64,000 nucleotides of DNA, from positions 1,664 through 65,663 of the forward strand of contig JACQVB010000022.1 in NCBI GenBank assembly GCA_016209985.1, written 5' to 3'. Source of the DNA: Gemmatimonadota bacterium. Its GTDB lineage: Bacteria; Gemmatimonadota; Gemmatimonadetes; Gemmatimonadales; GWC2-71-9. How positions within the stretch are numbered: position 1 is the stretch's first letter; each line of letters begins with the position of its first letter. Under the pieces are notes generated by a model that made no database searches, was not told the origin of the DNA, and worked only from the letters and a program-made list of their open reading frames with translations. Positions 1 through 64,000 of the stretch are shown piece after piece. The position numbers and the translations under genes were made by a program.

Positions 1-2
1 GC

Positions 3-1382
3 GCTGATCTTCAATCCTTAGGTCGCCCCTTCGCGGTTCCCCTGGGCAGCCGCAGCGAGACCGGGCGGCTGTTCCGGCTGCGCCCCGAGCCCAACCGACC
101 CACCGTCTACTTCATCGACCATCCCGGGTACTTCGACCGGGCGGGGGTCTACGGCGAGTCGGGCGTGGACTACCCGGACAATGTCCGCCGCTTCGGCTTC
201 TTCAGCGCGGCCGCCGTGCAGGTCCTGCCACTGGTCGCGCCCGAGGCGGCGATCCTTCACCTTCATGATTGGCACCCGGCGTTGGCGTCGGTATCGGTCA
301 GGGTCCACCACGGTGGTGAGTCGTATTACGACCGCTTGGGGCTGGTGCTCACGGTGCACAATGCCGGCTTCCAGGGCCATTTCCCGTTCGAGAGCCTGCG
401 TGAGCTGGGCTTGCCGGAGAGTCTCTACCATTGGCGCTGGCTGGAATGGTATGGCCGGGTGAACTGGCTCAAGGGAGCGCTGGCGTTTGCCGATCGGATC
501 ACCACGGTGAGCCCGACCCACGCCCGCGAGCTGCGGACCGAGGCCGGCGGGTTCGGCCTGCACGGAGCATTTCGCGATCTGGAAGATCGTCTCATCGGGA
601 TCGTCAATGGGATCGATGCCGACTGCTGGAACCCGGCCACCGATCCGAGCATTGCCGCGCGGTACTCCTTCTCCCACCTGGACGGGAAACGTCGCTGCAA
701 GACCGAGCTGCAGGCCGCCTACCGGCTGGAGGTCGAGGAGCGCGTCCCGCTCATTGCCATGACCGCGCGACTCGTAAGCCAGAAGGGATTGCCTATCATT
801 CTCGAGGCGTTGCCGTCCCTGGCGCGAGACGCCCAGTTCGTGTTCCTGGGCCAGGGAGACGCGCGTTTCGAGCAGGCCCTGAGAACCCTCGCCGCGGTGC
901 ATCCAACGCGCATCGCCGTCGATCATGATTTCCATGATCTCGCGGAACACCGGCTCCTCGCCGGCGCGGACCTGCTGCTCATGCCCTCGCTGTATGAGCC
1001 CTGCGGGCTGACCCAGATGCGCGCCCTTCGCTACGGTGCCATCCCGGTGGCGCGAAACGTGGGAGGGCTGGCCGATACCGTTGAGTCCGGTATCACGGGA
1101 TTCCTGTTCGACGAGTACAGCGCGGCGGCGCTGGAGCGCGCGGTGCGTGGCGCGCTCGACCTCTATGCGACCCCGGCTACCTGGCGCAAGTTCGTACGCG
1201 CCGGCATGGTCCGCGATTTCAGCTGGATCCGTCCGGTGGCCGATTATCTCGAGGTCTATCGGCAGGCGTGGCGCGCCAGCCCCCGGCGCGAGCCGCGGCC
1301 GCGCGGCGGTGCGCGACGTATCGCTGGCACCGCGGAAGCGGTGGCGCGGCCGGCCGCGACCCCGACGGTCGCCACGCGGTAG
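3..1382 (+). CDS. glgA: Glycogen synthase (GT5), 5' end outside window
   Basis: Frame is open from the window start. Translation carries HLHDWH, TVSPTHAREL, NGID..WNP and MPSLYEPCGLTQM motifs typical of bacterial GlgA. Confidence 0.9.
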   Translation, partial: ADLQSLGRPFAVPLGSRSETGRLFRLRPEPNRPTVYFIDHPGYFDRAGVYGESGVDYPDNVRRFGFFSAAAVQVLPLVAPEAAILHLHDWHPALASVSVRVHHGGESYYDRLGLVLTVHNAGFQGHFPFESLRELGLPESLYHWRWLEWYGRVNWLKGALAFADRITTVSPTHARELRTEAGGFGLHGAFRDLEDRLIGIVNGIDADCWNPATDPSIAARYSFSHLDGKRRCKTELQAAYRLEVEERVPLIAMTARLVSQKGLPIILEALPSLARDAQFVFLGQGDARFEQALRTLAAVHPTRIAVDHDFHDLAEHRLLAGADLLLMPSLYEPCGLTQMRALRYGAIPVARNVGGLADTVESGITGFLFDEYSAAALERAVRGALDLYATPATWRKFVRAGMVRDFSWIRPVADYLEVYRQAWRASPRREPRPRGGARRIAGTAEAVARPAATPTVATR

Positions 1383-1395
1383 GCCGGCAACCGGC

Positions 1396-3585
1396 ATGTG
1401 GGGCCCGGCCGTCTCCACCCTATCCCGCGCCAGCAAAGAGGTCGTGCGTCCGGTTCAGCTTCCGGAACGGATCAAGGGGTTGCAGGCGATCGCAACCAAC
1501 TTGTCATGGAGCTGGGACGCCGACGCCCGCGCGCTGTTCCGCCGGATCGATAACACCCTCTGGTACCTCACCCGCCACAACCCGATCAGTCTGCTGCAGC
1601 GCACTCCGGTGGAGCGGCTGGCCGTGTGCGCCGAAGATCCGGAGTTTCTCGCCCACTACGATCGCGTGCTCGCGGGTCTCGAGCGCCTCAGCTCGAACGC
1701 CGGTACCTGGTTCGGAACGGCCTACGGCGATCTCGCGGCCGGGCCGATCGCCTATTTTTGCGCCGAGTTCGGCCTGCACAATTCGGTTCCCATCTACTCC
1801 GGCGGGTTGGGAATCCTGGCCGGGGACCACTGCAAGTCGGCCTCCGACCTCGGCGTGCCGCTGGTGGGCGTCGGCCTGTTCTACACTCGCGGCTACTTCG
1901 ATCAGCGGCTGCGGATCGACGGCTGGCAGGAGGACGCGGACGAAACCTTCGACCCCGCCACCACCCCACTCGCTCCGGTGCGCGGGCCCGCGGGGGAGCT
2001 CTACCTCACCACGGTGCAGGCCTCGGGGCGTACGGTCCATGTCGGCGCGTGGAAGGCGACCGTGGGACGAATCCCGGTCTATCTGCTCGACACCGACCTG
2101 GAAGAGAACGATCCCGCCGACCGACAGGTCCTGAGACAACTCTACGCCGGAGGACCCGAGCTGCGGCTGCGGCAGGAGTGGATCCTCGGCGTCGGTGGCG
2201 TGCGGGTGCTTCGCACCCTCGGCATTCAGCCGGCCGGCTGGCATGCCAACGAAGGACACGCGGCGTTCATGTTTCTCGAGCGGCTGCGGGAGCTCACGCG
2301 CCAGGGTGTTTCACTGAATGAGGCCGTGCGGCGGGTGCGGGCCACCAGTTTGTTCACCACCCACACTCCGGTGCCGGCAGGTCACGACGTCTTCTCCCAC
2401 GAACAGGTCGAGCGGTGTGCCGGCCGGCTGTGGGAAGAGATGGGTGTGAGGCGCTCGGATCTCCTTGCGCTCGGGCGGAATCCCGCGGCCGCTGAGCGCA
2501 CCTTTCATATGACCGCCGCCGCCATCCGGCTCTCGGGCCGGGTGAACGGCGTGGCGGCGCGGCACGGGGAGGAGACCCGCAGGATCTGGGGCGACCTCTG
2601 GCCCCGGCGCGAGCCATCGCGACTCCCGATCGTCCACGTGACCAACGGCGTCCATCTCGGCACCTGGATGGCGCAGCCCCTCAAGGATTTCCTGGACCGC
2701 AGCCTCGGGGCGGGATGGTCCCGCATGGCGGACGACCAGCAGCCCTGGGACCGCGTGTTGTCGCTCGATTCTGCCGCGCTGTGGGAGGTGCATCTCCGGC
2801 TCAAGGCGTTTCTGCTCAATTTCATCCGCGAGGAAGCGCGCGACCGCTGGGCCGCGTACTGGCGGGAGCCGGCGCACGTGGTGGGCGCCGGCACCTTGCT
2901 CTCCTCGGGTGCCCTGACCATCGGCTTCGCCCGGCGATTCGCCACCTACAAACGGGCGGATCTCATCTTTCGCGATCGAGACCGGCTGCGGCGGCTGCTC
3001 GTCAACCGGCGGCAACCGGTACAGATCATCTTCGCCGGAAAGGCGCATCCCGCCGACGAGCCGGGAAAGAAGATCCTGCAGGAGATCCATGCGTTCACCC
3101 GGGACCCTTCCTTCGAAGGACGCATCGCCTTTCTGGAAGACTACGAAATGCATCTGGCGCACCGGCTGGTGCAGGGCGTGGACCTCTGGCTCAACCTGCC
3201 GCGGCCCCCGCTCGAGGCGTGTGGCACGAGCGGCATGAAAGCGGGGCTGAACGCGGTGCCCCAACTCTCCACCGCCGATGGTTGGTGGGCGGAGGCGTAC
3301 AACGGAATGAACGGATGGCTGATTCCGCCCGCTCCTGCCGGCGTAGATCCCGATGCCTTCGACGCGGAGCAGTTCTACCGGCTGCTGGAAACCGAAGTCG
3401 TTCCGCTGTTCTACGACCGCGGTGAGCGGCGCGTGCCGGTCGCGTGGGTGGAGCGCATGAAGCAGGCGTTGCGGGTAACCGGAGAGCGGTTCACGGCCAA
3501 CCGGATGGTTCGCGAGTACGCCCGCGGGTGTTACCTGCCCTGGCTCCGGGGCGAGCCATTCAACGACGATCCCCCAGTCGCGTGA
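1396..3585 (+). CDS. Alpha-glucan (glycogen/maltodextrin) phosphorylase family, GT35
   Basis: ATG at 1396 lies just after the glgA stop. IAYFCAEFGLH, SGGLGILAGDH and CGTSGMKAGLN (PLP-lysine region) motifs are present. The upstream part of the 849-aa ORF overlaps glgA and is Arg-rich artefact. Confidence 0.85.
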   Translation: MWGPAVSTLSRASKEVVRPVQLPERIKGLQAIATNLSWSWDADARALFRRIDNTLWYLTRHNPISLLQRTPVERLAVCAEDPEFLAHYDRVLAGLERLSSNAGTWFGTAYGDLAAGPIAYFCAEFGLHNSVPIYSGGLGILAGDHCKSASDLGVPLVGVGLFYTRGYFDQRLRIDGWQEDADETFDPATTPLAPVRGPAGELYLTTVQASGRTVHVGAWKATVGRIPVYLLDTDLEENDPADRQVLRQLYAGGPELRLRQEWILGVGGVRVLRTLGIQPAGWHANEGHAAFMFLERLRELTRQGVSLNEAVRRVRATSLFTTHTPVPAGHDVFSHEQVERCAGRLWEEMGVRRSDLLALGRNPAAAERTFHMTAAAIRLSGRVNGVAARHGEETRRIWGDLWPRREPSRLPIVHVTNGVHLGTWMAQPLKDFLDRSLGAGWSRMADDQQPWDRVLSLDSAALWEVHLRLKAFLLNFIREEARDRWAAYWREPAHVVGAGTLLSSGALTIGFARRFATYKRADLIFRDRDRLRRLLVNRRQPVQIIFAGKAHPADEPGKKILQEIHAFTRDPSFEGRIAFLEDYEMHLAHRLVQGVDLWLNLPRPPLEACGTSGMKAGLNAVPQLSTADGWWAEAYNGMNGWLIPPAPAGVDPDAFDAEQFYRLLETEVVPLFYDRGERRVPVAWVERMKQALRVTGERFTANRMVREYARGCYLPWLRGEPFNDDPPVA

Positions 3586-3588
3586 AGG

Positions 3589-3786
3589 CTAGCTTCGCTT
3601 GCCGTCTCCGCCCAACTCACGCTTCGCCTGTAACCAGTCCTCCAGCTCGTGGCCGGGCTCGCCGCCGCGGAGTTGCGAGATCTCGTAGGCGCGCTCGCGG
3701 ATCTCGCTCTCACTCGGCTCCGTGCCTGCCGGAGTCTTTTTCCCGGCGGCTTTGGCAGATCCTTTTTTCTTCCGCTCTGTGGGCAT
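3589..3786 (-). CDS. Small DUF2934-like protein
   Basis: 65 aa. IRERAYEIS...GHELEDWLQAKRE resembles the DUF2934 consensus recalled from memory. Confidence 0.55.
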   Translation of the reverse strand: MPTERKKKGSAKAAGKKTPAGTEPSESEIRERAYEISQLRGGEPGHELEDWLQAKRELGGDGKRS

Positions 3787-3809
3787 GGAGTAGTCCTTTG
3801 TAGTGAGCG

Positions 3810-4889
3810 TTAGTCTCCCATGCTGATTCCCAACTCCCTCGCGGTCGTCACCGTGTCGCTGTCGGGGCGGACCAGCCGCAGTCCGGTCACCGCCTGGCTG
3901 AGCGGCACGGTCGAGATTCCACCGGTGCCGAAGGACACCATGGTCTCAAGATGGCCGTCGGCCACGGCCCGGACCGCGGCCGCGCCCAGCCGGAGAGCGA
4001 GCAGCCGGTCGAACGTGGTCGGGCCGCCCCCGCGCTGGAGGTGGCCCAGGGTGAGGGTCCGCGTTTCCTTGCCGGTCCGCTCCGCGATGGCACGTGCCAC
4101 CGGTTCGGCGATACCACCCAGTCGCTCGACGGTTCCGGCGCCGGCCGCCTCCCGGATGACGGCGCTGCCGCCGCGCGGTAGCGCACCTTCGGCCACCACC
4201 ACGATGCTGAAGCGCCGGCCCTCGCGCTCGCGCCGCTGAATCTTCTGCCCCACGCTCTCGAGATCGAACGGGATCTCGGGAATCAGAATGACGTCGGCGC
4301 CGCCCGCCAGGCCGGCATGCAGCGCGATCCACCCGGCATTCCGCCCCATCACTTCCACGACCATGACGCGTTCGTGGCTCTCGGCCGTCGAATGCAGCCG
4401 GTCGATCGCTTCACTGGCGATCGACACCGCCGTGTCGAACCCGAACGACGCCGCTGTTCCGTTCAGGTCGTTGTCGATGGTCTTGGGGATCCCGACCACG
4501 TGGAGCCCCTTGCGCGAGAGATCCAGTCCGATGCGCAAGGTGCCGTCGCCGCCCACCAGGATGAGCACGTCCATGCCGAGCTTCCGGCACTTTTCGATCA
4601 CTTCATCCGAGCGGTCGACTTCGGCGGTGCTACCGCGCGCGTCGGTCTCGGCCCACCGGAACGGATTCCCCCGGTTGGTCGTGCCCAGGATGGTCCCGCC
4701 CAGGTGGGCGATGCCACGTACGTCCGCGCGCGTGAACAGCGTCGGCTCGGGCCCGTCCAGCAGGCTGGCGAACCCCCGGCGGATTCCGAGCACCTCCCAA
4801 TCGCGATGGAGCGCCGAGAGAACCACGCCGCGAATCGCCGCGTTCAGGCCCGGTGCGTCACCGCCGCCGGTGGAGACACCAACCCGCAA
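3810..4889 (-). CDS. pfkA: 6-phosphofructokinase
   Basis: GGDAPGLNAAIRG, VGGDGT and PKTIDND motifs. Confidence 0.9.
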   Translation of the reverse strand: MRVGVSTGGGDAPGLNAAIRGVVLSALHRDWEVLGIRRGFASLLDGPEPTLFTRADVRGIAHLGGTILGTTNRGNPFRWAETDARGSTAEVDRSDEVIEKCRKLGMDVLILVGGDGTLRIGLDLSRKGLHVVGIPKTIDNDLNGTAASFGFDTAVSIASEAIDRLHSTAESHERVMVVEVMGRNAGWIALHAGLAGGADVILIPEIPFDLESVGQKIQRREREGRRFSIVVVAEGALPRGGSAVIREAAGAGTVERLGGIAEPVARAIAERTGKETRTLTLGHLQRGGGPTTFDRLLALRLGAAAVRAVADGHLETMVSFGTGGISTVPLSQAVTGLRLVRPDSDTVTTARELGISMGD

Positions 4890-5113
4890 GGGACTCCCCC
4901 TTGGCTATTCGAACTCCCAATAATGATCACGGCGACCTTCAGAAACCGGCCAGGTTCGCACGAAAGAACATTCATGAAAGGCCCTCCCTTCGAAAGTACG
5001 CCCCATCCCGCTCCCCCTTCCAGTACCGCGGGGCGCGAACCGGCGTCCGGCATAGCGAAAACCACTATATGGCGCGGCCCCGCCCCGGCCAGTACGTTGG
5101 GGTGTTCACGCTC

Positions 5114-6259
5114 ATGACCGAATCCGAGATTCCCCGCGCGCCCTCGGCTCCCGCTTCACGGTCGATCGTACTCGCCGCTTCCGCTCCCGAAGTCCAGAAG
5201 CTCGAGCAGAAGTACCGCGACATGGTGGAGCGCGCGCCCATCGGGGTGTACGAGTCGGTTCCCGACGGCCGACTCCTCACCGCGAATTCCGCCCTCGCCC
5301 GCATGCTGGGATACGACTCCGTGGCCGAGCTGCTCCAGACCAACCTCTCGGCGATCTACGCCAATCCGCGCGAGCGCGAATTGCTGGTGGCGGCATTCGA
5401 GCGGGTCGGCACCTCCGCCGATCTCGAGCTCCAGTGGAAGCGGAAGGATGGCCAGCCCGTCTGGGTCCAGGTCAACGCGCACACGGTGGTCCACCCGGCT
5501 GACGGCTCGCTCCGCTTCGAAGGGTTCGTGCGGGATATCACCGTCCGCCGGCGCACGGAGCAGGAGCTGCGCGCGCATCGGGAGGAGTTGGGCGCCCTCT
5601 CCCAACGCCTCATCGAAGTACAGGAAACCGAGCGCCGCTCCCTCGCCCGCGAGCTGCACGATGAAGTAGGCCAGCTCCTCACCGCCCTCAAGCTCACCCT
5701 GCAGGCGGTGCAGCGCTCCCGCTCGATGGCCCGCACCCGCGCGCTGGTGCGCGAGGGACTCGGCCTCCTGGACCAGTGCCTCCAGCAGGTCCGTTCGCTC
5801 TCCCTCGAGCTGCGACCCTCGCTGCTGGACGATCTCGGCCTCGGTCCCGCGCTGCGGTGGTATCTGGACCGCCAGTCCGAGCGGGCCGGATTCGCCGCGC
5901 ACCTGGAAGACCAGCTCAATGACCGCCGGCTGCCCAGCGAGGTCGAGACCACCTGCTATCGGGTGGCGCAGGAAGCGCTCACCAACGTCGCCCGGCACGC
6001 GCGCGCCAGAGAGGTCCGCGTCACGCTCGCCCAACGGGATGGCCACGTGCAGCTCCGTATCCGCGACGATGGGGTCGGCTTCGATGTCGCGCACGGGCGG
6101 GAACGTGCCGCCGCCGGTGAGTCCCTGGGGCTGCTGAGCATGGAGGAGCGAGTCTCGTTGGCGGGCGGCACGTTTGAAGTGCGCTCGACCCCGGGGAGCG
6201 GCAGCGAGGTCCGGGTCGAGCTCCCGATAGGTCCCGCCGGAGCGGGTAGGGTGCCATGA
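5114..6259 (+). CDS. PAS sensor histidine kinase (HisKA_3/NarX-type)
   Basis: A PAS-like region is followed by the H-box LHDEVGQLL and an HATPase region (DDGVGF, GLLSMEER). Start could also be 5069. The stop overlaps the next gene (ATGA). Confidence 0.8.
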   Translation: MTESEIPRAPSAPASRSIVLAASAPEVQKLEQKYRDMVERAPIGVYESVPDGRLLTANSALARMLGYDSVAELLQTNLSAIYANPRERELLVAAFERVGTSADLELQWKRKDGQPVWVQVNAHTVVHPADGSLRFEGFVRDITVRRRTEQELRAHREELGALSQRLIEVQETERRSLARELHDEVGQLLTALKLTLQAVQRSRSMARTRALVREGLGLLDQCLQQVRSLSLELRPSLLDDLGLGPALRWYLDRQSERAGFAAHLEDQLNDRRLPSEVETTCYRVAQEALTNVARHARAREVRVTLAQRDGHVQLRIRDDGVGFDVAHGRERAAAGESLGLLSMEERVSLAGGTFEVRSTPGSGSEVRVELPIGPAGAGRVP

Positions 6260-6906
6260 CCCAGGCGATGAAAGTGCTCCTCGCCGAAGACCACACGCTG
6301 GTTCGCGCGGGAATCCGTTCGTTGCTCGCGGAGCTGCCCTGGGTGCAGGTGGTGGGCGAGGCGTCGGACGGCAGAGAGGCGCTCCGCCAAGTTGCCGAGC
6401 TCCAGCCCGACCTGGTTCTCATGGATATCACCATGGCCGGCCTCAACGGTCTCGACGCCACCGAGCGCATCGCGCAGGATCACCCCTCGGTTCGGGTCAT
6501 CATTCTGTCGATGCACGCCAGCGAAGAGTATGTCCGGCGGGCGCTGATCGTCGGGGCCGCCGGCTACGTCTTGAAGGACGCGGAAAAAGAAGAGCTCGAG
6601 TTGGCGCTCAAATCGGTGGCCCGCGGCGGGACCTATCTCAGCCCGCAGGTCTCCCGCCCCGTGATCTCGGACTACACCGAGCGCACCAGCCGGCACTCGC
6701 TCGAACGGCTCACCGCCCGCCAACGAGAGATTCTCCAGCTCATCGCCGAAGGCAACTCCACCAAGGACATTGCCCAGAACCTCGGGCTTTCGGTAAAGAC
6801 CGTGGAGACACACCGCGCACAGCTCATGGCGCGGCTCGACATTCATGACATAGCCGGGTTGGTGCGCTACGCGATCCGCGCCGGCATCGCGAGCTCGGAC
6901 GCGTGA
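6256..6906 (+). CDS. NarL/LuxR-family response regulator
   Basis: Receiver domain (VLLAEDH..DLVLMD) plus a LuxR HTH (LTARQREILQLIAEGNSTKDIA). Confidence 0.9.
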   Translation: MTQAMKVLLAEDHTLVRAGIRSLLAELPWVQVVGEASDGREALRQVAELQPDLVLMDITMAGLNGLDATERIAQDHPSVRVIILSMHASEEYVRRALIVGAAGYVLKDAEKEELELALKSVARGGTYLSPQVSRPVISDYTERTSRHSLERLTARQREILQLIAEGNSTKDIAQNLGLSVKTVETHRAQLMARLDIHDIAGLVRYAIRAGIASSDA

Positions 6907-7094
6907 CGGGGTGGATGGGATGTGGCGGGACGTCCACGTGGCGTGCGGCCAACAATCGTTGCGCCGGCGCCACGATGGACACGAACCAGACCACCCTGGG
7001 GATGGCGCCCGTGCAACAAGCCGCGCCGCTCTGCCGAAACCAAGACCCCACGCTGGTGTACGCCCCAGCTAAACGTCGTAACGGACGAATGCTC

Positions 7095-7125
7095 TTGCAC
7101 TTGGACGGTAGTCCACGGTTTAGGT
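7095..7125 (+). promoter_or_regulatory. Candidate MerR-type promoter with 19-bp spacer and internal dyad
   Basis: TTGCAC (7095-7100), a 19-nt spacer containing TGGAC-N4-GTCCA, then TTAGGT (7120-7125). It lies 8 nt before the merR-family ATG. Confidence 0.35.
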
Positions 7126-7132
7126 TGGAACG

Positions 7133-7555
7133 ATGACCGACCGCATCCGTATCGGAGAATTAGCAGAAGAAGCGGGGGTCTCCCGCGATACGATCAGGTT
7201 CTACGAACGGGCTGGTCTCTTGCCCAAGCCGCGTCGGACGGCGACGCGGCACCGCGTGTACGATCACGATGTCGCGCTACAAATTCGCTTCATTCGCCGC
7301 GCACAAGACCTCGGGTTGACCCTGGACGATATCCGCCAGCTGATCGAGCTGAGGGAGTCGGCCGGGGAAGGAGTTCCACGCGGAGTGGCCGAGATTCTGC
7401 GTGCCCGGCTTCAGACGGTGGAAACGCGCATCTCGAATGACGAGGCGTATCGCGAGCGTCTCGCCCTGGCCATTCAGCGAGCAGAGAGCGCCGAAGGCCA
7501 ATCGTTCTTCGCGGAGCTGGGGGCTGATGGCGACCACAACCTCAAGGAGGCCTGA
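7133..7555 (+). CDS. MerR-family transcriptional regulator (no Cys, so not an obvious metal sensor)
   Basis: N-terminal IGELAEEAGVSRDTIRFYERAGLL HTH followed by a coiled-coil region. Confidence 0.85.
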   Translation: MTDRIRIGELAEEAGVSRDTIRFYERAGLLPKPRRTATRHRVYDHDVALQIRFIRRAQDLGLTLDDIRQLIELRESAGEGVPRGVAEILRARLQTVETRISNDEAYRERLALAIQRAESAEGQSFFAELGADGDHNLKEA

Positions 7556-9797
7556 AGAAAAGACCGAGCGGGGACTGCTTCGTGTATTGCTGGTCGAAGA
7601 CGAGCCGGATGATGCCGAGCTGATCATACGTGAATTGCGCCGTGCCGGACTGGGATTCCGGTGGATTCGAGTAGACACCCGGCCCGACTATCTGGAAGCG
7701 CTGCGAGACCCTCCCGACGTCGTCCTTTCCGATCATACCCTGCCGCAGTTTTCCGCCATCGAGGCGTTGCGGCTGCTCCGGCAGCAGGGTTCCGACATCC
7801 CCTTCATTCTGGTGACCGGTACCCAGTCGGAGCAGGTGGCCGCGCAATGCCTCAAAGAGGGCGCCGACGACTACCTGCTCAAGGGCAACCTCCACCGGTT
7901 GCCCGCGGCCATCGCCAATGCGGTGCGGCGCCGCGAGGCTGAGCACGCCCGCATGCGCGCCGAGCAGGAGCGGCGCCAGACCGCCGAGCGCTACCGGGTC
8001 ATCTCCGAAGTGGCCTCGGATTTTGCGTACGCCGCCCGGGTGGAGCCCGACGGCAAGATCTCGCTCGAGTGGGTGACCGACGCCTTCACCCGGGTTACCG
8101 GCTACAGCTCCGGCGACTCGCTGGGCGGATTTACCGGCCGCCTGCTGCCCATTCATCCCGATGATTACGCGGCCGCGAGGGCGCACATCGAGCGCTTGCT
8201 CGCCGGGCACCCCGATGCCCGCGAATTCCGGATCCTGACCCGGAGCGGGGACGCGCGCTGGCTCGCGGTGCGCGCGCGGCCGGTCTGGGACGGTGCGCGC
8301 CTCCGCGTGACGCGGATCTACGGCGCGGCGCGTGATATCACCGAGCGCCAGCGCGCCGAGGTCGCGTTGCATCGCACCGCGGACCTGCTCCAGGCCATCG
8401 TCAATTCTTCGCCCTTCGCGATCGTGGCCTACGATCTCGATAACCGGATCCAGATGTGGAACGCGGCGGCGGAAAGGATGTTCGGGTGGACGGCGAGTGA
8501 AGTGCTCGGGTCAGAGCCGCCGCACCGGGTGCCGGCGGAGGGGGTCGAATTCCGGGAACTTCGCCGCCGGGTATTGGCCGGGGAGAGCGTGCGCGACGTG
8601 GAGGCGCGACGCCACAAGCGGGACGACGGCGAGCTGGACGTCACCATCTCCGCCGATCCGCTCCGTGATGCCAGCGGCAAGCTGATCGGCTGGGTAAATC
8701 TGCTTACCGACATTACCGAACGGAAACGCGCCCGGGAGCAGCTCGAGGAGCAGCGCCACGACCTGGCGGAAGCTCAGGAACTGGCCCACGTCGGCAGCTG
8801 GGTATGGGATATCAAGACCGGCGTGGCCCGCTGGTCGGCGGAGCTGGCTCGCATCCACGGGCTGGAGCCACGCGAGACCGAAACCGTGCGCGAGGCAGTA
8901 TTGGAGCGTATTCACCCGGACGATCGCGCCCGCGTCGCCGAGCTGATCGATACGGCCTTGCGGGACAAGGCCGGCTTCGCGTTTCAGTATCGCATCGTGC
9001 GGCCGGATGGGACGGAACGAATCCTGCAGACGCGGGGCGAGGTGGTAGTGGATAGTGCGGGTCAACCCATCAGGATGCGCGGTGCTGCGCAGGACATCAC
9101 TGAACAGAGCCAGGCACTCCAGGCCGTGGAAGCCGGACGGGAAGAGCTGCGCCAGCTCGCCCGCCGCCTGCAGCAGATCCGGGAGGAAGAGCGCGCCCGC
9201 ATTTCCCGGGAGATCCACGACGAGCTGGGCCAGTGCCTCACCGGTCTCAAGATGGATCTTGCCTGGGTGGGCACCAAGCTCAAACCGGGCCAGGAACCGC
9301 TGCGCGAGAGAAACGACGCCATGATCGGCCTGGTGGATTCCACGATCGATACCGTTCGCCGCATCGCGGCCGAGCTGCGCCCGGGCTTGCTGGACGACCT
9401 CGGCCTGCAGGCGGCCATGGAATGGCAGGCCAACGAGTTCACCCGGCGAGCCGGGGTGGACGTGACGCTGGAGCTGGAGGCCGGCGATGGCTCCCTGCCC
9501 CCCGAGGTCTCCACCGCCATCTTCCGCATCTTCCAGGAAGCGCTGACCAACGTGGCGCGGCATGCCTCCGCGCATCACGTGACCGCACGGCTGGCCCGGG
9601 ACGAAGGGGCGCTGCTGCTGTCCGTCCATGACGACGGGCGCGGCCTGTCCGAGGCTGACCGGCCCGGCCGGCGGTCCCTGGGCATACTCGGCATGCGCGA
9701 GCGCGCGCGAGCCTTGGGCGGCGATGTCACCGTCAACGGCGCGCCGGACCAAGGCACCACCGTGACCGCGCGGATACCGGTCTCATCTTACCTATGA
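7527..9797 (+). CDS. Hybrid receiver-PAS-histidine kinase (HisKA_3 type)
   Basis: ATG at 7527 gives MATTTS..RVLLVEDEPDD (receiver). Several PAS-like blocks follow, then H-box IHDELGQCL and an HATPase region (HDDGRGL, GILGMRER). It overlaps the merR-family 3' end. Confidence 0.85.
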   Translation: MATTTSRRPEEKTERGLLRVLLVEDEPDDAELIIRELRRAGLGFRWIRVDTRPDYLEALRDPPDVVLSDHTLPQFSAIEALRLLRQQGSDIPFILVTGTQSEQVAAQCLKEGADDYLLKGNLHRLPAAIANAVRRREAEHARMRAEQERRQTAERYRVISEVASDFAYAARVEPDGKISLEWVTDAFTRVTGYSSGDSLGGFTGRLLPIHPDDYAAARAHIERLLAGHPDAREFRILTRSGDARWLAVRARPVWDGARLRVTRIYGAARDITERQRAEVALHRTADLLQAIVNSSPFAIVAYDLDNRIQMWNAAAERMFGWTASEVLGSEPPHRVPAEGVEFRELRRRVLAGESVRDVEARRHKRDDGELDVTISADPLRDASGKLIGWVNLLTDITERKRAREQLEEQRHDLAEAQELAHVGSWVWDIKTGVARWSAELARIHGLEPRETETVREAVLERIHPDDRARVAELIDTALRDKAGFAFQYRIVRPDGTERILQTRGEVVVDSAGQPIRMRGAAQDITEQSQALQAVEAGREELRQLARRLQQIREEERARISREIHDELGQCLTGLKMDLAWVGTKLKPGQEPLRERNDAMIGLVDSTIDTVRRIAAELRPGLLDDLGLQAAMEWQANEFTRRAGVDVTLELEAGDGSLPPEVSTAIFRIFQEALTNVARHASAHHVTARLARDEGALLLSVHDDGRGLSEADRPGRRSLGILGMRERARALGGDVTVNGAPDQGTTVTARIPVSSYL

Positions 9798-10426
9798 TCA
9801 AGATTCTGATTGCGGACGATCATCCGGTCGTCCGCGAAGGCCTCCGCCGCATTCTCAGCGAGAACCGCGATTTTTCGCTGGTCGGCGAAGCGAAAAACGG
9901 CACCGAAACCGTCGATCTGGTCGGCAAGACCCAGCCCGACGTCCTGCTGCTCGATCTGGCCATGCCCGGTCCCGGATTTCTGGAAGTGCTGGAGCGGCTC
10001 AAGACCGCCCGCCCCACCACGAAGGTGCTGGTGATCTCGGCGCACGCTGAAGATCAGTACGCGCTTCGGGTGCTCAAGGCCGGCGCGGCGGGATACCTCA
10101 GCAAGGATCACACGCCCCAGGAGCTGGTCGGGGCCGTTCGGCAAGTGGTCAAGTCGGGGCGATACGTGAGCCCCAGGCTCGCCGAGCAGTTTGCCGCCGA
10201 GATGACCGGCGAACGTCCCGGATCGAATCATTCCAAGCTGTCCAACCGGGAATATCAGATTCTCTGCCTCATTGGCGCCGGCAAGAGTGTGAAGGAAATC
10301 GCGGGACAGACGTCGCTGAGCCCCAAGACCGTGAGCACCTATCGCACCCGGTTGATGGAAAAGCTCAGGTTGAAGACCACGGCTGATGTGATCCGGTATG
10401 CGGTGGAGAATGGACTCGTCGCGTAA
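9794..10426 (+). CDS. NarL/LuxR-family response regulator
   Basis: Receiver domain plus LuxR HTH (LSNREYQILCLIGAGKSVKEIA). ATGA overlap with the upstream kinase. Confidence 0.9.
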   Translation: MIKILIADDHPVVREGLRRILSENRDFSLVGEAKNGTETVDLVGKTQPDVLLLDLAMPGPGFLEVLERLKTARPTTKVLVISAHAEDQYALRVLKAGAAGYLSKDHTPQELVGAVRQVVKSGRYVSPRLAEQFAAEMTGERPGSNHSKLSNREYQILCLIGAGKSVKEIAGQTSLSPKTVSTYRTRLMEKLRLKTTADVIRYAVENGLVA

Positions 10427-10427
10427 A

Positions 10428-10540
10428 GAGGTCTTGGGGCTTGGGTGTTAAGTCTTGGGTGTCAGGAACATGTTTGCCATGCGGCCCGCGACCATAGTGC
10501 CAAGCGGCGAAGACCTAAGACCCAAGACCCAAGAACCCCT
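10428..10540. repeat. Unit-repeat hairpin (TCTTGGG-type units and complement)
   Basis: Left arm gaggtcttggggcttgggtgttaagtcttgggtg pairs with right arm agacctaagacccaagacccaagaacccct. It starts immediately after the RR stop codon. Confidence 0.7.
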
Positions 10541-10661
10541 CATCCTCATTTCTGTAGGTCTCCCACCGACACATTTTCACCCACACTGAGGACGCGGCAC
10601 GGCTGCCACAGCCTATGTCCCGGCCTCGTTCCCGCCCGCTAGGTTTGCCCCCAGCCTGAAG

Positions 10662-11171
10662 ATGCTCGACCAATCTCTTTTCCCGGGATCCAGCGCCGTG
10701 GTTGCCAACCGCCCACAGCCCCACCACCCGACCGATGGGACCGCGGAGTCCGCCGAATCCTGGGCCGAGCTGCTGGTGGTCGTCGTGGAGGATTCCACCA
10801 TCGTTCGCGAGCGGCTCATTCGCCTGCTGACCGCGGTCGACAACGTCAAAGTGGTCGCCGAGGCCGCCACCGCGGAGGTGGCGATTCAGAAGATCGCCGA
10901 GCTTCAACCGCACCTGGTCACCCTCGATCTGCGGCTGGAGGGGGGGACCGGCTTCGACGTTCTGCGCGCGCTGGAACGGATGGATCGCAAGCCGTGCGTC
11001 GCGGTGCTCACCAACTACGGTGATGCGCAGTCCCGGCGCGAGTGTCTGGCCCTGGGGGCCGACTTCTTCTTCGACAAGTCGCTCGAGCTGGGGGATTTGA
11101 AGACTGTGCTCACTCACCTCGCCGCATCTGCTCGCGCCGGCGTCCGCTGGCAGGATCGCAAGACCGACTAG
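10662..11171 (+). CDS. Single-domain response regulator (receiver only)
   Basis: LLVVVVEDS...LVTLDLRLEGGTGFDVL...FFFDKS receiver pattern. Start uncertain. Confidence 0.75.
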   Translation: MLDQSLFPGSSAVVANRPQPHHPTDGTAESAESWAELLVVVVEDSTIVRERLIRLLTAVDNVKVVAEAATAEVAIQKIAELQPHLVTLDLRLEGGTGFDVLRALERMDRKPCVAVLTNYGDAQSRRECLALGADFFFDKSLELGDLKTVLTHLAASARAGVRWQDRKTD

Positions 11172-11262
11172 TGCCGATCGGGAAGGCCCCTGTCCTTCCT
11201 CGCTGATCGGTGCATAATTCCCGCATCCCGGTCCAATCGATTCCCGTTCGCTTTGGACGCAC

Positions 11263-14200
11263 GTGACCAGACGACCGCGCCGCCCCAAGCGGAAACCCGC
11301 ACGCCATGCTTCGGTCGGTCCCGATCTCCAGCGCACGCTGGCGAGCATCGGGGCCGGGCCTATCACGCTGATCGACGCCACCGGCATGATCCTCTACACC
11401 AGCCCGGCCGTTCTGCGGCTCCTCGGCTACGAGCCCGCCGAACGTGAAGGGCAATCGGTGATGGAGATCATCCATCCGGATGACCGGGACCGGGCGCAGC
11501 ATGCTTTCGCGGATCTGGCCGGCCAGCCGGGCATGGGGATGACGGCCGACGTTCGCTGCCGCCGGAAAGACGGCACCTACCGGACGCTCGAGGTGGTCGC
11601 GCTCAATCGCCTGGCCGACCCCGAAATCCAGGCGATCGTGACTACCTACCGCGACGTCACCGAGCGGCGCCAGCTCGAGCAGCGGGTCAGGGCGTCCGAA
11701 GAGCGCTATCGGCTGCTGTTCAATGAAAACCCGATGCCGGGATGGGTGGTGGACCGGCAGACGCTTGCGTTCCTCGCGGTCAACCAGGCTGCCATCGAGA
11801 AATACGGCTACACGGAAGAGGAATTCCTCTCCATGACCGTAGCCGACATCCGGCCGTCCGCCGAGGTGATTCGCCCCGATGCCAACGTCGCTCCCGTCTC
11901 TCCTACCAGCGCGCCGCCCGGATTCAATCTCGTTCCCGGCGTTCGACGTCATCGAACGAAGGACGGCCAGTGGATCGACGTGGAGGTCTTCCAGCGCCCC
12001 ATCTCGTTCGACGACCACCCTGCATTACTGGTGCTGGTCAACGACATCACCGAGAGGCGGCGCGCCCAGGCAACGCTCGCCGAGCGCGAGATGCTGCTGG
12101 AAGCGATCGTGGAGGCCTCGCCGGAATGTCTCAAGGTGGTCGCCTCGGACGGAACGGTGTTGCAGATGAATCGGGCCGGTCTCGCGATGCTCGACGCCAC
12201 CTGCATGGAGGAATTGCCCCGGTCCATCATCGAGTTGGTGGCGCCGGAGCACCGGCCGGGCTTCCAGGCCATGGCCGCGCGGGTATTCGCGGGTCAGTCC
12301 GCGCAGCTCGAGTTCGAGGTCATCGGTCTCAAGGGCTCGCGCCGCTGGGTGGAAAGCCACGCCATGCGGCTGGAGTATCCCGGCCGGGGCGACCCGGTGA
12401 TGGTGGCGGTTACCCGCGACATCACCAAACGCAAACAGGCGGAAGACGCCTTGCGGGAGAGCGAGAAGCTCTACCGGACCCTGTTCGAAAGCGCGCCGCT
12501 GGGGCTGGGGATCGCCGACACCGACGGCACCCTGCTCGCCTTCAACGATGCGATCCGCGCCCCGGGCGGGTACTCGGAAGCCGATATCCGCGCCATCGGG
12601 AACGTCGCGCGTCTCTATGCCGATTCTGCCGAACGCGATCGCCTGCTGGCCAAGTCGCGCGCCGAAGGCCGGTTGCACCGTGAGCCGGTGCAGTTTCTCC
12701 GCCAGGACGGCAGCAAGTACGATGCCCTGATGAGCCTCGAGCCGGTTCAAATCGGCGGCCGCCACGGTTGGTTGGCCGTGGTCGAAGACGTGAGCCAGCA
12801 GAAGCGGGCCGAGGCGGCGGAGCTGCAGGCGGAAGAACGCTATCTGACGTTCTTCGCCCATTCCGATGAAGCATTCTGGCGGATCGAGTTTCGCGAGCCG
12901 TGTCCCATCACGTTGCCGGAAGAGGAGCAGATCGAGCACTTCTACCGGCATGCGTACCTGGCTGAAGGCAACGATGCCATGGCCCGGATGTACGGCTATG
13001 CCTCTTCCGCGGAGATGGTCGGGAGAGGTTTCGAAGAGGTGCTGCGGCGGGATGACCTTGCCAGCCTTGCCGCGTTGCGGGACTTGATCCGTTCCGGCTA
13101 CCAGCAGACCAACGTGGAAGTTCGCGAGCGCGACCGGATGGGCGCGGCCAAGATCTTTTCCCGGAGTCTGGTGGGGATCGTCCAGAAAAACGCACTGCAG
13201 CGAATCTGGGGAACGCAGCAGGACATCACCGAACACCGGCGAATGGAGGACCAGCTCCGCCAGGCACAGAAGATGGAAGCGATCGGGCAACTAGCCGGCG
13301 GAGTGGCGCACGACTTCAACAACCTGCTCACCGCCATGCTCGGGTCGGCCGAAATGCTGCTGGCCGGCCTGGGCCCCGCCGATCCGCGGCTGGAAGACGC
13401 CAGCGACATCAAGCAGGCGGCGTCGCGCGCGGCCGCGCTGACCCGACAGCTCCTCGCCTTCGGCCGGCGGCAAGTGCTGAAGCCGCAGGTGCTCGACTTG
13501 AACCGGGTAGTATCCGACATGCAGCGGCTGCTGCGGCGCTTGATCCCGGAAGACATCGAGCTGGTGACCCGCCGCGCCGAGGATCTGTGGTTGGTGTTGA
13601 TGGATCGGAGCCAGCTAGAGCAGGTCCTGGTGAACCTGGTCGTGAACGCCCGCGATGCCATGCCGGACGGTGGCGTGATCATGATCGAGACCGGGAACCT
13701 GGACCTCGATGCGTCCTTCGCCACGCGAAATCCCGGTGCCGCCGCCGGTCCCCATGTCAGCCTCACGGTCCGCGACACGGGCCACGGAATGGATGCGGAG
13801 ACGCGAGCGCACATCTTCGAGCCGTTCTTCACCACCAAGGAAGTCGGCAAAGGCACCGGGCTGGGCCTCGCGACGGTCTATGGAATCGTGAAGCAGAGCG
13901 GGGGCTACATCACGGTACAGAGCGAGCTCCGGGTGGGGACTTCGTTTCAGATTTACCTTCCGCGCTGCCCCGAAGGCGTGATACCGGCCGAGCCCGCCGC
14001 TACCGGCGTGGCGGAAGCGGAAACGACCGAGCCGGTCGCGGACCTCCGGGGAGGCACCGAAACGATTCTCATCGCCGAAGACGAAGAGCGGATTCGCATC
14101 TCGGCCAAGCGGATCCTGGAGTACTACGGATATCGGGTACTGCTCGTCCCCGACGGGCAGGCCGCGCTGGAGCTCCTGGACCAGACCCCGGTCGACCTGG

Positions 14201-14421
14201 TGGTGTCCGACGTGGTCATGCCTCGCATGAACGGTCCCCAGCTCTACCAGGCCGTCCGCGAGCGAGGCAGTGCGGTCAGGTTTCTCTTCACCAGCGGCTA
14301 CGTCGGACGCGAGGGCCGCAGCGACGTGAAGATCGATCCCACCGTGCCGTTTCTGCCGAAGCCCTGGACGGTGAACGAGCTGGTGACGACGGTGAGAAGG
14401 ATACTGGACGTGAAGACATAA
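11263..14421 (+). CDS. Multi-PAS hybrid histidine kinase with C-terminal receiver
   Basis: Repeated PAS blocks (DITERR/DITKRK boundaries), H-box VAHDFNNLL, HATPase ([17 protein letters not shown]) and a receiver ([18 protein letters not shown]). Confidence 0.85.
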
Positions 14422-14427
14422 GCGGAA

Positions 14428-14486
14428 CGTGGTGCGTGGTGCGTGGACTTGCATCGTCCGCCCCCACGCACCACTCACCACTCACC
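14428..14486. repeat. Unit-repeat hairpin (GTGCGTG/GTGAGTG units) between convergent genes
   Basis: acgtggtgcgtggtgcgtgg ... ccacgcaccactcaccactcacc. It lies directly after the kinase stop and before the thioesterase stop. Confidence 0.7.
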
Positions 14487-14488
14487 TT

Positions 14489-14950
14489 CTATACCACCGC
14501 CTCTTTTGCCTCGCCTCCCCGGTCCGTCCCGGCGACGGCCACGATTCCGTCGCAACGCGCGCAGATCACCCCCCGCTCGTCCACCAGCTCCGCGGTCGAG
14601 AAGACCAGGTTGGTGCCGGCGCGAACCGCGCGGGCGAGGGTCTCGAAACGGTCGCCCAGGACCGGGCGGAGGAACTGAATCGATAGCTGTGCGACCCCAG
14701 CCCGCCGGCCACGGGTGTGCACGTATCCGGAGAGGCCGATCACCAGGTCGAACACTCCCGCGATGGTGGCACCGTTCACCGCCTCGGTTCCCAGGCCGCC
14801 CCGGTGATGGGGGCGGATGGGATCGACCACGCAGCGCACCACTCCCGCCGTGCGGAGATCCACCTTCACCCCCATGTGATGCATGCCGGGGTGATCGTTC
14901 CATCGGTGCTCGAAGTCGGCGATTTCGGCGGGGGAGAGCCACTCGGCCAT
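14489..14950 (-). CDS. PaaI/hotdog-fold thioesterase family protein
   Basis: ~150 aa. HMGVKV..., GGLGTEAVNGATIAGVFDL and a C-terminal ...CARCDG pattern are typical of PaaI-like thioesterases. ATG at 14950 is preferred over TTG at 14977. Confidence 0.7.
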   Translation of the reverse strand: MAEWLSPAEIADFEHRWNDHPGMHHMGVKVDLRTAGVVRCVVDPIRPHHRGGLGTEAVNGATIAGVFDLVIGLSGYVHTRGRRAGVAQLSIQFLRPVLGDRFETLARAVRAGTNLVFSTAELVDERGVICARCDGIVAVAGTDRGGEAKEAVV

Positions 14951-14979
14951 CAGAGCTCCATTGTTCGATGAGAGCAATG

Positions 14980-15088
14980 AAAAGCGTGAAGAGTGAAGCG
15001 TGCAGAGTGAAGAGTAAAACGGCGCCGCCCCGATTGCTAACGGGTCTGCCTTACCCTTCCCTCTTCACTCTCAACTCTTCACGCTTTT
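14980..15088. repeat. Unit-repeat hairpin (GTGAAGA units) in a divergent intergenic region
   Basis: aaaagcgtgaagagtgaagcgtgcagagtgaagagta ... tacccttccctcttcactctcaactcttcacgctttt. The outer 15 nt are perfectly complementary. Confidence 0.7.
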
Positions 15089-15104
15089 GTGGTAATCTGA
15101 ATGC

Positions 15105-16367
15105 ATGGCTCCAAAGGTCATCGTTATTGGTGCCGGCTTCGGCGGCCTGCAGTGCGCCAAGAAGCTCGCCCAGAAGCCGGTCGATGTGCTGGTGATCGAC
15201 CGGAACAACTACCATCTGTTTACCCCGCTGCTGTATCAGGTCGCGAGCTCCCTGCTGGACCCGAGCGACATCGCCTACCCCGTCCGCGCCGCGTTTCGTC
15301 GCGCGCGCAACGTGCGTTTCCGGGTGGGCGAAGTGACCGGCATCGACTTCGCCCACCAAGAGGTGCGGACGGCCGACGGAGATGCTCTTCCTTACGACTA
15401 TCTGGTGATCGCGGCGGGCAGCACCGACAATTTTTTCGGCCTTACGTCCGTCGAGAATGTCGCGCTCGGCCTCAAGGATCTGCCGCACGCCGTCACCCTC
15501 AGGACCCACGTGATCCGCGCGTTTGAAACCGCCGCCCGGGAGATCGATCCCGCGGCCCGGGCAGCATGGCTGACGTTCGTGGTCGTCGGTGCGGGACCGA
15601 CCGGCGTGGAATACGCCGGTGCGCTGAGCGAGCTGATTCATCGGGTGCTGGCGCGCGACTACCCCGAGCTCGATCTCTCCGCGGTGCGCATCATCCTGAT
15701 CGAAGCCCAGCATCAGGTGCTTCCCGCCTTCCCGCCCCACCTCGGCCTGGATGCGCGGCGCCGGCTCGAGAAGATGGGGGTGGACGTCCGCCTCGGAGTT
15801 CGGGTACTGGATGCCACGGAGCGCGGCGTGCGCCTCTCCAGCGGAGAAGAGGTCGGGTGCCGGACGCTGGTGTGGGCCGCCGGAGTCAAGCCGGAAACCG
15901 TGGCACCGGGGGGCGTCCTGCCCCGGACGCGCTCGGGCCGGATGGCGGTGGACCAGACACTCCGCGTTCCCGGCCATCCCAACGTGTTCGCGATCGGTGA
16001 TATCGCGGGCGTGGTCCAGGATGGGCGCGAGCTCGCGATGATGTCGCCCCAGGCGATGCAAGAGGGGCGCTACGTCGCGCGTGCCATCGTGAAGCTCACG
16101 CGAGGCAAGCCCGTAGCGGCATTCCGGTATCGCGACAAGGGCATCATGGCCACCATCGGCCGCCATGCCGCGGTGGCGCAGGTGGGGAAGCTCTCCTTCA
16201 GGGGCCCGATCGGGTGGCTGGTATGGCTGGTGCTTCACCTCTACTACATCACGGGATTCCGCAACCGCTTGGTCGTCTTTTGGAGCTGGATGTGGAATTA
16301 CATCTTCTACGACCGGCCGATACGGCTGCTGACTGGAAGCACGGATCACACGGATACACGCGAGTGA
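15105..16367 (+). CDS. ndh: Type II NADH dehydrogenase (NDH-2)
   Basis: VIVIGAGFGGL and VVVGAGPTGVE dinucleotide folds, and AIGDIA, over ~420 aa. Confidence 0.85.
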   Translation: MAPKVIVIGAGFGGLQCAKKLAQKPVDVLVIDRNNYHLFTPLLYQVASSLLDPSDIAYPVRAAFRRARNVRFRVGEVTGIDFAHQEVRTADGDALPYDYLVIAAGSTDNFFGLTSVENVALGLKDLPHAVTLRTHVIRAFETAAREIDPAARAAWLTFVVVGAGPTGVEYAGALSELIHRVLARDYPELDLSAVRIILIEAQHQVLPAFPPHLGLDARRRLEKMGVDVRLGVRVLDATERGVRLSSGEEVGCRTLVWAAGVKPETVAPGGVLPRTRSGRMAVDQTLRVPGHPNVFAIGDIAGVVQDGRELAMMSPQAMQEGRYVARAIVKLTRGKPVAAFRYRDKGIMATIGRHAAVAQVGKLSFRGPIGWLVWLVLHLYYITGFRNRLVVFWSWMWNYIFYDRPIRLLTGSTDHTDTRE

Positions 16368-16378
16368 ACACGGATGCC
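16341..16378. repeat. Short tandem CACGGAT-type units overlapping the ndh 3' end
   Basis: gcacggatcacacggatacacgcgagtgaacacggat. It encodes the C-terminal ..TDHTDTRE. Confidence 0.4.
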
Positions 16379-16495
16379 TAGCACTAGTTCGTGCGGCCCT
16401 GGACGACCGCGCAATAGGCGCCCCGTGCCCTCGGCCTGCCCAGCCCAAGCCATGCGAAAAACTTACGCCTTGCAAGAAATCTGGTCCCACCGGCC

Positions 16496-19336
16496 TCAAC
16501 GGCCGCCGCCACCGGATCGGTCAACCAACGCTTCAGCGCACGGCGATTCAGCGCCACCCATTCCTCCGTTCTCGGGATGTCGGCCGCCAGGCGACCCGCG
16601 CTGACGAGTGCGTCGCCTCGCCGAGGGGTCCACGCCGAAGAATGCCTCGCGTGGGTTGTCGCAGGCGCCGGCGATGATCGCCGCGATCAGTTGCCAGCGC
16701 TCGGCGGGGGCAAGGGTCGTGTCACCCACGAAGCGCAGTCCCGTCGGCGATACCGGATCGGACATCAGGAAACGATCCCGGCGCCAGGAATTCGCCATTC
16801 GGTCACGAAGTTCCCGGGCGGTGCTCGCGAGATCGCTCGCTTCCACGATGAGATTCGCGTCATCCGTCAGTCGCCCGATATGGTCGATGTCGGGGCTTGC
16901 GGACTCGATGATTTCGATGCCGACGAGGCTTTGACCGACGAGCGGGGTGCGCAAGAAGTACCTGCCGGCGGCCAGATTCTCGCGCAATCGCAGCAAGGCA
17001 GTCGCTTTGTCTCCCCGTGCCAGCGCCTGCGCGGCGGCGGCCTGGTTCCGAGTGGCGAGTCCCTGCGCGCCCGCCAGGTAGTTCGCCGAGCTGGGATGGT
17101 TCTGCGCCCGTGGTAAGACCCAGGGATTGGATATGCCGGGAAACCCCGAGCGATATTGCCAGAGGACGGGGGGCGGTGCTGCCGCGAATCGTCGCCACAA
17201 TCTCAGCTGTAAACCGTCATCCATCGCCTCGCCCACGCCGCTGGTGTCGACGTCCCAGGCGGCAGGAAGAGAGTCGTTCCGCGTCCAGACGACGGTCAGG
17301 AGTCGGGCGGCGTCGAGATCCGGCCGCGCCGCCAACGGCAGGTGCGAAGCGGCGGACAGCAGCGAGTCAACCGCCTGCCAGCCGCGGGGACGCAGGCTGT
17401 CGACCGTTCGTGCCACGATCCAGGCCGACGCGCCCTTTCTCTCGTTCGCGGCGATGACTACTTCGAGCAACATCCCCGCTGCCAGGAGGGCCAAAGTGAA
17501 AACTGTCGCGCAGACCGCGATGGTGGGGATGATCCAGAGCACCGGTCGCGGAACCAGCCGAGGCTTGGTGACGGCCCGGCGCCCGACCAAGTCGAGCCAG
17601 CCCGTCACGAGTTCACTCTTGACGGCCGGGAGAGACTTCGCCTCGAAGAGGGATTCGCCTCGCCGGCCACGGCGACGAACTCTTGCTTCCGGGCGCGCGC
17701 AGGCGAGGATCGCGATCATGCCGACCAGCGCCGGTACTACCAGGCTCAGGACTTCGACAGTTGACACGAACGTGGTGCTGCCTCCTCCCGGGCCGCCGAG
17801 CCACTGCGCTGCCCGAAACCACAACCACGGGGCGGCGAGTGCGAAGGAGACGGTGCCCAGCGCGAACGCGGCGCGCAGATGACGGAGCCGGAGCAATTGC
17901 TGGCGCTCCCCGTCGCTTACCAGCGCGTATACTCCGGTGCGGTTCAGCAAGGCGCCCGTATCGGGGTGGCTGTCCAGGGCCACGTCGAGCAGCACCGGCC
18001 ATGGATAGCCGGACCGTCGGGCCCAATGCAGCCGGCTCGCCAACCGCCAGGCACGAAATGCCACGATGACCACTAGGACCAGGGCCACATCCACGATCAC
18101 CATGACGATGATGGCCCAGACATATACGGTATCCGTGTCGTCGGTCCGTACCGGAAGGGTCGCGTCGATGGCCGCCTTGAAGCCCTTCCAGATACCGGAG
18201 CCTTCCGGCTGGTTCCAGCAGCACAGCATGCTGGTGGTAGGCTGAACCAGAAGGTGAACGAACAGCACTAGTCCGAGAGCGGCGAGGAGTCCCAACGTCC
18301 GGAGGAGCCGCGCACCCAGGCCACGGAGCCGCTCCAGCCCGGGCGGGGGCCATTCAATGATCGTCCCGCCCGCCGGCAGGAGTGCGCGGGCGACATCGGC
18401 GGCGCTGGGACGCTGGAGCGGGTCCTTGGCCAGGCAGCGGTTGACCAGGTCCGCCAATTGCGGGTCCAGATCACCCCGCAGCGAGTGAAGGTCAGGCGGC
18501 GCCTCCTTCATGTGCGCCGCGATCAGACCCATGGCGCTGGATTCGATGAAGGGAGGCCTTCCGGTGGCGAGCTCGAACGCCACCACACCCAGACTGTAGA
18601 CATCGCTCCGGTCGGTGACCGCATCGCCCGCGGCCTGCTCCGGACTCATGTACATCGGCGTTCCGATGGAGGTGCCGGTGGCGGTGAGCTTCTCCTCGCC
18701 ACGCACTTTACGCTTCTCGAGCACCGCACTGATCCCAAAGTCGAGCACCACGGCTCGACCACTCTCCTGATCGAGCATGATGTTGCCGGGCTTGATGTCA
18801 CGGTGGACCAGACCGTGAGCGTGCGCGGTCGCGAGCGCGGACGCCACCTCACCGACGATGCGCCGGACGCGCGGCTCGGGGAGAGCCTCGCCCTCGTGTA
18901 GCACACCCTGCAGGGTGGGACCTTCGACGAACTGCATCACCAGATAGGGAACGCCGGACGGTGCCAACTCGCCCACCTGGTAGACGCTCACGACGTGCGG
19001 ATGCGAGACCGCCGCGGCGGCTTCGGCTTCACGGGTGAACCGTGCCCGCGCGACCGGATCCTGCGCCAACGCATGCGTCAGCACCTTGATCGCCACCGAG
19101 CGCTTGAGGGCCGGGTCTCGCCCGAGATAGACCGACCCCATGCCGCCGGCGCCCAGGGGCCGCAGCACATGGATTCCGGGCGCCAGTGCGGTGCGGAGCT
19201 CGGCCAGTGTTCCGTCACCATCGGGTGGGGGGGCAGTGGGGTCCGCCGCTATCAGCGGCATCCCGCACTGGCGGCAGAAGGTGTCCGTCGGGTCGAGTGG
19301 CGACTCACAGGATGAGCAACGAAGCCCGTCGGTCAT
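16496..19336 (-). CDS. Ser/Thr protein kinase with N-terminal zinc ribbon, TM segments and a long uncharacterised C-terminal region
   Basis: CSSCES..FCRQCG, VAIKVL, HRDIKPGNIML, DFG, SPEQ. Several hydrophobic segments follow, then ~350 aa without recognisable motifs. Confidence 0.85.
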   Translation of the reverse strand: MTDGLRCSSCESPLDPTDTFCRQCGMPLIAADPTAPPPDGDGTLAELRTALAPGIHVLRPLGAGGMGSVYLGRDPALKRSVAIKVLTHALAQDPVARARFTREAEAAAAVSHPHVVSVYQVGELAPSGVPYLVMQFVEGPTLQGVLHEGEALPEPRVRRIVGEVASALATAHAHGLVHRDIKPGNIMLDQESGRAVVLDFGISAVLEKRKVRGEEKLTATGTSIGTPMYMSPEQAAGDAVTDRSDVYSLGVVAFELATGRPPFIESSAMGLIAAHMKEAPPDLHSLRGDLDPQLADLVNRCLAKDPLQRPSAADVARALLPAGGTIIEWPPPGLERLRGLGARLLRTLGLLAALGLVLFVHLLVQPTTSMLCCWNQPEGSGIWKGFKAAIDATLPVRTDDTDTVYVWAIIVMVIVDVALVLVVIVAFRAWRLASRLHWARRSGYPWPVLLDVALDSHPDTGALLNRTGVYALVSDGERQQLLRLRHLRAAFALGTVSFALAAPWLWFRAAQWLGGPGGGSTTFVSTVEVLSLVVPALVGMIAILACARPEARVRRRGRRGESLFEAKSLPAVKSELVTGWLDLVGRRAVTKPRLVPRPVLWIIPTIAVCATVFTLALLAAGMLLEVVIAANERKGASAWIVARTVDSLRPRGWQAVDSLLSAASHLPLAARPDLDAARLLTVVWTRNDSLPAAWDVDTSGVGEAMDDGLQLRLWRRFAAAPPPVLWQYRSGFPGISNPWVLPRAQNHPSSANYLAGAQGLATRNQAAAAQALARGDKATALLRLRENLAAGRYFLRTPLVGQSLVGIEIIESASPDIDHIGRLTDDANLIVEASDLASTARELRDRMANSWRRDRFLMSDPVSPTGLRFVGDTTLAPAERWQLIAAIIAGACDNPREAFFGVDPSARRRTRQRGSPGGRHPENGGMGGAESPCAEALVDRSGGGGR

Positions 19337-19492
19337 CGGTCATCCGAGTTGAGGACGTGACGTGGCGGTCAAGGGACCGCACTAACTTGCGTCGCAGCGG
19401 CAGAGCGGGGGAGTGCGCGGCCTAATCGTCCACCTCCCAGTCCTGATCCTCCTTGTCTTCCCTCCACCGGGCACGGAACGATCTGGTCGACC

Positions 19493-19684
19493 TCAGCCGT
19501 TTGAATAGGTGTTGCCCAACAGCATCTGCACGCCGGCCGCTTTCAGGTCGAACGGCGACAGGGCCTTTACCGTTCCCTGAGTGCCCACGGGCATGAAGGC
19601 GGGCGTCTCCACCACGCCGTGGGGGAGCGTGAGGTGGCCGGCGCGGGCGGCGCCGGACTTTGCATGGAGGGTGAATTCGAACAC
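19493..19684 (-). pseudogene. tgt: 5' remnant (~60 codons) of tRNA-guanine transglycosylase
   Basis: [42 protein letters not shown]...LLGNTY matches the Tgt N-terminus. The frame then diverges and stops, and no remainder of tgt is in the window. Confidence 0.8.
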
Positions 19685-19685
19685 G

Positions 19686-19756
19686 GCCTCACCCCTGTCC
19701 CCTCTCCCCTTCGCTCCGCTCAGGGCGGCGCCTTACGGGAGAGGGGAACCGAGGCC
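19686..19756. repeat. Imperfect hairpin (CCCCTCTCCC / GGGAGAGGGG)
   Basis: ggcctcacccctgtcccctctcccc ... gggagaggggaaccgaggcc, immediately upstream of the tgt remnant. Confidence 0.55.
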
Positions 19757-19904
19757 CATGGCTGGTTGTGCGGGCTGTGGCTGGAATCTTCAAGTGTCAA
19801 GTAATCGACATAGTGTCGCCGTAACTATAGAACCGGTACCATTGAAGACCCACCCCAGATTGGCGCGTGTTCACTGCCGCCGGCATCGTCGTAGAAAGCA
19901 CCCT

Positions 19905-19925
19905 CGGGGCGGGGCACCCGCCCCG
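19905..19925 (-). terminator. Candidate terminator hairpin downstream of the hipA-like gene
   Basis: cggggcggg-gca-cccgccccg gives a 9-bp GC stem. On the minus strand it is followed by a weak T-rich run (tgctttct). Confidence 0.35.
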
Positions 19926-19943
19926 TACGCCCGTCGGCGCACG

Positions 19944-20027
19944 GAGCAGGTGGTCGGTGGGACGGGGACCGAGGGGGTGCGTCATGGGCAAGAAAATGGG
20001 ATTTGGCGGGGGCGGCGTCCAGCGCCG
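19944..20027. repeat. Direct repeat copy A (~85 bp): second copy of the sigma-factor 5' region
   Basis: By-eye alignment to 22438-22520 gives roughly 85% identity. On the minus strand it encodes MTHPLGPRPTDHLL. Confidence 0.7.
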
Positions 20028-20044
20028 CCGATGCTTCAGCCCGC

Positions 20045-21955
20045 CTAGCTGCGGCGCTTTCCTTTGGGATGAAACATCGCGTCGATGTTTCCCTCAACCA
20101 TCCGAATCAGCTTCGTCTGTCGTTCTTTGGTGAGCCCTGAGGCCACAGCCACGTCGGCAATATTCGTTCGGATGCGATCGCCCAGGTCCTTCGCTCGATC
20201 CAGCGCTTCGGCGCGACTCCATCCAAACCGGCGAGCCAGGACAGCAAAATCCTCGGTACGCAGATTGTTCTGACGCCCATTCAGGGTGAGCGCAAATCCG
20301 TCGCCAGGAATTACGAGTCGAGTCGCGACAAGATCGTAGAGGGGCGCATAACGGGTGCCCGTTTGGACTGGGGGCCTTCCGAGACGGCCGGGTTGGATGC
20401 TACGAGCAACCGAGATGTTCTTGGCGTGCAGATCCCCGTTCCCAATCAGCCACGAGTACAGCACGTGGTCGAAATGCAACTTCAAGTCCGCTGGTGACAG
20501 TGCCATTCCGACGAGCGCCGTCAGTACTTGCTCGTGAGATGGATCGTATTTGTCCTCACGGCGAATTCCCAACACCGATGCGAGATCCTCAACAAGCAAC
20601 AACTCGTCCACATCAAGGCTCGTGGGCAGATCGAACCGTTCAACCAGAAGCGCCGGCGATTGGAGCAGGCTCCCTTCCTGAAACTGCACCCTCCTCACGG
20701 CCGGAACCGGTAGTGCAACGCGTCTCGCGAGTTCCATCATCGCCCACTCGTTTTCCACGAGCTGCGGGTATTCCCGCGAAGCGAACTTGAGAATGTGGGT
20801 AGTCGAGTGGTGTAGATCGCCGAGTCCAAGCCTCACGCCGGAGCTGAGCATGTCGAGATGCACCGGCAGCTTGGGCTGGATTCCGGAGAGCCGTGTCGCG
20901 CCCCGCCGGCGAAGCTCTAACCACAGTTCGGTTGTATCGGGGTCTTTCCCGATCGTCTCGGAAACGTCCAAGACGGCGGCCGAGTCAGTCGTCAATCGCT
21001 CGAGGGGATCCTCGATCGTATCAAGCACGAGCGTGGAAGCATCGAAGTCCTGCGGCCTGAGGGTAAGGTTACTGAGATATTTCTGGGTGGTCTTAAGAAT
21101 CGCGTAAGAATCTTCGCGCGAAATCTTGTGAGTCGCTCGAAGCTGCGCTTCAGCCCAACCCTCAGGCAACAGGTTATCGAGGAACGGCGGCAGCTCGCGC
21201 CCTTCGTATGCAGGGATCCGGCTTCGTGGCAAACCGCTCAGCTCGATGTTCCACGCTGGATCATAGGTGAAACGGAATTCCCCGTGCACCAGAGCCTCCA
21301 AGCGCCCGACTCTCCAGTGGTAGAAGAAGAGATCGAGACTTTCGCCTCGAGGCAGCGGTGTAGTTCCCGCCCGCGCCAGGGATTCTTGCACACGGACATA
21401 TCGCTCATAGGCGTTCGCCAGCTTGTTGCGGGCTGCAAACGCCGACGCGCGTTCCCAGTCAGCGCTCGGCAGGTTTCCGATGAGTGTACGGACCGCCTCT
21501 TCCGGCAACCCTCGCTCGGGTTGCCGCGCATCTCGAGCAAGCACCTCGAACACCGTTTGCAGGGGAGAACTAACCTGGACGCTGGCAGGCGTGCCCTCGG
21601 CGCTAATGCGCGGAGCCACCAGAGTCCGCAATCGAAGCGTGACCGTTTCCGGATGGGGCAGAGCGCGTAAGCGCTTGATGGTCAGCCCGGGAAGTTTTAA
21701 GGGAGTTCGCTTCCCATGACCAGATATGAAGACTACGCCCTGCGTTGGTTGAAGAGTCGCGGCAGTGCTGTGCGACACGTACCAATCCGGGTATGACGCG
21801 CCGAGAATGGCAAGAAAATGTTCACCCACGATGCTTTCTAGAGACCGGTCGAATTCGTCGGTGTAAATGCCGTGGGCTACCCGCCTGATCGCCTTGCGAT
21901 CGGCTCCGGTGTTGAGTGCTTCGGTGTCGGAGCGTGTTTGTGGGATGTAGAGCAT
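20045..21955 (-). CDS. HipA-family Ser/Thr kinase (toxin-like) with ~210-aa N-terminal extension
   Basis: RLSGIQPKLP, GNGDLHAKNISV and PLYDLV are HipA hallmarks in the C-terminal ~420 aa. At 636 aa it is well above the ~440 aa of canonical HipA. No adjacent hipB. Confidence 0.8.
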   Translation of the reverse strand: MLYIPQTRSDTEALNTGADRKAIRRVAHGIYTDEFDRSLESIVGEHFLAILGASYPDWYVSHSTAATLQPTQGVVFISGHGKRTPLKLPGLTIKRLRALPHPETVTLRLRTLVAPRISAEGTPASVQVSSPLQTVFEVLARDARQPERGLPEEAVRTLIGNLPSADWERASAFAARNKLANAYERYVRVQESLARAGTTPLPRGESLDLFFYHWRVGRLEALVHGEFRFTYDPAWNIELSGLPRSRIPAYEGRELPPFLDNLLPEGWAEAQLRATHKISREDSYAILKTTQKYLSNLTLRPQDFDASTLVLDTIEDPLERLTTDSAAVLDVSETIGKDPDTTELWLELRRRGATRLSGIQPKLPVHLDMLSSGVRLGLGDLHHSTTHILKFASREYPQLVENEWAMMELARRVALPVPAVRRVQFQEGSLLQSPALLVERFDLPTSLDVDELLLVEDLASVLGIRREDKYDPSHEQVLTALVGMALSPADLKLHFDHVLYSWLIGNGDLHAKNISVARSIQPGRLGRPPVQTGTRYAPLYDLVATRLVIPGDGFALTLNGRQNNLRTEDFAVLARRFGWSRAEALDRAKDLGDRIRTNIADVAVASGLTKERQTKLIRMVEGNIDAMFHPKGKRRS

Positions 21956-21969
21956 GAAAGTGCTACTTT

Positions 21970-22059
21970 AGTCAATAAGTTATCGTACATATTAACCATA
22001 GTAGCATATCCGTCAAGGCCTCAATGCTAGTTGGGTCAACAAGTACACAGACTTATTGA
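21970..22059. promoter_or_regulatory. AT-rich leader with three GTCAAYAAGT motifs (candidate operator) upstream of the hipA-like gene
   Basis: gtcaataagt at 21970-21979, gtcaacaagt at 22034-22043, and inverted acttattgac at 22050-22059. The latter two form a 10-6-10 inverted repeat. Confidence 0.4.
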
Positions 22060-22080
22060 CCAAAATCGCACTTTACCTCT

Positions 22081-22480
22081 CTATGGTCTCGAGTGCGGTG
22101 TCACCGGGATCGGGAACCTGGAGTCCGGCGTGCTTCGCACCAGCCTGAACCGTTCGGTGTCCATCGTGGAAGATCCCTCGATCCCCAGCATCGTGATCTT
22201 CTTCTTTTCGAACCGGGTGAGCGCCACGTTCCTGGCGATTTTCGCGAGCCACGCGCCGAAGGAGAACCGGGGATCGTACTTGACAAGAGCGCGGTGGGCG
22301 CGGCGGAAGGTTTCCTGCGCCGCGGAGTCGGCGACATCCCACTGACCGACGATGCGCATCACCAGCTCGATCTGTTCGTGGTAGCGGTCGTAGAGCTTGC
22401 GAAACGCGAGCTCATCGTCCTGCAGCGCCAGTTTGACGAGCTGCTGGTCGGTCGGACGCGGACCAAGGGGGGTGCGTCAC
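22081..22480 (-). pseudogene. ECF sigma-70 family gene, frameshifted near the start and lacking region 4
   Basis: ..TDQQLVKLALQDDELAFRKLYDRYHEQI...AQETFRRAHRALVKYDPRFSFGAWLAKIARN is sigma region 2. The GTG at 22480 is out of frame because of a G6 run (22467-22472), where repeat copy A has G5. The ORF ends at the AT-rich junction with no region 4. Confidence 0.65.
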
Positions 22481-22520
22481 GGGCAGAAAACGGGATGTGG
22501 CGGGGCCCGCGTCCAGCACA
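22438..22520. repeat. Direct repeat copy B (~85 bp), the native 5' end of the sigma-factor gene
   Basis: Aligns with 19944-20027. Confidence 0.7.
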
Positions 22521-22598
22521 GCACCCCCAATTCGCTCGCGTTCGTGATGCCGATGTATCGCCTCGAGGTAGGCGAAGAGCTTTCCCTGGGAATACCTG

Positions 22599-23738
22599 CT
22601 AATCATTCTCCTCTGGCCAGGACGCCGGCAGGCCAAGCACTTCGCCTGGACTTCTTCCAGCCGCGACCCTCAGGTGCCCATCAACCACCCTACTGAAGTC
22701 GAAGGGTAACACTCCATCAGGCAGCTCTTTCTTTGCCCAGGGATTGAGGAATACCGCTATCCTGCTCCGGCTGACGCTCCAGGGTTGGACCGAGGTGACG
22801 AGAACTGCGCTTATGCGGGTGTTTATCGGGCCAGTACTACCCATGAAGAAGCCATCGCGCGCGCGGCTCGGGCGCCCCTCTCTGGTGTCAACGTCAATAA
22901 CAACTTGCTCAGACCCGAACAGCGCCCCGATCACGTCATCACGGTCAGCCCCCCATTTTGTCTGAGTGTTGATGGCCAAGACGACAGGAACCTCGGCAGG
23001 ACCGAACTTCTTTGCCTTCTCCGCAAGACGGTCGCGGATGGACTCCTGGTCGCGAACCAAGCCTCCTGCTACTGGGTAGATGCCGATGGAGCGGACGCCC
23101 GGCTTCCCCCGCGCAGCATTCTTGGGAATGGGCCGAATGACGAGCCGGACCCTTTGGTCTTCCAAGACCCACTTGGGCAGGGTCTCGAGGTCACATTGCT
23201 GAAGTTCGGCGAGGCTCTCGTAGTCCGCCATCTCTATCTGGCTTGTGACGAACTGAGTAATCGCCCGGATGGACGGCTGCTGTGGACCCTTGATCTCGAA
23301 TTCGACTACTTCGAGGAAGTAGTCCGGTGAGGGGACCTGATTGATCGCATCCAAGATGGCGCCGACCATTGCCCTCCTGCCACGGTCCGCGTGCGACGCT
23401 CCACCCACGACTGACGCCTCGACTAGGAACTCGCTCTCGCCGCAACAGCCGAAATCGGGGCGCCCGCCCGCACGTTCAGGCTCAACTTCTGGAGCAAGTC
23501 TCAGGACATGGAATAGTTCGTGGAGGTAGAGCTCGAAAAAGGCTGATGAGAAATCATCGGCCACCATTCTCCGCAACAGCGCCGACTGTTTCGATGCGGG
23601 GTAGCGGTCGAACCAGCTCTGGAGCTCACGCCTGATCGCTTCGCAGCCGGGCTTGGCGCAACGGTCAAGGAATGCGTACGTCGATTCGGTGTGTCTGCTG
23701 GGGCTTGGGTCTGTCCTTGGAACGGCAGAGAAGAGCAT
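22599..23738 (-). CDS. Hypothetical protein (380 aa), last gene of the fic-hsdM-hsdS operon
   Basis: ATG at 23738 lies 13 nt after the hsdS stop. No Walker motif. Contains RPDF-x10-LVEAS, weakly reminiscent of a PD-(D/E)xK core. No family recognised. Confidence 0.6.
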   Translation of the reverse strand: MLFSAVPRTDPSPSRHTESTYAFLDRCAKPGCEAIRRELQSWFDRYPASKQSALLRRMVADDFSSAFFELYLHELFHVLRLAPEVEPERAGGRPDFGCCGESEFLVEASVVGGASHADRGRRAMVGAILDAINQVPSPDYFLEVVEFEIKGPQQPSIRAITQFVTSQIEMADYESLAELQQCDLETLPKWVLEDQRVRLVIRPIPKNAARGKPGVRSIGIYPVAGGLVRDQESIRDRLAEKAKKFGPAEVPVVLAINTQTKWGADRDDVIGALFGSEQVVIDVDTREGRPSRARDGFFMGSTGPINTRISAVLVTSVQPWSVSRSRIAVFLNPWAKKELPDGVLPFDFSRVVDGHLRVAAGRSPGEVLGLPASWPEEND

Positions 23739-23751
23739 AAGCACGAGAGAA

Positions 23752-24885
23752 TCAGACCCCAAACGCCCGCTGCGCCAGCGAGTCGAAGAGCTGATCAGCG
23801 GACTCCTCAGCGCCCCTGAGCTCGGAGCGCGTTTTCTCGCACGCTCGCACAATGTCTGAAAATCGCTTCTGGAGTCGGAGCGGGGGAACTGGTATCCGAA
23901 CTTCTCTGGCACTCCCGATATTGAAATGAGTCTGCACAGCACCGGTGGAGCCAGCAATGGAGTCTGCGTCCCCTAGGCGAGTGTTAAGAACCTCGCAAAG
24001 GTACTGCGGTTCGATTCGAGTGCCGCACGTCATCACGATTAGGTCTGCACAGTTTGCTTCCTTCAATGATTCCGGAATCACTGCAGTGACGCCCGGCGCG
24101 CCCGTTCTAACCGACACCACGTCATTGGGCAGTAATCGAGACTTGGAAATGCTTGCGTGGAACTCTGGCGAGACAAACATCAACTCGTCGAGTTGAATGC
24201 GCCCCCGTCTAACGTTCAATGACCGAAGCATTGACACACCTGTAGACTGATACTTATCGGTGAGAGGCCCTACAAATCCGACCGTTACTCTTGAGCAAAG
24301 GTTCCCCAGTAGGTCGGTTCCCCATTCCCTTTCATTCTTCACCGGATCCCCAAACATCTCCAAGAACTCCGAGCGCAAGAAATCATCCAGCAACCCCAGG
24401 CTCTCCCGCCGCTTCCGCCGCACCGCATCCGCCTTGCCCAATACCGCCGCGATCCGCTGCTGCTCGGCGAGGGGCGGAAGGGCGAGTGGCAAAGACTCCA
24501 CGGCCTCTCGCGTCACCTGCTTGAATGTCGATCCCCGCGCGCGACCTTCAAGAGTCGACCTGACTGAGGCAAGCCAGTGCCACAAGTAACCCTTGTCCAG
24601 ACGGGCAGTATGCACCCTCAATGCAGCCACTCCACGCCCCAGACAATACCGACGATCAGACCAGTTTCGCTCACCGACCGTCGCGCGAACGCACAGGAGG
24701 ATGTCGCCAACCTCGGACATCCTGCTCGGTTGCGTTGTAAAGCGCTTGGGCTGCGGCTCCAAGGTTCCAAAATCACCGGCGCCGGCAAGGAGCGGGAAAC
24801 CGTCGCCCGAAGAGTTGTAAGACTCACCTGGGGGTGCTTGGCCCATCACGACGTCGCAAACGGCCCCGAGCGTCGCCACGTTCAC
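23752..24885 (-). CDS. hsdS: Type I restriction-modification specificity subunit
   Basis: Two target-recognition halves, each followed by a conserved helix (LPPLAEQQRIAAVLGKAD..., PVPPLRLQKRFSDIV...). Overlaps the hsdM stop. Confidence 0.9.
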   Translation of the reverse strand: MNVATLGAVCDVVMGQAPPGESYNSSGDGFPLLAGAGDFGTLEPQPKRFTTQPSRMSEVGDILLCVRATVGERNWSDRRYCLGRGVAALRVHTARLDKGYLWHWLASVRSTLEGRARGSTFKQVTREAVESLPLALPPLAEQQRIAAVLGKADAVRRKRRESLGLLDDFLRSEFLEMFGDPVKNEREWGTDLLGNLCSRVTVGFVGPLTDKYQSTGVSMLRSLNVRRGRIQLDELMFVSPEFHASISKSRLLPNDVVSVRTGAPGVTAVIPESLKEANCADLIVMTCGTRIEPQYLCEVLNTRLGDADSIAGSTGAVQTHFNIGSAREVRIPVPPLRLQKRFSDIVRACEKTRSELRGAEESADQLFDSLAQRAFGV

Positions 24886-26435
24886 CGCAGCAACTCCTCC
24901 AGAGTGTCCAAGTCCCCCCTTATCTGCCCTTCTGTTTCTCTGAGTCTCTTGAGGATCTCGCTAGGTGGTTCGTGCTTGGATTCCGCGTAGGCCGTCTCTT
25001 TGTACCGATTGATCGCCAGGTCGTATTTGTTCTCCCGAATCTCCTCCACCGGCACAAAAAAGGCCTTCTCTGTCCGGTCCGTATCCCCCTTTGGATCCCT
25101 CGCCTTCCACCTCGCAATCACATCCGGAATATCATTCTCGGCCACCTTCTCCCGCTTGTCGTCCAGCGAGTAGCCGTCGGCCTGCATGTCGTAGTACCAG
25201 ACGCGCTCAGTCTTGCCGCCTTTGACGAAGATCAGCGCCGCGGTGCTCACGCCGGCGTAGGGCTTGAACACGCCCGCCGGCATCTTCACGATGCCCTGAA
25301 GCTCGCACTCCTCGATCAGCATCTTCCGCAGGTCCCGACGCGCATTGCTCGAACCGAACAGCACCCCGTCCGGCACGATTACGCCGGCCCGTCCGCCGAG
25401 GCGCAACAGATTGATCATCCGGTTCACAAACAGCAGCTCCGTCTTGGTCGTCTTGAGCCGCAAGTCCTCGTTGAGGTCACCCTTGTCGATGCTGCCTTTG
25501 AAGGGCGGATTCGCGAGGACGACGTCGTAGCGGTCCTTTTCGGTGTAGCTCTTGGAGAGCGTATCCTTGTAGCCAAGCTGCGGGTGGTCGATGCCATGGA
25601 GCAGGAGGTTCATCAGGCCGATCCGCACCATCGTGGTGTCGAAGTCGTAACCGAAAAACGTCTGCTCCTTGAGCGCCTTCCATTGCCGCGGGTCGCCGAG
25701 GTTGTCTCCCACCAGACCCCGTTCGATCCCGTCCTCGCCCATGAAGCGATGCCCCTTGCTGGTGTGCTGGGTGAGGATGTGCTGAAAGGCTCCGAGCAGA
25801 AATCCCCCGGTGCCGCAGGCCGGATCGCAGATCCCCTCTCCCAGCCTGGGGTCAACCAGCGAGACGATCATCTGAATGATGTGCCTCGGCGTGCGGAACT
25901 GGCCGTTCTTCCCGGCCGAAGCGATTTCGGAGAGCAGGTGTTCGTAGAGATCACCCTGGACATCCTGGAACCCCTGCCCCGCCTGCTGCTCCCGCTCGAT
26001 CTCGGCGTAGATCTCGTCAATGATTCCGACCGCCTCGACCAGCAGCGACGCCTTGGGGATGATGAAAACGGCATCCTGCATGTACTGCGTGAATATCTGG
26101 CCGCCGTTCTTGAGGGTCTTGATGAACGGAAAGACGTTGTCGCGGACGTGGTCCAGCATTTCCTCGGCGGGCAGGTGGCGAAACTTGCCCCAGCGCAGCT
26201 CCTCGCGCGAACGCCTGGCACCTTTCCTGGTCTCGTATTTCCCGGCGAAGAGGGACTTGAACTCTCTGCCCGTGAACTCGGCGTCCCCTCGTTCCTTCTC
26301 ATCGAGCGCGTCCAGCCGGCGCATGAAGAGGAGATAGCTGATCTGCTCGATGGCGGTGAGCGGATTGGCGATGCCACCGGACCAGAACTTGTCCCATAGC
26401 GCATCGGTTCTTGACCGCAGGATTCCGCTCAGCAT
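24882..26435 (-). CDS. hsdM: Type I restriction-modification N6-adenine DNA methyltransferase subunit
   Basis: N-terminal HsdM_N-like region, SAM motif DPACGTGGFL, catalytic motif NPPF. Confidence 0.9.
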   Translation of the reverse strand: MLSGILRSRTDALWDKFWSGGIANPLTAIEQISYLLFMRRLDALDEKERGDAEFTGREFKSLFAGKYETRKGARRSREELRWGKFRHLPAEEMLDHVRDNVFPFIKTLKNGGQIFTQYMQDAVFIIPKASLLVEAVGIIDEIYAEIEREQQAGQGFQDVQGDLYEHLLSEIASAGKNGQFRTPRHIIQMIVSLVDPRLGEGICDPACGTGGFLLGAFQHILTQHTSKGHRFMGEDGIERGLVGDNLGDPRQWKALKEQTFFGYDFDTTMVRIGLMNLLLHGIDHPQLGYKDTLSKSYTEKDRYDVVLANPPFKGSIDKGDLNEDLRLKTTKTELLFVNRMINLLRLGGRAGVIVPDGVLFGSSNARRDLRKMLIEECELQGIVKMPAGVFKPYAGVSTAALIFVKGGKTERVWYYDMQADGYSLDDKREKVAENDIPDVIARWKARDPKGDTDRTEKAFFVPVEEIRENKYDLAINRYKETAYAESKHEPPSEILKRLRETEGQIRGDLDTLEELLR

Positions 26436-26445
26436 CCGATCTCCT

Positions 26446-27495
26446 TCAAGCCTTTACCGGTACCCATTTGGCTCCTGGACCTCGCCCGAGCTGCTGAAGC
26501 TGGCCTGCGTTCCTCAATCCGCGGAGGACGCGGCGCACCATTTCCCGGCTCACGCCGGGACATTCCGCCTCGATGTCAGCGATGCCAAACGCGCGGGTGC
26601 GACGGGCCACCGCTTGCTCCACCAGATCGGTTTTGGCCCCGCGGCCCGCTCGAATCGTGCCGACTCTGGCTTCGAACTCCTTGTACGCGGCGAGCACCAC
26701 CCCCCAGAAATACGTGATCCAGGGAATCACATCGTGTCGGCCCTGATGCCACCCAACCGAGCTGGCTTCTAGGGTCTCGTAGTAGCTCTCCTTCGACTCC
26801 TCGAAGATGCGCTCGAGACTGATGTAGCGCCCCACCTCGTACTGAAAGTGGTAGAGCAACAGGAGGGTCAGCAGCCGAGCCATCCGGCCGTTCCCATCAC
26901 TGAAGGGGTGAATGCACAGGAAGTCGAGCACGGCGAGCGGGACCAGGACCAGCGGCTCACGGTTCCGGTCCAGCGCCCGGGCGTAGCGCTCCACCAATTG
27001 CTCCATCGCGCCCGGAGTGGAGACCGGTGCTACCGGCGTGAAACGAATCCGGTGCAACGATCCATCCGGCGTTCGCTCCACAATCTCGTTTTGCGTGCTC
27101 TTCCACCGCCCGCCGGGAGTGGGGAGGTAGCGATAGAGGAGTTGATGGAGTTGCAAAACCACGTTGATACTGAAATGCATGTCGCCATGGGCTTCATGGA
27201 TCAGGACAAGGGCATCGCGATACCCCGCGATCTCCTGCTCCGAACGATTGGCGGCCGCCGTGGGCTTCTTGACCACCGCTTCCACCCGATCCCGTGGCGC
27301 CGTGACACCCTCCAGCCGATTGGAGGACTCGGCGGATTCAACGATCGCGCGCTCGAGGAGTCCGGACAGCACGTCCGGGGTTTGCTTCCGGAAAAGCTCC
27401 TGCTTACCCCGGAACTCCCGCAACGCGCCGAGCGTGGAGGCGTGGTCGGCGGTTAACCGGAGACCATCGAGATATGAATCCGCCAGCGAGTGCAT
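26446..27495 (-). CDS. fic: Fic/DOC family protein with intrinsic inhibitory motif and C-terminal winged-helix-like tail
   Basis: Fic motif HPFSDGNGRMAR. N-terminal SNRLEG fits the (S/T)xxxE(G/N) inhibitory helix. The C-terminal ..REMVRRVLRGLRNAGQLQQLGRGPGAKW looks HTH-like. Confidence 0.9.
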   Translation of the reverse strand: MHSLADSYLDGLRLTADHASTLGALREFRGKQELFRKQTPDVLSGLLERAIVESAESSNRLEGVTAPRDRVEAVVKKPTAAANRSEQEIAGYRDALVLIHEAHGDMHFSINVVLQLHQLLYRYLPTPGGRWKSTQNEIVERTPDGSLHRIRFTPVAPVSTPGAMEQLVERYARALDRNREPLVLVPLAVLDFLCIHPFSDGNGRMARLLTLLLLYHFQYEVGRYISLERIFEESKESYYETLEASSVGWHQGRHDVIPWITYFWGVVLAAYKEFEARVGTIRAGRGAKTDLVEQAVARRTRAFGIADIEAECPGVSREMVRRVLRGLRNAGQLQQLGRGPGAKWVPVKA

Positions 27496-27530
27496 CAGTA
27501 CGACTCAGAACAAAAAGGGGTAATGAAGTA

Positions 27531-27584
27531 TAATAGTGGTAATAACATCGCATTATTACCACTATTCGTCAAACTATTACCACT
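27531..27584. promoter_or_regulatory. Candidate operator/promoter upstream of fic: 14-bp perfect inverted repeat plus a third half-site
   Basis: aatagtggtaataa-N8-ttattaccactatt, then actattaccact 7 nt further. The segment is AT-rich and lies 36-90 nt upstream of the fic ATG. Confidence 0.45.
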
Positions 27585-27586
27585 TC

Positions 27587-28197
27587 TCACGCCACCAGCC
27601 GGCCGGTGAATCTCAGGATGTCTTCGATGTCGGAGGCCGAGAAGAGGCCTCGTGCCCCCTTGGGATGAAGCTGGGTGAACGGCGGGTCAACCAGGTTCTT
27701 CCGGTTTACCTCGCCTCTCTGGAGCAGGAACGTTCGCAGGGTTTGGAGAAAGCGGAGCTGGAGCGAGGAATAGTTCGAGTGCTCAGCCATGAAGCCCTCG
27801 AACTCGCGCGTCACGAAGGTTGACCACCGTTCCAGCGGCTGCACGCCCCGGACGTGCCTGATGAGCTGGACGAAGCTCGCCTGGCGAACGTCGTAGACCT
27901 TCGGGCAACCAGGTTCACACCCAACGGCAATTCGGAGACTTGTTCGACGATGGAAAGGCGGAGCGCTTCGACGGCGTCGCGATTCGCGGCCAGCAGTGCC
28001 GTTCCCAGCTCCACGATGTCGGTTTCGAAGCGTAGGGCCTTGAAATCCGCGTCCGACTTGGCCCGCATGATCGGCGCGATGGTCTGGCGGAGAAGTGCCA
28101 GATCACGGCGCCTAAGGCGGGACCAGAAACCATCCTCGCGGGCGACCGCCAAGTCGCCCTGTCGTTCCAGGAAGCAGCACGAGGAAAGGCCCGACAC
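27587..28197 (-). pseudogene. hsdR: C-terminal remnant of the type I restriction subunit HsdR (EcoEI_R_C-like), also frameshifted
   Basis: Two ORF pieces in different frames. ..LRQTIAPIMRAKSDADFKALRFETDIVELG.. and ..SSLQLRFLQTLRTFLLQRGEVNRKNLVDPPFTQLHPKGARGLF.. match the HsdR C-terminal domain pattern. The helicase and nuclease parts are absent. Confidence 0.7.
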
Positions 28198-28549
28198 TGC
28201 AGAGGAAAATGTGAAATTCGAGCCAGTACTTGAGCTTGCCTGCCCCCCGCAGGAGGTGCAGTCGCTTGCGTACGCTATAGAGGAAAACGCCGGCGATGAT
28301 CAGCGAGGTTCCGATGATGCCGTAGCGGAGACCGAACGTGCCGGCCGGCCGGAACCGGGCGTACATGGGCGAAAACGGCCGCTGATCCAGCGGAAGCAGG
28401 TAATACTCGATGCCCAAGCCGAGACCGAAGCCTGCGAGCGCGAGGCCCAGCGAGATGAGCACGATTCGAAAGATCCGTCCGCTGGCCCTGGGGGAAGGCG
28501 GCTCAACCCCGCTGGGCAACTCGATTGGTGAAGCGGCCGGTGAGGGCAC
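28112..28549 (-). pseudogene. Membrane protein gene, apparently 3'-truncated where it abuts the hsdR remnant
   Basis: Three predicted TM helices end in ..KYWLEFHIFLCSVGPFLVLL (about 28172). The frame then runs into hsdR-derived sequence and stops. Confidence 0.45.
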
Positions 28550-28726
28550 GGACTCCTACGGAGACGGGGACGCGGCAATTTGCACTTGGAGTGCTGTAAC
28601 TTGCGTCACTTTCTACTACGGCCCGAATCTGTTTGTGCCCTCGTAAAGCCAAGTCTAAACACGGGTTAAGAGAACTTCTGGTGGACGATCGTCGCCGCGG
28701 CGCGGCGCCCAAAACCTGCCAGCGGC

Positions 28727-30646
28727 TTGACGGGTCCGACGACACGCCGTTACCCTCAGCGCCCCGTGACTCTCCGACCATCCCAAGCCAATAGCACGCC
28801 GCGGCGCCTCGGCGTGCTGACCCTGGCTGCCATTGGCGTCGTCTATGGTGACATCGGCACTAGTCCGCTTTACGCCATTCGCGAGTGCTTCTTCGGGCCG
28901 CACGCCGTAGCGCCGACTCCGCAAAATGTGCTCGGCGTCCTTTCGCTCATCGTCTGGTCACTGATCATCGTGATCTCGGTCAAGTACCTGGTGTTTGTCA
29001 TGCGGGCGGACAACCGGGGAGAAGGCGGCATCCTCGCCCTGATGGCGCTGGTCGGTCCCGAGCGCCGGATACGCGGCCGCCGGATGCTGGTTACCCTCGG
29101 CCTCTTTGGCGCGGCGCTGCTCTATGGCGACGGAATGCTTACTCCCACCATCTCGGTGCTCAGCGCGGTCGAAGGTCTCAACGTCGCGACCCCGGTGTTT
29201 TCCCGCTACGTCATCCCCATCACGATCGGTATTCTGGTGGCCCTGTTTTCGATCCAGCACCGGGGCACCGGAAAGGTGGGCGCGCTGTTCGGGCCGGTCA
29301 TGGTACTGTGGTTCTTCACCATCGGCATCCTCGGCCTGAAGGAGATTTTTCGCGCTCCCGGGGTCCTGGCTGCCATCGCACCGTGGCACGCCGTGGATTT
29401 CTTCCTGCAGAACCGATGGCACGGCTACGTGGTGCTCGGCGCGGTTTTTCTGGTCGTCACCGGCGGTGAAGCGCTCTATGCCGACATGGGCCACTTCGGG
29501 CCCCGGCCGATTCGCCGCGCCTGGTTTGGTTTGGCACTTCCCGCGCTGCTCCTCAATTACTTCGGGCAGGGCGGGCTGCTCATGAATGCTCCCGATGCCG
29601 CGGTCAACCCGTTCTATCACCTGGCCCCCGACTGGATGCTGTATCCGCTGGTCATTCTTGCGACCAGCGCGGCGGTGATCGCGTCGCAGGCGGTGATATC
29701 CGGGGCGTTCTCGCTCACCAGGCAGGCGGTCCAGCTCGGGTACAGCCCGCGAGTCGAGGTCGACCACACCTCTTCGGAAGAGATCGGCCAGATCTACATC
29801 CCGGGGGTGAACTGGGGACTCATGCTCTCCACCATCGGGCTGGTGCTCGGATTCAAGACGTCCAGCGCCCTGGCCGGCGCTTACGGAGTCGCCGTCGCGA
29901 CCACGATGGTCATTACGACCCTCCTGGCCTATGTGGTGGCGCGGGAGCTGTGGGGTTGGAAATCGTGGATGGCGGCGAGCGTGCTGGGCGGCTTTCTGAT
30001 AGTCGACCTTGCCTTTTTCGGCGCGAACATCCTCAAGGTGTGGCAAGGCGGCTGGTTCCCGTTGGTCGTGGCCCTGGCGATCTACACGCTGATGACCACC
30101 TGGAAAACCGGCCGTCGCATCCTGGCCTCGCGGCTACGGGCCGGCCTGGCGCTCGAGCAATTCCTGGCGGGAGTGGGCCCCAACACGCTTCGGGTGCCCG
30201 GCGTTGCGGTCTTCATGACCCAGGCGCCCGCCGGCACGCCGGTCACCCTGCTCCACAATCTCAAGCACAACAAGGTGCTGCATGAGACCGTCGTGCTGCT
30301 CACCATTCTGGGCGAGGAAGTCCCGCACGTTGCCACTACCGCACGCATGAAGTTCGAGGATCTCGGCAAGGGCTTCTACCGCATTATCGGGCGCTACGGT
30401 TTCATGGAAGACCCGAATGTCCCCGAGCTGCTGGGGCTGGCTCGCCAGTTCGGGCTCGATTGCAAGCCGCTGGAGACCACTTATTTTCTCGGCCGGGAAA
30501 CGCTGATCCCCACCAAGAAGCCGGGCATGGCCATCTGGCGGGAACACATCTTCGCGTTCATGGCCCGGAATGCGCATCGGGCGACGGCGTATTTCCGGAT
30601 CCCCCCGAATCGGGTGGTGGAGCTGGGAGCGCAGGTGGAGCTCTGA
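28727..30646 (+). CDS. kup: KUP-family potassium uptake transporter
   Basis: VYGDIGTSPLY near the N-terminus, ~12 hydrophobic segments and a C-terminal cytoplasmic domain. TTG start uncertain. Confidence 0.9.
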   Translation: MTGPTTRRYPQRPVTLRPSQANSTPRRLGVLTLAAIGVVYGDIGTSPLYAIRECFFGPHAVAPTPQNVLGVLSLIVWSLIIVISVKYLVFVMRADNRGEGGILALMALVGPERRIRGRRMLVTLGLFGAALLYGDGMLTPTISVLSAVEGLNVATPVFSRYVIPITIGILVALFSIQHRGTGKVGALFGPVMVLWFFTIGILGLKEIFRAPGVLAAIAPWHAVDFFLQNRWHGYVVLGAVFLVVTGGEALYADMGHFGPRPIRRAWFGLALPALLLNYFGQGGLLMNAPDAAVNPFYHLAPDWMLYPLVILATSAAVIASQAVISGAFSLTRQAVQLGYSPRVEVDHTSSEEIGQIYIPGVNWGLMLSTIGLVLGFKTSSALAGAYGVAVATTMVITTLLAYVVARELWGWKSWMAASVLGGFLIVDLAFFGANILKVWQGGWFPLVVALAIYTLMTTWKTGRRILASRLRAGLALEQFLAGVGPNTLRVPGVAVFMTQAPAGTPVTLLHNLKHNKVLHETVVLLTILGEEVPHVATTARMKFEDLGKGFYRIIGRYGFMEDPNVPELLGLARQFGLDCKPLETTYFLGRETLIPTKKPGMAIWREHIFAFMARNAHRATAYFRIPPNRVVELGAQVEL

Positions 30647-30725
30647 GGGTCCAAACGGATGTAAGAGTTAGAAGGGATGTAAGGGTTTTCGAACCCTTCT
30701 GACCCTTACAACCCTTCCAACCCTC
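30645..30725. repeat. Unit-repeat hairpin (GTAAGGG/GAAGGG units) between convergent genes
   Basis: gagggtccaaacggatgtaagagttagaagggatgtaagggtt-ttc-gaacccttctgacccttacaacccttccaaccctc. It spans exactly stop to stop. Confidence 0.7.
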
Positions 30726-32064
30726 AGCCCATTACTCCCAACCACCTTTTCCGATCCAGCTCGTATCCCGGAAACACCGCCGACAAGTCTGCCGCCCCGA
30801 GGTGGCGGGTCAACACTTCGCCGAATAGATCGCGGAAATCGGTCGTCACGGCGAGATCGCGGCCTTCGAATCGTTTGGCGGGATCCAGGGTCGGCCAGCG
30901 TCCGAGTACTTTCCCGCCCCTGGTCCCGCCGCCCAGGACCATCATCGAGGTCGCGTGGCCATGATCGGTTCCCCCGTTTCCGTTTTCGGCCACGGTCCGG
31001 CCGAACTCGCTCATGGTGAGCACCACCACGTCGGCCATGCGCTCACCGAGGTCCTGGGCGAAGGCAGCGAGTGAGAGCCCAAAGTCTCTCAGGCGTCCGG
31101 CGAGCTGGCCATCGCTCGCGCCCTGGTTCACGTGCGTGTCCCATCCGCCCACGTCGGCAAACGCGATCTCGGTGCCGAGATCGGCCTTGATGAGCTGGGC
31201 GATCTGCCGCATCGCGTTGCCCAGCGGACTCCGGGGATACTCCGCGCCGTTGCCCGGCTGGTACCGGGCCGGATTCGCGGTCTTCAGCATCTTCACGGCT
31301 TCGAAGCCCTCTTCCGAAGAAGTCGCCACCAGCCCGGTGGCCGAGCCCTGATACAGTTCCTCGAAAGCCGCGGTGAGCCGGTCTCTTATGGCGGCACGCT
31401 GTGTCTCCGTCGGCATTGCTGACGCGGATTCTGCCGACGGCCGACGGCCGATGGCCGCTCGCGAGGGAGCCAACCCGAACGTCTCGAGATTCTCCACCGC
31501 AAGCGCCGGCGCCGATCCACGCAACGCGCGCGGAAGCTGCGGGCCGATGGCCACGCCGCGAAAAGGGGTGTCGGCATGGTCCTGGGCATGTCGCAGAGCG
31601 CGGTTCAACCAGCCGTCTCCGGTGGACCTCACGCCGGGCGTGCCGGTTTCCATGTAGTCCTGGGCGTCGAAGTGACTGCGGGTCGAGTCGGGCGACCCGA
31701 CCGCATGCACCACCGCGAGCGAGCCGTTCCGATACAGCGGAGCCAGGGGACTGAGGGCAGGGTGCAGCCCGAAATGACGGTCGAGGTCCACCGCTCCGCC
31801 GGTGACTCCCGGGCGCGGAATGGCGATGCGTGGTCGCTCCCGGTAGTAGAGGGGATCACCGTGCGGCACGATCATGTTGAGCCCATCCACCGCGCCGCGC
31901 TGGAAGATGCAGACCAGGGTTTTCTTTCGGCCCGCCGGCCCGCCCGCCCGATTGACCGCGTAGGCGGCCCGGGTCAGGAAAATCGGGTCCAACCCGAGGC
32001 TGACGAGCGCGAGCGCACCCGACTTTACGAAAACCCGGCGATCGATGTTGCCATTACATCTCAT
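30724..32064 (-). CDS. DUF1501 (sulfatase-like) protein with Tat-type signal
   Basis: Preferred start MRCNGNIDRRVFVKSGALAL (twin-arginine). Contains GGWDTH and MSEFGRT-type motifs. Confidence 0.85.
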   Translation of the reverse strand: MRCNGNIDRRVFVKSGALALVSLGLDPIFLTRAAYAVNRAGGPAGRKKTLVCIFQRGAVDGLNMIVPHGDPLYYRERPRIAIPRPGVTGGAVDLDRHFGLHPALSPLAPLYRNGSLAVVHAVGSPDSTRSHFDAQDYMETGTPGVRSTGDGWLNRALRHAQDHADTPFRGVAIGPQLPRALRGSAPALAVENLETFGLAPSRAAIGRRPSAESASAMPTETQRAAIRDRLTAAFEELYQGSATGLVATSSEEGFEAVKMLKTANPARYQPGNGAEYPRSPLGNAMRQIAQLIKADLGTEIAFADVGGWDTHVNQGASDGQLAGRLRDFGLSLAAFAQDLGERMADVVVLTMSEFGRTVAENGNGGTDHGHATSMMVLGGGTRGGKVLGRWPTLDPAKRFEGRDLAVTTDFRDLFGEVLTRHLGAADLSAVFPGYELDRKRWLGVMG

Positions 32065-32080
32065 GCTACGCTCCCAGTCT

Positions 32081-32132
32081 AGTAAGAAGTGAGCAGTAAG
32101 AAGTTTGTCCTTCTCACTTCTCACTTCTTACT
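32081..32132. repeat. Unit-repeat hairpin (GTAAGAA/GTGAGAA units) between the DUF1800 and DUF1501 genes
   Basis: agtaagaagtgagcagtaagaag-N6-cttctcacttctcacttcttact. 21 of 23 positions are complementary. Confidence 0.75.
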
Positions 32133-33822
32133 GCTTCTGGAATTCCGGACTCCCCAATGCCAATCCCACGATCATCGCCCGCTTCATGTCCGCGGAAGGA
32201 ATATCCATCGTCTGATCGCGCATCGTCTTGATGGTATTGGGTGAAGCGGTGCCACTCAGGACCTTGCCGTTCACCGAGACGATCATCGACTCGACGTCGT
32301 CGGTCGCCGGAATGATGCCATCGAGCTTCGTGACCGCGCCCGGCAACTTTCCGGATGCGAGGCCCAACGCCACGTTCATCCGCTGCAGCAGCGCGCCGGC
32401 ATTGACCCATGACTCCTGGGTTTCCGGGTAACCGGTCGGCGGCTGTTGGCCAAAGAGCGGCTGCCCGAGCCGGGCTACCACCTGCGCCAGCGCGAGCGTG
32501 GAGTCGGGCTCCGCGCCTACCGCTCGTACCGCACTTACGACGAACTCGAGCGGCGTTTTGATCTTGGCATTCCGATTCCGGGGCTCCCAGAACTCCGGTG
32601 CCGTCACGATGGCCCGCACCACTTGGCGAATGTCGCCGCCGGAGCGTTGCCATGCGTGCACTCCGGCGTCGATGCAGCCGTCCGGCGGATCGTCATTCAC
32701 GAAACGGGCGCAGAGCTTGGCGCTGAGGTGGCGCATGGTCGCCGGCTGGCGGGCCAGCAGCTTCAGCGCCTCGATACCTTCGTCCTGTCCCTGGCCCGCA
32801 GGGAAGGTTCGTCCCAGAAAGATCTTCTCGCCGCGGTCGTGAGCCCAGTCGTTGAACACGAAGCCGGGACTCTGGCGCGGCCGCGCGATGCTCCAGCCGG
32901 TCAGAATACGGGCCAGGTTCTCCACGTCCTGCTGGGTGTAGCCGCCATCGACGCCCAGCGTGTGCAGCTCCATTACTTCGCGCGCGTAGTTCTCATTGAT
33001 GCCCTTGGGCATGCGCGATTCGATCTGATTGGCGATCGAATCCATGCGCTCGGGGGACAGACGGCGGGGGCCCCGCAACCCGAACCGTCCCGCCCCGCGG
33101 GCGCGCGCGGCGTTCAGCCGGTCCAGCTGGGGCGGCCGCGAGCCGGGCGCCACCGACTGCGCGTTGTCGAGGTAGAAGAGCATCGCGGGGCTCTGGGCGG
33201 TTGCGAGCAGGAGATCCTCGAGCTTCCCGAGCGCGCGCGGCCGGATCGTCTCCTCGATGTAGCCGGGGAGCAGGAACCGGTCGGCGCCTTTCCCGATGAA
33301 GACGTTGAAGTGATTGGTCCAGAAGTCCACCATCACTTCGTAGAGCTGTCTCTCCGACGTCACGTCGCGAACCATGGTGACTTGCTGGTATTGCCCCAGC
33401 AGCCGGCGCACCGGATTGTTCGTTTCACCCGTGAATGAGTCCCGCATCATGCGGCGCTCGGAGCTGTCGGCAGCCATCGCCTGCTGGCGTTGCTGCCGCT
33501 CGCGCAGTTGCTCGCCGAACAACCGCGCCAGCTCCGCCGGCGAGGTGCGGAGAATTTCGTAAGACTCCAGACGCCGTTTCAGCGAGCGATCGGCGAGGCG
33601 CTCGGGATGCAGTTGCTCATCGAGGAACCGGTCGACTCCCATCGCGGCCACACGGTTCACGTCGCCGGGACGCGGCCCGAACGTGAGGCGATTGAGCGCG
33701 TGGAGCGCCCGCGCCCGTTCAACCGAATCGGCGACCAATTGTCCCCGCTCATGAACCGCTGCGCGGGGAGCCCCCGCAATCGTGACCGCGAGTAATACTG
33801 CGAGCGTCGCTTTCTGTGTCAT
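32128..33822 (-). CDS. DUF1800 family protein
   Basis: HALNRLTFGPRPGD...FLDEQLHPE is the N-terminal pattern typical of DUF1800. The gene is paired with DUF1501, as is usual. Confidence 0.85.
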   Translation of the reverse strand: MTQKATLAVLLAVTIAGAPRAAVHERGQLVADSVERARALHALNRLTFGPRPGDVNRVAAMGVDRFLDEQLHPERLADRSLKRRLESYEILRTSPAELARLFGEQLRERQQRQQAMAADSSERRMMRDSFTGETNNPVRRLLGQYQQVTMVRDVTSERQLYEVMVDFWTNHFNVFIGKGADRFLLPGYIEETIRPRALGKLEDLLLATAQSPAMLFYLDNAQSVAPGSRPPQLDRLNAARARGAGRFGLRGPRRLSPERMDSIANQIESRMPKGINENYAREVMELHTLGVDGGYTQQDVENLARILTGWSIARPRQSPGFVFNDWAHDRGEKIFLGRTFPAGQGQDEGIEALKLLARQPATMRHLSAKLCARFVNDDPPDGCIDAGVHAWQRSGGDIRQVVRAIVTAPEFWEPRNRNAKIKTPLEFVVSAVRAVGAEPDSTLALAQVVARLGQPLFGQQPPTGYPETQESWVNAGALLQRMNVALGLASGKLPGAVTKLDGIIPATDDVESMIVSVNGKVLSGTASPNTIKTMRDQTMDIPSADMKRAMIVGLALGSPEFQKQ

Positions 33823-33825
33823 AGT

Positions 33826-33897
33826 CCCGTTCTGCCGTTCTGCCGTTCTGCCGTCATGCCATTATGCCGTTGTGCCGTTGTGCCGTTGTGCCGTTGA
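33826..33897. repeat. Tandem octamer array GCCGTYRT (~9 units), no inverted partner
   Basis: gccgttct x3, gccgtcat, gccattat, gccgttgt x3, gccgttga. It lies in a divergent intergenic region. Confidence 0.8.
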
Positions 33898-33955
33898 CCA
33901 CCACTGCAACCCCTGAGAACAGACGCCTCGTCCGCGCCACTGTTAAGTTGGATTC

Positions 33956-35851
33956 ATGACCACTCCGTTTTTCCCGCACGGCATCCCTCGTTTTTCCCGC
34001 AGTCCACGATCACCCGAGCGGCAGCCCACCTGGGGCGAACGGCTGCAGGCGCTCAAATATGTGGGACCGCTGCTGCGGATGGTGTACGACACCCATCCTG
34101 GTTACACCGTAGCCATCATCGTTCTCCGCGTCACTCGCGGTGTCGTGCCGGTCGCGGTGCTCTGGGTCGGCAAGCTCATCATCGATGCCGTCATCGCGGG
34201 CGTCCAGGCGGCCTCTCGCGCCCAGCCGGTGGCCTGGACGGCACTCTGGGAGCTGGTGGGCCTCGAGCTGCTGATCGCCGTGGTAGGGGAAGGCCTGGCG
34301 CGGCTGTCGGCCCTGCTGGAGAGCCTGCTGGGGGATCTCTTTTCCAACCGCATGTCGATCCGGCTGCTGCAGCACGCCGCGACGCTCGATCTCTCGCAAT
34401 TCGAGGACCCGGACACCTACGATCACCTGGAGCGGGCCCGCCGGCAGACGGTGGGCCGGATCGGCTTGCTCGCGCTCATTCTGACCACGGCGCAGGATCT
34501 GATCACCCTCGCCTCCTTGTTTGCGGCGCTGGTGGTCTACGTCCCCTGGCTCCTGATCCTGCTCGCCATTTCGGTGGTCCCGTCCTTTCTCGGCGAGACC
34601 CACTTCGCCTCCCTGGGCTATTCGCTGTTGTTCCGCTGGACGCCCGAGCGGCGCCAGCTGGACTACCTGCGCTGGGTCGGCGCCACCGACACCACGGTCA
34701 AGGAAATCAAGCTCTTCGGCCTGGCACCGTTCCTCTCCGAGCGCTACCGCCGTCTCGCGGACAAGTTCTACCAGGAGAACAAGAAGCTTTCGATCCGGCG
34801 CGCCAGCATCTCGACCCTCCTCGCGCTGGTGGGGTCGATCGGCTACTACGCCGCCTACGGCGTCATCGTTTATCTCACCGTCATCGGGTACCGCTCCGCC
34901 GCCGGGGTGTTCACCATCGGCGTGCTCACGTTTCTCGCCGGGTCCTTTCGACAAAGCCGTGACCTGATCCAGCGGATCCTGCTGTCGCTCTCGCAGGTCT
35001 ACGAGCAGGCGCTCTACCTCAGTGATCTGTTCGTGTTCTTCGATCTCCGTCCCCGGATCGCGTCCCAACCCGGTGCACTTGGTGTCCCCCGGCCCATCCA
35101 TCAGGGGTTCGTGTTCGAGGACGTGGGCTTCCGATATCCCCAGTCGGGGGAGTTCGCCGTCCGGCACCTCGGTTTTTCGCTCCAGCCGGACGAATCGGTC
35201 GCCCTGGTAGGTGAGAACGGCGCGGGGAAGACGACCCTGGTCAAGCTCCTGGCCCGGCTCTACGACCCGGACGAGGGGCGGATCCTGCTCGATGGCGTCG
35301 ATCTCCGCGACTACGATGTGGACAGCCTGCGCGCCAACATCGGGGTCATCTTCCAGGACTTCGTGCGCTACGACCTCATCCTGCGCGAGAACATCGGCGT
35401 CGGCCAGATCGAGCACCTGGAGGAGCAGGCGCGCATCGCGCAGGCGGCCGAGCGGAGCCTGGCCGACAGCGTCGCCCGGAGGCTCAAGGGCGGATTCGAC
35501 CAGCAGCTCGGGCGCCGCTTCGACGGCGGGGTGGAGCTCTCCGGGGGCGAATGGCAAAAGGTGGCCCTCGCGCGCGCCTATCTCCGCGACGCCCAGGTGC
35601 TCATTCTCGACGAACCGACCGCGGCGCTGGACGCCCGGGCGGAATACGAAGTTTTTCTGAGATTCACCGAGCTGACCCGCGACCGCATCGCCGTGCTCAT
35701 TTCGCACCGCTTCTCGACGGTGCGCATGGCGGACCGCATCCTGGTGCTCCAAAAGGGGCGCTTGATCGAGCAGGGGACGCACGAGGAGCTGCTGGATCAG
35801 GCAGGTTTGTATGCAGAACTCTTCAATCTCCAGGCGGCGGGGTATCGGTGA
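33956..35851 (+). CDS. ABC transporter, fused permease/ATPase (exporter type)
   Basis: N-terminal six-TM region, Walker A GENGAGKTT, signature LSGGEWQK, Walker B ILILDEPT. Confidence 0.9.
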   Translation: MTTPFFPHGIPRFSRSPRSPERQPTWGERLQALKYVGPLLRMVYDTHPGYTVAIIVLRVTRGVVPVAVLWVGKLIIDAVIAGVQAASRAQPVAWTALWELVGLELLIAVVGEGLARLSALLESLLGDLFSNRMSIRLLQHAATLDLSQFEDPDTYDHLERARRQTVGRIGLLALILTTAQDLITLASLFAALVVYVPWLLILLAISVVPSFLGETHFASLGYSLLFRWTPERRQLDYLRWVGATDTTVKEIKLFGLAPFLSERYRRLADKFYQENKKLSIRRASISTLLALVGSIGYYAAYGVIVYLTVIGYRSAAGVFTIGVLTFLAGSFRQSRDLIQRILLSLSQVYEQALYLSDLFVFFDLRPRIASQPGALGVPRPIHQGFVFEDVGFRYPQSGEFAVRHLGFSLQPDESVALVGENGAGKTTLVKLLARLYDPDEGRILLDGVDLRDYDVDSLRANIGVIFQDFVRYDLILRENIGVGQIEHLEEQARIAQAAERSLADSVARRLKGGFDQQLGRRFDGGVELSGGEWQKVALARAYLRDAQVLILDEPTAALDARAEYEVFLRFTELTRDRIAVLISHRFSTVRMADRILVLQKGRLIEQGTHEELLDQAGLYAELFNLQAAGYR

Positions 35852-35940
35852 ATGGCGCTTGCGGCGCCGGTGTTCCGGTCGTAGCGTAGTCACGAAGAGT
35901 GGACCCCGCTTCCCGTGATCGCCGCCGACTGGGAGGTTTG

Positions 35941-36423
35941 ATGCGCCCGTTTATCGCGCTGGTTCCAATCGCCATGCTGGCGCTCGCCTGCGACCGCCAG
36001 ACCACCGCCCCGGCAGATGAAACGAGTCTCGCGGCTACGTTGTCGGCCGAGGCGGTGACGGCCATGAGCGCCACCGATGGCGGGCCGGTGAGTCTCCTGC
36101 GCCGCCTGGTGCAGGGAGTACGCGAGAGCGACAATGCCCGGGCCAAGGCTTTGATCGATGGCGGCCAGATGCTCCAGGGCATCGTGCTCGTCTTCCCTAA
36201 CGCCGCCACCCGCATCTCCAACATCGTACGGTCCGGTCTGGATCACACCCGGGCGAGCCTCGGTTCGCGCGACGCACCTAGAATCCGAAATGTGCTGGAT
36301 GAGATTGCCGGACTGCTGCGCCAATCGGCCGCGGCTCAGGACGTCGGTCGGCTGGCCGCCGCCCTCGACTTCGCCCTTCAGGCCGACGCCAGGCTGGAGC
36401 GACTGCAGGACTACCTCCGCTAG
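35941..36423 (+). CDS. Hypothetical secreted/lipoprotein
   Basis: MRPFIALVPIAMLALAC signal with a Cys, then a helical Ala-rich body. Confidence 0.5.
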   Translation: MRPFIALVPIAMLALACDRQTTAPADETSLAATLSAEAVTAMSATDGGPVSLLRRLVQGVRESDNARAKALIDGGQMLQGIVLVFPNAATRISNIVRSGLDHTRASLGSRDAPRIRNVLDEIAGLLRQSAAAQDVGRLAAALDFALQADARLERLQDYLR

Positions 36424-36460
36424 CTCAACCCTCTCCTCTCTCGCGAAGCAGGCGGAATAA

Positions 36461-36522
36461 GGAGTTCGGGGTTCGGAGTTCGGGCTGAGGGCGCGAACCC
36501 CCAACCCCGAAATCCTCACTCC
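36461..36522. repeat. Unit-repeat hairpin (GTTCGGG/GTTCGGA units)
   Basis: ggagttcggggttcggagttcggg ... cgaacccccaaccccgaaatcctcactcc. Confidence 0.6.
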
Positions 36523-36586
36523 TGCCGTTTGACACCGCCTGCACCTCCGGTCATGTTGTGAAATACCAACCGCAGGAGGTGCCCGT

Positions 36587-38686
36587 ATGCGGGTGTACCC
36601 AGGACAAGCGATTCGGAATGTGGCCGTACTCGGCCACGGCGCGAGCGGAAAAACCACCCTGGTAGATGCTCTCGCGTTCGTGGCCGGCTCGAGCAAGCGA
36701 CATGGTTCCGTAAAAGACGGAACCGCCCTCACAGACTACACCCCGGACGAGATCGAACGACAATACTCCATCAATCTGGCGCTCGCCCACGCGGAATGGA
36801 TGGACGCCAAGATCAACCTCATCGATACGCCCGGCTATCTCGACTTTGCCGGTGAGGCGCTGGCCGGCGTCTACGCCGCCGACGCCGCCTTGATCGTGGT
36901 GAGTGCCACCGGCGGCGTGGAAGTCGGTACCGAGCAGGTCTTCGAGTTTGCCGAACAGCGTGGCATCCCCCGGATGTTCTTCGTGTCGCTGATGGACAAG
37001 GAGCACGCCGATTTCGACCGCGTGTTCAACGACATCGCGGAGCATCTGACGCCAAAGGTGATCCCCATCGAGATCCCGGTCGGCGATGGCCCGGACTTCC
37101 ACGGGATCGTCAACCTGTTCTCCAAGAAAGCGCATCTCTACAAGAAGGGGACCAAGGCGGGCGAGTACGAGGAAGTCGATGTCCCGCCAGAATACGTCGA
37201 GCGGTTCGAGCAGTATTCCCAGAAGCTGCTCGAGGCCATCGCGACGACCGACGACGCTCTCCTGGAGCGCTATCTCAACGGCGAGGAGATCAGCCGCGAT
37301 GAGACGCTGGCCGCCATGAAGGCCGGCATGGCCAAAGGCGAGCTGTGCCCGCTGCTCTGCGGATCCGCCGAGCTGACCTACGGGATGCAGGCCCTGCTCT
37401 CCAAACTGGTGGAGCTGGTCCCGTCCCCCACGGAGCGCCCGCCGGTCGAGGGGAAGACCTGGGGTGAGGCCCAGCCCATCACGCTGACCGCCCAGGACGA
37501 CGGTCCCTTCGTGGCGCACGTATTCAAGACCGTGTCCGAACCGCACGTGGGAGACGTCACGTTTTTCCGGATCGTTTCCGGCTCGATCAACAACGGCACG
37601 GATGTATTCAACGCGCCTCGTGACTCGGTCGAGAAGCTCAACCACCTTTCGGTGTCCCAAGGCAAGGACCGGACCGAAGCCCCGATGCTGCATGCCGGGG
37701 ACATCGGATGTGTCGCCAAACTGCGGAATACCCACACCAACGACACGCTCTCGACCAAGGCGGTGCCGGTCGTCCTGCCCAGGATCCCGTTCCAGGAACC
37801 GGTGATCACGTTGTCGATCGAGGTGAAGCAACGCGGGGAAGAGGACAAGCTCTCCACCGGTCTCCAGAAGCTGCATGAGGAAGACCCTACCTTCCATCAC
37901 GAGTACAACGGCGAGCTGGGTCAGACACTGATCCGGGGCCGCGGCGAGCGGCACCTGGAGATTCTGGTCGGCCGGCTGGCGAGGAAGTTCGGGGTCCATG
38001 CTACGCTCGGGAAACCCAAGGTTGCGTATCGCGAGACGCTCAGGGGGAAAGCCGAGGGCCAAGGGAAGCACAAGAAACAGAGCGGCGGGCGGGGCCAATT
38101 CGGCGATTGCTGGATCCGGCTCGCCCCGCTCCCCCGCGGGTCAGGTTTCGTGTTTGACGATCAAATCGTGGGTGGGGTGATTCCCCGCCAATACATCCCG
38201 GCCGTGGAACGAGGCATTGTGGAAGCCGCGGCGCGAGGCTCGATCGCCGGCTTCCCCATGGTCGACTTCAAGGCCGAGCTGTTCGACGGCTCCTACCACG
38301 ACGTGGATTCAAACGAAATGTCGTTCAAGATGGCGGGGATTCTGGCGTTCCGGAACGTGGCGCCCAACGCCCGGCCGGTGCTCCTGGAGCCGATCGAAGA
38401 AGTGGAAGCGTGGACCCCGGAGGAATACCTCGGCGCCGTCATGGGAGACCTATCCGCTCGCCGCGGGCAGATCCTGGGCAGCGAGCGCGACGGCCGCCTT
38501 ACCAAGGTCAAAGCGCTGGTCCCTGAGGCGGAGCTGGACCGGTACGCCACCCAACTCCACTCACTCACCCACGGCCGGGGAACCTACCGGCAGAAATTCC
38601 ACGCCTACCAGGAGACACCGCCGGAAGTGACCGCCAAGGTGGTGGAGGCGCACAAGAAGGAGCTGGAGGCGGCGGAGAAGAAGTAG
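36587..38686 (+). CDS. Elongation factor G paralogue (EF-G-like GTPase)
   Basis: G-domain AVLGHGASGKTT, DTPGYLDF and SLMDKE, plus EF-G domains II-V. It is not in an rpsL-rpsG-fusA-tuf context. Confidence 0.85.
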   Translation: MRVYPGQAIRNVAVLGHGASGKTTLVDALAFVAGSSKRHGSVKDGTALTDYTPDEIERQYSINLALAHAEWMDAKINLIDTPGYLDFAGEALAGVYAADAALIVVSATGGVEVGTEQVFEFAEQRGIPRMFFVSLMDKEHADFDRVFNDIAEHLTPKVIPIEIPVGDGPDFHGIVNLFSKKAHLYKKGTKAGEYEEVDVPPEYVERFEQYSQKLLEAIATTDDALLERYLNGEEISRDETLAAMKAGMAKGELCPLLCGSAELTYGMQALLSKLVELVPSPTERPPVEGKTWGEAQPITLTAQDDGPFVAHVFKTVSEPHVGDVTFFRIVSGSINNGTDVFNAPRDSVEKLNHLSVSQGKDRTEAPMLHAGDIGCVAKLRNTHTNDTLSTKAVPVVLPRIPFQEPVITLSIEVKQRGEEDKLSTGLQKLHEEDPTFHHEYNGELGQTLIRGRGERHLEILVGRLARKFGVHATLGKPKVAYRETLRGKAEGQGKHKKQSGGRGQFGDCWIRLAPLPRGSGFVFDDQIVGGVIPRQYIPAVERGIVEAAARGSIAGFPMVDFKAELFDGSYHDVDSNEMSFKMAGILAFRNVAPNARPVLLEPIEEVEAWTPEEYLGAVMGDLSARRGQILGSERDGRLTKVKALVPEAELDRYATQLHSLTHGRGTYRQKFHAYQETPPEVTAKVVEAHKKELEAAEKK

Positions 38687-38776
38687 GCGGGTCGGCGGGT
38701 CGCGTTCCCGATTGAATGCATGCAAACGGCGCGGAGAATGAACCCCGCGCCGTTTCTGCCACCCGCCGACCCGCCT
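38683..38776. repeat. Nested hairpin: outer GGCGGGTC-unit arms enclosing a GC hairpin (likely bidirectional terminator, 38723-38753)
   Basis: taggcgggtcggcgggt ... acccgccgacccgccta. The inner hairpin is aaacggcgcgg-N9-ccgcgccgttt. It lies between convergent genes. Confidence 0.7.
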
Positions 38777-39947
38777 ATTTCTTTCGCTTCCCGTTTTTCT
38801 TCCCGTTCCCGTTCTTCCCGGGTTCCATCTCGAAGCTCGGCAGGAATCCGTATTCGGGCTCGTGCACGCCGGCGCCGACCAGGGCTTCTTCGGTGCGGGG
38901 CTGCTTCCAGACGTAGCGCTTGCCGCGGAAATTCCGCATCACGACCTGCTCGTCGGTAATCTCCTCGACATACTCGGGGAGCAGCGGGATCTTGCCGCCG
39001 CCGCCCGGCGCGTCGATCACGAAGTGCGGGACCGCCAGCCCGCTGGTCCAGCCTCGCAGGCCCTTGACGATTTCCAGGCCGGTCTCGACCGCCGTGCGGA
39101 AGTGCTCGGTGCCCGCCACCTGGTCGCACATGTAGATGTAGTAGGGGCGGACCCGCGCGGTCAGCAGCTTCTGCATCAGCTTCTTCATCACCTTGACATC
39201 GTCATTCACGCCCTTGAGCAGCACGGTCTGGCAGCCGAGCGGAATCCCGGCGTCGGCCAGCATTCCCAGGCCCTTGACCGCGGCGGGGGTGAGCTCGTCC
39301 GGGTGATTGAAATGTGTGTTGATGTAGAAGGGGTGGTACTTCTTCAGGATCGCGCACAGCTCCGGCGTGATCCGCTCGGGAAGATGGCATGGCACGCGAG
39401 TCCCGATCCGGATCACCTCGAGGTGCGGAATCTGCCGCAGGCGGCCGATGATCTGATCCAGCCGCCGGTCCGAGAGTAGCAGCGGATCGCCCCCGGACAT
39501 GATCACGTCACGGATTTTGGTGTGGCGCTCCAGATACTGGAACGCGCTCTCGAACTGCGACATGGGAATCTTCTCGGGGTCGCCGACCTTGCGCCGGCGG
39601 GTGCAGAACCGGCAATAGGCGGCGCACACCGGGCTCACCAGGAACAGCGCCCGGTCGGGATAGCGATGAGTGATGTTGGGGACCGGGCTGTCGGCGTCTT
39701 CGTTGAGGCTGTCGACGATGCCGTCCACTACTTCCAGCTCCTGCAGATCCGGGACGTATTGCCGCCAAATCGGGTCACCCGGTTCCTTGATCAGGTCCAC
39801 CATCGCCGGAGAAATCCGGAACTCGAAGTTGTCCGCGGCCTGCTGGAGCCGCTCGAGGTCGGGAAAGTGTTCCGCTCCGAACCGGTCGACCAGCTGCTGG
39901 AGCGAACGAACGCTTCGCTCGTGCAGGAGTTTCTGCCAGTCAGTCAT
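38775..39947 (-). CDS. kamA: KamA-family radical SAM lysine 2,3-aminomutase
   Basis: CAAYCRFCTRR radical-SAM cluster and overall KamA-like sequence. ATG at 39947 (MTDWQKLL). Lys-rich C-terminal tail. Confidence 0.85.
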   Translation of the reverse strand: MTDWQKLLHERSVRSLQQLVDRFGAEHFPDLERLQQAADNFEFRISPAMVDLIKEPGDPIWRQYVPDLQELEVVDGIVDSLNEDADSPVPNITHRYPDRALFLVSPVCAAYCRFCTRRRKVGDPEKIPMSQFESAFQYLERHTKIRDVIMSGGDPLLLSDRRLDQIIGRLRQIPHLEVIRIGTRVPCHLPERITPELCAILKKYHPFYINTHFNHPDELTPAAVKGLGMLADAGIPLGCQTVLLKGVNDDVKVMKKLMQKLLTARVRPYYIYMCDQVAGTEHFRTAVETGLEIVKGLRGWTSGLAVPHFVIDAPGGGGKIPLLPEYVEEITDEQVVMRNFRGKRYVWKQPRTEEALVGAGVHEPEYGFLPSFEMEPGKNGNGKKNGKRKK

Positions 39948-40458
39948 TCGCAATCTCCCTTGGGGGACCGAGGCGTTTGATGTAGACCACGAGGTCGTCA
40001 TTGGGCGCGTAGAAATCCGGCACTCGCGCCGCTACCTCATAGTTCAAGGCCTCGTAGAACGCGCGGGTGGGGTCGTAATCGCCCCGGGATGAGGTCTCGG
40101 CGACGATCAGTCGCCCGCCTTCGCCCGCGATACGCTGCTCCGTCCACTGTGCCAGCTTCCGGCCGACGCCCTGACGATGGGCGCCGGGGTCTACCGCGAT
40201 CCAATAGAGATCCCAGGTACCGACCGTGCACGGCGTCGGGCCGTAGCACGCAAAACCCAGCAGATTGCCTTCTTCGTCGAACGCGCCGAGCGGGGTGTAA
40301 TCCGTGCCCGGCGCCAGCGCGGCGCTCTCGAACACTTCCTCGGCGATCTCCACCTCTTCCGGGCGGAAGAGGCCGGTGGCCTCCACGATCTCGCGGGCCC
40401 GCGCGCGATGTTCGGGGCCGGGGATGCGCAACGTCACTATCCCGGGTTTCACCGTCAT
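39940..40458 (-). CDS. Small GNAT-family acyltransferase
   Basis: 172 aa. Acetyl-CoA motif HRQGVGRKL. 8-nt overlap with kamA and ATGA overlap with the upstream gene. Confidence 0.8.
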   Translation of the reverse strand: MTVKPGIVTLRIPGPEHRARAREIVEATGLFRPEEVEIAEEVFESAALAPGTDYTPLGAFDEEGNLLGFACYGPTPCTVGTWDLYWIAVDPGAHRQGVGRKLAQWTEQRIAGEGGRLIVAETSSRGDYDPTRAFYEALNYEVAARVPDFYAPNDDLVVYIKRLGPPREIAND

Positions 40459-41468
40459 CCCGTTTTCCTGGCCCTGGCTGGGGCCGCCAGCCGTTCCACC
40501 GAGCGCTTGCCGTGCGCCGCGGCGGTGGCGTGGTCGACGATCCGCATCACCAGCTCGGGGTACGACCATCCCTTGGAGCTGGCCATGGCCGACAACCCGG
40601 CGTCGTCCGAGATGTCCGGATTGGGATTGACCTCGAGGATCCAGGGCTGGCCGGAAGGGTCCACCCGGAGATCCACCCGGCCGTAACCGCAACCGCCTAC
40701 CGCTCGCCAGGCGGCTTCCGCGATCGCAATGATCCGCTTCTCGAGATCGCGATCCACCTTGGCGGGACACACCGGCCGGCTGCCTACGTCCTCGGCGCAG
40801 CCCTTTTCCCACTTGGCCGCGAACGAAAGAATCCGCCAGCTGCCTTTGGGCATGTGGCCGAAGTCGATCTCGGAGATGGGCAGTGTGGTGTGGCCCACGA
40901 AGCCCACCGCGAACTCGCGCCCGTCCACGTACTCCTGGACCAGCACTTCTTCGAAGGCCTCGCTTTGCTGGGCGATTCGCGCCTCCAGCTCGGCCCTGTT
41001 CTTCACCACCGACGACTGCTCGATTCCGACGCTGGCGTCTTCGGACGAAGGCTTCACGATGGCCGGCAGGGGAAAGTCACGGGGCACCTTGTGACCGCGG
41101 GGGACCACCCAGCGCGGAATGGGCAGGCCGGCGGATTCGAGCAGCGCGTTCACCACCGACTTGTTATGGCAGACGGTGATGGTCCACGCCCTCGCTCCGG
41201 TCGCCGGAATCCCGGCCAGCTCGATGGTCGCCGCGACCAGGTCTTCCCACTTCCCGATCCCGTTGATGCCTTCGCAGAGATTGAAAATGAGATCGGCCGC
41301 GCGGGCCGCGCCCAGCCAGCGCAGATCATGTCGCACGCCGACGCGGGAGACCTCGTGACCGGCGGCGGAGAGGATTTGAGCGATTTCGTTGACCGGCTTC
41401 ATGACCGAGGAGATTTCCTCCGCGGTCCAATCGGTCGCCACGCCGTCGTAGAGGATGACGACTCTCAG
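40455..41468 (-). CDS. ATP-grasp ligase, D-Ala-D-Ala-ligase-like (start probably CTG 41468; first ATG is 41402)
   Basis: Ddl-like pattern (PAIVKPSSEDASVGI, EEVLVQEYVDGREF, LEVNPNPD). A conserved-looking first strand RVVILYDG lies upstream of the first ATG. Confidence 0.7.
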   Translation of the reverse strand: MRVVILYDGVATDWTAEEISSVMKPVNEIAQILSAAGHEVSRVGVRHDLRWLGAARAADLIFNLCEGINGIGKWEDLVAATIELAGIPATGARAWTITVCHNKSVVNALLESAGLPIPRWVVPRGHKVPRDFPLPAIVKPSSEDASVGIEQSSVVKNRAELEARIAQQSEAFEEVLVQEYVDGREFAVGFVGHTTLPISEIDFGHMPKGSWRILSFAAKWEKGCAEDVGSRPVCPAKVDRDLEKRIIAIAEAAWRAVGGCGYGRVDLRVDPSGQPWILEVNPNPDISDDAGLSAMASSKGWSYPELVMRIVDHATAAAHGKRSVERLAAPARARKTG

Positions 41469-42550
41469 CGTGCCGCCCCGGCCAGGCCAACTGGCACCTT
41501 CAGGTCTCGTCCGGTGAGCCGCCGCCAGGCGATGCGGACGACCCCATGGATCAGCTCGTCGTACGACATCCCGGCAGCAGCGGCGGCACGGGGGAAGCAG
41601 CTGTTCTCGGCCAGGTTCGGAATGATTCCCGGAAGCGGATTGATTTCGACCACGTGCGGAACGCAGGCGTGGTCCAACCGGATATCGACCCGCCCCCAAT
41701 CCCGGCATCCCAGGGCCCGATAGGCGGACACCGCGGTGGCGCGGATGGCCTGCTCGGTCGGGGATGAGATGTCGGCCGGACACTCCAGCACTTCCATGGG
41801 TGTCTCCGGACGGTCCCACACCCACTTGGCCTCGTATCCCATTACCGGCAGCGCCCCCCCAGGAAGCTGGTCGAACCGGTAGCGGATGATCGGCAACACG
41901 CTGATTTCGGCTCCGTTCCCCATGATCGAGACCGTGAACTCCTCGCCTGGCAGGTACGACTCGGCCAGCACCGGTTGCCGGTAGGCCTCCAGCAAGAATT
42001 CGGCCCGTTCCACCGCCGCGTCCGGAGTTTCGGCGTAATTCGCCTGGCTGATTCCCTTGGACGACCCCTCCCACACCGGTTTCAGGAACACGGGATAGAT
42101 CTTGGCGCGCTTGAGGACCGGCAGATCGGCCGCCGACTCGACCAGGACGAACGGAGCGGTGGGGATGCGACGGTGAGAAAGGACTTCCTTGGTCCGGGCC
42201 TTATGGAGCGCCAGCGCCAGCGTCAGCGGATCACTGCCGGTGTAGCGGACGCCGAGAAACTCGGCAACCGCCGGCACGTGCGCCTCGCGGCACGGGCCGC
42301 TGCTTCCCTCCGCCATGTTGAAGAGAAGATCGGGTCGCGTGAGCGCGAGCGCGGCCGGGAAATCATCCAGTGCTTCGAGGAGAACGACGTCACCGAAGGC
42401 GCGGAGCGCATCGGCCACCGCTTGAATGGTGGTCGGATCGTCCCACTCCACGTACGCGTCGTCAGTACTGGGAGGGTCTCTTGGATCGGGGAGCTTGTTC
42501 TCCGCCGAAATCGCGTCTGGACGTTGGTTGTATGCGAGCCCGAGGCGCAT
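41465..42550 (-). CDS. ATP-grasp ligase, D-Ala-D-Ala-ligase-like
   Basis: VFLKPVWEGSSKGI, LAESYLPGEEFTV, VVEINPLPG. Confidence 0.8.
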   Translation of the reverse strand: MRLGLAYNQRPDAISAENKLPDPRDPPSTDDAYVEWDDPTTIQAVADALRAFGDVVLLEALDDFPAALALTRPDLLFNMAEGSSGPCREAHVPAVAEFLGVRYTGSDPLTLALALHKARTKEVLSHRRIPTAPFVLVESAADLPVLKRAKIYPVFLKPVWEGSSKGISQANYAETPDAAVERAEFLLEAYRQPVLAESYLPGEEFTVSIMGNGAEISVLPIIRYRFDQLPGGALPVMGYEAKWVWDRPETPMEVLECPADISSPTEQAIRATAVSAYRALGCRDWGRVDIRLDHACVPHVVEINPLPGIIPNLAENSCFPRAAAAAGMSYDELIHGVVRIAWRRLTGRDLKVPVGLAGAAR

Positions 42551-42581
42551 CGAACTCCGTATCGGAGTTATCGTTGCGCAA

Positions 42582-42611
42582 CAGAATAAGAAAAGATGAA
42601 TGGATATGCAA
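42582..42611 (-). promoter_or_regulatory. Candidate sigma70-like promoter for the ATP-grasp/GNAT/kamA operon
   Basis: On the minus strand: TTGCAT, 18 nt, TATTCT, in a locally AT-rich 100-bp gap after folA. Confidence 0.3.
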
Positions 42612-42652
42612 TAGACTTTTTCGGTTTACTCGACGACCGAGGTTGGTGCGTC

Positions 42653-43144
42653 TCATTCCCTCACCCGCCCATAGCGCCGAAAACTGAATGGGTATGCATG
42701 TCGTTCGTCCACCGGATGCCGTTCTTCCTCGATCAGGGTCCATTCCGTCGGAGAAAACTCGGGAAAGTGCGCGTCACCGGCGATTGCGGCGTGCACCACA
42801 GTCAGGTAGATCCGGTCGGCCACCGGGAGCGCCTGCCGGTAGATGTCTTCGCCCCCCGCCACGAATACTTCCTTTTCCTGGCGGGTCAGTGCCAGGGCCT
42901 GTTCGAGGTCATGCACCACTTCGACCCCGGCGGATCGCCACTCGGCCAGCCGGGTGAGCACGATGTTGCGGCGCCGTGAGAGAGGTTTCCCGATCGTATC
43001 GAACGTTTTCCGGCCCATGATCACGCTGTGGCCGGTAGTGAGCGCCTTGAATCGCTTGATGTCCGCCGGCAGATGCCAGGGCAGCGTGTTGTTTCGCCCG
43101 ATGACCCGGTTTTCCGCCATCGCGGCAATGAGCGACAGAATCAG
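42653..43144 (-). CDS. folA: Dihydrofolate reductase (start probably CTG 43144 or ATT 43141; first ATG is 43120)
   Basis: [23 protein letters not shown]. The conserved N-terminal strand LILSLIAA lies upstream of the first ATG. Confidence 0.85.
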
Positions 43145-43935
43145 ACGGCGACCTTGGCGGGAATGTGGGGGTGAGGCTGGTAACCCTCCAGCTCGATATC
43201 CTCGAACCCGAAGTCGAAAATCGAGCGCACCCCGGAGTTCAGACGCACCACCGGGAGCGGTCTCGGCTCACGGGTCAATTGTAGTCGCGCCTGCTCCAGA
43301 TGGTTTACGTAGAGATGCGCATCCCCCAGCGTGTGGATGAACTCGCCGGGTTGCAGGCCGGTGACCTGGGCCATCATCACGGTCAGCAGCGCGTAGGACG
43401 CGATGTTGAACGGGACGCCGAGGAATACGTCGGCGCTTCTCTGATACATCTGACACGACAACCGGCCGTCCACGACGTAGAACTGGAAGAGCACGTGGCA
43501 AGGCGCCAGCGCCATGCGGGGGATGTCGGCGACGTTCCAGGCGCTCACCATCAGCCGCCGGGAGTCGGGCGCCGTCCTGATCTGCTCCACCACCGCGGCG
43601 ATCTGGTCGATATGGCTGCCGTCCGGCGCCGGCCAGTTGCGCCACTGAACGCCGTAGACCGGACCCAGCTCGCCGTTGAGGTCCGCCCACTCGTCCCAGA
43701 TCCTGACCCCGTGGTCCTTCAGGAACCGGGTGTTCCCTTCGCCTCGCAGGAACCACAGCAACTCATAGGCGATCGACTTGAAGTGGAGCTTCTTGGTCGT
43801 AAGCAAGGGAAATCCCTCGCTGAGATCGAAGCGGGACTGATACCCGAAGACGCTCAACGTCCCGGTGCCCGTGCGATCGTTTTTTGGGCGTCCGTGTTCC
43901 AGAATGTGGCGGAGCAGATTCAGATACTGCTTCAT
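43141..43935 (-). CDS. thyA: Thymidylate synthase
   Basis: [41 protein letters not shown]. The longer 655-aa ORF is an artefactual upstream extension. Confidence 0.95.
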
Positions 43936-45611
43936 GTCGGGGCGACGCCGGGCGAGACCAGGTCGGTCTTGGGGATGTTCCAGGCGGCGGTGCGCTCGAT
44001 GGTCCGCAGCCGCTCTTCGATCTCCGGCGGAATGGGCGGGGTACCGCTCCCCACCTTGAGATCGGTGATCGGGCTGCTTCCGGGCGTCGGGACGATGACC
44101 CCGGGATTGAAGATTCCGGCCGGATCGAACGCCTGCTTCACCTTCTCGAACAGCTTCATCACCTTCGGGCCATACAGCCGGTAAAGCAGCGGGGCGCGGA
44201 GCCGGCCATCCCCGTGCTCCCCGCTCGTGGTCCCTCGAAGCTCGGCCACCAAGCCGGTCACGTCGTCCAGGAGCCGCGCGATTCGACCCGGGAAGGCATC
44301 GTCCCGGGTATCGGCCAGCACGTTGACATGGAGATGGCCGTCGCCGGCGTGGCCGAAAGCGACGATCTCGAGTCCGGCGCGCCGGGCTGCCGCACGCACT
44401 CCCTGGATGTAGCGTCCCAATGCCGCCAGGGGCACGCATCCGTCCTCGATAATCTGCAGCGAGCGGCGATGAGGAGGGAGCGACGCGAGCGCGGGGCTGG
44501 CTGCATGGCGCACGGTCCAGAGTCGCTCGCGATCCTCCGGTGAAATCGCCGTTTCCAGGAATGGGCATCGGCTGCCGAGCTTGGTTCTTACCTTGGCGAT
44601 CGCAGCTTCGGCCGCACCATCTTCCTTGCGTTCGAAGTCCACCAGCAGGACGGCTTCGACATCGCCCACCACGAACGGAATACCCGGGCCGGCGACCTCG
44701 AGGAGGGTGCGATCCATCAGCTCGATCGCGGCGGGCTCCAGCTCGATCAGCTGGCGAATCACTTCCGGCAGCTCGCCGAGATCGGCGATCGCCAGCAGCG
44801 CCGAGGATACGCTCTTGGGAACGGGTTCGAGATCGAGCTCGATCCGGGTGATCAGGCCGAGGGTTCCCTCCGACCCGATGAGAAGGTCCAGCAGGTCGCC
44901 GGTAGCGAGATAGCGGTCCAAGGCGTAACCGGAGGAGTTCTTCCGCGTTTGCGGGAACCGCGCTTCGATCTCCACGGCTGAACCAAGGAGGTCCGGATGG
45001 ACCTCGGATTGGAACCGCTGGATCGCGGCCAGATTCCGATCCAGCCCGCGACGCTCGCCCCGGAAGGCCTCCCGCACCGGCCGCCGATCCGCGGAGCGGG
45101 CAAACCACCCTACTTCGCCCTCGGCCGTCACCAGCTCGACCCCCCGCACCCAGCAGCGAATGCTGCCGGAGCGCAGCGTGCGCGCGCCGGAGGCATTGGT
45201 GGCGACCATGCCGCCGAGGGTACAGAAGGCTCCGCTGGACGGGTTGGGACCGAGTCGCAGGCCAACCTGATGGGCGGCGCGGTCGAGCGCAGCCCAGGTC
45301 ACTGCCGCTCCCACGTTGGCATATCCCTTCGCAGACACGACCAGCGGAGACGCAAACTCTCGCAGGTCCACCACGGTTCCCGGCCCGACGTTATTGCCGG
45401 GCAATCCACTGCCTGCGCCCCGGGGAATCAGCGAACCGCCCTGCGCGGCGGTGTGACGCACCAGCGCGCATAGATCGTCGACGTTGCTCGGAATCGCTAC
45501 TGCTTGCGGGATGATGCGATACGGCCCGGCGCCCTCACTATAGGCGGCCCGGGTGGGAAAGTCGGTAGGGAACGCGCCGTGGAAATGAGGTGGGGGGGTC
45601 GGGGTCGGCAT
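43932..45611 (-). CDS. FAD-linked oxidase (GlcD/D-lactate dehydrogenase-like)
   Basis: FAD_binding_4 pattern [11 protein letters not shown] plus a C-terminal FAD-oxidase domain. ATGA overlap with thyA. Confidence 0.8.
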
Positions 45612-45638
45612 GAGTCACCCAATCTAAATCGGGAGACT

Positions 45639-45668
45639 GAGTGGCGCAGTGCGCAGAATGCAGAGGCA
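45639..45668. repeat. Weak tandem 7-8 nt units (GTGCGCA-like)
   Basis: gtggcgca gtgcgca gaatgca gaggca. Confidence 0.3.
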
Positions 45669-46691
45669 CTACGCCGTGGCGGTCGTCCCCCCCGCGAGGT
45701 GTCTGAAGTATGCCCGAACGAGCGAGTTGATGGGCGCCACCGCGTGGGTCACCAACACCGTCCGGTAGACCTCGGCGCGGGTGATCTTCACTTTGTAATT
45801 CGGGTCCAGCAGCCGCGGATCGTGTTTGGCGCGATGCAGGGTGCGGACCGCGAAATAGAGCGAGGTGAGGCAGAAAAGCCGGATGCGATACTGCGACCGC
45901 GGAAGATGGATGCAGTAGTCCAGCGCGTCCCGCAGGTGGCGACTCGCCTTGGCGATCAGGAGTTCCATCACCACCCGCGACTCGTCACGATGGGTGACAT
46001 CCTGAATCTGCTCGGGATCGATGCCCACGAGCTGGGTGAGCTGGCGCGGCACGTAACTGCGGCCGCGCTGGCGGTCGTCCGCGATGTCCTTGATGATGTT
46101 GGTCAGCTGGAGCCCCAACCCGAAGCTGGTGGCGAGGGCTTCGAGCTGCTCGCGCCTGGGGTCGGTTCCCCGCCCGTGGTGCAGCCAGAAGAGCGCGGTC
46201 AGAAGATGTCCCACGGTTCCGGCGACGTAGTAGCAATAGCGGTCCAGGTCGTCGACGCTCGACAATGCGTCGAGCCGCCCGGGTTCCGACCCTTCAATGA
46301 ACGCCGCCATGCCGGAGCACATTTCCTGGACCCACGGCCGGATCGCAGCACGTTGCGAGCGGGGCAGACGGCGGAACTCGTTCAGGACCCGGTCCGCCTC
46401 GAATGCCAGCCGCTCGTCGTCGGACGCCCGGGCCAAAAACGCTTCCCTGAGCGGATCGCCATCGGGGCCATGGTCGTCGAGGCAGCGGCTGAAATGTGCC
46501 AGCAGGCGCCGCTTCCCTTCGGCCGGCAACGGCACGGCGTCCTCGATGGTGTCGGCGACCCGGCAGAGCAGATACGCCACCAGCACCGCATAGTCCAAAC
46601 CGGGCGGAAGGAAGCGGATGCACAGCGCGAAGGTGCGCGAGACCCTCGGCAGCATGGCCCGGCAGAATGCGCGATCGGTGGACGGGAGCAT
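45669..46691 (-). CDS. Squalene/phytoene synthase family protein
   Basis: Two Asp-rich motifs, VADTIEDA and NIIKDIADD. ATG at 46691. Confidence 0.8.
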   Translation of the reverse strand: MLPSTDRAFCRAMLPRVSRTFALCIRFLPPGLDYAVLVAYLLCRVADTIEDAVPLPAEGKRRLLAHFSRCLDDHGPDGDPLREAFLARASDDERLAFEADRVLNEFRRLPRSQRAAIRPWVQEMCSGMAAFIEGSEPGRLDALSSVDDLDRYCYYVAGTVGHLLTALFWLHHGRGTDPRREQLEALATSFGLGLQLTNIIKDIADDRQRGRSYVPRQLTQLVGIDPEQIQDVTHRDESRVVMELLIAKASRHLRDALDYCIHLPRSQYRIRLFCLTSLYFAVRTLHRAKHDPRLLDPNYKVKITRAEVYRTVLVTHAVAPINSLVRAYFRHLAGGTTATA

Positions 46692-46755
46692 GATGGGAAT
46701 ATGAGCAGGTGCCGGAGAAGCCGTAAGCCGGGGCCCAACAGCGGCTATGACTCCC

Positions 46756-47256
46756 TCAGCCTCCCGCCTTAGGAACCTTTCCCTCCAAACGTTTCTTTGC
46801 TTCTGACCGCACCGCTTGGGTGAGCGAATCTCCGGGGCTTCCGGGAGACGCCACCAACTCGACCTCGCGATCGGGCACCGAGGGATCGATAGTGCTCCGA
46901 TAGACGGTTTCGACCACCAGCTGCGTTTCGCTCGGGGTGACGAGGTCGGTCCAGACACGCATCCTCACCAATCGCTCCGGGCTGGTATTGCTCCGGTGCG
47001 ATCGATGGGTGACCAGGTCGAACCACCGGGTCTCCAGGTACCCTTCGGCGGGACTGGCGGCACGCATCTGGATGCCGAGTGCCGTTACCGCATCCCGCGC
47101 GGCTTCCAGGACTGCGGCCGGGTCACCGACCACGGTGTCGACCGACGCCAGGGGGAACGGGCGGATATTGGGGCGGGTGGTGATCGACGTGCAGGAAAGG
47201 GCCAGCAAGAAAAGGGGAAGAGGGAAGAGGGAAGAGGGAAGAGTAAGGCGCGCCAA
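46756..47256 (-). CDS. Hypothetical exported protein (start uncertain; TTG 47256 proposed)
   Basis: (M)ARLTLPSSLFPLPLFLLALSC looks like a signal peptide. That segment is encoded by one arm of the 47.2-kb hairpin. Confidence 0.4.
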   Translation of the reverse strand: MARLTLPSSLFPLPLFLLALSCTSITTRPNIRPFPLASVDTVVGDPAAVLEAARDAVTALGIQMRAASPAEGYLETRWFDLVTHRSHRSNTSPERLVRMRVWTDLVTPSETQLVVETVYRSTIDPSVPDREVELVASPGSPGDSLTQAVRSEAKKRLEGKVPKAGG

Positions 47257-47332
47257 ACGGGGCTCAATGCGGACACGCCGAGCGTCGGGTTCGGCTGGCA
47301 GTACTCTTCCCTCTTCCCTCTTCCCTCTTCCC
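47215..47332. repeat. Unit-repeat hairpin with perfect 31-nt arms (GGGAAGA units)
   Basis: gggaagagggaagagggaagagggaagagta (47215-47245) is the exact reverse complement of 47302-47332. Confidence 0.9.
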
Positions 47333-47339
47333 TGTTCTT

Positions 47340-47828
47340 TCACCGTTCAGCCGGCCGCGTCGCGGTGTCCGCCCGGTCCCGCAACTCCGTCCGCAGGACG
47401 TCGCTGGGAATCCCCGCCGCGTGCCGGTAGACCATCGTTCCGCCGAGGTGGGCAAGCCACAGCATGGCCAATGCGCCGACGATCGAAACCATGGTGTAGG
47501 ACTGCCGCTCCGGTTCGCTGAAATGGTTCTTCCGCCAGACCCGCCAGCCGGCGAGGCCGGCCAGGAGAATCGTCAGCGCGATGCCCAGCGTCTCATGAGT
47601 CTCCACAATGCGCCCAACCTCGGCCGTCTGCTGGACGTTTTCCTCCGCCAACAGTCCCGATGCCAGGGCGAACACGGCGGTCACGCCGGCGGCGAGGAGA
47701 CACCAGTATCCCGCGGCGACCAGCGCTTCGCGCCGCCTCGCGACTCCCCACAAATCGAACACGACGGACGCCACGAAGAGCGCGGGCGGGAAATCATTCA
47801 ACGCGGCATGCCACTCCGCGAGCGTCAT
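47340..47828 (-). CDS. DUF2231-like integral membrane protein
   Basis: Four hydrophobic helices. The N-terminal ..FPPALFVASVVFDLW.. resembles DUF2231 from memory. Confidence 0.55.
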   Translation of the reverse strand: MTLAEWHAALNDFPPALFVASVVFDLWGVARRREALVAAGYWCLLAAGVTAVFALASGLLAEENVQQTAEVGRIVETHETLGIALTILLAGLAGWRVWRKNHFSEPERQSYTMVSIVGALAMLWLAHLGGTMVYRHAAGIPSDVLRTELRDRADTATRPAER

Positions 47829-47842
47829 GGGTGGGGTCTCAT

Positions 47843-47874
47843 GGCGTCATGCCGTTGTGCCGTCATGCCGTCGT
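47843..47874. repeat. Tandem octamers GCCGTYRT (4 units), same unit family as 33826-33897
   Basis: ggcgtcat gccgttgt gccgtcat gccgtcgt, abutting the hbd stop codon. Confidence 0.6.
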
Positions 47875-48761
47875 TAGAGTCCCAGATCCGCTACTGCCGG
47901 CGGATTGCTGGAGTAATCGTAGAACCCCTTTCCCGATTTCTTCCCGTACATCCCCGACAGCACCATACGGCGCAGCAGCGGAGGCGGAGCGTACTGCGGC
48001 TCGCGGTATTCGTTGAACATGATCTCCGCGATCTTGTACGTGGTGTCCAGGCCTACGAAGTCGAGAAGGGTGAACGGGCCCATGGGATGCCCGCACCCCA
48101 GAACCATGCCTTTGTCCATGTCCGGAACCGTGCCCACGCCGTGTTCCAGCGCCCGGATCGCGCCGAGCAGGTAGGGAACCAGCAGCAGGTTGACGATGAA
48201 TCCCGAGTTGTCCTTGGCGGCGACCGGATCCTTGCCGAGCGATTTGGCAAAGCCAAACGCGCGCTCGAACGTCGCCCTGCTGGTGGTAACCGTGCGGACG
48301 ACCTCGACCAGCTTCATCAGCGGTACCGGGTTGAAGAAGTGCAATCCGACGAACCGATCGGCGCGCTTGGTGGCCGCGGCCATGGCGGCGATGGTGAGGC
48401 TCGAGGTATTGGAGGCGAAGATCGTGTCCGGGCCGCAGAGCGCGTCCAGCTCCTTCCACAGCACGTTCTTCACGTCGAGGTCTTCCGTCACCGCTTCGAT
48501 GACGATATCGCACGGCTTGAGGTCGGCGACCTTGGTCGTGAAGCTGAGCCGGTCGAGGGTCGCGTCGCGATCGGCTCCCGGCAGTTTCCCCTTTTCGACG
48601 AACTTGTCGAGCGACTTGGCGATCCCGGCCTTCCCTTTTTCATTCAGCGCGTCGGACACTTCGCGGACGATCGTCCGATATCCCGCCTGCGCGGCCACCT
48701 GCGCGATGCCGCTGCCCATGAGGCCACACCCCAGGACGCCCACCACCTTTATGTCTGCCAT
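47874..48761 (-). CDS. hbd: 3-hydroxybutyryl-CoA dehydrogenase
   Basis: MADIKVVGVLGCGLMGSGIA NAD fold and 3HCDH N- and C-terminal domain pattern. Confidence 0.9.
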   Translation of the reverse strand: MADIKVVGVLGCGLMGSGIAQVAAQAGYRTIVREVSDALNEKGKAGIAKSLDKFVEKGKLPGADRDATLDRLSFTTKVADLKPCDIVIEAVTEDLDVKNVLWKELDALCGPDTIFASNTSSLTIAAMAAATKRADRFVGLHFFNPVPLMKLVEVVRTVTTSRATFERAFGFAKSLGKDPVAAKDNSGFIVNLLLVPYLLGAIRALEHGVGTVPDMDKGMVLGCGHPMGPFTLLDFVGLDTTYKIAEIMFNEYREPQYAPPPLLRRMVLSGMYGKKSGKGFYDYSSNPPAVADLGL

Positions 48762-48788
48762 TGGTGTCGTTTCTCCTGTGAGGATCTT

Positions 48789-48866
48789 CGTTCGGCGGTT
48801 CGGCGGGTCGGCGGGTCGCACTTCCGCGGCAAACGACCCGCCGACCCGCCCATCCGCCGACCCGCC
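48789..48866. repeat. Unit-repeat hairpin (GGCGGGTC units), 17-bp perfect stem
   Basis: ggcgggtcggcgggtcg (48802-48818) pairs with cgacccgccgacccgcc (48834-48850). Additional degenerate units lie on both sides. Confidence 0.85.
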
Positions 48867-48867
48867 C

Positions 48868-49716
48868 CTATTTTCCTGGTCCCAGTCCTTTCTTCAGCAG
48901 CTCATCCGCGATCCGGATGAACGCGCTTGGCCGCGGCCCGCGGAGCTGCGTTTCGACGTCGATCTCTCCGTGCTCCAGCCGGTCCAGGATCTGTTCCAGC
49001 GCCACGTGTACCCGTTCGATGTCCCGGTGCCGGCCACGTGCAATCGCCCCGCCGGCAAGCACCGCCAGGACCACCGGCAGCACCGCAACCGGCAGCGCTA
49101 CCCCGAGGGTGACGCCCACGGCCGTGGTGACGGCACCGGCCCCCGCGGTGGCGAAGCCGAAGGTGAGACGATCGGAGAACGTATTGCGGAGATCGGCGAC
49201 GAGGCGGACATGACACCGGCTCGCATCGAGCGGCGTCACCTGCCCGACGACCTCGCGGGCCTGGGTCAGTACGTAGGAACGGCCGCCGAAGCCCATGGCC
49301 CGGCGCAGCGAGGCCATGGCGCCCTGCTTGGGTTCCCACGACGTCTGTTGGGGATAGCGCCGCTTGACCTGGAGCAGCTCCCCCTCGTGCATCCATTGAT
49401 GGAGCGCGGCCTCGATGCGCTGGGCTTCACCCGGCACCGCGCGGGCCGCCGACACGAGCCGCGGGCCCGCCAGCCAGGCGGCGAGCCCTCGTTGTTCGAC
49501 GGTGACCGAGCGGGTGCGCTCTTCCAGGATGGCCTGCCGCAAGAATGCGTCGGGAATCCCGACGTCCTGGCCCAGCTGCAACAGGTCACGCTCGGAGAGA
49601 CCTTCGCCGATGTCCCGCTCGCTCGCCTGCAGCTCTGCGGCGCGCTGGATGATCCGCTCGACGGCTGCACGGTCGAGCAGCGGCCCGCCGGGGCCGGTGG
49701 GAAGACCCCCGGTCAT
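48868..49716 (-). CDS. Hypothetical membrane protein (C-terminal two-TM region)
   Basis: ATG at 49716 overlaps the SPFH gene stop (ATGA). Soluble N-terminal half, then [37 protein letters not shown]. Confidence 0.55.
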
Positions 49717-50573
49717 TTTTTCGCCAGCAGCTCGGCCGGCGCGGCGGCGGGAATGGGAGCGGTCACCGGTGCGGTGCGGGGAACGCCGATCCCGGTGGAC
49801 GCGGGAAGCTGCTTGTCGCCTCCGCTTCTCGACTTCATCAAGTCGATGAACGGCGACAGCAGATCGAGCGGCACCGGCAGGACCAGAGTCGATTTGTTCT
49901 CGGCGGCCACCTCGACCACGGTCTGCAGGTAGCGCAGCGTCAACGCTGCCGGCTCCATGCTGATCACGTGGGCGGCCTCGGCCAGCTTTCCGGAAGCCAG
50001 GAACTCGCCCTCCGCCGCGATCACTTTGGCGCGGCGCTCGCGTTCGGCCTCGGCTTGGCGCGCCATCGCCCGCTTCATCTCGGGCGGCAGGTCGACGTCC
50101 TTGACCTCGACCGCCGAAACCTCGATGCCCCAGGCCTCGGTGCGCTGATCCACGATCTTCTTCAGGATGGCGTTGATCTTCTCCCGATCGGAGAGGACTT
50201 CGTCGAGCTGCACCTCGCCCAGCACGCTCCGCAGTGTGGTCTGGGCCAGCTGGCTCGTGGCGTACAGATAGTTCTCGATTTCGATCACCGCCAGGTCGGG
50301 GTTCTTCACCTTCATGTAGAGAACCGCGTTGACCTTGATCGAGACGTTGTCGCGCGTGATCACGTCCTGCGGCGGGATGTCCATGGCGATGGTCCGCAGC
50401 GACACTCGCATCATGTGGGAAAAGAACAGCGGCACGAACACCAGGCCCGGTCCCTTGGTGCCCCAGTACTTGCCGAGGAAGAACGTGACGCCGCGCTCGT
50501 ACTGCCGCAGCACCCGCAGGCTGCCGAACACGTAGACCAGCACGCCGGCGACGGCGAAAAAGAGCGGACTCAT
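49713..50573 (-). CDS. SPFH/band-7 (stomatin-like) protein
   Basis: N-terminal TM, then [10 protein letters not shown]..., [20 protein letters not shown] and a coiled [17 protein letters not shown]. Confidence 0.85.
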
Positions 50574-51778
50574 GAGTAGGCCTCCACGATGACGGCGGCG
50601 CCCTGCCCACCACCGATACACGCCGAGCCCAGACCATAGCGCTGCTTCCGTTGCCGCAGGGCGTGCAACAGATGAGCCGTGATCCGAGTGCCGCTGGCGG
50701 CCAGCGGATGACCGATGGCAATGGCGCCGCCGTGCACGTTGGTCCGATCGGGGTCCAGGGCCAGCTCTTTCTCGACCGCGAGATACTGCGGCGCGAAGGC
50801 CTCGTTGACCTCGACCAGATCCATCTGCTCCAGCTTCATGCCGGCCCGGGCGAGCGCCTTGCGCGCCGCCGGTGCCGGCCCGATCCCCATGTGCCGGGGC
50901 TCCACGCCCGCTACCGCCCACGCTACCAGGCGACCCATCGGCTTGAGGCTCTGGGCCTTCGCGAATTCCTCGCTCGCGATCACGGTCGCGGCGGCGCCGT
51001 CGCAAATTCCCGACGCGTTGCCCGCGGTGACCAGACCGTCCTTCTTGAAATAAGGCTTGAGGGAGAGCAGGACTTCGAGCGTGGTATTCGGCCGCATATG
51101 CTCGTCGGCGTGCCAGTCGATGTTCTGCCGCGTCTTCGGATCTTTGACCGGTACCGCGATCACCTCATCCTGGAAGACGCAGTCGTCCCAGGCTTTCTTC
51201 GCCCGCTGCTGGCTCCGCAGAGCTACCTGATCCACTCCCTCCCGCGTGAGCTGGTATTGCTCGGCGAGACTCTCGGCCGTTTCCGCCATCGAAAGTCCGC
51301 ACTGCGGGTCCTTGAGCGCCTCCCACAGCAGGTCCTCCAGTGGCTGGCCGGTGCCTAACCGGATCCCCCAGCGCGCGCCGCGCACCACGTGCGGCGCCTG
51401 GCTCATGGATTCGGCGCCACCGGCGAGCACGACGTTGGACTCGCCCAGCAGGATCTGCTGCGCGCCCTGGATGATGGATTCGAACCCCGAGCCGCAGAGG
51501 CGGTTGACCGTGACGGCGGGAACTTCGATCGGAAGGCCCGCACGAAGTCCTACGTGGCGCGCGAGATAGATGGCGTCGGCGGAGGTCTGCAGCGCGTTGC
51601 CGAACACGACGTGATCCACCTGCGCCGGCTCGACCCCCGAACGGGCCAATGCCTGCTTCGCTGCGATCGCGCCCAAGTCGGTTGCGGAGAACTCTTTGAG
51701 GGTACCGCCGAAGGTGCCGAAACCGGTACGGACGCCGGACAGAAACACGACGTCCAATTGTTTGCCTTGAGTCTTCAT
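50570..51778 (-). CDS. Acetyl-CoA acetyltransferase (thiolase II)
   Basis: [10 protein letters not shown] active-site Cys, [26 protein letters not shown]. Confidence 0.9.
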
Positions 51779-51907
51779 AAAGGTGCTATTCCACCTCGGG
51801 ATGCTCTATATAAAGGAAAGAACGGCTTTAACGAGGCAATATGCCCGGGGGCGCATAAGGTCGCAATGAAGTGTTCCGTAAGGGCGGGCTGGCAGCGGCT
51901 AATCGCA

Positions 51908-52966
51908 CTAGTTCGAGCCTCTTATGCGATCGTCAATCCATTTTCCAACTTCGGCTGTTCCCATTTTGCCACCCAGGTCGGAGGTACGGATCCCGGCGGC
52001 GAGCGCCTGGCCGACCCCGTCTTCGAGCCGCGTGGCGCCGGCTGCCAGTCCAAGCTCCCGCAGCAACATAGCCCCAGTCAGGATGGTCGCCATGGGGTTG
52101 GCGGTGTTCTGTCCCGCGTATTTGGGCGCCGAGCCATGCACCGGCTCAAACAGGCCGACCTTTCCGGGGTGGAGATTGCCGCTGGGGGCGACGCCCAGGC
52201 CGCCGACCAGCTGAGCGCTCAGGTCCGAAATGATGTCGCCGAACAGGTTGTTGGTCACGATCACCTGGAATTGCTCGGGTCGCTTTACCAGCTGCATCAC
52301 GAGCGCATCGATGTAATAGTGGTCGCGCTCGATGCCGGGGAACTGCTCGCCTACCTGCGCGAAGATCCGCTGCCAGATGTGATGGGCGGGAATGGCGTTC
52401 GATTTGTCGGCCATGGTGACGTGAGCCTTTCCGTGCGCTTTCGCCCATTCGAACGCGGCCCGGATGATCCGGGTGACTTTGGGTGCGGTGTGCACGTCCT
52501 CGGCGATTTGTTCTTCCTCCGGCGTGCCGACGTTGCTGGACCGGCCGCGTGCGAGGTACAACCCCTCGGTGTTCTCCCGAAAGATCACCAAGTCGATCTT
52601 GCGGTCACCCTTGAGCGGGCAGAGATCCGGATGCAGCAGCCGGCAGGGGCGGAGGTTGATGTAGAGGTCAAGCCGGAAGCGGAGGCCCAGCAGAATATCT
52701 CGCGCATGCCGCTGGTCGGGGACTCGCGGATCCCCCAGGGCGCCGACCAGGATCGCATCCACCTCGTTTTGCAGCCGCTGGAACGCGGAATCAGGCAGGG
52801 TTTCGCCGCTGCGCAGGAAATGATCCGCCCCGTAGGGCATCCGCTCCCACGCGATCGTGGCTCCGTCGATTCGCGCGGCACGCTCGATGGCGGGGATGGC
52901 CGCGTCCACGACTTCAGGACCGATACCATCACCGCCTATGACCGCGACCCGGAAGGCATTTTTCAT
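51908..52966 (-). CDS. Isopropylmalate/tartrate dehydrogenase family oxidoreductase
   Basis: VIGGDGIGPEV, FRENTEGLY, NLFGDIISD, HGSAP. Confidence 0.85.
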   Translation of the reverse strand: MKNAFRVAVIGGDGIGPEVVDAAIPAIERAARIDGATIAWERMPYGADHFLRSGETLPDSAFQRLQNEVDAILVGALGDPRVPDQRHARDILLGLRFRLDLYINLRPCRLLHPDLCPLKGDRKIDLVIFRENTEGLYLARGRSSNVGTPEEEQIAEDVHTAPKVTRIIRAAFEWAKAHGKAHVTMADKSNAIPAHHIWQRIFAQVGEQFPGIERDHYYIDALVMQLVKRPEQFQVIVTNNLFGDIISDLSAQLVGGLGVAPSGNLHPGKVGLFEPVHGSAPKYAGQNTANPMATILTGAMLLRELGLAAGATRLEDGVGQALAAGIRTSDLGGKMGTAEVGKWIDDRIRGSN

Positions 52967-53562
52967 GCTACTCGATATCCGCAGGTCACGCAGTGTCTCC
53001 AATCGAGGTCCAGCTGGGTGCCGCACTGGGGGCAATCGTGCACCCTCACATTGCCGCCGCAGTGGGGGCAGAAATTGACGGCCCGGCCGATCGGCAGCCG
53101 CCCGCTGCATTGCGGGCAGGTCTCGGGGACCACCGTCGATTCCTGGGAAACCGGCGGCACGGGCGTGGGCATCGGTCGTCGGATCTCGGGTTCGACCACC
53201 GGCGCATACGGCTCGCGGGCCTCGAGCAGTTCTTTCACCGCCTTGAAGCTCAGCCGTGCGCGTGCCGTGCCGAACGACCGGAACGCGCCGGGGTTCGGAT
53301 TGACCGAGTGTGCCTCCCGGGCGAGCGCTTCGGCGGCTTCGGCCGGCTCCACCTCGACCAAGCCCTGCTCGCCCGCGAGAAGGCGCAACAGCGTCATTTC
53401 GTAGTCTTCGTTGGTGTCAAACCGGAGCACCCCGCGATTGGTGCGGTAGGGAATGATCTTCTGGTAAAGGGCCGGCAGCTCGATCGGCTCCCGCAGGCTG
53501 TCCATGCCACTCGCGGCAAGGACCTCCACCAGGCGCTGGAACATGCGTTGGACGTCGTTCAT
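52963..53562 (-). CDS. Hypothetical protein with C-terminal double zinc ribbon
   Basis: CPQCSG..CPHCGG..CPQCG..CVTCG. ATGA overlap with the downstream gene. Confidence 0.6.
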   Translation of the reverse strand: MNDVQRMFQRLVEVLAASGMDSLREPIELPALYQKIIPYRTNRGVLRFDTNEDYEMTLLRLLAGEQGLVEVEPAEAAEALAREAHSVNPNPGAFRSFGTARARLSFKAVKELLEAREPYAPVVEPEIRRPMPTPVPPVSQESTVVPETCPQCSGRLPIGRAVNFCPHCGGNVRVHDCPQCGTQLDLDWRHCVTCGYRVA

Positions 53563-53590
53563 GTCGAGTGCGGAGTGCGGCGTGCGGAAT
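53557..53590. repeat. Tandem GTGCGGA-type units
   Basis: gagtgcggagtgcggcgtgcggaatgcggaacc, overlapping the start codon region of the zinc-ribbon gene. Confidence 0.5.
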
Positions 53591-53755
53591 GCGGAACCAG
53601 CAACGTGCGCGATGGGCAGGCGGAGCGAACGTTAAGTCGCCGCTCAAGATGCACCCGGGAGCTATCACGCAATCCGAGCGGCGACCGGAGATGAGCGAAG
53701 CCTGCCCGCTGCTCGTACCGACCGACCTGATCAGCATCCCGCGCGCGACGATGTG

Positions 53756-54256
53756 TCAGCGCCATGCTTTCTCCCACTTGTCGTACAGCACCGGCGTGAC
53801 CCCCGCGCTCGACAGCAGTTCCACGCCGCTGGGATCGCGGTAGGCTCGCCGGTAGAACACGTGCGTGACGCCCGAATTGATCATCAGCTTGGCGCACATG
53901 ACGCAGGGGCTGTTGGTGACGAAGACGACCTTGTCACGCACCGCCCCGGGGGCCTTCACCAGGGCGTTTACCTCCGAATGAATGCAGCCGCATTGGCCGG
54001 GCACGGTGGTGTCGCACCGGTTGGGCAGCCCGCGCGCGTTGCCGTTGTAGCCGATGGCGAGCACGTTCTGCAGCAGGGCATCGGTCACCACGGTGCCCAC
54101 CTGCAGCCGCACACAGGTGCTGCGTTTCCCCAGTTCCTCCGCCATGCGCATGTAGACCTCATACAGCGGGATGCGCTCGGTGTCCGGTTGAGCGCCATCG
54201 GGAAGAAGATTCAGGGGATGGTTGTTGGCGGGCACTCCGTCCTTGGACACCGTCAT
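53756..54256 (-). CDS. dCMP deaminase (ComEB-type)
   Basis: CIHSEVNAL and SPCVMCAK zinc-binding motifs. Confidence 0.8.
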   Translation of the reverse strand: MTVSKDGVPANNHPLNLLPDGAQPDTERIPLYEVYMRMAEELGKRSTCVRLQVGTVVTDALLQNVLAIGYNGNARGLPNRCDTTVPGQCGCIHSEVNALVKAPGAVRDKVVFVTNSPCVMCAKLMINSGVTHVFYRRAYRDPSGVELLSSAGVTPVLYDKWEKAWR

Positions 54257-54263
54257 CGGCGGG

Positions 54264-54965
54264 TCACTTTGCTGCTGCCAGCGCGGCGAAATCCGCGTCG
54301 GGATCATAGCCCACGAACTGGCCCTTGGTGACGCGCCGCGCCAGCCATTCGTCGAATCCCGACGGCACGGCGCCATCCGACGTGATCTGTTCCGTCGCGG
54401 CTTTCATCGCCAGGTCGTTCGCGTACTCGTTCTTGGGATTCCCCGCGTGTCCCCGGACCCAGCGCCACACCGCTTCGTGATTGCGGCTGACTTTGACCAG
54501 CGTCTGCCAGAGCTCCAGGTTCTCCAGCGCCCCGCCTTTGCGGCGCCAGGCGCGCGCTTCCCAGTTCGGGACCCACGACGTCATTCCCTTGACCAGGTAT
54601 TCGGAGTCGGACACGTACAGCACCCGAAGGCGGCGGCCTTTGCTCGAGAGCAGCGCGAACGTCGCGATTGCTCCCGCCAGGGCCATGCGATTGTTGGTGG
54701 TGTCTGGGGCCGAAATGTACACGTCGTGCCGAGTGATCCGACCGCTCACCCGAATCTCAATCAGGGAGCCGGCGCCACCCGGGGTCGCCCGGTCGCGTCC
54801 ATTGCCGAGGCAACTCTCGTCCGCGTGGACGACCGCAAGGCTGCGTACCGCCTGCGTGGATCGCGTGTTGACTGGAGCTTCGGCCGCCAGAAAGGCTCCT
54901 TGATCGGTGATCGGTGTCCGGTGCTCGGTGGTGCGGGTGGGGCCCGGACTCCTGAAACCGGACAC
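54264..54965 (-). CDS. rnhA: Ribonuclease HI with N- and C-terminal extensions
   Basis: VHADESCLGNG, SDSEYLV, WVRGHAGNPKNEYAD. Start uncertain. Confidence 0.75.
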   Translation of the reverse strand: MSGFRSPGPTRTTEHRTPITDQGAFLAAEAPVNTRSTQAVRSLAVVHADESCLGNGRDRATPGGAGSLIEIRVSGRITRHDVYISAPDTTNNRMALAGAIATFALLSSKGRRLRVLYVSDSEYLVKGMTSWVPNWEARAWRRKGGALENLELWQTLVKVSRNHEAVWRWVRGHAGNPKNEYANDLAMKAATEQITSDGAVPSGFDEWLARRVTKGQFVGYDPDADFAALAAAK

Positions 54966-54968
54966 CGG

Positions 54969-56048
54969 CTAGTTTCTCGTCACTTCCACCATCGCGTCCG
55001 CCCCTGCTGTGATCTCGCCGATGACCACCGCGGTCACCGGGGGGCCGGCTTGCTCGAGCCGCGAAAGCAGGTCGGGCAGCCGCGAAGAATCTAGCGCGAT
55101 GAGCAAGCCGCCCGAAGTCTGGGCATCGTTGAGAAGGATCTGGTCGACCTCGTCGACGCCCGCTCCCCAGCGGGTGGACGCGGCGGTATCGGTGCGGTTC
55201 CGGTCACTCCCGCCGGGCACGGCGCCTTGGGCCGCCAGCGCGCGCGCGCGGGGAAGCACCGGCACGCGCGCGACGTCGATCCGCGCGCTGCAGCGGCTCG
55301 CCGTAAGCAGGTTGCGCAAGTGCCCGATCAGGCCGAATCCCGTCACATCGGTCGCCGCATGGACTGCGGGACCCAACGCCCGCATCGCCTGCATGCCGGA
55401 CCGGTTGAGCGCGCGCATCGAGCGGATCGCCGGCTCCATGTCCGCTTCCGAGATCAGATCCTGTTTGAGCGCCGTGCTCAGGATGCCGGTGCCGATCGCC
55501 TTGGTGAGAACCAGCGAGTCGCCCGGCCGGGCGCCGGCGTTGCTGATGATGTCGCCCGGATGCACCTCACCCATGGCGACCATCCCGTACTTGGGTTCCG
55601 GGTCGTCGATCGAATGGCCGCCGAGGATGAATGCACCGGCCTCGCGTGCCACGTCCGCGCCGCCGCGCAGCACCTCGGCGAGCAGCTCCAGCATCTCCGG
55701 TTTACGGGGCCAGGCGAGTATGTTCAGCGCGATCAGCGGCGTTGCGCCCATGGCGTAGAGGTCGCTGAACGCGTTCGCGGCGGCGATGGCGCCGAACGCG
55801 TACGGATCGTCCACGATCGGCGCGAAGAAGTCCACGGTGGCTACCAGCGCGCGGTCATCGGAAAGCTGAAAGACCGCCGCGTCGTCCCTGGTAGCGGTGC
55901 CGACCAGCACGCGAGAGTCGTGGACTGCCGGTACGTGACGCAGGACCTGCGCCAGCTCGTCAGGGCCGAGCTTGCAGGCTCAACCCGCGCCGTGCGACAG
56001 TGACGTCAGCCGGATGCGGGGCTTCTGGTCACGCGGTGGGCGATCCAT
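54969..56048 (-). CDS. selD: Selenide, water dikinase; in-frame TGA (55982-55980) read as selenocysteine
   Basis: From ATG 56048: MDRPPRDQKPRIRLTSLSHGAG-U-ACKLGPDEL, colinear with the E. coli IRLTQYSHGAGCGCKISP active-site loop. The rest (DDAAV.., GGHSIDD.., AIR-synthase-like C-terminus) is typical SelD. Confidence 0.85.
55946..55978 (-). other. Candidate SECIS hairpin immediately 3' of the selD UGA
   Basis: mRNA sense cctgcaagctc-ggccctgac-gagctggcgcagg. It forms a two-part stem (cctgc/gcagg and agctc/gagct) starting 2 nt after the UGA. Confidence 0.4.
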
Positions 56049-56071
56049 CAGGCTTCTCCCGAAAAGGAATC

Positions 56072-56800
56072 ATGGACGCATTCTCGGCCGCCTATGCGGC
56101 GGCTTTCACGCTCGGAGTGGCGCATGCCCTCGAGGTGGATCACATGGTGGCGGTCACCGCGTTCGTCGGCGGGAATCCCCGCTTCGGCACGGCGGCGTCC
56201 TTCGGCATTCGCTGGGGAATCGGCCACGCGCTCACGGTGCTGGTCGCGGGATCGCTGCTGGCCTGGAGCGGCATGACCGTCCCGGCGGTGGCGCAGCGGT
56301 GGGCGGAGCTCGGCGTCGGTCTGGCGCTGATCGGCGTAGGAGTGTGGGCGTGGCACAACGCCCGGCGCCTGCACCTCCACGATCCGCGGCGCCACGGCGG
56401 CCACGGCCACCTTCACGCCCACGACGGGACGGGCGCGAATCACGAGCACGCGCATCCACCCGATCACGACCGCGACCACCCCGCCGACACCGACCGGCGC
56501 CACGCCCATCTCTCGACCGTCGTGGGGGCGGTCCATGGGCTGTCCGGCACCGCGCCGGTGGTGGCGTTGATTCCGGTCACGTTGATGCCGAGCTTCGGCG
56601 CGGCGGTGGGGTATCTCCTGGCCTTCGGCATCGGAACGACCGTCGGCATGGGAGCGTACGCGGCCCTGGCCGCACTCGGCCTGTCCCGCGCGGGCGCGTC
56701 ACTCAAGCTGGCCCGGGCCGTGGCCTTCGCTACCGCGGCGGCGAGCGTGGCGGTGGGACTGTGGTGGCTGTTGGCGAGCGCGGTGGGCACCGGCGGCTGA
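56072..56800 (+). CDS. NicO/RcnA-like nickel/cobalt transporter with His-rich loop
   Basis: HALEVDH resembles the NiCoT HAxDADH signature. The central loop is HLHDPRRHGGHGHLHAHD..HEHAHPPDHDRDH. About six TM segments. ATG at 56072. Confidence 0.6.
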   Translation: MDAFSAAYAAAFTLGVAHALEVDHMVAVTAFVGGNPRFGTAASFGIRWGIGHALTVLVAGSLLAWSGMTVPAVAQRWAELGVGLALIGVGVWAWHNARRLHLHDPRRHGGHGHLHAHDGTGANHEHAHPPDHDRDHPADTDRRHAHLSTVVGAVHGLSGTAPVVALIPVTLMPSFGAAVGYLLAFGIGTTVGMGAYAALAALGLSRAGASLKLARAVAFATAAASVAVGLWWLLASAVGTGG

Positions 56801-56803
56801 TCG

Positions 56804-57751
56804 CTACCCCGCGGCCAACGCCCGCAGCGCGATCAAGGAGTGCTCTTCGGTCCCCTCCACGAAGAGCGTGCCGTCGCGCGCCTGGGCGCAGATATGGGGA
56901 ACGGCGGCGCGGACCGCGGCTTGCGCGGGAGCGCTCGGAATGGAGAGCATGACGTCCAGGGCATGCAGCGGATGGGCGCCGTTCCAGCTGCCGTCCGGGC
57001 GCTGGCGGCGGGCCACCTGGCTCGCCAGCCGCTCCACCCGCTCGCGGAAATCGAGGGGCGCGTGCGCCACCCCGCCGAGCGCGAATAGGACCAGGTCGGG
57101 CGACCACGGGCTGCCCCATCCACCCCATACGTCCCCCAGGTTGAGCAGCGCGCCAAGGTGATCGAGCACCCTCTGGCGGCGTTCCTGGCGCGCGCGGAGC
57201 ACCGCGCGCAGGGCGAAGCAGCTGGCCGCGAACCGCGCTTCCGCCTCGTCTCGTACCGTGATGCCGATCGGGAAATCCAGCGGCGAGACGGTGTCCTCGG
57301 GCGCGGCGGGAGAGAAAAACCCGGAGAGAAAGTGCTGGCACAGGCCGCGGGCGTGCCGCTCGTCGGTGCATCCTTCGCCGAACCGGCCGGCCTGGGCCTG
57401 CCGGGCGAGGAGCCAGCCCACCACCCGAACCACGGCCGCATGGTCCGGCGGGCTGTCGAGCTGCATCAACTCCAGCAGCGTCCATGCGGTCTTTACCAGC
57501 GAGCCCTCGGTGCTGCCATCCATCCGGGTCCGCTGCCGCAGCTCGCGTACCAGATGATCGCTCAACACCGGATCCCGCTCCGCCGGAATGCCCAGATAAC
57601 GGCGCGCGAGCAATCCCGCGCGGCTTTGGCGTCCGGCGAAGAATTCCGCCGCGCGCGCTCTTGCTTCGGCGACTTCGCGCCCGCCAGCAGCCATGGTCTT
57701 CAGTTGGTCAGGGGATATGATATCTACAAGATAGTTTCTGGGGCGCGACAC
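56804..57751 (-). CDS. Hypothetical protein, weak prenyltransferase/terpene-cyclase alpha-alpha toroid repeat similarity
   Basis: Repeated ..LLARQ..GRFGEG.. and ..RRQRPDGSWNG.. motifs. Confidence 0.35.
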   Translation of the reverse strand: MSRPRNYLVDIISPDQLKTMAAGGREVAEARARAAEFFAGRQSRAGLLARRYLGIPAERDPVLSDHLVRELRQRTRMDGSTEGSLVKTAWTLLELMQLDSPPDHAAVVRVVGWLLARQAQAGRFGEGCTDERHARGLCQHFLSGFFSPAAPEDTVSPLDFPIGITVRDEAEARFAASCFALRAVLRARQERRQRVLDHLGALLNLGDVWGGWGSPWSPDLVLFALGGVAHAPLDFRERVERLASQVARRQRPDGSWNGAHPLHALDVMLSIPSAPAQAAVRAAVPHICAQARDGTLFVEGTEEHSLIALRALAAG

Positions 57752-57769
57752 TTGAAGCGGCCAAGGAGC

Positions 57770-58093
57770 TTAATTCTTCCTGATCAACGTCCGCAACCCG
57801 AAGAACACCCAGAGCAACAGCGGCAGCACCACGAAGAAGATCATCCAGTTGAGCACCCAGTTGGCCCGGGTCAAGGTGGGCACCTTGGCGCGCATCCTCT
57901 CCCATTGTGCGCGACTGACCGCCGTCCAGAAAAACACTCCGATGACCCCGAAGTACACGGAGTGGAGCAGGTAAACCCACCATTTGCCGCGGCCGACGAC
58001 CATGCCGATCAACAGCAGGGGATGCAGCAGGAGCGGAATTCCCAGGGGAAACGAGAACCCCATCCCCTTGGGTGGTTCGACCGGCTCGGTCAC
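57770..58093 (-). CDS. Small integral membrane protein
   Basis: 107 aa with three hydrophobic helices. GTGA overlap with the upstream amidohydrolase gene. Confidence 0.5.
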   Translation of the reverse strand: MTEPVEPPKGMGFSFPLGIPLLLHPLLLIGMVVGRGKWWVYLLHSVYFGVIGVFFWTAVSRAQWERMRAKVPTLTRANWVLNWMIFFVVLPLLLWVFFGLRTLIRKN

Positions 58094-59454
58094 CAGCCCT
58101 GCCGCAGGTCTGCGACGGTTCGATCCACGCCGAATTGCACCACGCGTTCGACGCGTTTCGTGTTGGCGACGTCCTGAAGTGGATTCCCGCCCAGCACGAT
58201 GAAGTCCGCGGGTTTTCCCGCTGCGAGCACGCCGAGGGAATCGATGCCGAGCAGCCGCGCCGCGTCGCGGGTGGCGGCGAGCAGGGCATCGGTCGGGCTC
58301 AGGCCCGCCTCCACCAAGAGCGCCATCTCTTCATGCAGCGAAGCACCCGGGGCGATCAGCTGGTTGGGTGAGTCCGTTCCCACCACGACCCGTCCACCCT
58401 CCCGGGCGTAGATCCGAACGAACTGGTTTTCCACCGGCCGCGAGCGCCGCAATACGGGATAATCGACCGGCTTGAGGCGCGCGCGCTCCACCAGTCCCGG
58501 GATGTCCCAGTCTTTCCGGACATCGGCCGGCACGCCCGTCAGATCGAGACGGTTCGCGTAGGCGGAATCTTCCAGAAACGCATACGTCTGATGCTGGATG
58601 AGCGTCGGGATGATGGTGACCTTCGAGCCGATCAGCGCCCGGGCCGTTCGATCGAGCGTTGCCGAATCGAGCGGCGCCCAGCCACGTTCGAAGGCGATCC
58701 AGCCGGTGAAGAAATCGTCGTGCGCCCGGAAGAATGGCGCCGGATTGCGCACCGATGACTCGACCACGCCGCTCAGATGTTCGATGGCGCTGACACCCAT
58801 CCTGGCCGCCGTGACCGCATCCACCTTCCCCAGGTGAGCGGTCACTGGCACGTTGAGCGTCTTGGCCTCGTCGAGCACCGCCTCGAGCAGGCGCCGGTCG
58901 ACCTTGGTGTACACCTTGACCTGCGAGACGTCGGCGAGCACCAACCGGTCCACCGCCCGCCGCGCGTCTTCCGGCTTGAACACCTCCGTGGCGTCCGGCC
59001 AGGTCGCGGGAGCGCCGTCGATCATGGCGCCCGAAATGAAGAGTCGCGGGCCGGCCGTGGCCCCGGACCCGATCTCTGAGCGCAGCGCCACCAGGCTATC
59101 GGTGATGCCGCCGACATCCCGTACCGCGGTCACCCCGGAGGCGAGATAGCGCGGGAGGGTCCAGCGCTCGACATGGGTGTGCCCGTCGATCAATCCCGGC
59201 ACTACCCATTTGCCGTCCAGGTGAATCACCGTTGCGCCGCGGGGAACCGACACGCTGCCGGCCGGGCCCATGCGCTCGATACGGCTGCCGCTCACGATGA
59301 GGGTCGCGTTCGGGATCGGCGCCGAGCCGCTGCCGTCGAACAGCAGCGCATCGACGAACGCCGTCTTTCCCTTTCCGGGGGCCGTGCAGGCGACCAGCAA
59401 GACCAGCCCGGCCCCGGACAGCGCTCGGGTGCAGTGGGATGGCGCGGAATACAT
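58090..59454 (-). CDS. Amidohydrolase-family metallo-hydrolase, exported
   Basis: Preferred start MYSAPSHCTRALSGAGLVLLVAC (signal/lipobox-like). GLIDGHTHV metal motif. Confidence 0.8.
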   Translation of the reverse strand: MYSAPSHCTRALSGAGLVLLVACTAPGKGKTAFVDALLFDGSGSAPIPNATLIVSGSRIERMGPAGSVSVPRGATVIHLDGKWVVPGLIDGHTHVERWTLPRYLASGVTAVRDVGGITDSLVALRSEIGSGATAGPRLFISGAMIDGAPATWPDATEVFKPEDARRAVDRLVLADVSQVKVYTKVDRRLLEAVLDEAKTLNVPVTAHLGKVDAVTAARMGVSAIEHLSGVVESSVRNPAPFFRAHDDFFTGWIAFERGWAPLDSATLDRTARALIGSKVTIIPTLIQHQTYAFLEDSAYANRLDLTGVPADVRKDWDIPGLVERARLKPVDYPVLRRSRPVENQFVRIYAREGGRVVVGTDSPNQLIAPGASLHEEMALLVEAGLSPTDALLAATRDAARLLGIDSLGVLAAGKPADFIVLGGNPLQDVANTKRVERVVQFGVDRTVADLRQGW

Positions 59455-59563
59455 CAAATGAGCTCCGGAGGTGTCCAGGAGGGCGGCTCCGAGGGACTCG
59501 CGGGGCGGCGCACGCCTCGATGCAGTGGCGCCGCCCGCGATCTTCACCCGCCAACCGTGGAGG

Positions 59564-59881
59564 TCAGCGTTTCTTCTTGCCCTTCTTCGACTTCTTGGCA
59601 GCCTTCTTCGCTTTCTTCTTCGCTTTCTTCGCCGCCTTCTTCGCCTTCTTGACGCTCTTCTTCGGCGCCGCTTTCTTCGCCTTCTTCGCCGCTTTTCTCG
59701 GCTTCGGCTTCGCGGCCGGCTTGGCCGCCGGGGCGGCTGGTGCCGCACTCGGCGAGGGCGCGGGAGAGGGTTGCGACCACAGCGGCGTTTCCGCAGGAGC
59801 CGGTTTCACGGGTGGCGTCAGCGGCATTGGATCCCACATTCCGGGACCGCCCAACCCGCTGATTTCGGACGGGAGACTCAT
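59564..59881 (-). CDS. Lys/Ala-repeat basic protein (histone H1/Hc1/AlgP-tail-like)
   Basis: A Pro-rich N-terminal half, then AAKPAAKPKPRKAAKKAKKAAPKKSVKKAKKAAKKAKKKAKKAAKKSKKGKKKR. Confidence 0.65.
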   Translation of the reverse strand: MSLPSEISGLGGPGMWDPMPLTPPVKPAPAETPLWSQPSPAPSPSAAPAAPAAKPAAKPKPRKAAKKAKKAAPKKSVKKAKKAAKKAKKKAKKAAKKSKKGKKKR

Positions 59882-60070
59882 GTGATCTACCTCCAGGTGA
59901 GTGTGGCGAGTGCGGCTATAGAGTCGTGGGTGCGACGAGGCTACGCAAGAGGAACTGACGGGATTCTGCTTGACACCGCCCGTCAGATCGCCTTAGGTTC
60001 GATCGCGCTGCAATCGCATATCTCCTGACAGGTTTTGCATTTACGCGTTTTCTGTATGGGGGCCCGGGGC

Positions 60071-62350
60071 ATGTCTCGGACGGTACCCACGATTGCCATC
60101 TTGGTGACGGTGTTGGTTGCCGGACTGCCCTCGCTCGCCCCGGCGCAGGGAACCGGAGTGGCACAGGTGCAGGTCGCTCCGCCCAACGTTTCCCTGAATA
60201 TCGGCCAGCATGCCAACGTCTTCGCCACGGCCTTTGACGGGAAGAACAACGTGGTGCCGATTCAGAAAATCACCTGGAGCTCTTCCAACCCGGCGGTGCT
60301 CAAGGTCGAGGCCGACAGCACCTCTCCGGAGATCGCAATCCTGGTCGGCCTCGCCGCTGGTGCCGCTACCGTAGAGGCGCGGGTAGGAACCCGGCGGGGA
60401 ACCGCCACGGTGCAAGTCGCCGGAGCCGGCCCGGTCTCGGTGGCAGCCGCTGTTCCATCCGGCCCGCCGGCTCCCACCGGGTTCGGTGCCGCCAGTCTGC
60501 TCAAGCTCGAGCCCAGCTCGCTCTTCCTCTTGCCGGCGGAAGCATTCCGGGTCTCTCCGGTGTTCCTGAAAGACGATGGGACTCCCGCGGCCCCGGCCAG
60601 GCTTTCGTGGAAATCGCTGGTCCCCACCGTGGCCACCGTGGATGCCGAAGGAACGGTCGTCGCGATTGCTCCGGGACAGGGGCTGATCGAAGCGACCGCT
60701 GGCCCACTGGCGGGCCGGCTCCCGGTCGCGGTGTCGCTGAGCAAGATCGCGCTGAGCCGCCGCCTCCAGACGATGTCTCCGGGCTCGGTGGACACCTTCG
60801 TGGTCACCGTGCCGGAGCAGAATAATCGTCCGCTGCCTCCCACCAACATTCAGTGGCGCTCCAGCGATGAAAATGTCGTCCGGGTTTCACCGTTCGGTGT
60901 AGTGAGCGCGGTAGCCGGTGGGCGGGCCGAAGTGGTCGCCTCCGGATTCCTTCAGGAACTCCGGGTGCCGGTGAGCGTGCATAAGGCCGTCGAATTCCTG
61001 CGGCTTTCTCCCTCCGCTCGAGATACGATACGGCTCCCGCTGGGCGGGTCCGTAAGGTTCGTGGCCGAGGCACAGGCCGCGGACCAAAGCCCGGTGCCCG
61101 AGGCTCCCATTTCGTGGAAGCTGCTCGATACGTCGGTGGTGTCGTTCGATTCCTCCAGCGGCCTGATGCTGCCCAAGCGGATCGGGACCACGCGCCTGCG
61201 GATCAGCGTGGCCGGCGGCGGCCTCGATACCGCCTGGACCGTGAGCGTGATCGCCGGCGGCGTGAGGTTCCCGCTGCACCGCGCGGGGCTCGCCACCGGA
61301 GACCGGCTCAAGGTGACCGCCTCGCTCACCGACGACGCCGGCCGGCCCATCGCCGCGGCCACCGGCCTTCGCTGGACGTCCTCGGCGGCGCAGGTGGCCC
61401 AGGTGGATCTCGATGGCAACGTCGCCGGTGCCGCGCCCGGGCGTTCCACGATCGTCGCCCTCTCACCCTGGGGTCGCGGTGATACCTTGACCGTGATCGT
61501 GCAGCGCGAGCTGCTGGTGACGGCCACCAGGGGAGGTAATCCGGATATCTACGCGCTGGATCGTCGCTCACCCGATCCCGCCGGCTGGACCCGCGTTACC
61601 ACCGAGCCGTCCAACGAAAGCGGGGCGTCCTTCGCGGCGGGTGGGATGGAGCTCGTGTTCATGTCGAGCAGGGACGGCAATCAGGAGATCTATGTCGCGG
61701 ATGCGGATGGGACCAATCCGCGCCGGCTGACCAGTACCCCGGCGCAGGAAGACTCGCCCGACTGGACCCCGGACGGCAAGCAGATCGTGTATGCCTCGAA
61801 CGCGACCGGCAGCTATCAGATCTGGATCATGAATGCGGACGGAACCGAGCAGCGACGCCTGACGGACGGCCCGGCGTTCAATTTCCAACCGGCCGTTTCG
61901 CCGGACGGCAAGACCATCGCCTTCGCGTCGACTCGCGACGGGAACTACGACATCTACCTGATGAATATCGACGGGACCAGCCAGCGGAATTACACCCACA
62001 GCCCGGGCAGGGAGACCATTCCGCAGTGGTTCCCCAACGGCCAGTTGGGTTATTTGACGGAGCAGCGGACCGGCACCGGCCGCAACGCCAGCATCGCCAG
62101 TGTGGTGATGAAGGCCGACCCCGCCGGCGGTGCGCCCGCCACGGCGCTGACGCCGGCGAATCTCGTCGTGACCGATTTCGCGGTGTCGCGCGACGGTGAA
62201 TCACTGGCGCTGGTCGTCAGCAGTAGTGGTCCCGGCGGCGCAATGTCGAGCAAGCTCTATCTGACGTCTGCAGCAACGGGTTCCGTCCCAGTGGAGGTGC
62301 CGGTACCGGCTGCCGGCGAGCAGGTGTTCTCTCCGGCTTTCCGGAAGTGA
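60071..62350 (+). CDS. Exported protein with Big_2 Ig-like repeats and a C-terminal TolB-like (PD40) beta-propeller
   Basis: Signal MSRTVPTIAILVTVLVAGLPSLAPAQG. Repeated ..W.SS.P.V..V...G.V.A...G.. modules. C-terminal SRDGNQEIYVADADGTNPRRLT and SPDGKTIAFASTRDGNYDIYLMNIDGT. Confidence 0.8.
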   Translation: MSRTVPTIAILVTVLVAGLPSLAPAQGTGVAQVQVAPPNVSLNIGQHANVFATAFDGKNNVVPIQKITWSSSNPAVLKVEADSTSPEIAILVGLAAGAATVEARVGTRRGTATVQVAGAGPVSVAAAVPSGPPAPTGFGAASLLKLEPSSLFLLPAEAFRVSPVFLKDDGTPAAPARLSWKSLVPTVATVDAEGTVVAIAPGQGLIEATAGPLAGRLPVAVSLSKIALSRRLQTMSPGSVDTFVVTVPEQNNRPLPPTNIQWRSSDENVVRVSPFGVVSAVAGGRAEVVASGFLQELRVPVSVHKAVEFLRLSPSARDTIRLPLGGSVRFVAEAQAADQSPVPEAPISWKLLDTSVVSFDSSSGLMLPKRIGTTRLRISVAGGGLDTAWTVSVIAGGVRFPLHRAGLATGDRLKVTASLTDDAGRPIAAATGLRWTSSAAQVAQVDLDGNVAGAAPGRSTIVALSPWGRGDTLTVIVQRELLVTATRGGNPDIYALDRRSPDPAGWTRVTTEPSNESGASFAAGGMELVFMSSRDGNQEIYVADADGTNPRRLTSTPAQEDSPDWTPDGKQIVYASNATGSYQIWIMNADGTEQRRLTDGPAFNFQPAVSPDGKTIAFASTRDGNYDIYLMNIDGTSQRNYTHSPGRETIPQWFPNGQLGYLTEQRTGTGRNASIASVVMKADPAGGAPATALTPANLVVTDFAVSRDGESLALVVSSSGPGGAMSSKLYLTSAATGSVPVEVPVPAAGEQVFSPAFRK

Positions 62351-62427
62351 CGGTCGGTCGGTCGGTCGGTCGGACGGTCGTTTGGCCTCGCAGCCGACCG
62401 TGTGACCGTCTGGCCGTCTGACCGTCA
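62348..62427. repeat. Unit-repeat hairpin (GGTC/GACGGTC units)
   Basis: tgacggtcggtcggtcggtcggtcggacggtcg ... cagccgaccgtgtgaccgtctggccgtctgaccgtca. Confidence 0.65.
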
Positions 62428-62440
62428 GCACCGCACACCG

Positions 62441-63490
62441 ATGAAAGCGTTGCTCATGCGCGCCCACGGAGATCTGTCCACCCTCGCGGTGGGCGAGACC
62501 CCGAGCCCTACGCTCCCCGACAGTCGCCACGCCCTGGTTCGCCTCAAGGCTGCCGCGCTGAATCACCTCGACCTGTGGACTCTGGCGGGCGTGCCCGGCA
62601 TTTCGCTCAAATTCCCGCATATTCTCGGCGGTGATGGCGCCGGGATCGTGGAAGAGGTGGGCAGCGACGTTCGCAGCGTGAAACCGGGCGATTGCGTCAT
62701 GTTCAATCCCGGCATTTCCTGCTATCGCTGCGAATACTGCCTGGCCGGCGACCACTCGCTCTGCGTGGATTACCGCCTGCTCGGAGAGCACGTTCCCGGC
62801 ACGCTGGCCGAGTTCATCGCCATTCCCGAGCCGAACCTGGCCCTCATCCCGCGGCCGCCGGCACCGCAGCCGGAGATTTCCTGGACCGAAGCCGCCGCAT
62901 TCTCATTGGTCACGTTGACGGCGTGGCGGATGCTGGTGACCCGCGCGCGGCTCCGCCCCGGAGAGGTGGTCCTGATCTGGGGGGTTGGCGGTGGCGTGTC
63001 GCTCGTGGCGCTGAAGATCGCCAAGCTGATCGGCGCCTTTGCCATCGTGACCTCGGGAAGCGACGACAAACTCGCCAAGGCCAGGGAGATCGGTGCGGAC
63101 GTCACCCTGAACCACGCCACCGGGGACGTCGCGAAGGAAGTTCGCCAGCTCACCAACCGCCGCGGCGCCGACGTTGTCGTGGAAAACGTGGGCGAGGCCA
63201 CCTGGGAGCAATCCCTGCGCGCCCTCGGTCGCGGCGGGCGGGTGGTGACCTGCGGGGGGACCACGGGCCACAACCTGATTACCGACGTTCGCCGGCTGTT
63301 CTGGCATCAGTGGACCATCATGGGCTCGACCATGGGCAACCACCTGGAATACCAGGAAATCGTTCGACTGTTGGGACAGGGTGAATTGCGTCCCACCGTC
63401 CATGCGACCTTCCCGCTGGAGCGCGCCGCCGCCGCGCTCGAAGAGCTGAAGTCCGCTCATCGATTCGGCAAAATCGTGGTCCAGATCTGA
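62441..63490 (+). CDS. Zinc-type alcohol dehydrogenase/quinone oxidoreductase family (MDR)
   Basis: GGDGAGIVEEVG, structural-zinc Cys cluster CYRCEYCLAGDHSLC, GVGGGV NAD fold. Confidence 0.85.
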   Translation: MKALLMRAHGDLSTLAVGETPSPTLPDSRHALVRLKAAALNHLDLWTLAGVPGISLKFPHILGGDGAGIVEEVGSDVRSVKPGDCVMFNPGISCYRCEYCLAGDHSLCVDYRLLGEHVPGTLAEFIAIPEPNLALIPRPPAPQPEISWTEAAAFSLVTLTAWRMLVTRARLRPGEVVLIWGVGGGVSLVALKIAKLIGAFAIVTSGSDDKLAKAREIGADVTLNHATGDVAKEVRQLTNRRGADVVVENVGEATWEQSLRALGRGGRVVTCGGTTGHNLITDVRRLFWHQWTIMGSTMGNHLEYQEIVRLLGQGELRPTVHATFPLERAAAALEELKSAHRFGKIVVQI

Positions 63491-63518
63491 CGCTTCGGAC
63501 TACCCCTCCGGTTGGTCC

Positions 63519-63537
63519 TGTAAATCACTGATTTACA
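63519..63537. promoter_or_regulatory. Perfect 9-1-9 AT-rich palindrome upstream of gyrA
   Basis: tgtaaatca-c-tgatttaca. Confidence 0.4.
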
Positions 63538-63550
63538 AGCGATTACGGCG

Positions 63551-63579
63551 TTGCCCCGCACCTCCTAACCTGCTATATT
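63551..63579 (+). promoter_or_regulatory. Candidate gyrA promoter with extended -10
   Basis: TTGCCC, 17 nt, TGcTATATT. Confidence 0.4.
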
Positions 63580-63592
63580 TGGAGGACCTCTG

Positions 63593-63620
63593 ACGGGGTC
63601 ATTTCGGCCCCGTTTCTTGT
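63593..63620 (+). terminator. Hairpin plus T-rich run in the adh-gyrA gap (adh terminator or gyrA leader attenuator)
   Basis: acgggg-tcatttcgg-ccccgt followed by ttcttgtt, ending 28 nt before the gyrA ATG. Confidence 0.4.
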
Positions 63621-63647
63621 TGATCCAGGCACTCCATCAAGGCGACC

Positions 63648-64000
63648 ATGACCGCACCAAATCAGCGCGAACGCATCCTTCCCCGCCTGATCGAAGACGA
63701 AATGAAGGAGTCGTTCATCGACTACTCGATGAGCGTGATCGTGTCGCGTGCGCTGCCCGATGTACGGGACGGCTTGAAGCCGGTGCACCGGCGCATCCTC
63801 TTCGCCATGAACGAGCTCGGCCTGGTGCCGGGCCGCGGGTACAAGAAATCGGCCACGGTCGTGGGCGACGTGCTCGGCAAGTATCACCCGCACGGCGATA
63901 TGGCGGTCTACGACGCGCTGGTGCGCATGGTGCAGGACTTCTCGCTCCGCTACCCGCTGGTGGATGGGCAGGGGAATTTCGGATCGGTGGATGGAGACGG
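63648..64000 (+). CDS. gyrA: DNA gyrase subunit A, 3' end outside window
   Basis: [54 protein letters not shown]...YHPHGD. The frame is open to the window end, so it is absent from the ORF track. Confidence 0.95.

Follow-up and report, generated by a model that had tools for sequence, protein, structure and literature searches.

Tandem-armed hairpins anchored at stop codons in a Gemmatimonadales genome and their likeness to intervening-sequence cassettes

Hairpins and arrays between the genes of the window

All of the repeat elements described here lie between protein genes of the window (the whole stretch of 64,000 nt that was analysed), in which Rfam finds no rRNA. TRF and direct reading identify ten long hairpins whose arms are arrays of tandem 7-8 nt units (tandem-armed hairpins, TAHs), together with one imperfect hairpin (Table 1). 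Each of the ten starts with an array followed by the reverse-complement array, as the original prediction had proposed for ten sites. The imperfect hairpin at 19686, also recognised as such in that prediction, has its C-rich arm first and belongs to a different family; it is a sub-type distinct from the other loci. Tandem-only arrays had been proposed at five further sites, and here the agreement is partial: those at 33827-33896, 47839-47872 and 53566-53595 are clear, that at 16340-16360 is marginal, and that at 45639 was not called by TRF. The TAHs at 38683 and 48789 have a common unit, and the arrays at 33827-33896 and 47839-47872 a common unit family.

Table 1. Hairpins and tandem arrays of the window, with folding energy, z-score against dinucleotide shuffles, and gene context
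Position	Strand	Element and unit	Folding	Context
10428-10541	.	TAH, TCTTGGG (degenerate), loop ~42 nt	-52.4 kcal/mol, z -3.9	co-directional junction; begins 2 nt past stop of 9794-10426(+)
14428-14486	.	TAH, GGTGCGT (family of 26 genome loci)	z -5.1	convergent, stop to stop, 11263-14421(+) / 14489-14977(-)
14980-15088	.	TAH, GTGAAGA	z -6.4	nearly fills divergent spacer 14489-14977(-) / 15105-16367(+)
16340-16360	+	array, CACGGATA, 2.5 copies		weak, may be chance
19686-19756	.	imperfect hairpin, CCCCTCTCCC...GGGAGAGGGG (AGAGGGG family)	z -4.5	
30645-30725	.	TAH, GTAAGGG(TT)	z -4.6	convergent, stop to stop, 28727-30646(+) / 30724-32124(-)
32081-32132	.	TAH, GTGAGAA/GTAAGAA	z -8.4	operon-like co-directional junction; stop TAA of 32128-33822(-) is part of first unit
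33827-33896	+	tandem-only 8-mer, CCGTTGTG/CCGTCATG, 8.8 copies		divergent spacer
36461-36522	.	TAH, GTTCGGG	z -3.7	co-directional; upstream of 36587-38686(+)
38683-38776	.	TAH, 8-mer GGCGGGTC (family of 19 loci)	-68.3 kcal/mol, z -9.6	convergent, stop to stop
38724-38755	.	inner terminator-like hairpin, AAACGGCGCGG...CCGCGCCGTTT		nested in loop of 38683 TAH
47215-47337	.	TAH, GGGAAGA (family of 22 loci), 4 perfect units in each arm, 60-nt loop	-87.1 kcal/mol, z -11.1	co-directional; ends 2 nt from stop of 47340-47828(-)
47839-47872	-	tandem-only 8-mer, CGGCATGA on - strand		immediately past stop of 47874-48821(-)
48789-48866	.	TAH, 8-mer GGCGGGTC	z -5.6	co-directional; ends 1 nt from stop at 48868 of open frame 48868-50721(-)
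53566-53595	+	tandem-only 7-mer, GAGTGCG, 4.3 copies		
62348-62427	.	TAH, GACGGTC/GGTC	z -7.2	co-directional junction; stop TGA of 60035-62350(+) falls in first unit

Folding was compared with 200 dinucleotide shuffles for each of the 11 hairpin loci. All 11 are far more stable than their shuffles (z -3.7 to -11.1), none of the 200 being as good. Across the genome the median z is -6.9, against -0.12 for length-matched intergenic controls. The heptamer-repeat hairpins of the window are thus real, very stable and non-random.

About 350 TAH loci are found in the 4.6 Mb Gemmatimonadales genome to which the window belongs (G000). A strict scan of the whole genome for paired arrays gave 268 inverted and only 6 direct pairs. 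Among the 854 period-7 arrays found by TRF, a period in excess over all others that are not multiples of three, a more sensitive scan gave 524 with an inverted partner and 19 with a direct one, so that inverted tandem blocks dominate in the genome-wide scan that the original prediction had called for.

Unit families and turnover

The original prediction held that the unit differs at almost every locus and that sequence is not conserved between loci. The first statement is true inside the window, but as a sampling effect; genome-wide it is not, and the second statement fails, since the approximately 70 units group into families, the largest with 26 loci. In all of the 22 largest families arm polarity is 100% fixed, three families having the C-rich arm first, whereas ordinary hairpins have no such polarity. 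Identical units recur patchily in other genera, while exact units with up to 26 loci here are missing from G002, a genome of the same genus.

The number of copies per arm is about four for periods of 7, 8, 9 and 10 (median 4.1, IQR 3.3-4.6), and it varies independently between the two arms (r 0.18). The order of variant units in one arm has no mirror image in the other, and there is no G-U strand asymmetry, which selection of an RNA structure on a single strand would be expected to leave. Loops are unrelated inside families and consist of local sequence, sometimes of native terminators. Within one locus and throughout a family, the arms stay uniform in their unit and not as mirrored base pairs. 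The constant copy number and independent arms point to slippage, which had been suggested as the generating process.

The hairpins turn over fast between related genomes. At orthologous junctions, which were compared as originally proposed, both presence and unit change: the hairpin is either missing or built of other units. The TAHs at 14428 and 47215 are missing in G002, where the gene pair flanking 32081 abuts or overlaps; other relatives have TAHs with other units at that junction, or no TAH. The hairpin orthologous to that at 38683 is present in G002 with a different 8-mer, GAGCGGAT, and in metagenomic orthologues the site after the stop of gene w36587 is occupied by the following gene, by a canonical terminator, or by a TAH with another unit. 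At the junctions orthologous to 62348 no hairpin is present in G002, G011 or G012, with a tandem-only array in G011. In general, congeners, a streamlined one among them, often lack the elements, the genes there simply abutting.

These features of copy number, arm variation, local loops and absence from the streamlined congener are what would be seen if the elements were a pure mutational by-product, each palindrome having grown on the spot when slippage extended a nearby seed (the base of a terminator stem, for instance), with no spreading, partner protein or function. An equilibrium of slippage would give about four copies whatever the unit length. We nevertheless regard this as unlikely. It does not account for exact units shared by many loci and several genera and yet missing within the genus, nor for a polarity that is fixed in every family, including the three with the C-rich arm first, and lacking in ordinary hairpins. 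Moreover, six of nine genomes carry elements, with different units, at one and the same junction, and all six PF05635 genes of the genome are enclosed by such arms, as described below.

Hairpins are anchored at stop codons

The gene calls are crude (our own caller, 85% coding). At the co-directional 48789 locus the frame 48868-50721(-) was not chosen by the caller, and 49713-50573(-) was called in another frame. With these calls the mixed placement originally described is recovered, with hairpins running stop to stop between convergent genes (14428, 30645 and 38683), lying between co-directional genes (10428, 32081, 36461, 47215, 48789 and 62348) or, for the TAH at 14980 and the tandem-only array placed at 33826, in divergent regions.

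Distance to the stop codon, a check that had been suggested, has a median of 2 nt (IQR -2 to 7). In long spacers, 68% of hairpins begin within 10 nt of a stop, where 2.5% are expected. Hairpins are borne by 2.1% of divergent, 5.2% of tandem and 9.6% of convergent junctions, and solo arrays of the hairpin unit families obey the same strand rule (77 vs 12). The hairpins are anchored at stop codons, with a frequency in proportion to how many genes have their 3' end at the junction.

Such a distribution raises the possibility that the hairpins are dedicated transcription terminators that do without a U-tract, selected because canonical intrinsic terminators are scarce here. Hairpin density is 0.49 per kb in convergent spacers, where two gene 3' ends meet, against 0.08 in divergent ones; the stems are highly stable; intergenic DNA contains only about 35 hairpins that combine a perfect stem with A/T tracts; and some relatives carry a canonical stem plus T-tract at the same position. 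We consider the proposal improbable, however. Operon-like junctions, such as that of the 32081 pair, are used in proportion, 52% of tandem-junction hairpins having a residual spacer of 40 nt or less compared with 51.5% genome-wide. Many elements are missing in congeners, where the genes simply abut, a canonical terminator inside some loops would be redundant, and the TAH at 14980 lies between two divergent starts. The U-tract is also missing, TTTT being present in 4% of the 12-nt tails behind hairpins, with only a mild enrichment of T over 5 nt. The intrinsic terminator class was rejected on this ground, and the original view that the elements mostly lack a U-tract and are not simply intrinsic terminators stands.

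PF05635 cassettes and related repeat systems

The PF05635/TIGR02436 family, the small four-helix-bundle ORF of 23S rRNA intervening sequences (IVSs) and a homologue of the DGR protein Avd, has six matches in the genome, all on contigs other than that of the window. The 6/6 enclosure by inverted tandem arms compares with a baseline of 2 in 599 small genes, and the arm that adjoins the flanking host gene abuts the stop codon of that gene; the right arm of the cassette on contig C134 lies at 19897. Four of the six cassettes use units also present in the window. These include C180:5259-5760, with the GTGAAGA of the 14980 TAH, C154:5673-6199, with the 9-mer family of the 30645 TAH, and C7:10385-10929, with the unit of the 32081 TAH. 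The unit family of the array at 53566 matches the arms of a PF05635 remnant at C99. In 20 related genomes, 18 of 20 PF05635 loci have inverted arms, about 16 of them clearly tandem.

The window itself has no PF05635 match, its loops being 6-60 nt long. The loops of 138 gene-less elements do not resemble what lies between the arms of the six gene-bearing cassettes, so that these copies did not arise from cassettes by recent deletion. The two kinds of element have only their arms, architecture and position in common. PF05635 gene number and hairpin density do not go together: G021 and G025 have five and eight genes and no hairpin (in 100 kb samples), and G019 has two genes and many hairpins. Similarity of the PF05635 proteins is not significantly correlated with that of the arms (Mantel r 0.07, p 0.24), and only six assembled genes are present for about 70 units. 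These points, like the unmirrored variant units and the missing G-U asymmetry, weigh against the reading that follows.

Since the same architecture encloses a PF05635/TIGR02436 gene in this genome and in the order, the window elements are, on balance, probably the empty (gene-less) form of IVS-type hairpin cassettes, and would act as REP-like RNA hairpins. They would be dispersed palindromes with arms of about four copies of a 7-10 nt unit, in which array length changes by replication slippage while ectopic conversion or a trans-acting factor, in either case specific to the unit, keeps the arrays uniform across loci. When transcribed, they would place a stem of 25-35 bp directly behind the stop codon. 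Enterobacterial REP/BIME elements stabilise the upstream mRNA and act as weak terminators, and they are adopted here as the functional model: by analogy, the stem may be a barrier to 3' exonucleases and cause a pause or partial stop of transcription, rather than being an obligatory terminator. Like REP/BIME, the hairpins are extragenic palindromes near stop codons, found within operons as well as at their ends. A REP, however, is a conserved, imperfect palindrome about 35 nt long that RAYT transposases spread, whereas the arms here are microsatellite arrays, the loops are unrelated and no link to a RAYT was found. RNase III was found in none of the 31 genomes of the order with three models, nor in G000 by tblastn and motif search. 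The stems would then escape the cleavage that IVS stems undergo elsewhere, a possible reason why the genome tolerates such a large number of them. The arm type shared by every PF05635 gene of the genome hints at the origin of such repeats.

The original prediction knew of no described class with these properties, and in this it was mistaken. The window elements are a multi-family form of a phenomenon known from Xanthomonas and Nostoc, in which heptamer repeats form convergent pairs. Rehm et al. (2015; PMC4692102) described heptameric SSR arrays of GGGAATC in Xanthomonas campestris and axonopodis and of GGGGAYT in Nostoc PCC 7120; the arrays are reported to occur in pairs, with four units, on the coding strand at most 50 bp from the stop, and to be depleted between divergent ORFs (PMC4692102). 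The elements here likewise have 7-nt tandem units, often in two convergent arrays able to form a stem-loop, prefer about four units, have the G-rich array on the coding strand, where it overlaps the stop codon or lies 0-50 bp from it, seldom occur inside genes or between divergent ORFs, and vary in length and sequence among close relatives. They differ in having about 70 units of 7-10 nt instead of one, most of them with no G-tract and so not of the quadruplex-forming GGGNATC type, in the three families with the C-rich arm first, and in a density about 5 times higher (roughly 7 loci vs 1.4 pairs per 100 kb). Gemmatimonadales are not described in that work (PMC4692102).

The 23S rRNA IVSs with an S23p/PF05635 ORF are known from Coxiella burnetii, Leptospira and Brucella, and in Coxiella the stem, in which RNase III cuts, contains heptameric repeats (PMC4990558). 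The common features are an inverted-repeat stem with heptameric repeats, placed around a small four-helix-bundle gene in the six G000 cassettes, and a sporadic distribution suggestive of horizontal transfer. However, the elements here lie behind the stops of protein genes, while IVSs occupy helices 9, 25 or 45 of the rRNA; an ORF is missing from the window copies, and RNase III, which excises IVSs, was not found in the order.

STRR (short tandemly repeated repetitive) sequences are described as direct arrays, and neither hairpin pairing nor stop-codon anchoring is in their description. Compared on that description, they resemble the present elements in that several heptamers occur in tandem in the intergenic DNA of one genome. 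They are heptanucleotides of heterocystous cyanobacteria (mentioned in PMC4692102).

A G-quadruplex or i-motif, as proposed for the Xanthomonas GGGAATC repeats, for which G4 formation has been shown in vitro (PMC4692102), could be built from four units providing four G-tracts, and GGGAAGA, GGCGGGTC, GTAAGGG and TCTTGGG are indeed G3N4-5 repeats in about four copies. As a general explanation this is largely refuted by the census of units and is very improbable: 415 of the 524 paired period-7 arrays (79%) have no GGG/CCC run, with a copy number that is the same or higher (4.3 vs 3.4), and the largest families, GGTGCGT, AGGTGTC, AGCCATC and AAGTGAG, cannot form a G4. With G-tracts missing from most units, G4 formation cannot be what the elements have in common.

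Spread in the manner of REP/REPIN by a RAYT (Y1 transposase), or copying by a reverse transcriptase, has in its favour the extragenic niche near stop codons, families of tens of loci and an enrichment at contig ends (51 elements vs 20 expected), but there is very little chance that it is correct, given that G019 and G011, both rich in hairpins, lack PF01797, that its match in G000 is only partial, and that just 5 of 31 genomes have PF00078. REP/REPIN was also rejected as a class, the arms being tandem arrays and not a conserved palindrome of 20-40 nt, as were MITEs (no TSD in the flanks, no conserved core, and loops not homologous inside families) and CRISPR (units head-to-tail with no spacers), in agreement with the original prediction.

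Among PDB structures, the PF05635 gene of the cassettes is matched best by Xanthomonas XCC0516 (2GSC). A GGGAATC array of four copies lies over the start of XCC0516, 6 nt from XCC0517 (PMC4692102, supplement file 2).

Structure and number of the tandem-armed hairpins

The predicted elements are real and strongly non-random. TRF gives a period-7 or period-8 call at each of the hairpin sites that the original prediction listed, and on reading the sequence, ten of the arrays are each followed after 6-60 nt by a reverse-complement array (see the table). A further hairpin is imperfect, as had been predicted, with the C-rich arm first. Of five sites thought to carry a single array only, three are clear, one is marginal and one has no TRF call. 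Eleven hairpins fold at -33 to -87 kcal/mol (z -3.7 to -11.1), and 0 of 200 dinucleotide shuffles fold as well. Rfam and tRNA scans of the window gave no match.

In the assembly that holds the window (G000; 4.64 Mb, 289 contigs, 65% GC; placed in Gemmatimonadetes by its public relatives), period 7 is much more frequent than any other repeat period, multiples of three aside. A genome-wide scan with strict pairing (within 200 nt) gives 268 inverted pairs against 6 direct ones. When the test is made more sensitive, inverted partners are detected for 524 of 854 period-7 arrays and direct partners for 19; the figures for period-8 arrays are 133 and 6. The total is about 350 loci, which is a lower bound, as are all counts here, since the assembly breaks at repeats and arrays are enriched at contig ends (51 of 578 ends have a period-7 or period-8 array within 100 nt, about 20 being expected). 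The median fold of the elements is -55 kcal/mol (z -6.9), that of length-matched intergenic controls having a z of -0.12.

The original prediction held that almost every site has its own unit and that the sequence is not conserved. Over the whole genome this is incorrect: about 70 canonical units recur, in families of up to 26 loci, the largest of which are listed in the table. The polarity of the arms is 100% fixed in each of the 22 largest families, the G-rich arm coming first in 19 of them and the C-rich arm in AGCCATC, CAGCCGT and CCCCTCT; among strict inverted pairs, 235 of 268 are G-first. Derivation of this polarity from ordinary terminator hairpins was rejected, because hairpins that are not made of repeats have no such bias (74 vs 91).

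Within a family, loop sequences resemble one another no better than after shuffling, three recent duplications excepted; MITE-like copying and pasting of whole elements was therefore rejected. Loop lengths are bimodal, at 10-20 and 40-60 nt, and some of the long loops enclose a canonical terminator (A-tract, stem, T-tract), as at 38724-38755 in the window. There are about four units per arm for units of 7, 8, 9 and 10 nt, with or without a G-tract, so that the quantity held constant across the roughly 70 units is copy number and not length. The copy numbers of paired arms are barely correlated (r 0.18), and variant units are not in mirror-image order between arms (p 0.25). The arms therefore match by unit and not by base pair, which argues against both inverted duplication of whole arms and upkeep at the level of base pairs.

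Elements discussed in the text, by position or unit family
Feature	Position	Unit	Loci
Window hairpin	10428
Window hairpin	14428
Window hairpin	14980
Window hairpin	30645
Window hairpin	32081
Window hairpin	36461
Window hairpin	38683
Window hairpin	47215
Window hairpin	48789
Window hairpin	62348
Imperfect window hairpin	19686
Tandem-only, clear	33827-33896
Tandem-only, clear	47839-47872
Tandem-only, clear	53566-53595
Tandem-only, marginal	16340
Tandem-only, no TRF call	45639
PF05635 cassette	C154:5673-6199
PF05635 cassette	C33:3552-4206
PF05635 cassette	C134:18980-19910
PF05635 cassette	C180:5259-5760	GTGAAGA
PF05635 cassette	C7:10385-10929	GTGAGAA
PF05635 cassette	C99:~250-808
Intragenic hairpin pair (example)	C40:12803-12871
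Intragenic hairpin pair (example)	C63:37178-37292
Intragenic hairpin pair (example)	C75:40125-40253
Intragenic hairpin pair (example)	C76:847-1107
Unit family		GGTGCGT	26
Unit family		AGGTGTC	23
Unit family		GGGAAGA	22
Unit family		GGCGGGTC	19
Unit family		AGCCATC	18
Unit family		GTGAGAA	15

Position relative to genes and turnover among relatives

Genes were called with our own caller, whose calls are crude (3,597 genes, 85% coding). From the upstream stop codon to the start of the hairpin the median distance is 2 nt (interquartile range -2 to 7), and between convergent genes the distances to the two stops are 1 and 2 nt. Where the spacer has at least 150 nt free, 68% of hairpins begin no more than 10 nt from the stop, whereas random placement predicts 2.5%. 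Hairpins are carried by 2.1% of divergent, 5.2% of co-directional and 9.6% of convergent junctions, a rate proportional to the count of gene 3' ends. The rule in this genome is one array set per gene 3' end, beginning at the stop codon. Solo arrays of the hairpin families that lie near stops follow the same strand rule (77 vs 12).

The proposal that these are not simply intrinsic terminators stands. No U-tract follows the hairpins, with TTTT in 4% of tails, and the flanks carry only a mild enrichment of A upstream and T downstream, over 5 nt. After subtraction of the hairpin, 52% of co-directional junctions have a spacer of 40 nt or less, against 51.5% genome-wide; operon-internal sites are thus neither avoided nor preferred, which speaks against obligatory terminators. 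At tandem junctions the two strands, sense and antisense, fold equally stably (59 vs 64, p 0.66), so selection on the RNA of one strand is not indicated and was discarded as an explanation.

Some sites depart from the usual placement. Two divergently transcribed genes are separated by about 130 nt, nearly all of it taken up by the 14980-15088 hairpin, which must therefore be crossed by the promoter or 5' UTR of one gene or of both. Twenty-two hairpin pairs lie well within called genes; 14 of the 22 are 8-mers, mostly GGCGGGTC, and three 8-nt units preserve the reading frame. It is worth adding that canonical intrinsic terminators seem scarce in this genome, about 35 being found for some 3,600 genes when perfect-stem hairpins of at least 8 bp, with a loop of 3-8 and A or T tracts, are counted in intergenic DNA.

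Comparison of orthologous junctions shows turnover, units being different or the hairpin missing at matching junctions. Behind the gene at 32128-33822(-), six of nine family genomes have a tandem-armed hairpin, each from the stop codon, made of 7-mers in G000 and G001, 8-mers in G012 and G005, and 10-mers in G013 and G011; in G002, a congener, the genes themselves overlap (ATGA). This junction (32060-32150, compared with relatives' loci L002, L004, L005, L007 and L009) lies between two conserved neighbours, the upstream gene ending ...PEFQKQ*, and the pair looks to be of the DUF1800/DUF1501 type. G002 lacks the 14428, 47215 and 62348 hairpins; it does have the one at 38683, where both arms are made of another 8-mer and the inner terminator differs. 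In 80 metagenomic orthologues of 36587-38686, the stop is followed by the next gene, by a canonical terminator or by a hairpin with tandem arms, the hairpins being built from at least seven other units.

The elements are thus palindromic microsatellites, anchored at stop codons, grouped in families and fast in turnover. Their density is 14 arrays per 100 kb in G000, 12 in G019, 3-5 in G002, G011 and G012, and 0 in samples of G021, G023 and G025. Identical units have a patchy distribution: the GGTGCGT family occurs in G000, G001, G011 and G013, and AGGTGTC in G000, G017, G028 and others, while G002 has neither. This same-genus genome (SHZT01000010.1, Baikal-deep-G155 MAG, locus L065) is listed at 2.6 Mb against 4.6 Mb for G000 and is without most of the window hairpins; element load may scale with genome streamlining.

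Published heptamer arrays and PF05635 cassettes

Heptamers are the one simple-repeat class that is over-represented in many bacterial genomes. The original prediction named no described class of this kind, but one has been published. In Xanthomonas, GGGAATC arrays form 70-75 convergent pairs per genome, with four units preferred and the G-rich array on the coding strand, overlapping the stop or at most 50 bp from it; they are depleted between divergent ORFs and vary between close species (Rehm et al., 2015; PMC4692102). That study, of Xanthomonas and Nostoc, found no function and tied the four units to G-quadruplex formation. The phenomenon is the same, with a single unit there and about 70 here, and the window elements are a rich multi-unit variant of this unexplained class, not a new class. 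In G000, 79% of paired heptamer arrays have no G-tract and their copy number is the same, so that the G-quadruplex is not the general reason for four units and is excluded as a common cause. PMC4692102 is, to our knowledge, the only detailed study of such repeats. G000 with its many units offers a natural experiment.

The same arms enclose a gene family. All six hits in G000 to PF05635 (TIGR02436), the small four-helix-bundle gene that is the ORF of 23S-rRNA intervening sequences (IVS), lie between inverted tandem arrays, and in all six cassettes the arm beside the flanking host gene abuts its stop codon. Other small genes are flanked likewise in 2 of 599 cases. Each cassette has a different unit (GGTTCTAAG, a 9-mer; a 19-mer; AAGGGTCGGT, a 10-mer; GTGAAGA; GTGAGAA; GAGTGCG), and four of these units also make up the window loci 30645, 14980, 32081 and 53566. 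A survey of 20 related genomes finds significant inverted arms at 18 of 20 PF05635 loci, about 16 of the 18 having clear 7-8-mer arrays, and an AGCCATC cassette among them has the C-first polarity of that family in G000. Gene-less hairpins and cassettes, with their IVS-type architecture, thus have arms, architecture and place in common.

Among solved structures, the best relative of these proteins is 2GSC, the Xanthomonas campestris protein XCC0516. The supplementary repeat table of PMC4692102 has a GGGAATC x4 array (no. 15) that runs over the XCC0516 start, at a distance of 6 nt from XCC0517; the tie of the repeats to a concrete gene family is visible in Xanthomonas also. The stem of the Coxiella 23S IVS, which has the same ORF, contains heptameric repeats and is cut there by RNase III (PMC4990558). 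Our literature search found no paper joining heptamer arrays, PF05635 cassettes and IVS stems. The tie links heptamer arrays to the IVS/Avd-like gene family and is testable; should it be upheld, the heptamer palindromes between genes and the intervening sequences of rRNA are elements of a single kind.

Possible mechanism and the apparent absence of RNase III

We infer a function at the RNA level. The transcript would form a stem of 25-35 bp directly behind the stop, which by analogy with REP/BIME elements might act as a 3'-exonuclease barrier, a pause or a partial termination site. Array length would change by slippage, and a unit-specific process would hold arms uniform across loci.

An improbable candidate for that process is the PF05635 protein family itself, these four-helix-bundle proteins (pentameric rings, homologues of Avd) being the unit-specific partners of the arrays. 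Each paralogue would recognise its own unit, at about one unit per subunit, and create, renew or spread convergent arrays behind stops, and in other bacteria inside rRNA helices. If true, this would explain why arms are uniform within a family and loops unrelated, why polarity is fixed per family, why there are about 4-5 copies at any unit length, and why, among simple repeats, heptamers are over-represented in many bacteria. With RNase III lost from the class Gemmatimonadetes, long RNA stems would no longer have been costly, which would have let the gene-less arrays multiply. Several results limit the link between arrays and PF05635. PF05635 gene count does not follow hairpin density across genomes, and co-variation of unit and protein was not upheld, the Mantel test of protein against arm similarity being not significant. 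None of the loops of 138 gene-less elements in G000 matches a cassette interior, and their derivation by deletion from assembled cassettes was rejected. A noisy scan for other cargo between distant inverted arrays gave no second consistent family.

Addition by a reverse transcriptase or a telomerase-like enzyme would fit the G-rich-arm-first polarity and arms that vary in length independently, but PF00078 is found in only 5 of 31 genomes and is absent from the hairpin-rich ones. A RAYT/Y1 transposase is not supported as the driver, as PF01797 does not track the hairpins.

Three RNase III models (PF14622, TIGR02191 and PF00636), which detect the gene in control genomes, have hits in 0 of 31 Gemmatimonadales genomes, and in G000 tblastn and a signature-motif search for RNase III were also negative. 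Over the phylum, RNase III is found in 15 of 151 genomes, 14 of the 15 in other classes. The pattern suggests that rnc was lost across the clade, which is of separate interest for RNA biology. Gene-less hairpins are nearly absent from the RNase III-positive relatives (1 array in 365 kb), and PF05635 is less frequent in these relatives (5 of 15), a comparison confounded by their lower GC and phylogenetic distance. Not all of their PF05635 genes are intact, some matches having in-frame stop codons. Several such matches are in two of these genomes, G039 and G042 (loci L188, L193, L195, L197, L198 and L199); the stops suggest decaying copies, and the flanks still bear 7-8-mer arms.

Follow-up and report, generated by a model that had tools for sequence, protein, structure and literature searches.

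The founding members of the persistence toxins are the HipA kinases. HipB binds four operators in the hipBA promoter, and in higher-order complexes of HipA, HipB and DNA the active sites of the kinase are blocked. AbiE systems, of type IV, are now proposed to be type VII. The diversity of Hip systems has been catalogued by gene organisation, with 10 organisations described (Gerdes et al., 2021, PMC8262856), and in both HipA and HipT a serine beside the Gly-rich loop is autophosphorylated (Gerdes et al., 2021). HipH (YjjJ) is monocistronic, with a separate N-terminal HTH of ~100 aa and the rest colinear with HipT, no HipA-type N-subdomain-1 being described, and its fused HTH has been proposed as an antitoxin in cis (PMC8262856). 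HipL, also monocistronic, is a Hip kinase whose C-terminal part carries HipS-like and HIRAN domains (PMC8262856). Among the AbiE antitoxins, AbiEi regulates its own expression through inverted repeats; repression requires its C-terminal domain (CTD), which by itself suffices for antitoxicity (PMC3985639). The CTD binds to the active site of the toxin and triggers an inactivating autophosphorylation (bioRxiv 10.64898/2026.01.19.700257). Loss of the DxD motif has been reported for several AbiEi antitoxins (PMC13621843), and Rv2827c binds four inverted repeats, from -1 to -131.

The locus analysed here lies within a window of 64 kb (the whole stretch of DNA examined, 64,000 nucleotides of a Gemmatimonadota contig) and comprises one gene of 636 aa on the minus strand (20045..21955, stop codon included). 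The reading frame reported in the initial annotation is intact, and an in-frame TAA 18 nt ahead of the ATG means that no upstream extension of it is possible. A protein from a Gemmatimonadetes MAG is 100% identical (P0001) and bears the sole annotation ‘HipA family toxin’, the label under which hundreds of copies of the fusion stand in the databases. More than 120 homologues of ~630 aa align across 98–99% of their length, and the fusion was located at 38 genome loci, almost all of them matching from end to end. The long frame is therefore not an assembly or frameshift artefact joining two genes, a possibility that had been raised at the outset. The loci come from Gemmatimonadota and from Melainabacteria/Obscuribacterales, with gene contexts that are unrelated to one another, and one MAG has two divergent paralogues. 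The analysis confirms that a complete HipA kinase and a cut-down AbiEi-type module are encoded together by one real and conserved gene, with no separate HipB.

The C-terminal part (aa 207–636) is a HipA of full length. Its N-subdomain-1 (Couple_hipA, HipS-like; aa 207–290, 21086..21337, minus strand) was recognised by PF13657 (4e-12) and TIGR03071 (7.5e-9), and its Foldseek matches include HipS chains as well as 7CZO, the N-domain of HipA. The core kinase domain (HipA_C, aa 355–596, 20168..20893, minus strand) matches PF07804 at 1.1e-37 (130 bits, cut-off 30.5) and, among PDB sequences, HipT(Lp) at 8.6e-14 and E. coli HipA at 6e-10. Foldseek placed the kinase with 2WIU, 4PU5 and 3DNT, the HipA structures of E. 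coli and S. oneidensis, at E ~1e-18 and TM(target) 0.68–0.73. Since Couple_hipA begins at aa 207 and Pfam leaves aa 1–206 uncovered, the extension first put at ~210 aa measures ~206 aa ahead of the full-length HipA. These residues are separately and confidently folded, which excludes a common N-terminal variant of HipA, the objection foreseen in the initial annotation.

The HipA hallmarks previously noted in this half were located precisely. The Gly-rich (P-) loop RLSGIQPKLP occupies aa 355–364 (20864..20893, minus strand), the catalytic loop GNGDLHAKN aa 505–513 (20417..20443, minus strand), with Asp508 as the catalytic base, and the YD pair aa 540–541, within the Mg-binding motif LYDLV (aa 539–543, 20327..20341, minus strand; Asp541). 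Across 71 homologous sequences G358, Q360 and K362 of the P-loop, K390, G507, D508, H510, K512 and N513 of the catalytic loop, and Y540, D541 and L542 of the Mg motif are invariant, and S357 is conserved in at least 90%. All catalytic motifs are intact, in keeping with membership of the HipA family of Ser/Thr kinases. Ser357, at position -1 relative to the Gly of the Gly-rich loop, is a candidate autophosphorylation site; in HipT this is the position of Ser59.

The 206 residues ahead of the kinase had been tentatively likened to AbiEi-type antitoxins on the strength of three motifs, RKAIRRVAHGIYTDEF (aa 20–35), WYVSHSTAATLQ (aa 58–69) and SSPLQTVFEVLA (aa 129–140), all of which are present. 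Searches of N-terminal segments with PADLOC models bear out this resemblance: AbiEi model PDLC02225 matched 17 of 22 segments (best 1.3e-5) and PDLC02228 matched 10 of 22 (best 4.9e-6), and AbiEi models made up 21 of the 22 families matched. The supposed colinearity with the AbiEi consensus was also seen, aa 11–68 aligning with model positions 32–81 of 198 and aa 125–186 with positions 145–203 of 207. Pfam AbiEi_4 matches distant relatives of the module; the Pfam AbiEi models gave no match to the window protein itself, and Pfam covers nothing in aa 1–206. In the search for structural neighbours that had been recommended, Foldseek of the N-terminal model returned NTase folds weakly (best E = 0.05, TM ~0.4), including the NTase-like 5KQJ, a fold neighbour common to the module and to AbiEi itself, but no AbiEi entry, 6Y8Q and 1ZEL being unlisted. 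Module profiles A1 and A5 found no sequence match to solved AbiEi chains among PDB sequences, with spurious weak matches only (dihydrodiol dehydrogenase and NC2 alpha). Taken together, the profile matches, fold neighbour and apparently matching topology support a remote homology of the module to AbiEi, with the winged helix-turn-helix (wHTH) cut to one helix and a wing.

According to the AF2 secondary structure and the PADLOC alignment, aa 1–35 (21851..21955, minus strand) form a truncated winged-helix remnant made up of a strand (aa 2–3), a helix (aa 8–19) and a beta-hairpin wing (aa 24–32) ending in GIYT. The helix is putatively the recognition helix H3 in the AF2 model; its residues vary across the family, and those of the wing are conserved. 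The AbiEi wHTH helices H1 and H2 are absent, some 20–30 N-terminal AbiEi residues being missing because the alignment starts at model position ~32, and DNA binding by the remnant is for that reason only putative. The AbiEi-CTD-like, NTase-like domain follows (aa 36–196, 21368..21850, minus strand) and appears to share the AbiEi topology, with a single helix, four main beta-strands in a row and a bundle of helices; the best Foldseek match of the N-terminal model reaches a TM of only ~0.4. A flexible linker (aa 197–206, 21338..21367, minus strand; pLDDT <50 at aa 197–202) joins it to the kinase. The AF2 model of the full-length fusion has a pLDDT of 90.9 and, with its disordered linker, a pTM of 0.70, so that docking of module and kinase is not confidently predicted. 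No Pfam match to an HTH, and none of HTH_3 type, was found in aa 1–211, and a fused HipB of the Xre/HTH_3 type is excluded, no Pfam or PHROGs model matching. The net positive charge of the module is modest.

Residues of the CTD are conserved to the same degree as those of the kinase. No clear equivalent of the acidic loop on which AbiEi antitoxicity depends (D85/E86/I87) can be recognised in the module; a rough extrapolation of the PADLOC alignment puts the corresponding loop at aa 68–73, LQPTQG. The NTase-like fold, the truncated wHTH and the position of the gene in a defence island would fit a sensor or substrate adaptor that binds a nucleotide, tRNA or phage protein, the leader repeats being bound by another factor or having another role, and accessory nucleic-acid-binding domains do exist on Hip kinases, such as HIRAN in HipL (PMC8262856). 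We consider such a function quite unlikely. The module has neither DxD nor a conserved acidic pair, which excludes an active NTase, and no catalytic or ligand signature is conserved.

The same module was also found on a second type of toxin. It gave 585 profile matches, of which domain typing covered 94, and in 28 of 47 distant relatives it is fused to Fic. These AbiEi-like-Fic fusions (~490 aa) constitute an unnamed sister family in which the full module is aligned (profile E down to ~1e-14) with the same wHTH truncation, and their leaders also carry repeated motifs, there direct and not inverted. They differ in the effector, a Fic domain related to SoFic/PDC-S04. Identity of this family with the PADLOC candidate PDC-S24 is not supported, the matches being weak and confined to the Fic region. 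The presence of one module on two toxin types suggests that its role is not limited to DNA binding and is directed at the toxin as well.

Upstream of the gene, the AT-rich leader/promoter region of 125 nt that had been noted for a repeated motif (21956..22080, minus strand) has a GC content of 0.38 and contains GTCAAYAAGT three times. These are the only copies in the 64-kb window, where 0.08 would be expected. The sole promoter-like site in 19300–22700, a sigma-70-like TTGACG-N16-TAATAT (21989..22016, minus strand), lies between the operator-like copies. Copy 1 (22051..22060, GTCAATAAGT on the minus strand) is inverted with respect to copy 2 (22035..22044, GTCAACAAGT on the plus strand), upstream of the -35 box, and to copy 3 (21971..21980, GTCAATAAGT on the plus strand), downstream of the -10 box and 16–25 nt upstream of the ATG. 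Copy 1 falls within a long imperfect inverted repeat (21948–22007 / 22024–22083), and no Rfam match to a structured RNA was obtained in the leader or flanks.

Leaders of the homologous loci are all likewise AT-rich, and in the typical leader a 9–12-bp motif peculiar to the locus is repeated three or four times, in a conserved + - + - geometry around a sigma-70-like promoter. Four copies in that order were found at 13 of 37 loci, a count reached by 0–1 of 200 shuffles, with three copies at 12 loci and, by a strict criterion, two only at 12, so that three or four copies bracket the promoter in about two-thirds of the loci surveyed, that of the window included. Four-copy arrays occurred in 10 of 29 leaders compared with none of 28–29 control windows, which were placed downstream, within the gene or far upstream. 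The geometry is common to at least six unrelated motif sequences. Self-repression is suggested by the conserved placing of motif copies around the promoter, and the array points to autoregulation through predicted operators. The binder could be another host factor. The encoded protein is the simplest candidate, because the repeats are locus-specific, no neighbour is conserved and, in one pair of homologues (P0076 and P0082), a common motif accompanies a near-identical helix and wing (94% identity in aa 1–35 versus 77–79% elsewhere); this too argues against the sensor or adaptor function considered above. Covariation of helix and operator involves very few independent lineages, and in the MAG with two paralogues a clear motif array is present at one locus only (L038).

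No other signal in the analysis is as strong as the operator arrays, and they would also fit a module that is an autorepressor only, like the HTH of HipH/YjjJ, without any antitoxin role, the kinase being limited by low expression and by trans- or autophosphorylation of Ser357. That autophosphorylation of HipA is a known self-limiting mechanism (PMC8262856), that the packing between the domains is not confidently predicted and that the acidic antitoxicity loop is not evident all agree with this alternative, which we regard as possible though not probable. However, it is the CTD, the antitoxicity domain of AbiEi, that has been kept whole and the canonical DNA-binding wHTH that has been trimmed; the CTD is as conserved as the kinase, and the recurrence of the module on Fic is harder to reconcile with repression alone.

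No Xre/HipB ORF is found on either side of the gene in the window, as the initial annotation had stated, and the pairing of homologues with hipB that would have spoken against it was not seen: none of 63 co-oriented flanking ORFs at 30 surveyed loci matches an HTH family, and no HipB is among the called neighbours in six homologous contexts. The conserved fusion is monocistronic. No neighbour gene is conserved across the six contexts, and DUF1814/AbiEii was not matched in the 10 window neighbours scanned nor listed in the six other contexts. The contexts of the homologues are variable and often rich in TA or defence genes, and the window gene itself sits in an island of low GC that also contains SoFic and type I R-M genes. 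Pseudogene debris, namely tgt and ECF sigma fragments, surrounds it. A flanking direct repeat of ~80 nt is the duplicated 5' end of an ECF sigma gene; with two copies only, it is not a dispersed REP/MITE. The 64-kb window contains no tRNA genes that would point to a tRNA-linked integration.

Such debris, together with one seemingly disrupted homologue (L025), might indicate a decaying relic, or else a kinase that is not toxic, serves housekeeping or signalling and has no part in TA or defence. This is very unlikely: the ORF is intact, the catalytic residues are invariant and both halves are conserved in two phyla. Moreover, the sporadic distribution and the changing, TA/defence-rich neighbourhoods are typical of an accessory toxin module and not of a housekeeping gene.

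The reading we prefer, and to which we give a little better than an even chance, is that the gene encodes an autoregulated, self-contained HipA-family toxin or defence kinase in which the cis-fused AbiEi-type module does the jobs of HipB; its function as a cis antitoxin or defence kinase is inferred. Protein monomers would bind the leader repeats through the helix/wing and a surface of the CTD, in the way that AbiEi and Rv2827c bind their two or four inverted repeats, and would thereby repress their own transcription and keep the dose of kinase low. The AbiEi-like CTD would also restrain the kinase in cis, whether by occluding it, by favouring an inactive, Ser357-autophosphorylated state, or by assembly of the kinases on the operator array with their active sites blocked, as in HipBA-operator complexes. 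A trigger, for which phage infection, loss of DNA binding and cleavage of the linker are candidates, would lift the restraint, and the freed kinase would phosphorylate a component of translation, most likely an aminoacyl-tRNA synthetase as for HipA and HipT. The outcome would be growth arrest, in the form of abortive infection or persistence.

On this preferred reading, the role of HipB could be replaced by an unrelated antitoxin fold in cis. The AbiEi module is not restricted to toxins of the DUF1814 NTase type but occurs on HipA and Fic effectors as well. A bolder proposal, which we think rather unlikely, is that the module is a portable, general controller of nucleotide-using toxins that holds HipA and Fic in a self-modified ‘off’ state in cis and represses the promoter as well; if true, the fusions would be single-gene, type VII-like TA or abortive-infection systems, and would add an eleventh organisation to the Hip catalogue as well as a new class of TA made of one polypeptide. 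The gene offers a compact test case for the control of toxins by an AbiEi CTD and for induced autophosphorylation as a possible general means of neutralisation, and the family a natural set of putative pairs of operator and recognition helix, useful for tracing how DNA-binding specificity evolves. TA and defence annotation pipelines that seek toxin-antitoxin gene pairs would misclassify the fused genes as orphan toxins.

The AbiEi-like/HipA architecture matches none of the 10 organisations in Gerdes et al. (2021), in agreement with the original impression that it fits no described Hip architecture, and the supplements of that catalogue have no Gemmatimonadota, Melainabacteria or Chloroflexi entries. 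The architecture is new relative to this catalogue and the searchable literature; HipA kinases and AbiEi antitoxins themselves are already known. With the type II HipBA systems of E. coli K-12 and S. oneidensis the fusion shares a full-length HipA (N-subdomain-1 and core kinase, with the same four motifs) and a promoter with multiple operator repeats, predicted in the fusion. It differs in having no hipB gene (30 loci) and a regulator in cis that is of AbiEi type and not an Xre-HTH, and its kinase is distant from E. coli HipA (phmmer 6e-10, ~20% identity). Like HipH/YjjJ, it is a single-gene Hip kinase with an N-terminal putative DNA-binding or cis-antitoxin domain, but that domain is a 196-aa AbiEi-like module without an HTH_3-type Pfam match, and Couple_hipA is kept. 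HipL and the fusion are both single-polypeptide Hip kinases with their own putative regulatory and DNA-binding domains, whereas in HipL the accessory domains are C-terminal and of HIRAN type and N-terminal subdomain-1 is absent. To the AbiEi, Rv2827c and MenA antitoxins of AbiE systems the module is related by remote sequence homology, by a CTD that appears NTase-like in fold and has lost the catalytic DxD, by a promoter with two to four repeats over ~130 nt and by its pairing with a nucleotide-using toxin, putative in the fusion. In contrast to AbiEi, it lacks H1/H2 and a recognisable D85/E86/I87 loop, and it is fused to its effector and not encoded by a separate gene, that effector being a HipA kinase (or Fic) in place of a DUF1814 NTase.

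The fused kinase gene (20045-21955, minus strand) is an uninterrupted 636-codon open reading frame that cannot reach further 5′, since an in-frame TAA lies 18 nt before its ATG. In the C-terminal 430 residues Pfam identifies Couple_hipA, the N-terminal HipA subdomain (aa 207-290, 4e-12), followed by HipA_C, the core kinase (aa 355-596, 1e-37), and NCBIfam TIGR03071 agrees with the HipA assignment; aa 1-206 matched no family in Pfam, NCBIfam or PHROGs. The initial annotation had described a solo HipA-family protein of 636 aa with an N-terminal extension, which is borne out by the reading frame and by HipA domains beginning at aa 207; the peptide strings it quoted were likewise all found at the relative positions given. 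A database entry 100% identical to the protein, from a Gemmatimonadetes MAG, carries the sole label 'type II toxin-antitoxin system HipA family toxin'.

Among PDB sequences, phmmer matched Legionella HipT (8.6e-14) and E. coli HipA (6e-10), the latter along almost its entire length, with the kinase half around 20% identical to characterised HipA-type kinases. The full-length AF2 model (pLDDT 90.9) resembles the E. coli and S. oneidensis HipA structures (E ~1e-18, target-normalised TM 0.68-0.73), as well as HipS chains and the isolated HipA N-domain. Across 71 homologues, residues G358, Q360, K362, K390, D508, H510, K512, N513, Y540 and D541 do not vary, and Ser357, which adjoins the Gly-rich loop, shows at least 90% conservation. 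The protein is therefore predicted to be a catalytically competent, full-length HipA-type kinase.

In a homology search that gave 490 relatives, the top 120 align across 98-99% of the query and nearly all measure ~630 aa. Mean identity is 44% over aa 1-206 versus 52% over the kinase half, so the extension is under constraint comparable to that on the kinase. Furthermore, a scan of 185,579 species, each represented by one genome, located the fused gene at 38 loci, nearly all full-length matches and all in Gemmatimonadota (Gemmatimonadaceae, Gemmatimonadales, Longimicrobiales) or Melainabacteria/Obscuribacterales. Because the fusion recurs at full length in homologues and genome loci, an assembly or frameshift artefact is ruled out and the long reading frame is a true fusion. 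One Obscuribacterales copy (L025:3001-4897) has an in-frame stop ~210 nt into the gene; its tblastn match nevertheless covers residues 2-627, and the stop reflects either decay to a pseudogene or a sequencing error.

The N-terminal module (aa 1-206) was folded by AF2 at pLDDT 93.6 from a 22-sequence alignment. A short strand, a helix (aa 8-19) and a beta-hairpin (aa 24-32) are followed by a helix (aa 39-54), a short strand (aa 58-60), a helix (aa 62-67), four main strands (aa 74-79, 91-97, 104-114 and 122-129) and a helical bundle (aa 131-198), a predicted order resembling the published topology of the AbiEi C-terminal domain (CTD), namely one helix, a four-strand row and a helix bundle. Two PADLOC AbiEi HMMs matched 17/22 (best 1.3e-5) and 10/22 (4.9e-6) family members, AbiEi models accounting for 21/22 of the families matched, and both matches in the window protein are colinear with the ~200-residue AbiEi. 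A module profile found 585 relatives among 1.84 billion cluster representatives; in two domain-typed sets of 47 (94 in all), 4/47 and 9/47 matched Pfam AbiEi_4 (best 5.3e-5). The module lacks the DxD signature, which is also missing from several AbiEi antitoxins (PMC13621843). However, the full winged helix of published AbiEi comprises three helices and then three strands, whereas the module, in the AF2 model, retains just the putative recognition helix and wing, a truncation shared by its Fic-fused relatives. Moreover, two module profiles (A1 and A5) did not match the solved AbiEi sequences, and 6Y8Q and 1ZEL were absent from the Foldseek results for the module model. The AbiEi resemblance proposed in the initial annotation is thus supported by PADLOC matches, by AbiEi_4 in relatives and by a similar predicted CTD topology, but not by a complete winged helix or by matches to solved AbiEi sequences and structures. 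For these reasons we call the module AbiEi-like: it is a remote, N-terminally trimmed relative and no canonical AbiEi.

A larger family of ~490-aa proteins (P0139-P0268; loci L045-L047) shares the first ~100-200 residues of the module and has the HPFxDGNGR motif in the C-terminal half; 28/47 of those typed matched Pfam Fic and 27/47 PADLOC SoFic and PDC-S04. Two Fic-fused genes examined are solitary, each with three repeated leader motifs (GTGGAAAAAATTTG at L045, TAGTGAC at L046). Given its recurrence on HipA and Fic effectors, the module is thus a portable unit joined to no fewer than two types of growth-arresting enzyme, each of which uses nucleotide triphosphates. One relative has an APS-kinase/P-loop domain in place of Fic. 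An incidental parallel is the variable region of H. pylori ICEHptfs3, in which AbiEi/AbiEii, Fic genes and the kinase CtkA alternate (PMC12443045); the CtkA structure matches the HipA fold of the window protein.

The fused gene sits at the edge of a low-GC island (~20,000-28,500; GC 0.57-0.64 versus roughly 0.61-0.71 in the flanks) with pseudogene remnants on both sides, the setting of a typical defence island. Upstream lies a truncated ECF sigma-70 gene (22081-22440, minus strand; region 2 Pfam 1.4e-9), probably a pseudogene, which lacks region 4 and any usable upstream start codon and whose end is the exact beginning of the kinase gene's AT-rich leader. Beyond it are a 452-aa unknown ORF (22599-23957; weak PD-T7-5 match, 5e-5) overlapping hsdS by ~200 nt, the type I restriction-modification specificity subunit HsdS (23752-24885) and methylase HsdM (24882-26435), with no HsdR noticed adjoining them in the window, and a SoFic-like Fic protein (26446-27495; PADLOC SoFic 9.4e-37). 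Downstream is a remnant of a queuine tRNA-ribosyltransferase gene (tgt; 19493-19684, minus strand; TGT Pfam 8.6e-18) that encodes 63 aa of the N-terminus, the rest of the gene not adjoining; it lies between the island and the gene for a 946-aa Hanks-type Ser/Thr kinase directly outside (16496-19336, minus strand). This kinase combines a zinc ribbon at its N-terminus with a long C-terminal region that, by eye, looks hydrophobic or membrane-associated. A Pkinase gene also lies ~3 kb from the fused hipA at L001, probably a coincidence. An ~80-nt direct repeat (19950-20035 and 22448-22530, ~88% identical, two copies only in the window) flanks the 2.5-kb segment holding the sigma fragment, leader and fused gene; read on the minus strand, each copy encodes 'PLGPRPTD...', the 5′ end of an ECF sigma gene, which suggests duplication or recombination at the insertion site.

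As had been claimed, hipB is absent, both among the window neighbours and at the homologous loci surveyed. Six other contexts with pre-computed Pfam showed no common neighbour and no co-oriented HTH gene adjoining the kinase. Across 30 loci we surveyed all co-oriented ORFs that encode 50 aa or more and lie no further than 200 nt from an end of the gene; none of these 63 matched HTH/Xre families, the matches being SDR, transposase, PIN, DinB, ParE and the sigma fragment. The fused gene is monocistronic.

Of the new results, leader architecture is the most informative. The 125-nt leader has a GC of 0.38 and carries GTCAAYAAGT three times, confirming the AT-rich, repeat-bearing region noted originally; no other copies occur in 64 kb (0.08 expected). 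The most gene-distal copy is inverted relative to the others, and two copies lie upstream of the sole sigma-70-like promoter in the region (TTGACG-N16-TAATAT, 22016 to 21989), with one between the -10 box and the ATG. Homologous loci share this plan with different words: ATGTCGCCA (L001, L015, L024), AATGTAGCG (L002, L018, L020-22, L025), CTGTAATGA (L027-30, L041), TAGCGGTTA (L033), TTTTAGACT (L035) and TAAGATATT (L038). Four copies occur at 13/37 loci and three at another 12/37, the usual four-copy order being + - + - at about -143/-115, -96/-73, -62/-50 and -15/-10; only 0-1 of 200 shuffles reached four. In a positional control, four-copy arrays were present in 10/29 leaders and in 0/28 windows just downstream, 0/29 inside the gene and 0/29 windows 400 nt further upstream. 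In six leaders (L002, L006, L018, L020-22; -145 to -10), motif pairs resemble a tandem duplication of an ~81-nt unit of motif, -10-like box and inverted motif (compare AATGTAGCGCTTTTGCCAGATATACT with AATGTAGCGCTTTCACCATGTATAAT), which could represent two tandem promoters, each bracketed by putative operators.

Two homologues with a common motif (P0076 and P0082) are 94% identical over aa 1-35 (helix and wing) versus 77-79% elsewhere, and proteins with differing helices have differing motifs. In the 71-sequence alignment helix positions are among the module's most variable; the wing is conserved. No neighbour of the gene is conserved. Most simply, each of these proteins would recognise the leader of its own gene, and this would imply autorepression. 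Rv2827c binds four inverted repeats from -1 to -131, a layout similar to these arrays. The hipBA promoter, with four operators, is similar too. One MAG (GL140_1_metabinner_9) holds two paralogues, L038 with a clear four-copy array and L032 with none clear; insulated, non-cross-reacting autoregulation of the pair is possible.

What the analysis shows is the domain make-up, the intactness of the catalytic residues, the conservation and solitary state of the gene, and the arrays of operator-like motifs. The overall explanation, to which we give slightly better than even chances, is an autoregulated HipA kinase restrained in cis by its AbiEi-like module and released by a trigger. Most confidently, the module would bind the repeats and repress its own gene; with less confidence, its CTD would restrain the kinase in cis; and, least confidently, a trigger would free the kinase to phosphorylate a translation factor and arrest growth. 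Restraint in cis is drawn from three precedents: the AbiEi CTD alone suffices for antitoxicity (PMC3985639), it binds over the active site of the toxin and brings about an autophosphorylation that inactivates it (bioRxiv 10.64898/2026.01.19.700257), and autophosphorylation beside the Gly-rich loop, where Ser357 is conserved here, turns HipA-family kinases off (PMC8262856). Docking of module on kinase is not confidently predicted, given a full-length pTM of 0.70 and a disordered linker (aa 197-202), and the module has no recognisable counterpart of the acidic AbiEi loop; both points favour the main rival, a module acting as autorepressor only, to which we assign a fairly low probability. The interpretation in the initial annotation, a cis-fused regulatory module on a HipA kinase, is supported as far as computation goes.

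Gerdes, Baerentsen and Brodersen (mBio 2021; PMC8262856) defined 10 Hip families by gene organisation, from a dataset that is 70% Proteobacteria. None has an AbiEi-like N-terminal module before a complete HipA, in keeping with the earlier proposal that the architecture lies outside described Hip systems. AbiEi fusions to HipA or Fic are undescribed in the literature searched by full text, whose incomplete coverage makes an earlier mention possible. Monocistronic HipH has an HTH of ~100 aa before a HipT-colinear kinase, whereas the window protein has an AbiEi-like module before a complete HipA; monocistronic HipL carries C-terminal HipS-like and HIRAN domains, in contrast to the N-terminal module here. 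The window protein is thus a HipA-family toxin kinase with a cis-regulatory architecture new to the literature searched.

Follow-up and report, generated by a model that had tools for sequence, protein, structure and literature searches.

A gene at the 3' end of a type I restriction-modification operon in a Gemmatimonadota bacterium is a distant homologue of the anti-phage protein PD-T7-5

What does a gene encode that directly follows hsdS in a type I restriction-modification (R-M) operon whose hsdR gene has decayed? We met this arrangement in a 64,000-nucleotide stretch of DNA (the window) from a Gemmatimonadota bacterium (assembly GCA_016209985.1, contig JACQVB010000022.1, forward-strand positions 1,664 to 65,663). 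The first-pass annotation, made from the letters alone, had proposed that the uncharacterised gene, here called gene X, might be an accessory defence component or a substitute effector riding on the methylation-specificity (M-S) module after the loss of HsdR. The results presented below favour a defence role for gene X and argue against its dependence on that module.

The operon, the decayed hsdR and the conservation of gene X

We located the ATG of gene X at 23738, 13 nt downstream of the TGA stop codon of hsdS (23752-23754) and on the same strand, as had been reported. This start is supported by the homologues, whose N-terminus (xLFDxxxR..P) is conserved and alignable from residue 2. The genes fic, hsdM, hsdS and X are contiguous on one strand (Table 1), with fic as the first intact gene of the operon, and they are closely spaced: hsdS and hsdM overlap by 4 nt and the other gaps measure 10-13 nt, which bears out the tight coupling that had been proposed. 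The hsdR gene is indeed defunct. Its remnant comprises C-terminal pieces only, equivalent to approximately residues 620-714 and 839-942 of an intact HsdR at another locus (L001), with loss of the nuclease and of most of the motor. Other full-length HsdR genes, at 36% identity, are present in the genome from which the window was taken.

Table 1. Features of the gene X locus, in window coordinates
Feature	Position	Strand	Basis
Gene X, 379 aa plus stop	22599-23738	minus	ORF and translation
Codon of K241, K-x3-(Y/F) motif, end of helix 230-242	23016-23018	minus	Invariant in the X-family alignment
Predicted PD-(D/E)xK-like core, residues 62-113	23400-23555	minus	Region matched by the PD-T7-5 and PD-T7-1 models
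hsdS, type I specificity subunit, full length	23752-24885	minus	Pfam Methylase_S; PADLOC Specificity_I residues 3-375, E=2e-79
hsdM, type I N6-adenine methyltransferase, full length	24882-26435	minus	Pfam N6_Mtase and HsdM_N; PADLOC MTase_I, E=7e-176
fic, Fic-domain gene (SoFic-like), full-length model match	26446-27495	minus	Pfam Fic, E=1e-14; PADLOC SoFic, E=9e-37
hsdR remnant, ~600 nt	27590-28185	minus	tblastn with L001 HsdR; search of the window's own genome
Lower-GC accessory island with the cassette	20000-28500		Composition profile: GC 0.58-0.62 vs 0.65-0.68 in the flanks

The closest homologue of gene X (61% identity) is found at L001, within an hsdR-fic-hsdM-hsdS-X cassette that encodes an intact HsdR of 942 aa. 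Between the window and this sister cassette, identity is 81% for HsdM, 67% for Fic and 33% for HsdS. Since HsdR is intact at L001, the cassette is ancestral and hsdR has simply been lost in the window. The next-closest homologues of gene X, at 49-52% identity, do not adjoin hsdS. Gene X was absent from all 40 relatives searched, which were drawn from the same genus, family and order.

Gene X is clearly a real, coding and conserved gene. We found 3,119 representatives (clustered at 50% identity) with E<=1e-3, 588 of them with E<=1e-30, which settles the earlier concern that the ORF might lack homologues, and a word-indexed search returned 73 homologue clusters. The family occurs in 153 of approximately 185,000 GTDB species genomes, mostly in Chloroflexota, Acidobacteriota and Actinomycetota and also in Verrucomicrobiota, Gemmatimonadota, Pseudomonadota and one Methanosarcinales MAG. 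Neither gene X alone nor the family profile built from 66 sequences matched any Pfam, NCBIfam or PDB-sequence entry, and no P-loop or NTPase match was obtained in the Pfam and NCBIfam searches, in agreement with the initial reading of the translation. Residues R36, A66, E69, L70, E107, K241, A255, L273 and P333 are invariant in alignments of 66 and 81 sequences, and those that are near-invariant include H73, E74, P94, D95, F96, A108, Y245, S310 and A335. At position 245, where tyrosine is near-invariant in the family, gene X itself has phenylalanine. A phage origin of gene X was considered and dropped, as tblastn gave no match to the family in 50,697 phage records.

Homology to PD-T7-5 and the predicted nuclease core

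Of the libraries searched, only PADLOC recognised gene X, with matches to PD-T7-5 (PDLC04110; E=3.5e-5, residues 62-113) and PD-T7-1 (E=0.044). The PD-T7-5 match is not due to chance, since all 66 of the 66 aligned family members match the same model (best E=3.3e-13). It is partial, covering in the better-scoring members residues ~30-138 against profile positions 16-114 of 346. The PD-T7-1 model (PDLC04073) was matched by 51 of the 66 members, with a best E of 5e-8. PD-T7-5, a single-protein model in PADLOC, is an anti-phage system recovered by functional selection in E. coli (Vassallo et al. 2022; bioRxiv 10.1101/2022.05.12.491691), and both PD-T7-1 and PD-T7-5 have been tabulated as PD(D/E)XK nuclease systems from this E. 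coli screen (PMC10952713). According to the preprint, 11 systems from the screen show distant PD(D/E)XK similarity, seven of which provided direct immunity, and five single-protein systems, left unnamed in that passage, have a putative DNase domain only (bioRxiv 10.1101/2022.05.12.491691). We found no published mechanism for PD-T7-5 in the literature.

For comparison we used PD-T7-5 homologues from Pseudomonadota genomes, one of which matches the whole model with E=1.4e-103, and aligned them. Comparison of the two families with hhalign gave a probability of 98.4% and E=6.4e-15 over 242 columns, spanning residues 28-379 of X and residues 18-323 of a 342-aa PD-T7-5 homologue (L096). The invariant columns of the PD-T7-5 homologues include W-E in helix 1, P-D-F, E-A, and a K followed by Y, as well as the A of an 'AIA/AVN' strand, the S of 'SAV' and N..A in 'HNPxA'. 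These columns coincide with the invariant or near-invariant E69, P94, D95, F96, E107, A108, K241, Y245, A255, S310, P333 and A335 of the X family. Judged by these profile and residue correspondences, gene X is a distant relative of PD-T7-5, homologous over the full length, and none of the residues that both families hold invariant is missing from it. On the same grounds we assign it to the PD-T7-5 superfamily, within a sister family that has no name.

The X family and PD-T7-5 both have (W/F)E in helix 1, PDF, E-A-(T/S) without a lysine at +2, a downstream K...Y helix, and the A-h-N, ALxG, SAV and NPxA motifs. They are also similar in size (343 aa for PD-T7-5 and 379 aa for gene X), both are encoded by single genes, and Pfam searches returned no model for either the X family or the PD-T7-5 homologues. 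The X family differs in having, after the E107 strand and before the K241 helix, an insert of ~90-100 aa (roughly residues 120-225) with a conserved RGKPGVRPIG loop, and in its taxonomy, which is centred on the three phyla named first above. Pairwise BLASTP between X and a PD-T7-5 homologue detected just ~23% identity over 119 aa, and the PD-T7-5 HMM reaches only the N-terminal ~50-100 residues of X-family members, with E of 1e-4 to 1e-13. Members of the X family are probably missed by standard annotation pipelines owing to their coverage rules. With PD-T7-1, the X family has in common a nuclease core of ~55-100 residues, whereas the match falls in the middle of the PD-T7-1 profile (positions ~120-219 of 452) and there is no colinearity outside the core.

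The predicted core of gene X contains a helix AFFELYLHE (E69, H73 and E74), P94-D95-F96 and E107-A108-S109. The motifs quoted in the first-pass annotation are all present, namely FSSAFFELYLHELF at residues 63-76, RPDF at 93-96 and LVEAS at 105-109, but the spacer between the last two is 8 residues and not 10. The accompanying suggestion of a PD-(D/E)xK-like E...PD...E core without the canonical lysine stands: E69, D95 and E107 are conserved, and gene X departs from the canonical (E)...(P)D...(D/E)xK signature in that the residue at +2 after E107 is Ser109, where the family consensus is Thr. The missing lysine is a trait of the superfamily rather than a sign of degeneration, because the PD-T7-5 homologues likewise read E-A-T. 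K241 aligns with the invariant K140 of the PD-T7-5 homologues, and we infer that it is a candidate for a relocated catalytic lysine.

Restriction-endonuclease-like cores have an alpha-beta-beta-beta-alpha-beta order. An AlphaFold2 model of gene X as a single chain, built from the X-family alignment, had a mean pLDDT of 93.8 and a pTM of 0.90, and the order of its elements (H63-78, E83-85, E96-99, E103-111, H116-133, E140-149) fits such a core. Foldseek searches with the full model gave a best E of 0.027 against the PDB, with no nuclease match at E<=0.001; against BFVD they gave matches of 60-70 residues to 'restriction enzyme' or nuclease entries with a probability of 0.8-0.9 but E>=0.027. When residues 1-165 were refolded alone, the best E was 1.5 and the isolated model was without strand 140-149, so that the core sheet appears to run on into the rest of the protein. 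The weak, short, local Foldseek matches included I-Bth0305I, SfsA, HhaI, Exo5, NGO0050, a phage 'restriction enzyme', and nuclease and PDDEXK models. Gene X resembles the canonical PD-(D/E)xK fold in its E...PD...E acidic triad on a predicted alpha-beta-beta-beta-alpha-beta core, and differs from it in the replacement of the lysine at +2 from the second acidic residue by Ser/Thr and in structural matches that all fall below significance. Three features make a nuclease the most likely assignment for gene X: its homology to PD-T7-5 and PD-T7-1 at the profile level, its three invariant acidic residues and the predicted order of its secondary structure.

Genomic neighbourhoods of the X family

Approximately 85-90% of the 82 non-redundant X loci have no R-M neighbour. 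Clustering of about 1,000 neighbour ORFs from 87 loci revealed no conserved partner gene, and the largest cluster, of methyltransferase (MTase)- or HsdR-like proteins, was found at only 9 loci. We then classified the 201 neighbours of at least 250 aa within 2.5 kb, with genes called by a simple ORF picker. The majority are ordinary metabolic genes, and the housekeeping genes near X homologues include those for ValRS, SHMT/GcvT, Maf/TatD and acyl-CoA dehydrogenases. The commonest Pfam family among the neighbours was N6_Mtase (8/201), in line with the association with R-M genes that had been anticipated, and it was followed by Eco57I, HSDR_N, Type_ISP_C, TaqI_C, integrases, AAA_21/OLD-TOPRIM and DUF499 with DUF1156; PRTase-CE was also found. 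We estimate that MTase neighbours are ~40-fold enriched, on an assumed background of ~0.1% of genes and without a matched control.

Type I linkage of X is found in the window and at L001. At L004 an X homologue lies near an HsdR-like gene and a fused M-S gene, and at L062 an intact X adjoins a decayed hsdM'-'hsdR deletion fusion. Type IIG enzymes lie directly upstream of X homologues at two loci (L031 and L043), and ISP/PglX-like methyltransferases are found nearby at four (L029, L044, L053 and L071). In a maximum-likelihood tree of 83 sequences, adjacency to R-M genes was gained independently at least 7-8 times, and the clades of Actinomycetota, Acidobacteriota and Dehalococcoidia roughly track taxonomy. 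On the A. baumannii plasmid pWM98-2, a complete type III CBASS operon (cyclase, HORMA, TRIP13 and NucC) is followed, 4 nt downstream, by an X homologue. We considered this homologue as the effector of the CBASS system and dropped the idea, as the operon already has NucC as its effector.

Gene X as a putative autonomous defence nuclease

With moderate confidence, we take gene X to encode a defence nuclease of the PD-T7-5 superfamily that acts alone and that has travelled with a horizontally acquired fic-hsdM-hsdS cassette as its 3'-terminal cargo. E69, D95 and E107 would bind the metal of a PD-(D/E)xK-type active site, and K241 would make up for the absent lysine at +2 from E107. The target of cleavage may be nucleic acid that enters the cell or, in an abortive response, the host's own DNA, and the protein would itself sense the cue. 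It would be co-transcribed with hsdMS, yet work without HsdM, HsdS or HsdR, and its location beside hsdMS could provide layered defence and joint transfer. Autonomy is indicated by the intact HsdR of the sister cassette, the homologues at 49-52% identity that have no hsdS neighbour, the majority of the 82 loci that lack R-M genes, the repeated independent gains of R-M adjacency, the intact X beside the deletion fusion at L062 and the homologue trailing CBASS on pWM98-2. A role in defence or on mobile elements is suggested by N6_Mtase as the top neighbour family, the type IIG and ISP enzymes, integrases, plasmids, the low-GC island and the absence of the gene from 40 relatives. The proposal of a defence component is plausible.

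It is very unlikely that gene X is an alternative effector that docks on HsdM2S, cuts at or near unmethylated target sites and so replaces the lost HsdR, as had first been suggested. The 13-nt gap behind hsdS, the decay of hsdR while hsdM, hsdS and X stayed intact, the repetition of this pattern at L062 (a decayed type I system with an intact X) and the rank of MTase-containing genes among the neighbours all speak for such an effector. We reject HsdR replacement as the main reading because HsdR is intact in the sister cassette. The large majority of homologues, moreover, have no MTase nearby, the partner systems are unrelated in type (type I, type IIG, ISP/PglX-like and CBASS), the homology to PD-T7-5, a one-protein PADLOC model, extends over the full length, and full-length HsdR genes are present elsewhere in the genome. 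The protein resembles neither HsdR nor any motor or NTPase, and Pfam, NCBIfam and PADLOC revealed none of the HsdR domains (ResIII/DEAD, Helicase_C, HSDR_N and the C-terminal assembly domain) in it. A PrrC-like guardian, which the R-M complex or normal methylation would keep silent and which would be released as an abortive nuclease once a phage anti-restriction protein inhibits the type I enzyme, appears highly improbable as well. It could account for the independent recurrence of X at the 3' end of R-M operons and has a precedent in prrC: this gene is embedded in ecoprrI, a type IC locus, and T4 Stp activates it (PMC12707154). Such a guardian would have nothing to guard in the window and at L062, where X persists after HsdR has gone, and most members of the family adjoin no R-M system. 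There is also no PrrC or RloC homology in X, in which Pfam, NCBIfam and PADLOC detected neither the N-terminal ABC-type ATPase nor the C-terminal anticodon nuclease of these proteins.

We regard as unlikely a modification-dependent (type IV-like) nuclease that cuts foreign modified DNA and so complements a neighbouring type I system blocked by modification. X would suit this role as a single-protein nuclease without a methyltransferase of its own, but it has no recognisable modified-base reader: Mrr, McrB, GmrSD, SRA and EVE gave no match, and Pfam searches at E<=1 with 66 family members found no Mrr_cat, McrB/AAA or DUF262/DUF1524. The DNA of phage T7 is unmodified. PD-T7-5 was selected on this phage (bioRxiv 10.1101/2022.05.12.491691), which also speaks against a requirement for modified DNA. 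On the other side, TgvAB offers a precedent, as it occurs in a type I cluster and is 17 times commoner outside such clusters (PMC11411939), a ratio similar to that of X. That X is no defence gene at all, and is instead a cellular or mobile-element nuclease for DNA processing (repair, recombination or element maintenance) that came to lie beside hsdS by chance, seems to us quite unlikely. The many homologues among housekeeping genes and the clades that follow taxonomy would fit this explanation; the patchy distribution (153 species genomes, and none of 40 close relatives), the lack of a conserved partner or neighbourhood, the enrichment of defence and mobile neighbours and the homology to a member of a validated defence family do not.

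It is conceivable, if improbable, that the X family consists of methylation-aware or R-M-coupled nucleases that read the state of a neighbouring MTase and act as back-up effectors. Such coupling would explain at least seven separate recruitments to the 3' end of methyltransferase operons (type I, type IIG and ISP/PglX-like), as well as the survival of X beyond HsdR in two decayed loci. A nuclease of this kind could respond, for instance, to target DNA that lacks methylation, to an M2S complex that has stalled or been inhibited, or to the disappearance of HsdR.

Several observations count against the autonomous cargo nuclease that we prefer. The homologues among housekeeping genes and the clades that follow taxonomy also fit a non-defence cellular role, and the 13-nt coupling to hsdS and the estimated enrichment of MTases leave room for a methyltransferase link. 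The canonical lysine is absent, and none of the Foldseek searches gave a significant match (best E 0.027, 0.027 and 1.5).

As a self-contained second defence module appended to or nested in an hsd operon, gene X would resemble PrrC in EcoprrI and TgvAB in V. cholerae VPI-2. TgvAB is also like X in being found mostly outside type I clusters (PMC11411939), and the resemblance to PrrC is one of position only (PMC12707154). X has no sequence relationship to PrrC, an ABC-ATPase-type anticodon nuclease, or to TgvAB, of the GmrSD family, and it follows hsdS at the operon end rather than lying between hsd genes.

Through this comparison, a large unannotated family, which comprises ~3,100 clusters at 50% identity and is not represented by a model in Pfam or NCBIfam, is linked to a protein whose anti-phage activity has been validated by experiment. 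With the X family included, the PD-T7-5 superfamily reaches far outside Proteobacteria and takes in Chloroflexota, Acidobacteriota, Actinomycetota and one archaeal MAG or more. The predicted catalytic set of E, PD, E and a distant K, common to both families, provides targets for mutagenesis, and the many varied orthologues in the X family lend themselves to structural and biochemical study of how PD-T7-5-type proteins work and what triggers them. A pattern that recurs is a single-protein effector placed last in the operon of another defence system, be it type I R-M, type IIG R-M or CBASS. To specialists this will be useful rather than surprising, since hsd operons are well known to carry defence cargo and distant PD-(D/E)xK effectors are likewise a familiar theme. 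Plasmid-borne homologues of X in RefSeq are all annotated as 'hypothetical protein', and one of them, on a P. aeruginosa plasmid, adjoins a HEPN protein and IS elements.

Defence-type genes beside X homologues

Several homologues of X, the distant PD-T7-5 relative encoded after hsdS in the window, lie beside genes of other defence systems (see the table). At L062, one ORF combines the N-terminal half of HsdM (HsdM_N and a truncated N6_Mtase) with the C-terminal half of HsdR (Helicase_C and EcoEI_R_C); this type I system has decayed, its genes fused by a deletion. The X homologue, 1.2 kb downstream of this fusion, is intact, and the locus parallels the window, where a decayed type I system likewise accompanies an intact X-family gene. 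At L031, the methyltransferase segments of a type IIG R-M ORF directly upstream of the X homologue are separated by an IS200-like Y1 transposase domain (residues 581-681), reflecting either a read-through insertion or a fusion.

At L010, the gene immediately upstream on the same strand, 34 nt from the X homologue, encodes an AAA-ATPase. On the A. baumannii plasmid pWM98-2 (L109), the X-family gene follows a complete type III CBASS operon by 4 nt; after it come an integrase gene and then one for a zeta toxin. The homologues from a Methanosarcinales archaeon MAG (L009) and a Clostridia MAG (L011) are sisters in the tree, with full support and short branches, which suggests either that the gene crossed between domains recently or that one sequence was misbinned.

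Features in the window, its genome (contigs C134 and C193) and loci with X homologues
Feature	Location	Strand	Match or content
HsdM-HsdR fusion, 990 aa	L062:249-3221
Type IIG R-M ORF	L031:4247-7861
AAA-ATPase, 1051 aa	L010:4806-7961		C-terminal PRTase-CE
Type III CBASS operon	L109:3843-8161		cyclase, HORMA, TRIP13, NucC
Zinc-ribbon Ser/Thr kinase (946 aa) and 482-aa protein	window 15051-19336	-	PADLOC match for kinase
HipA-like kinase, 636 aa	window 20045-21955	-	Couple_hipA, HipA_C
Unannotated fragment	window 22100-22440	-	ECF sigma-70 region-2-like
Further HsdR-like genes, at least two	C134:26212-28959; C193:3923-5749

Other genes in the window and its genome

The PADLOC models PD-T4-6 and mad6 strongly matched the zinc-ribbon kinase across its kinase domain. 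Its gene overlaps by 4 nt that of the 482-aa protein, which had no family match, and the two may form a two-gene module.

The low-GC island that carries X also holds the HipA-like kinase gene, whose product has an N-terminal extension of ~200 aa with weak AbiEi-like matches. Between this gene and X, the fragment's translation (..DELAFRKLYDRYHEQI..AQETFRRAH..FGAWLAKIARN..) was recognised by eye as sigma-factor-like, and is probably a gene remnant inside the island.

The genome of the window contains further HsdR-like genes, and therefore other type I systems; one encodes 1130 aa with 36% identity to the HsdR of the cassette type.

Follow-up and report, generated by a model that had tools for sequence, protein, structure and literature searches.

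A conserved bacterial and archaeal gene cassette of a KamA-family aminomutase, two Ddl-like ATP-grasp ligases and a GNAT that probably makes an undescribed acetylated beta-lysine amide compound

Organization of the gene cluster

Four tightly coupled genes lie on the minus strand, 42550..38775, of a 64,000-nucleotide stretch of DNA (the window) from a Gemmatimonadota bacterium (GCA_016209985.1, contig JACQVB010000022.1, positions 1,664 to 65,663). In order of transcription they encode two D-Ala-D-Ala-ligase (Ddl)-like ATP-grasp ligases, AG1 (42550..41465, 361 aa) and AG2 (41468..40455, 337 aa), a GNAT acetyltransferase (40458..39940, 172 aa) and a KamA-family aminomutase (39947..38775, 390 aa). 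All four open reading frames are intact. The overlaps are CTGA (4 nt), ATGA (4 nt) and ATGACTGA (8 nt), confirming the original prediction of a coupled four-gene set with overlaps of 4, 4 and 8 nt. One correction is needed. While AG1, GNAT and KamA start with ATG, AG2 has no ATG, GTG or TTG at the overlap and its first codon is CTG. Four other Gemmatimonadota loci have the same junction as CTGA, ATGA, TTGA or GTGA, and the protein sequence (L/M)R(V/I)xxLYDG is conserved from that codon onwards. Thus, the 4-nt overlap is real and the start codon is non-canonical.

The cluster is preceded by a 102-nt intergenic gap after folA (42551..42652, minus strand), which is 45% GC compared with 65% for the cluster. 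A generic sigma-70 scan found nothing at its threshold. However, the gap contains a promoter-like TTGCAT (42611..42606), a 17-nt spacer and TATTCT (42588..42583), with an A-rich tract upstream and a GGAG ribosome-binding site 4 nt before the AG1 ATG. TTGCAT-17 nt-TATCGT and GGAG recur in three loci within the phylum, suggesting that the gap serves as a promoter. A long GC-rich hairpin (38688..38774) lies between KamA and a convergent EF-G paralogue. It has a minimum free energy of -61.5 kcal/mol with the inner stem AAACGGCGCGG/CCGCGCCGTTT and is a probable bidirectional terminator.

Conserved residues of the encoded proteins

To examine whether KamA is a lysine 2,3-aminomutase, it was compared with profile models, solved structures and related proteins. 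KamA matches Radical_SAM plus LAM_C, PDB 2A5H at E 4e-112, and TIGR00238 at 287.9 bits, above the cut-off of 199.2. It scores 436.8 bits on the KamA/AblA model TIGR03820, which is below the 525.4 cut-off, so a different basic amino-acid substrate is not excluded. Its score on the EpmB model TIGR03821 is only 231.7 bits (cut-off 369.3). The Fe-S cysteines C125/C129/C132, along with R134, D293, D330 and K337, are invariant in 57 cassette KamAs. In C. subterminale LAM these last four residues probably contact the alpha-carboxylate (R134), the epsilon-ammonium of lysine (D293 and D330) and PLP (K337). In a neighbour-joining tree KamA sits in the group that contains the Clostridium, Fusobacterium and Bacillus lysine 2,3-aminomutases, while E. 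coli EpmB and the genX/efp-linked Sinorhizobium clade lie outside that group. The tree has no support values, and the cassette KamAs are not monophyletic in it. No EF-P, GenX/EpmA, AblB or HDAC homologue was found in the window and no efp or epmA was found in 80 related loci. KamA is not EpmB-like.

Both ATP-grasp proteins match Pfam Dala_Dala_lig_C (1e-31 and 1e-29, with values of 4e-31 for AG1 and 1e-28 for AG2 also recorded) but score below every Ddl model cut-off. The best NCBIfam Ddl model scores 160 bits for AG1, and AG2 has an NCBIfam Ddl score of 140.6 bits, against a cut-off of 243. The equivalents of Ddl catalytic residues K97, K144, E187, K215, R255, D257, E270 and N272 are conserved in 80 AG1 and 60 AG2 orthologues, and in AG1 they are invariant. 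In contrast, substrate-pocket positions differ from Ddl. In AG1, H63->E and E68->R are invariant and L282->D/E is near-invariant, so that acidic residues are gained at the H63 and L282 positions. The N-terminal GGxSxExxVS region is also replaced in AG1 by a YDLR...EFD motif. In AG2, Y216->W is invariant, and S150->A and L282->G are common.

The GNAT matches Pfam Acetyltransf_1 (2e-10) and belongs to the family of PDB 2R7H (E 2.8e-31), an uncharacterised structural-genomics entry named 'putative D-alanine N-acetyltransferase of GNAT family'. 2R7H is a near-orthologue of the cassette GNAT of Oleidesulfovibrio (E 1.5e-74). Its name is only a context-based guess, and the single paper found to cite it uses it as a structural neighbour. 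As the original prediction suspected from its length, the GNAT is not AblB. It has no hit to the AblB model TIGR03827, BLAST against Bacillus AblB gives E 0.19, and it has 172 aa compared with 290 aa for AblB.

Conservation and fusion of the cassette genes

Because the original prediction would have been refuted if the genes were not conserved as a unit, a genome scan anchored on AG1-AG2 was carried out. At least 596 loci were found. In the top 80, KamA lies directly upstream in 67/73, AG2 is present in 65/70, and the GNAT lies downstream in 46/57. The cassette spans more than 10 phyla, including Desulfobacterota, Planctomycetota, Bacteroidota, Spirochaetota, Omnitrophota, Alphaproteobacteria, Acidobacteriota and others. 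Gemmatimonadota keep the same set in a different order. About a quarter of loci add a GNAT-HDAC deacetylase gene. The number of ligases varies from one to three and the GNAT is absent from about a fifth of loci, so there may be a family of products rather than one. AG1 is the ligase most tightly tied to KamA, although AG1-like genes also occur without KamA in four loci, so AG1-type ligases are not strictly tied to beta-lysine. No exporter, efp or peptide-precursor gene is conserved in the neighbourhoods. No publication on the cassette was found.

Parts of the cassette are fused in other genomes. KamA and AG1 are fused in both orders. Among the 120 best hits to the KamA-AG1 fusion protein about a hundred carry both domains, and the named ones include Thermoplasmatota, Methanocellales, Woesearchaeota and Nanoarchaeota. 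AG1-AG2, AG2-GNAT and GNAT-HDAC-GNAT fusions were also observed. In Archaea the acetyltransferase is a different GNAT family, so the function is kept although the gene is replaced. The gene set is conserved as a unit far beyond the phylum.

Proposed function of the cassette

We favor, with moderate confidence, a model in which the four genes form one operon for a small intracellular beta-lysine amide compound, which supports the original prediction of a pathway to an undescribed beta-lysine conjugate. In this model KamA converts L-lysine to (3S)-beta-lysine by radical-SAM/PLP chemistry. AG1 activates a carboxylate as an acyl-phosphate and forms the first amide bond involving beta-lysine, which also pulls the reversible mutase reaction forward. 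AG2 forms a second amide bond, and the GNAT N-acetylates a free amino group, most simply the epsilon- or beta-amine of the beta-lysine moiety. Since the acetyltransferase can be missing or replaced by an unrelated GNAT, and a GNAT-HDAC deacetylase gene can be added, acetylation is probably a tunable or reversible last step. No chemistry was observed and the product is hypothetical. The beta-lysine substrate is inferred from conserved residues, and the order of steps is also inferred. The ligation partners are probably common amino acids, lysine, or beta-lysine itself, and the product may be a compatible-solute-like or polyamine-like cytoplasmic metabolite. The osmolyte, signalling molecule or envelope precursor suggested in the original prediction cannot be narrowed much, but a peptidoglycan role is unlikely because the cassette occurs in archaeal lineages that lack murein. 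Habitats inferred from the record titles (peat, lake, groundwater, digesters, marine) are not specifically saline, and neighbourhood clustering showed no enrichment of osmotic-stress genes. Only one archaeal locus sits beside MscL and ion exchangers.

We considered whether beta-lysine might instead be attached by the ATP-grasp enzymes to a lysine or a carboxylate of a target protein, resembling EF-P beta-lysylation with an ATP-grasp in place of EpmA, or RimK/LysX-type tailing, with the GNAT and HDAC acting as writer and eraser. ATP-grasp enzymes of other families (RimK, LysX, tubulin-tyrosine ligases) modify proteins, GNAT plus HDAC pairs such as AcuA/AcuC regulate proteins by lysine acetylation, no extra substrate-supplying gene is in the cassette, and in Gemmatimonadota an EF-G paralogue is always the convergent neighbour. 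This seems unlikely, since both ligases are of the Ddl-like, small-molecule class rather than RimK-like or TTL-like, KamA is outside the EpmB clade, and no efp, epmA or other candidate target gene is conserved next to the cassette in 80 loci or in the window. The EF-G neighbour is synteny within one phylum only. Still more doubtful is plain N-epsilon-acetyl-beta-lysine osmolyte synthesis with the ATP-grasp genes as unrelated passengers or ordinary cell-wall Ddl paralogues. KamA plus an acetyltransferase is the known two-gene route to this compound (Pfluger et al. 2003, cited in PMC3543383), the Bacillus ablB-ablA pair was seen directly in one locus, and a Kup potassium transporter lies about 8 kb from the cassette. 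However, KamA is physically fused to AG1 in about a hundred of the listed protein clusters, AG2 is fused to the GNAT in several loci, and KamA-AG1(-AG2) occurs without any GNAT. The unrelated GNAT, the altered substrate residues and sub-threshold Ddl scores of both ligases, and the presence of the cassette in archaea without murein also argue against it.

A specialised-metabolite cluster, in which a secreted antibiotic or siderophore-like beta-lysine pseudopeptide is made and the GNAT provides self-resistance as streptothricin acetyltransferases do by acetylating the beta-lysine beta-amine, is equally doubtful. Beta-lysine occurs in streptothricins, viomycin/capreomycin and negamycin-type antibiotics, small GNATs inactivate streptothricins, and the variable number of ligases resembles the diversification of natural-product clusters. 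Conversely, no exporter, regulator or tailoring gene is conserved with the cassette, no streptothricin acetyltransferase model was hit and there was no PADLOC match. The cassette sits in fixed synteny throughout Gemmatimonadota, with KamA at least 77% identical across the listed homologues, and is present in archaea labelled Woesearchaeota and Nanoarchaeota, which are known for very small genomes. Lysine catabolism or fermentation is very unlikely. KamA is the first enzyme of clostridial and fusobacterial lysine fermentation, and the closest plasmid-database hit is a Fusobacterium KamA at 50% identity. None of the other fermentation genes (kamDE, kdd, kce, kal) appears among the conserved neighbour families or in the called genes around the four Gemmatimonadota loci, and two ATP-consuming ligases and an acetyltransferase point to biosynthesis.

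Comparison with known systems

In the AblA/AblB (KamA/YodP) compatible-solute pathway of methanogens and some Bacillus, as in this cassette, a lysine 2,3-aminomutase of the same broad clade is co-transcribed with a GNAT acetyltransferase. The cassette differs in that two Ddl-like ligases are integral parts, the GNAT is unrelated to AblB, and KamA scores below the AblA equivalog cut-off. EpmB/EpmA/EF-P beta-lysylation also uses a KamA-family aminomutase to make beta-lysine, which is then joined by an amide bond to a lysine epsilon-amine, but there the ligase is a LysRS paralogue rather than an ATP-grasp. For the ligases, the best sequence and solved-structure matches are to the Ddl/Van family, with all ATP, Mg and transition-state residues conserved.

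The closest mechanistic precedent for the KamA-AG1 core is probably pyrrolysine biosynthesis, in which a radical-SAM enzyme (PylB) isomerises L-lysine to a non-proteinogenic diamino acid and a Ddl-like ATP-grasp ligase (PylC) joins its carboxylate to the N-epsilon of a second lysine. PylB appears not to be a KamA/PLP enzyme and makes 3-methyl-D-ornithine rather than beta-lysine. No solved ATP-grasp other than Ddl/Van and one L-amino-acid ligase was hit by AG1 at E <= 1e-3, and no PylD-like gene was seen. This cassette also has a second ligase and an acetyltransferase. Ngg/AsnO synthesis of the osmolyte N-acetylglutaminylglutamine amide appears to use glutamine rather than a beta-amino acid, to have no aminomutase, and to involve different ATP-grasp and GNAT families, although homology was not tested. 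There a GNAT and an ATP-grasp ligase fused in one protein probably build an N-acetylated dipeptide that accumulates in the cytoplasm, and AG2-GNAT fusions occur in this cassette.

Gene organization

Four intact open reading frames run on the minus strand from 42550 to 38775, in the order AG1 (42550..41465, 361 aa), AG2 (41468..40455, 337 aa), GNAT (40458..39940, 172 aa) and KamA (39947..38775, 390 aa). The junctions read CTGA, ATGA and ATGACTGA, confirming the overlaps of 4, 4 and 8 nt in the original prediction. AG2 has no canonical start at its junction. Its first codon is CTG (41466-41468), which overlaps the AG1 stop codon (41465-41467). To examine this start site, the junction was compared in four other Gemmatimonadota loci, designated L001, L082, L083 and L084, where it reads CTGA, ATGA, TTGA and GTGA, respectively. 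The peptide (L/M)R(V/I)xxLYDG is conserved from that codon onwards, although a gene caller truncated the L001 protein to a downstream ATG. AG2 therefore most likely starts at a CUG by translational coupling.

Upstream of AG1, a 102-nt gap (42551-42652; 45% GC against 65%) separates the cluster from thyA-folA on the same strand. The generic promoter/terminator scan was negative or at chance level, and its sigma-70 search found nothing in the gap. However, comparison of loci revealed a promoter-like TTGCAT-17 nt-TATTCT with an upstream A-tract and a GGAG ribosome-binding site 4 nt before the ATG, which recur as TTGCAT-17-TATCGT plus GGAG in L001, L082 and L084. The thymidylate synthase type is swapped at this genomic position, since the gene upstream of the cassette is thyX in L001 (7224-7376) but thyA-folA in the window (42653-43930) and in L082-L084. 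Because L001 has thyX in place of thyA-folA, the cluster appears to carry its own promoter. Downstream, a nested GC-rich hairpin of -61.5 kcal/mol (38688-38774) separates KamA from a convergent EF-G paralogue (36587-38686), which is the fixed neighbour of the cassette in all five Gemmatimonadota loci. Rfam found no riboswitch or other RNA family in the window or in 13 related loci, and PADLOC gave no defence-system match. A lower-GC stretch of the window at ~20000-28600 (58-62% against about 66%) encodes HipA, a type I restriction-modification HsdS and HsdM, and a Fic protein, and is probably a mobile or defence island. It is followed by a Kup potassium transporter at 28727-30646.

Sequence analysis of the four proteins

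KamA matches C. subterminale lysine 2,3-aminomutase (PDB 2A5H) at E 4e-112 over residues 30-350, and contains the Pfam Radical_SAM and LAM_C domains. An identical protein is on record as 'MAG: KamA family radical SAM protein [Gemmatimonadetes bacterium]'. It passes the KamA-family model TIGR00238 (287.9 bits against a cut-off of 199.2). Among the specific models it scores best on the KamA/AblA equivalog TIGR03820, but at 436.8 bits it falls below the cut-off of 525.4. It also fails the glutamate (388.8 against 650), arginine (320.6 against 600), AblA-like-2 (322.7 against 396) and EpmB (TIGR03821; 231.7 against 369.3) models.

To determine whether KamA retains the residues needed for lysine chemistry, the window protein was aligned with 56 cassette-linked homologues. 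The CxxxCxxC Fe-S cysteines C125, C129 and C132, together with R134, D293, D330 and K337 (clostridial numbering), are invariant in all 57 sequences. In the clostridial enzyme R134 probably binds the alpha-carboxylate, D293 and D330 the epsilon-ammonium of lysine, and K337 holds PLP; D293 and D330 appear to be replaced in glutamate 2,3-aminomutases. Conversely, the zinc-site cysteine C268 is not conserved, being Asp in the window protein and D, N or S in the cassette homologues. KamA is therefore read as a lysine 2,3-aminomutase of a sister lineage. In a neighbour-joining tree, which has no support values, E. coli EpmB is the outgroup and the genX/efp-linked Sinorhizobium enzyme also lies outside. 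The Bacillus, Clostridium and Fusobacterium enzymes nest among the cassette KamAs, and the Gemmatimonadota sequences group with the KamA-AG1 fusion proteins.

AG1 and AG2 are both Ddl-like ATP-grasp proteins (Dala_Dala_lig_C at 4e-31 and 1e-28, respectively), and their best solved-structure matches are all Ddl/Van. Both score far below the Ddl model cut-offs: AG1 gave 160.1 bits and AG2 140.6 bits against 243 for NF002378, with 126 bits against 245.65 for TIGR01205. The two ligases were mapped onto E. coli DdlB to compare catalytic and substrate-binding positions. The equivalents of K97, K144, E187, K215, R255, D257, E270 and N272 are invariant in all 80 AG1 sequences examined. They are also invariant in 60 AG2 sequences except at E270, which is E in 51 and D in 9. 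Both should therefore be active ligases. In contrast, the D-Ala-binding positions (H63, S150, Y216, S281 and L282) are not retained as a set. In AG1, H63 becomes Glu (80/80), L282 becomes Asp (78/80; Glu in the window) and Y216 is variable, while the pocket residue E68 becomes Arg in all 80. In AG2, Y216 becomes Trp (60/60), S150 becomes Ala (47/60) and L282 becomes Gly (57/60). The extra acidic residues in AG1 would fit a cationic substrate such as a diamino acid, though this is inference rather than evidence.

The GNAT shows no match to AblB. No AblB model (TIGR03827) was among the NCBIfam hits at E <= 0.01, BLAST against B. velezensis AblB gave E 0.19, and the protein has 172 aa against 290 aa. 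It belongs instead to the family of PDB 2R7H, 'putative D-alanine N-acetyltransferase' (E 2.8e-31), which the cassette GNAT of an Oleidesulfovibrio genome (locus L058) matches at 1.5e-74. The only paper found that cites 2R7H uses it as a structural neighbour. NCBIfam has no specific model for AG1, AG2, the fused forms or the GNAT-HDAC protein described below.

Conservation of the cassette

Within Gemmatimonadota the order AG1-AG2-GNAT-KamA and its flanks are conserved at 77-85% KamA identity, but synteny within one phylum says little about function. Searches with KamA or the GNAT alone returned only Gemmatimonadota. A representative search of the full library with AG1 returned many two-domain proteins, namely AG-AG, KamA-AG1 and AG1-KamA, and revealed the wider distribution. 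The 80 best loci were then analysed wherever the contig allowed. KamA lies directly upstream in 67/73, AG2 is present in 65/70, and a homologue of the window GNAT lies downstream in 46/57, all on one strand. The record titles name Desulfobacterota and Syntrophales, Planctomycetota, Bacteroidota, Ignavibacteriales, Spirochaetota, Omnitrophota, Lentisphaerae, Alphaproteobacteria, Thermoanaerobaculia, Riflemargulisbacteria, Dependentiae, Neomarinimicrobiota and Bacillota. None of the 80 loci has an EF-P homologue.

Apart from lineage-specific synteny, the only recurrent extra is a gene in 13/57 loci encoding an N-terminal GNAT-like domain plus an HDAC-type deacetylase (Hist_deacetyl, E about 1e-72). 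This gene is sometimes fused on to the cassette GNAT, and sits after AG2, or after the GNAT in the Desulfobacterota loci L051 and L058. A sigma-54 enhancer-binding response regulator lies just upstream of KamA in about a dozen loci, including Desulfobacterota, and sensor-kinase genes recur in the flanks of a similar number. Canonical TGGCA(C/T)-N5-TTGCT promoters precede KamA in L051 and L058. Overall, however, the pattern was found in only 5/64 loci against 2.4% background; it is at most a Desulfovibrionaceae-specific feature.

A KamA-AG1 fusion protein was used as a query and its 120 best hits were listed. About a hundred carry both the aminomutase and the ligase domains, and many are labelled Thermoplasmatota, Methanocellales, Woesearchaeota or Nanoarchaeota. 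Five of these loci, L090 to L094, differ in content. The Woesearchaeota locus (L090) has the KamA-AG1 fusion plus AG2, beside MscL, Na/H, Na/Ca and CorA genes, while the Methanocellales locus (L091) has KamA-AG1, AG2 and an unrelated, PseH/SpeG-like GNAT. L092, whose lineage is not named in the record, has KamA-AG1 and an AG2-GNAT fusion. A Spirochaetales locus (L093) has KamA-AG1 alone, and a deltaproteobacterial locus (L094) has KamA-AG plus two more Ddl-like ligases. The proteins that follow the archaeal cassettes (L090, L092) are not homologous to each other. Fusions therefore chain the components pairwise as KamA-AG1, AG1-AG2 and AG2-GNAT. The acetyltransferase step is kept even where the gene family differs, and the invariant core is KamA plus AG1. 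The AG1-type ligase family is nevertheless wider than the beta-lysine cassette, since solitary AG1-like genes with the same YDLR...EFD N-terminus occur in four loci (L062, L065, L073 and L078) with no KamA, AG2 or GNAT nearby.

Proposed pathway

The best-supported reading is biosynthetic, although the product is unknown. KamA would make beta-lysine. AG1, the ligase fused or adjacent to KamA, would form the first amide bond with ATP, which would also make the freely reversible mutase step irreversible. AG2 would add a second amide bond, and the GNAT would acetylate a remaining amine. The gene order outside Gemmatimonadota (KamA-AG1-AG2-GNAT) and the pattern of losses both fit this order of steps, as the GNAT is lost most often, then AG2, and AG1 is hardly ever lost. 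Because no gene for making another substrate is present, the partners are probably common metabolites, or lysine or beta-lysine itself. No exporter is conserved, and archaea labelled Woesearchaeota and Nanoarchaeota, whose genomes are generally very small, keep the cassette. Both points suggest a cytoplasmic metabolite rather than a secreted one. A compatible-solute role is plausible by analogy with acetyl-beta-lysine and N-acetylglutaminylglutamine amide, but support is weak, since only the Woesearchaeota locus lies beside MscL and ion exchangers and the habitats suggested by the record titles are not specifically saline. The HDAC-type deacetylase would fit reversible acetylation of the epsilon-amine, as known members probably act on N-acetyl-alkylamines.

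A more speculative and rather unlikely possibility, not excluded by the evidence, is that the KamA-AG1 core is a self-contained beta-lysine dimeriser, analogous to Ddl joining two D-alanines or PylC joining methylornithine to lysine. It would make beta-lysyl-(beta-)lysine, which further Ddl-like modules would extend into short polycationic beta-lysine oligo-amides whose charge is tuned by GNAT/HDAC acetylation. Such compounds would be a previously unrecognised polyamine-like or compatible-solute class shared by many Bacteria and Archaea, including small-genome DPANN lineages.

Other roles were also considered. Protein beta-lysylation is disfavoured because the ligases are Ddl-like rather than RimK-like or TTL-like and no target gene is linked in the window or in the 80 loci. 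No epmA/genX or efp was detected by tblastn within the window, although linkage elsewhere in the genome could not be tested. Plain AblAB-type synthesis is argued against by the fusions, the GNAT-less loci and the non-AblB GNAT. A cell-wall Ddl role is argued against by the altered substrate residues, the failed model cut-offs and the occurrence in archaea, which appear to lack murein. An antibiotic cluster is not supported, as no exporter or tailoring gene is conserved with the cassette and the synteny is fixed across the phylum. Nor is lysine fermentation, since the flanks encode thyA, folA and an EF-G paralogue, with no kamDE-, kdd-, kce- or kal-like gene among the called neighbours.

Comparison with known systems

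The nearest known systems are AblA/AblB, which has the same aminomutase type plus acetylation, and, mechanistically, pyrrolysine PylB/PylC. In the latter a radical-SAM lysine isomerase appears to be followed by a Ddl-like ligase that joins the product to an amine. The resemblance to the Pyl pathway is mechanistic only. In the PDB, AG1 hits only Ddl/Van chains and one L-amino-acid ligase at E <= 1e-3, the radical-SAM enzyme is KamA-type, and no third Pyl-like gene was seen.

Full-text literature searches found no description of an aminomutase/ATP-grasp cassette, although these covered open-access papers only, the term 'lysine 2 3-aminomutase' was probably not searchable, and a description in a subscription journal cannot be excluded. 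Two Desulfovibrio regulon papers and the Pelobacter genome paper mention only the classical ablAB pair. The enzyme families are familiar, while their combination is widespread and unassigned. Beta-lysine is so far known in three settings, as an acetylated osmolyte, in the EF-P modification and in a few actinomycete antibiotics. A fourth route that depends on ATP-grasp ligases, conserved from Gemmatimonadota to Desulfobacterota, Planctomycetota, Thermoplasmatota and DPANN archaea, would add a new class of primary or stress metabolite. It would also give a function to hundreds of genes now annotated as 'D-alanine--D-alanine ligase' and to the orphan crystal structure 2R7H, and supply enzymes that form amide bonds with a beta-amino acid, which is of interest for biocatalysis.

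A different pairing was observed on plasmid pRlvC of R. leguminosarum UPM791 (locus L088), where a 374-aa KamA-family gene lies directly after a biotin-carboxylase-like ATP-grasp gene, with a Glu/Leu/Phe/Val dehydrogenase further upstream and an M81 peptidase downstream. A 375-aa lysine 2,3-aminomutase (RLV_1884) is listed among abundant pea-bacteroid proteins of this strain (PMC7950203).
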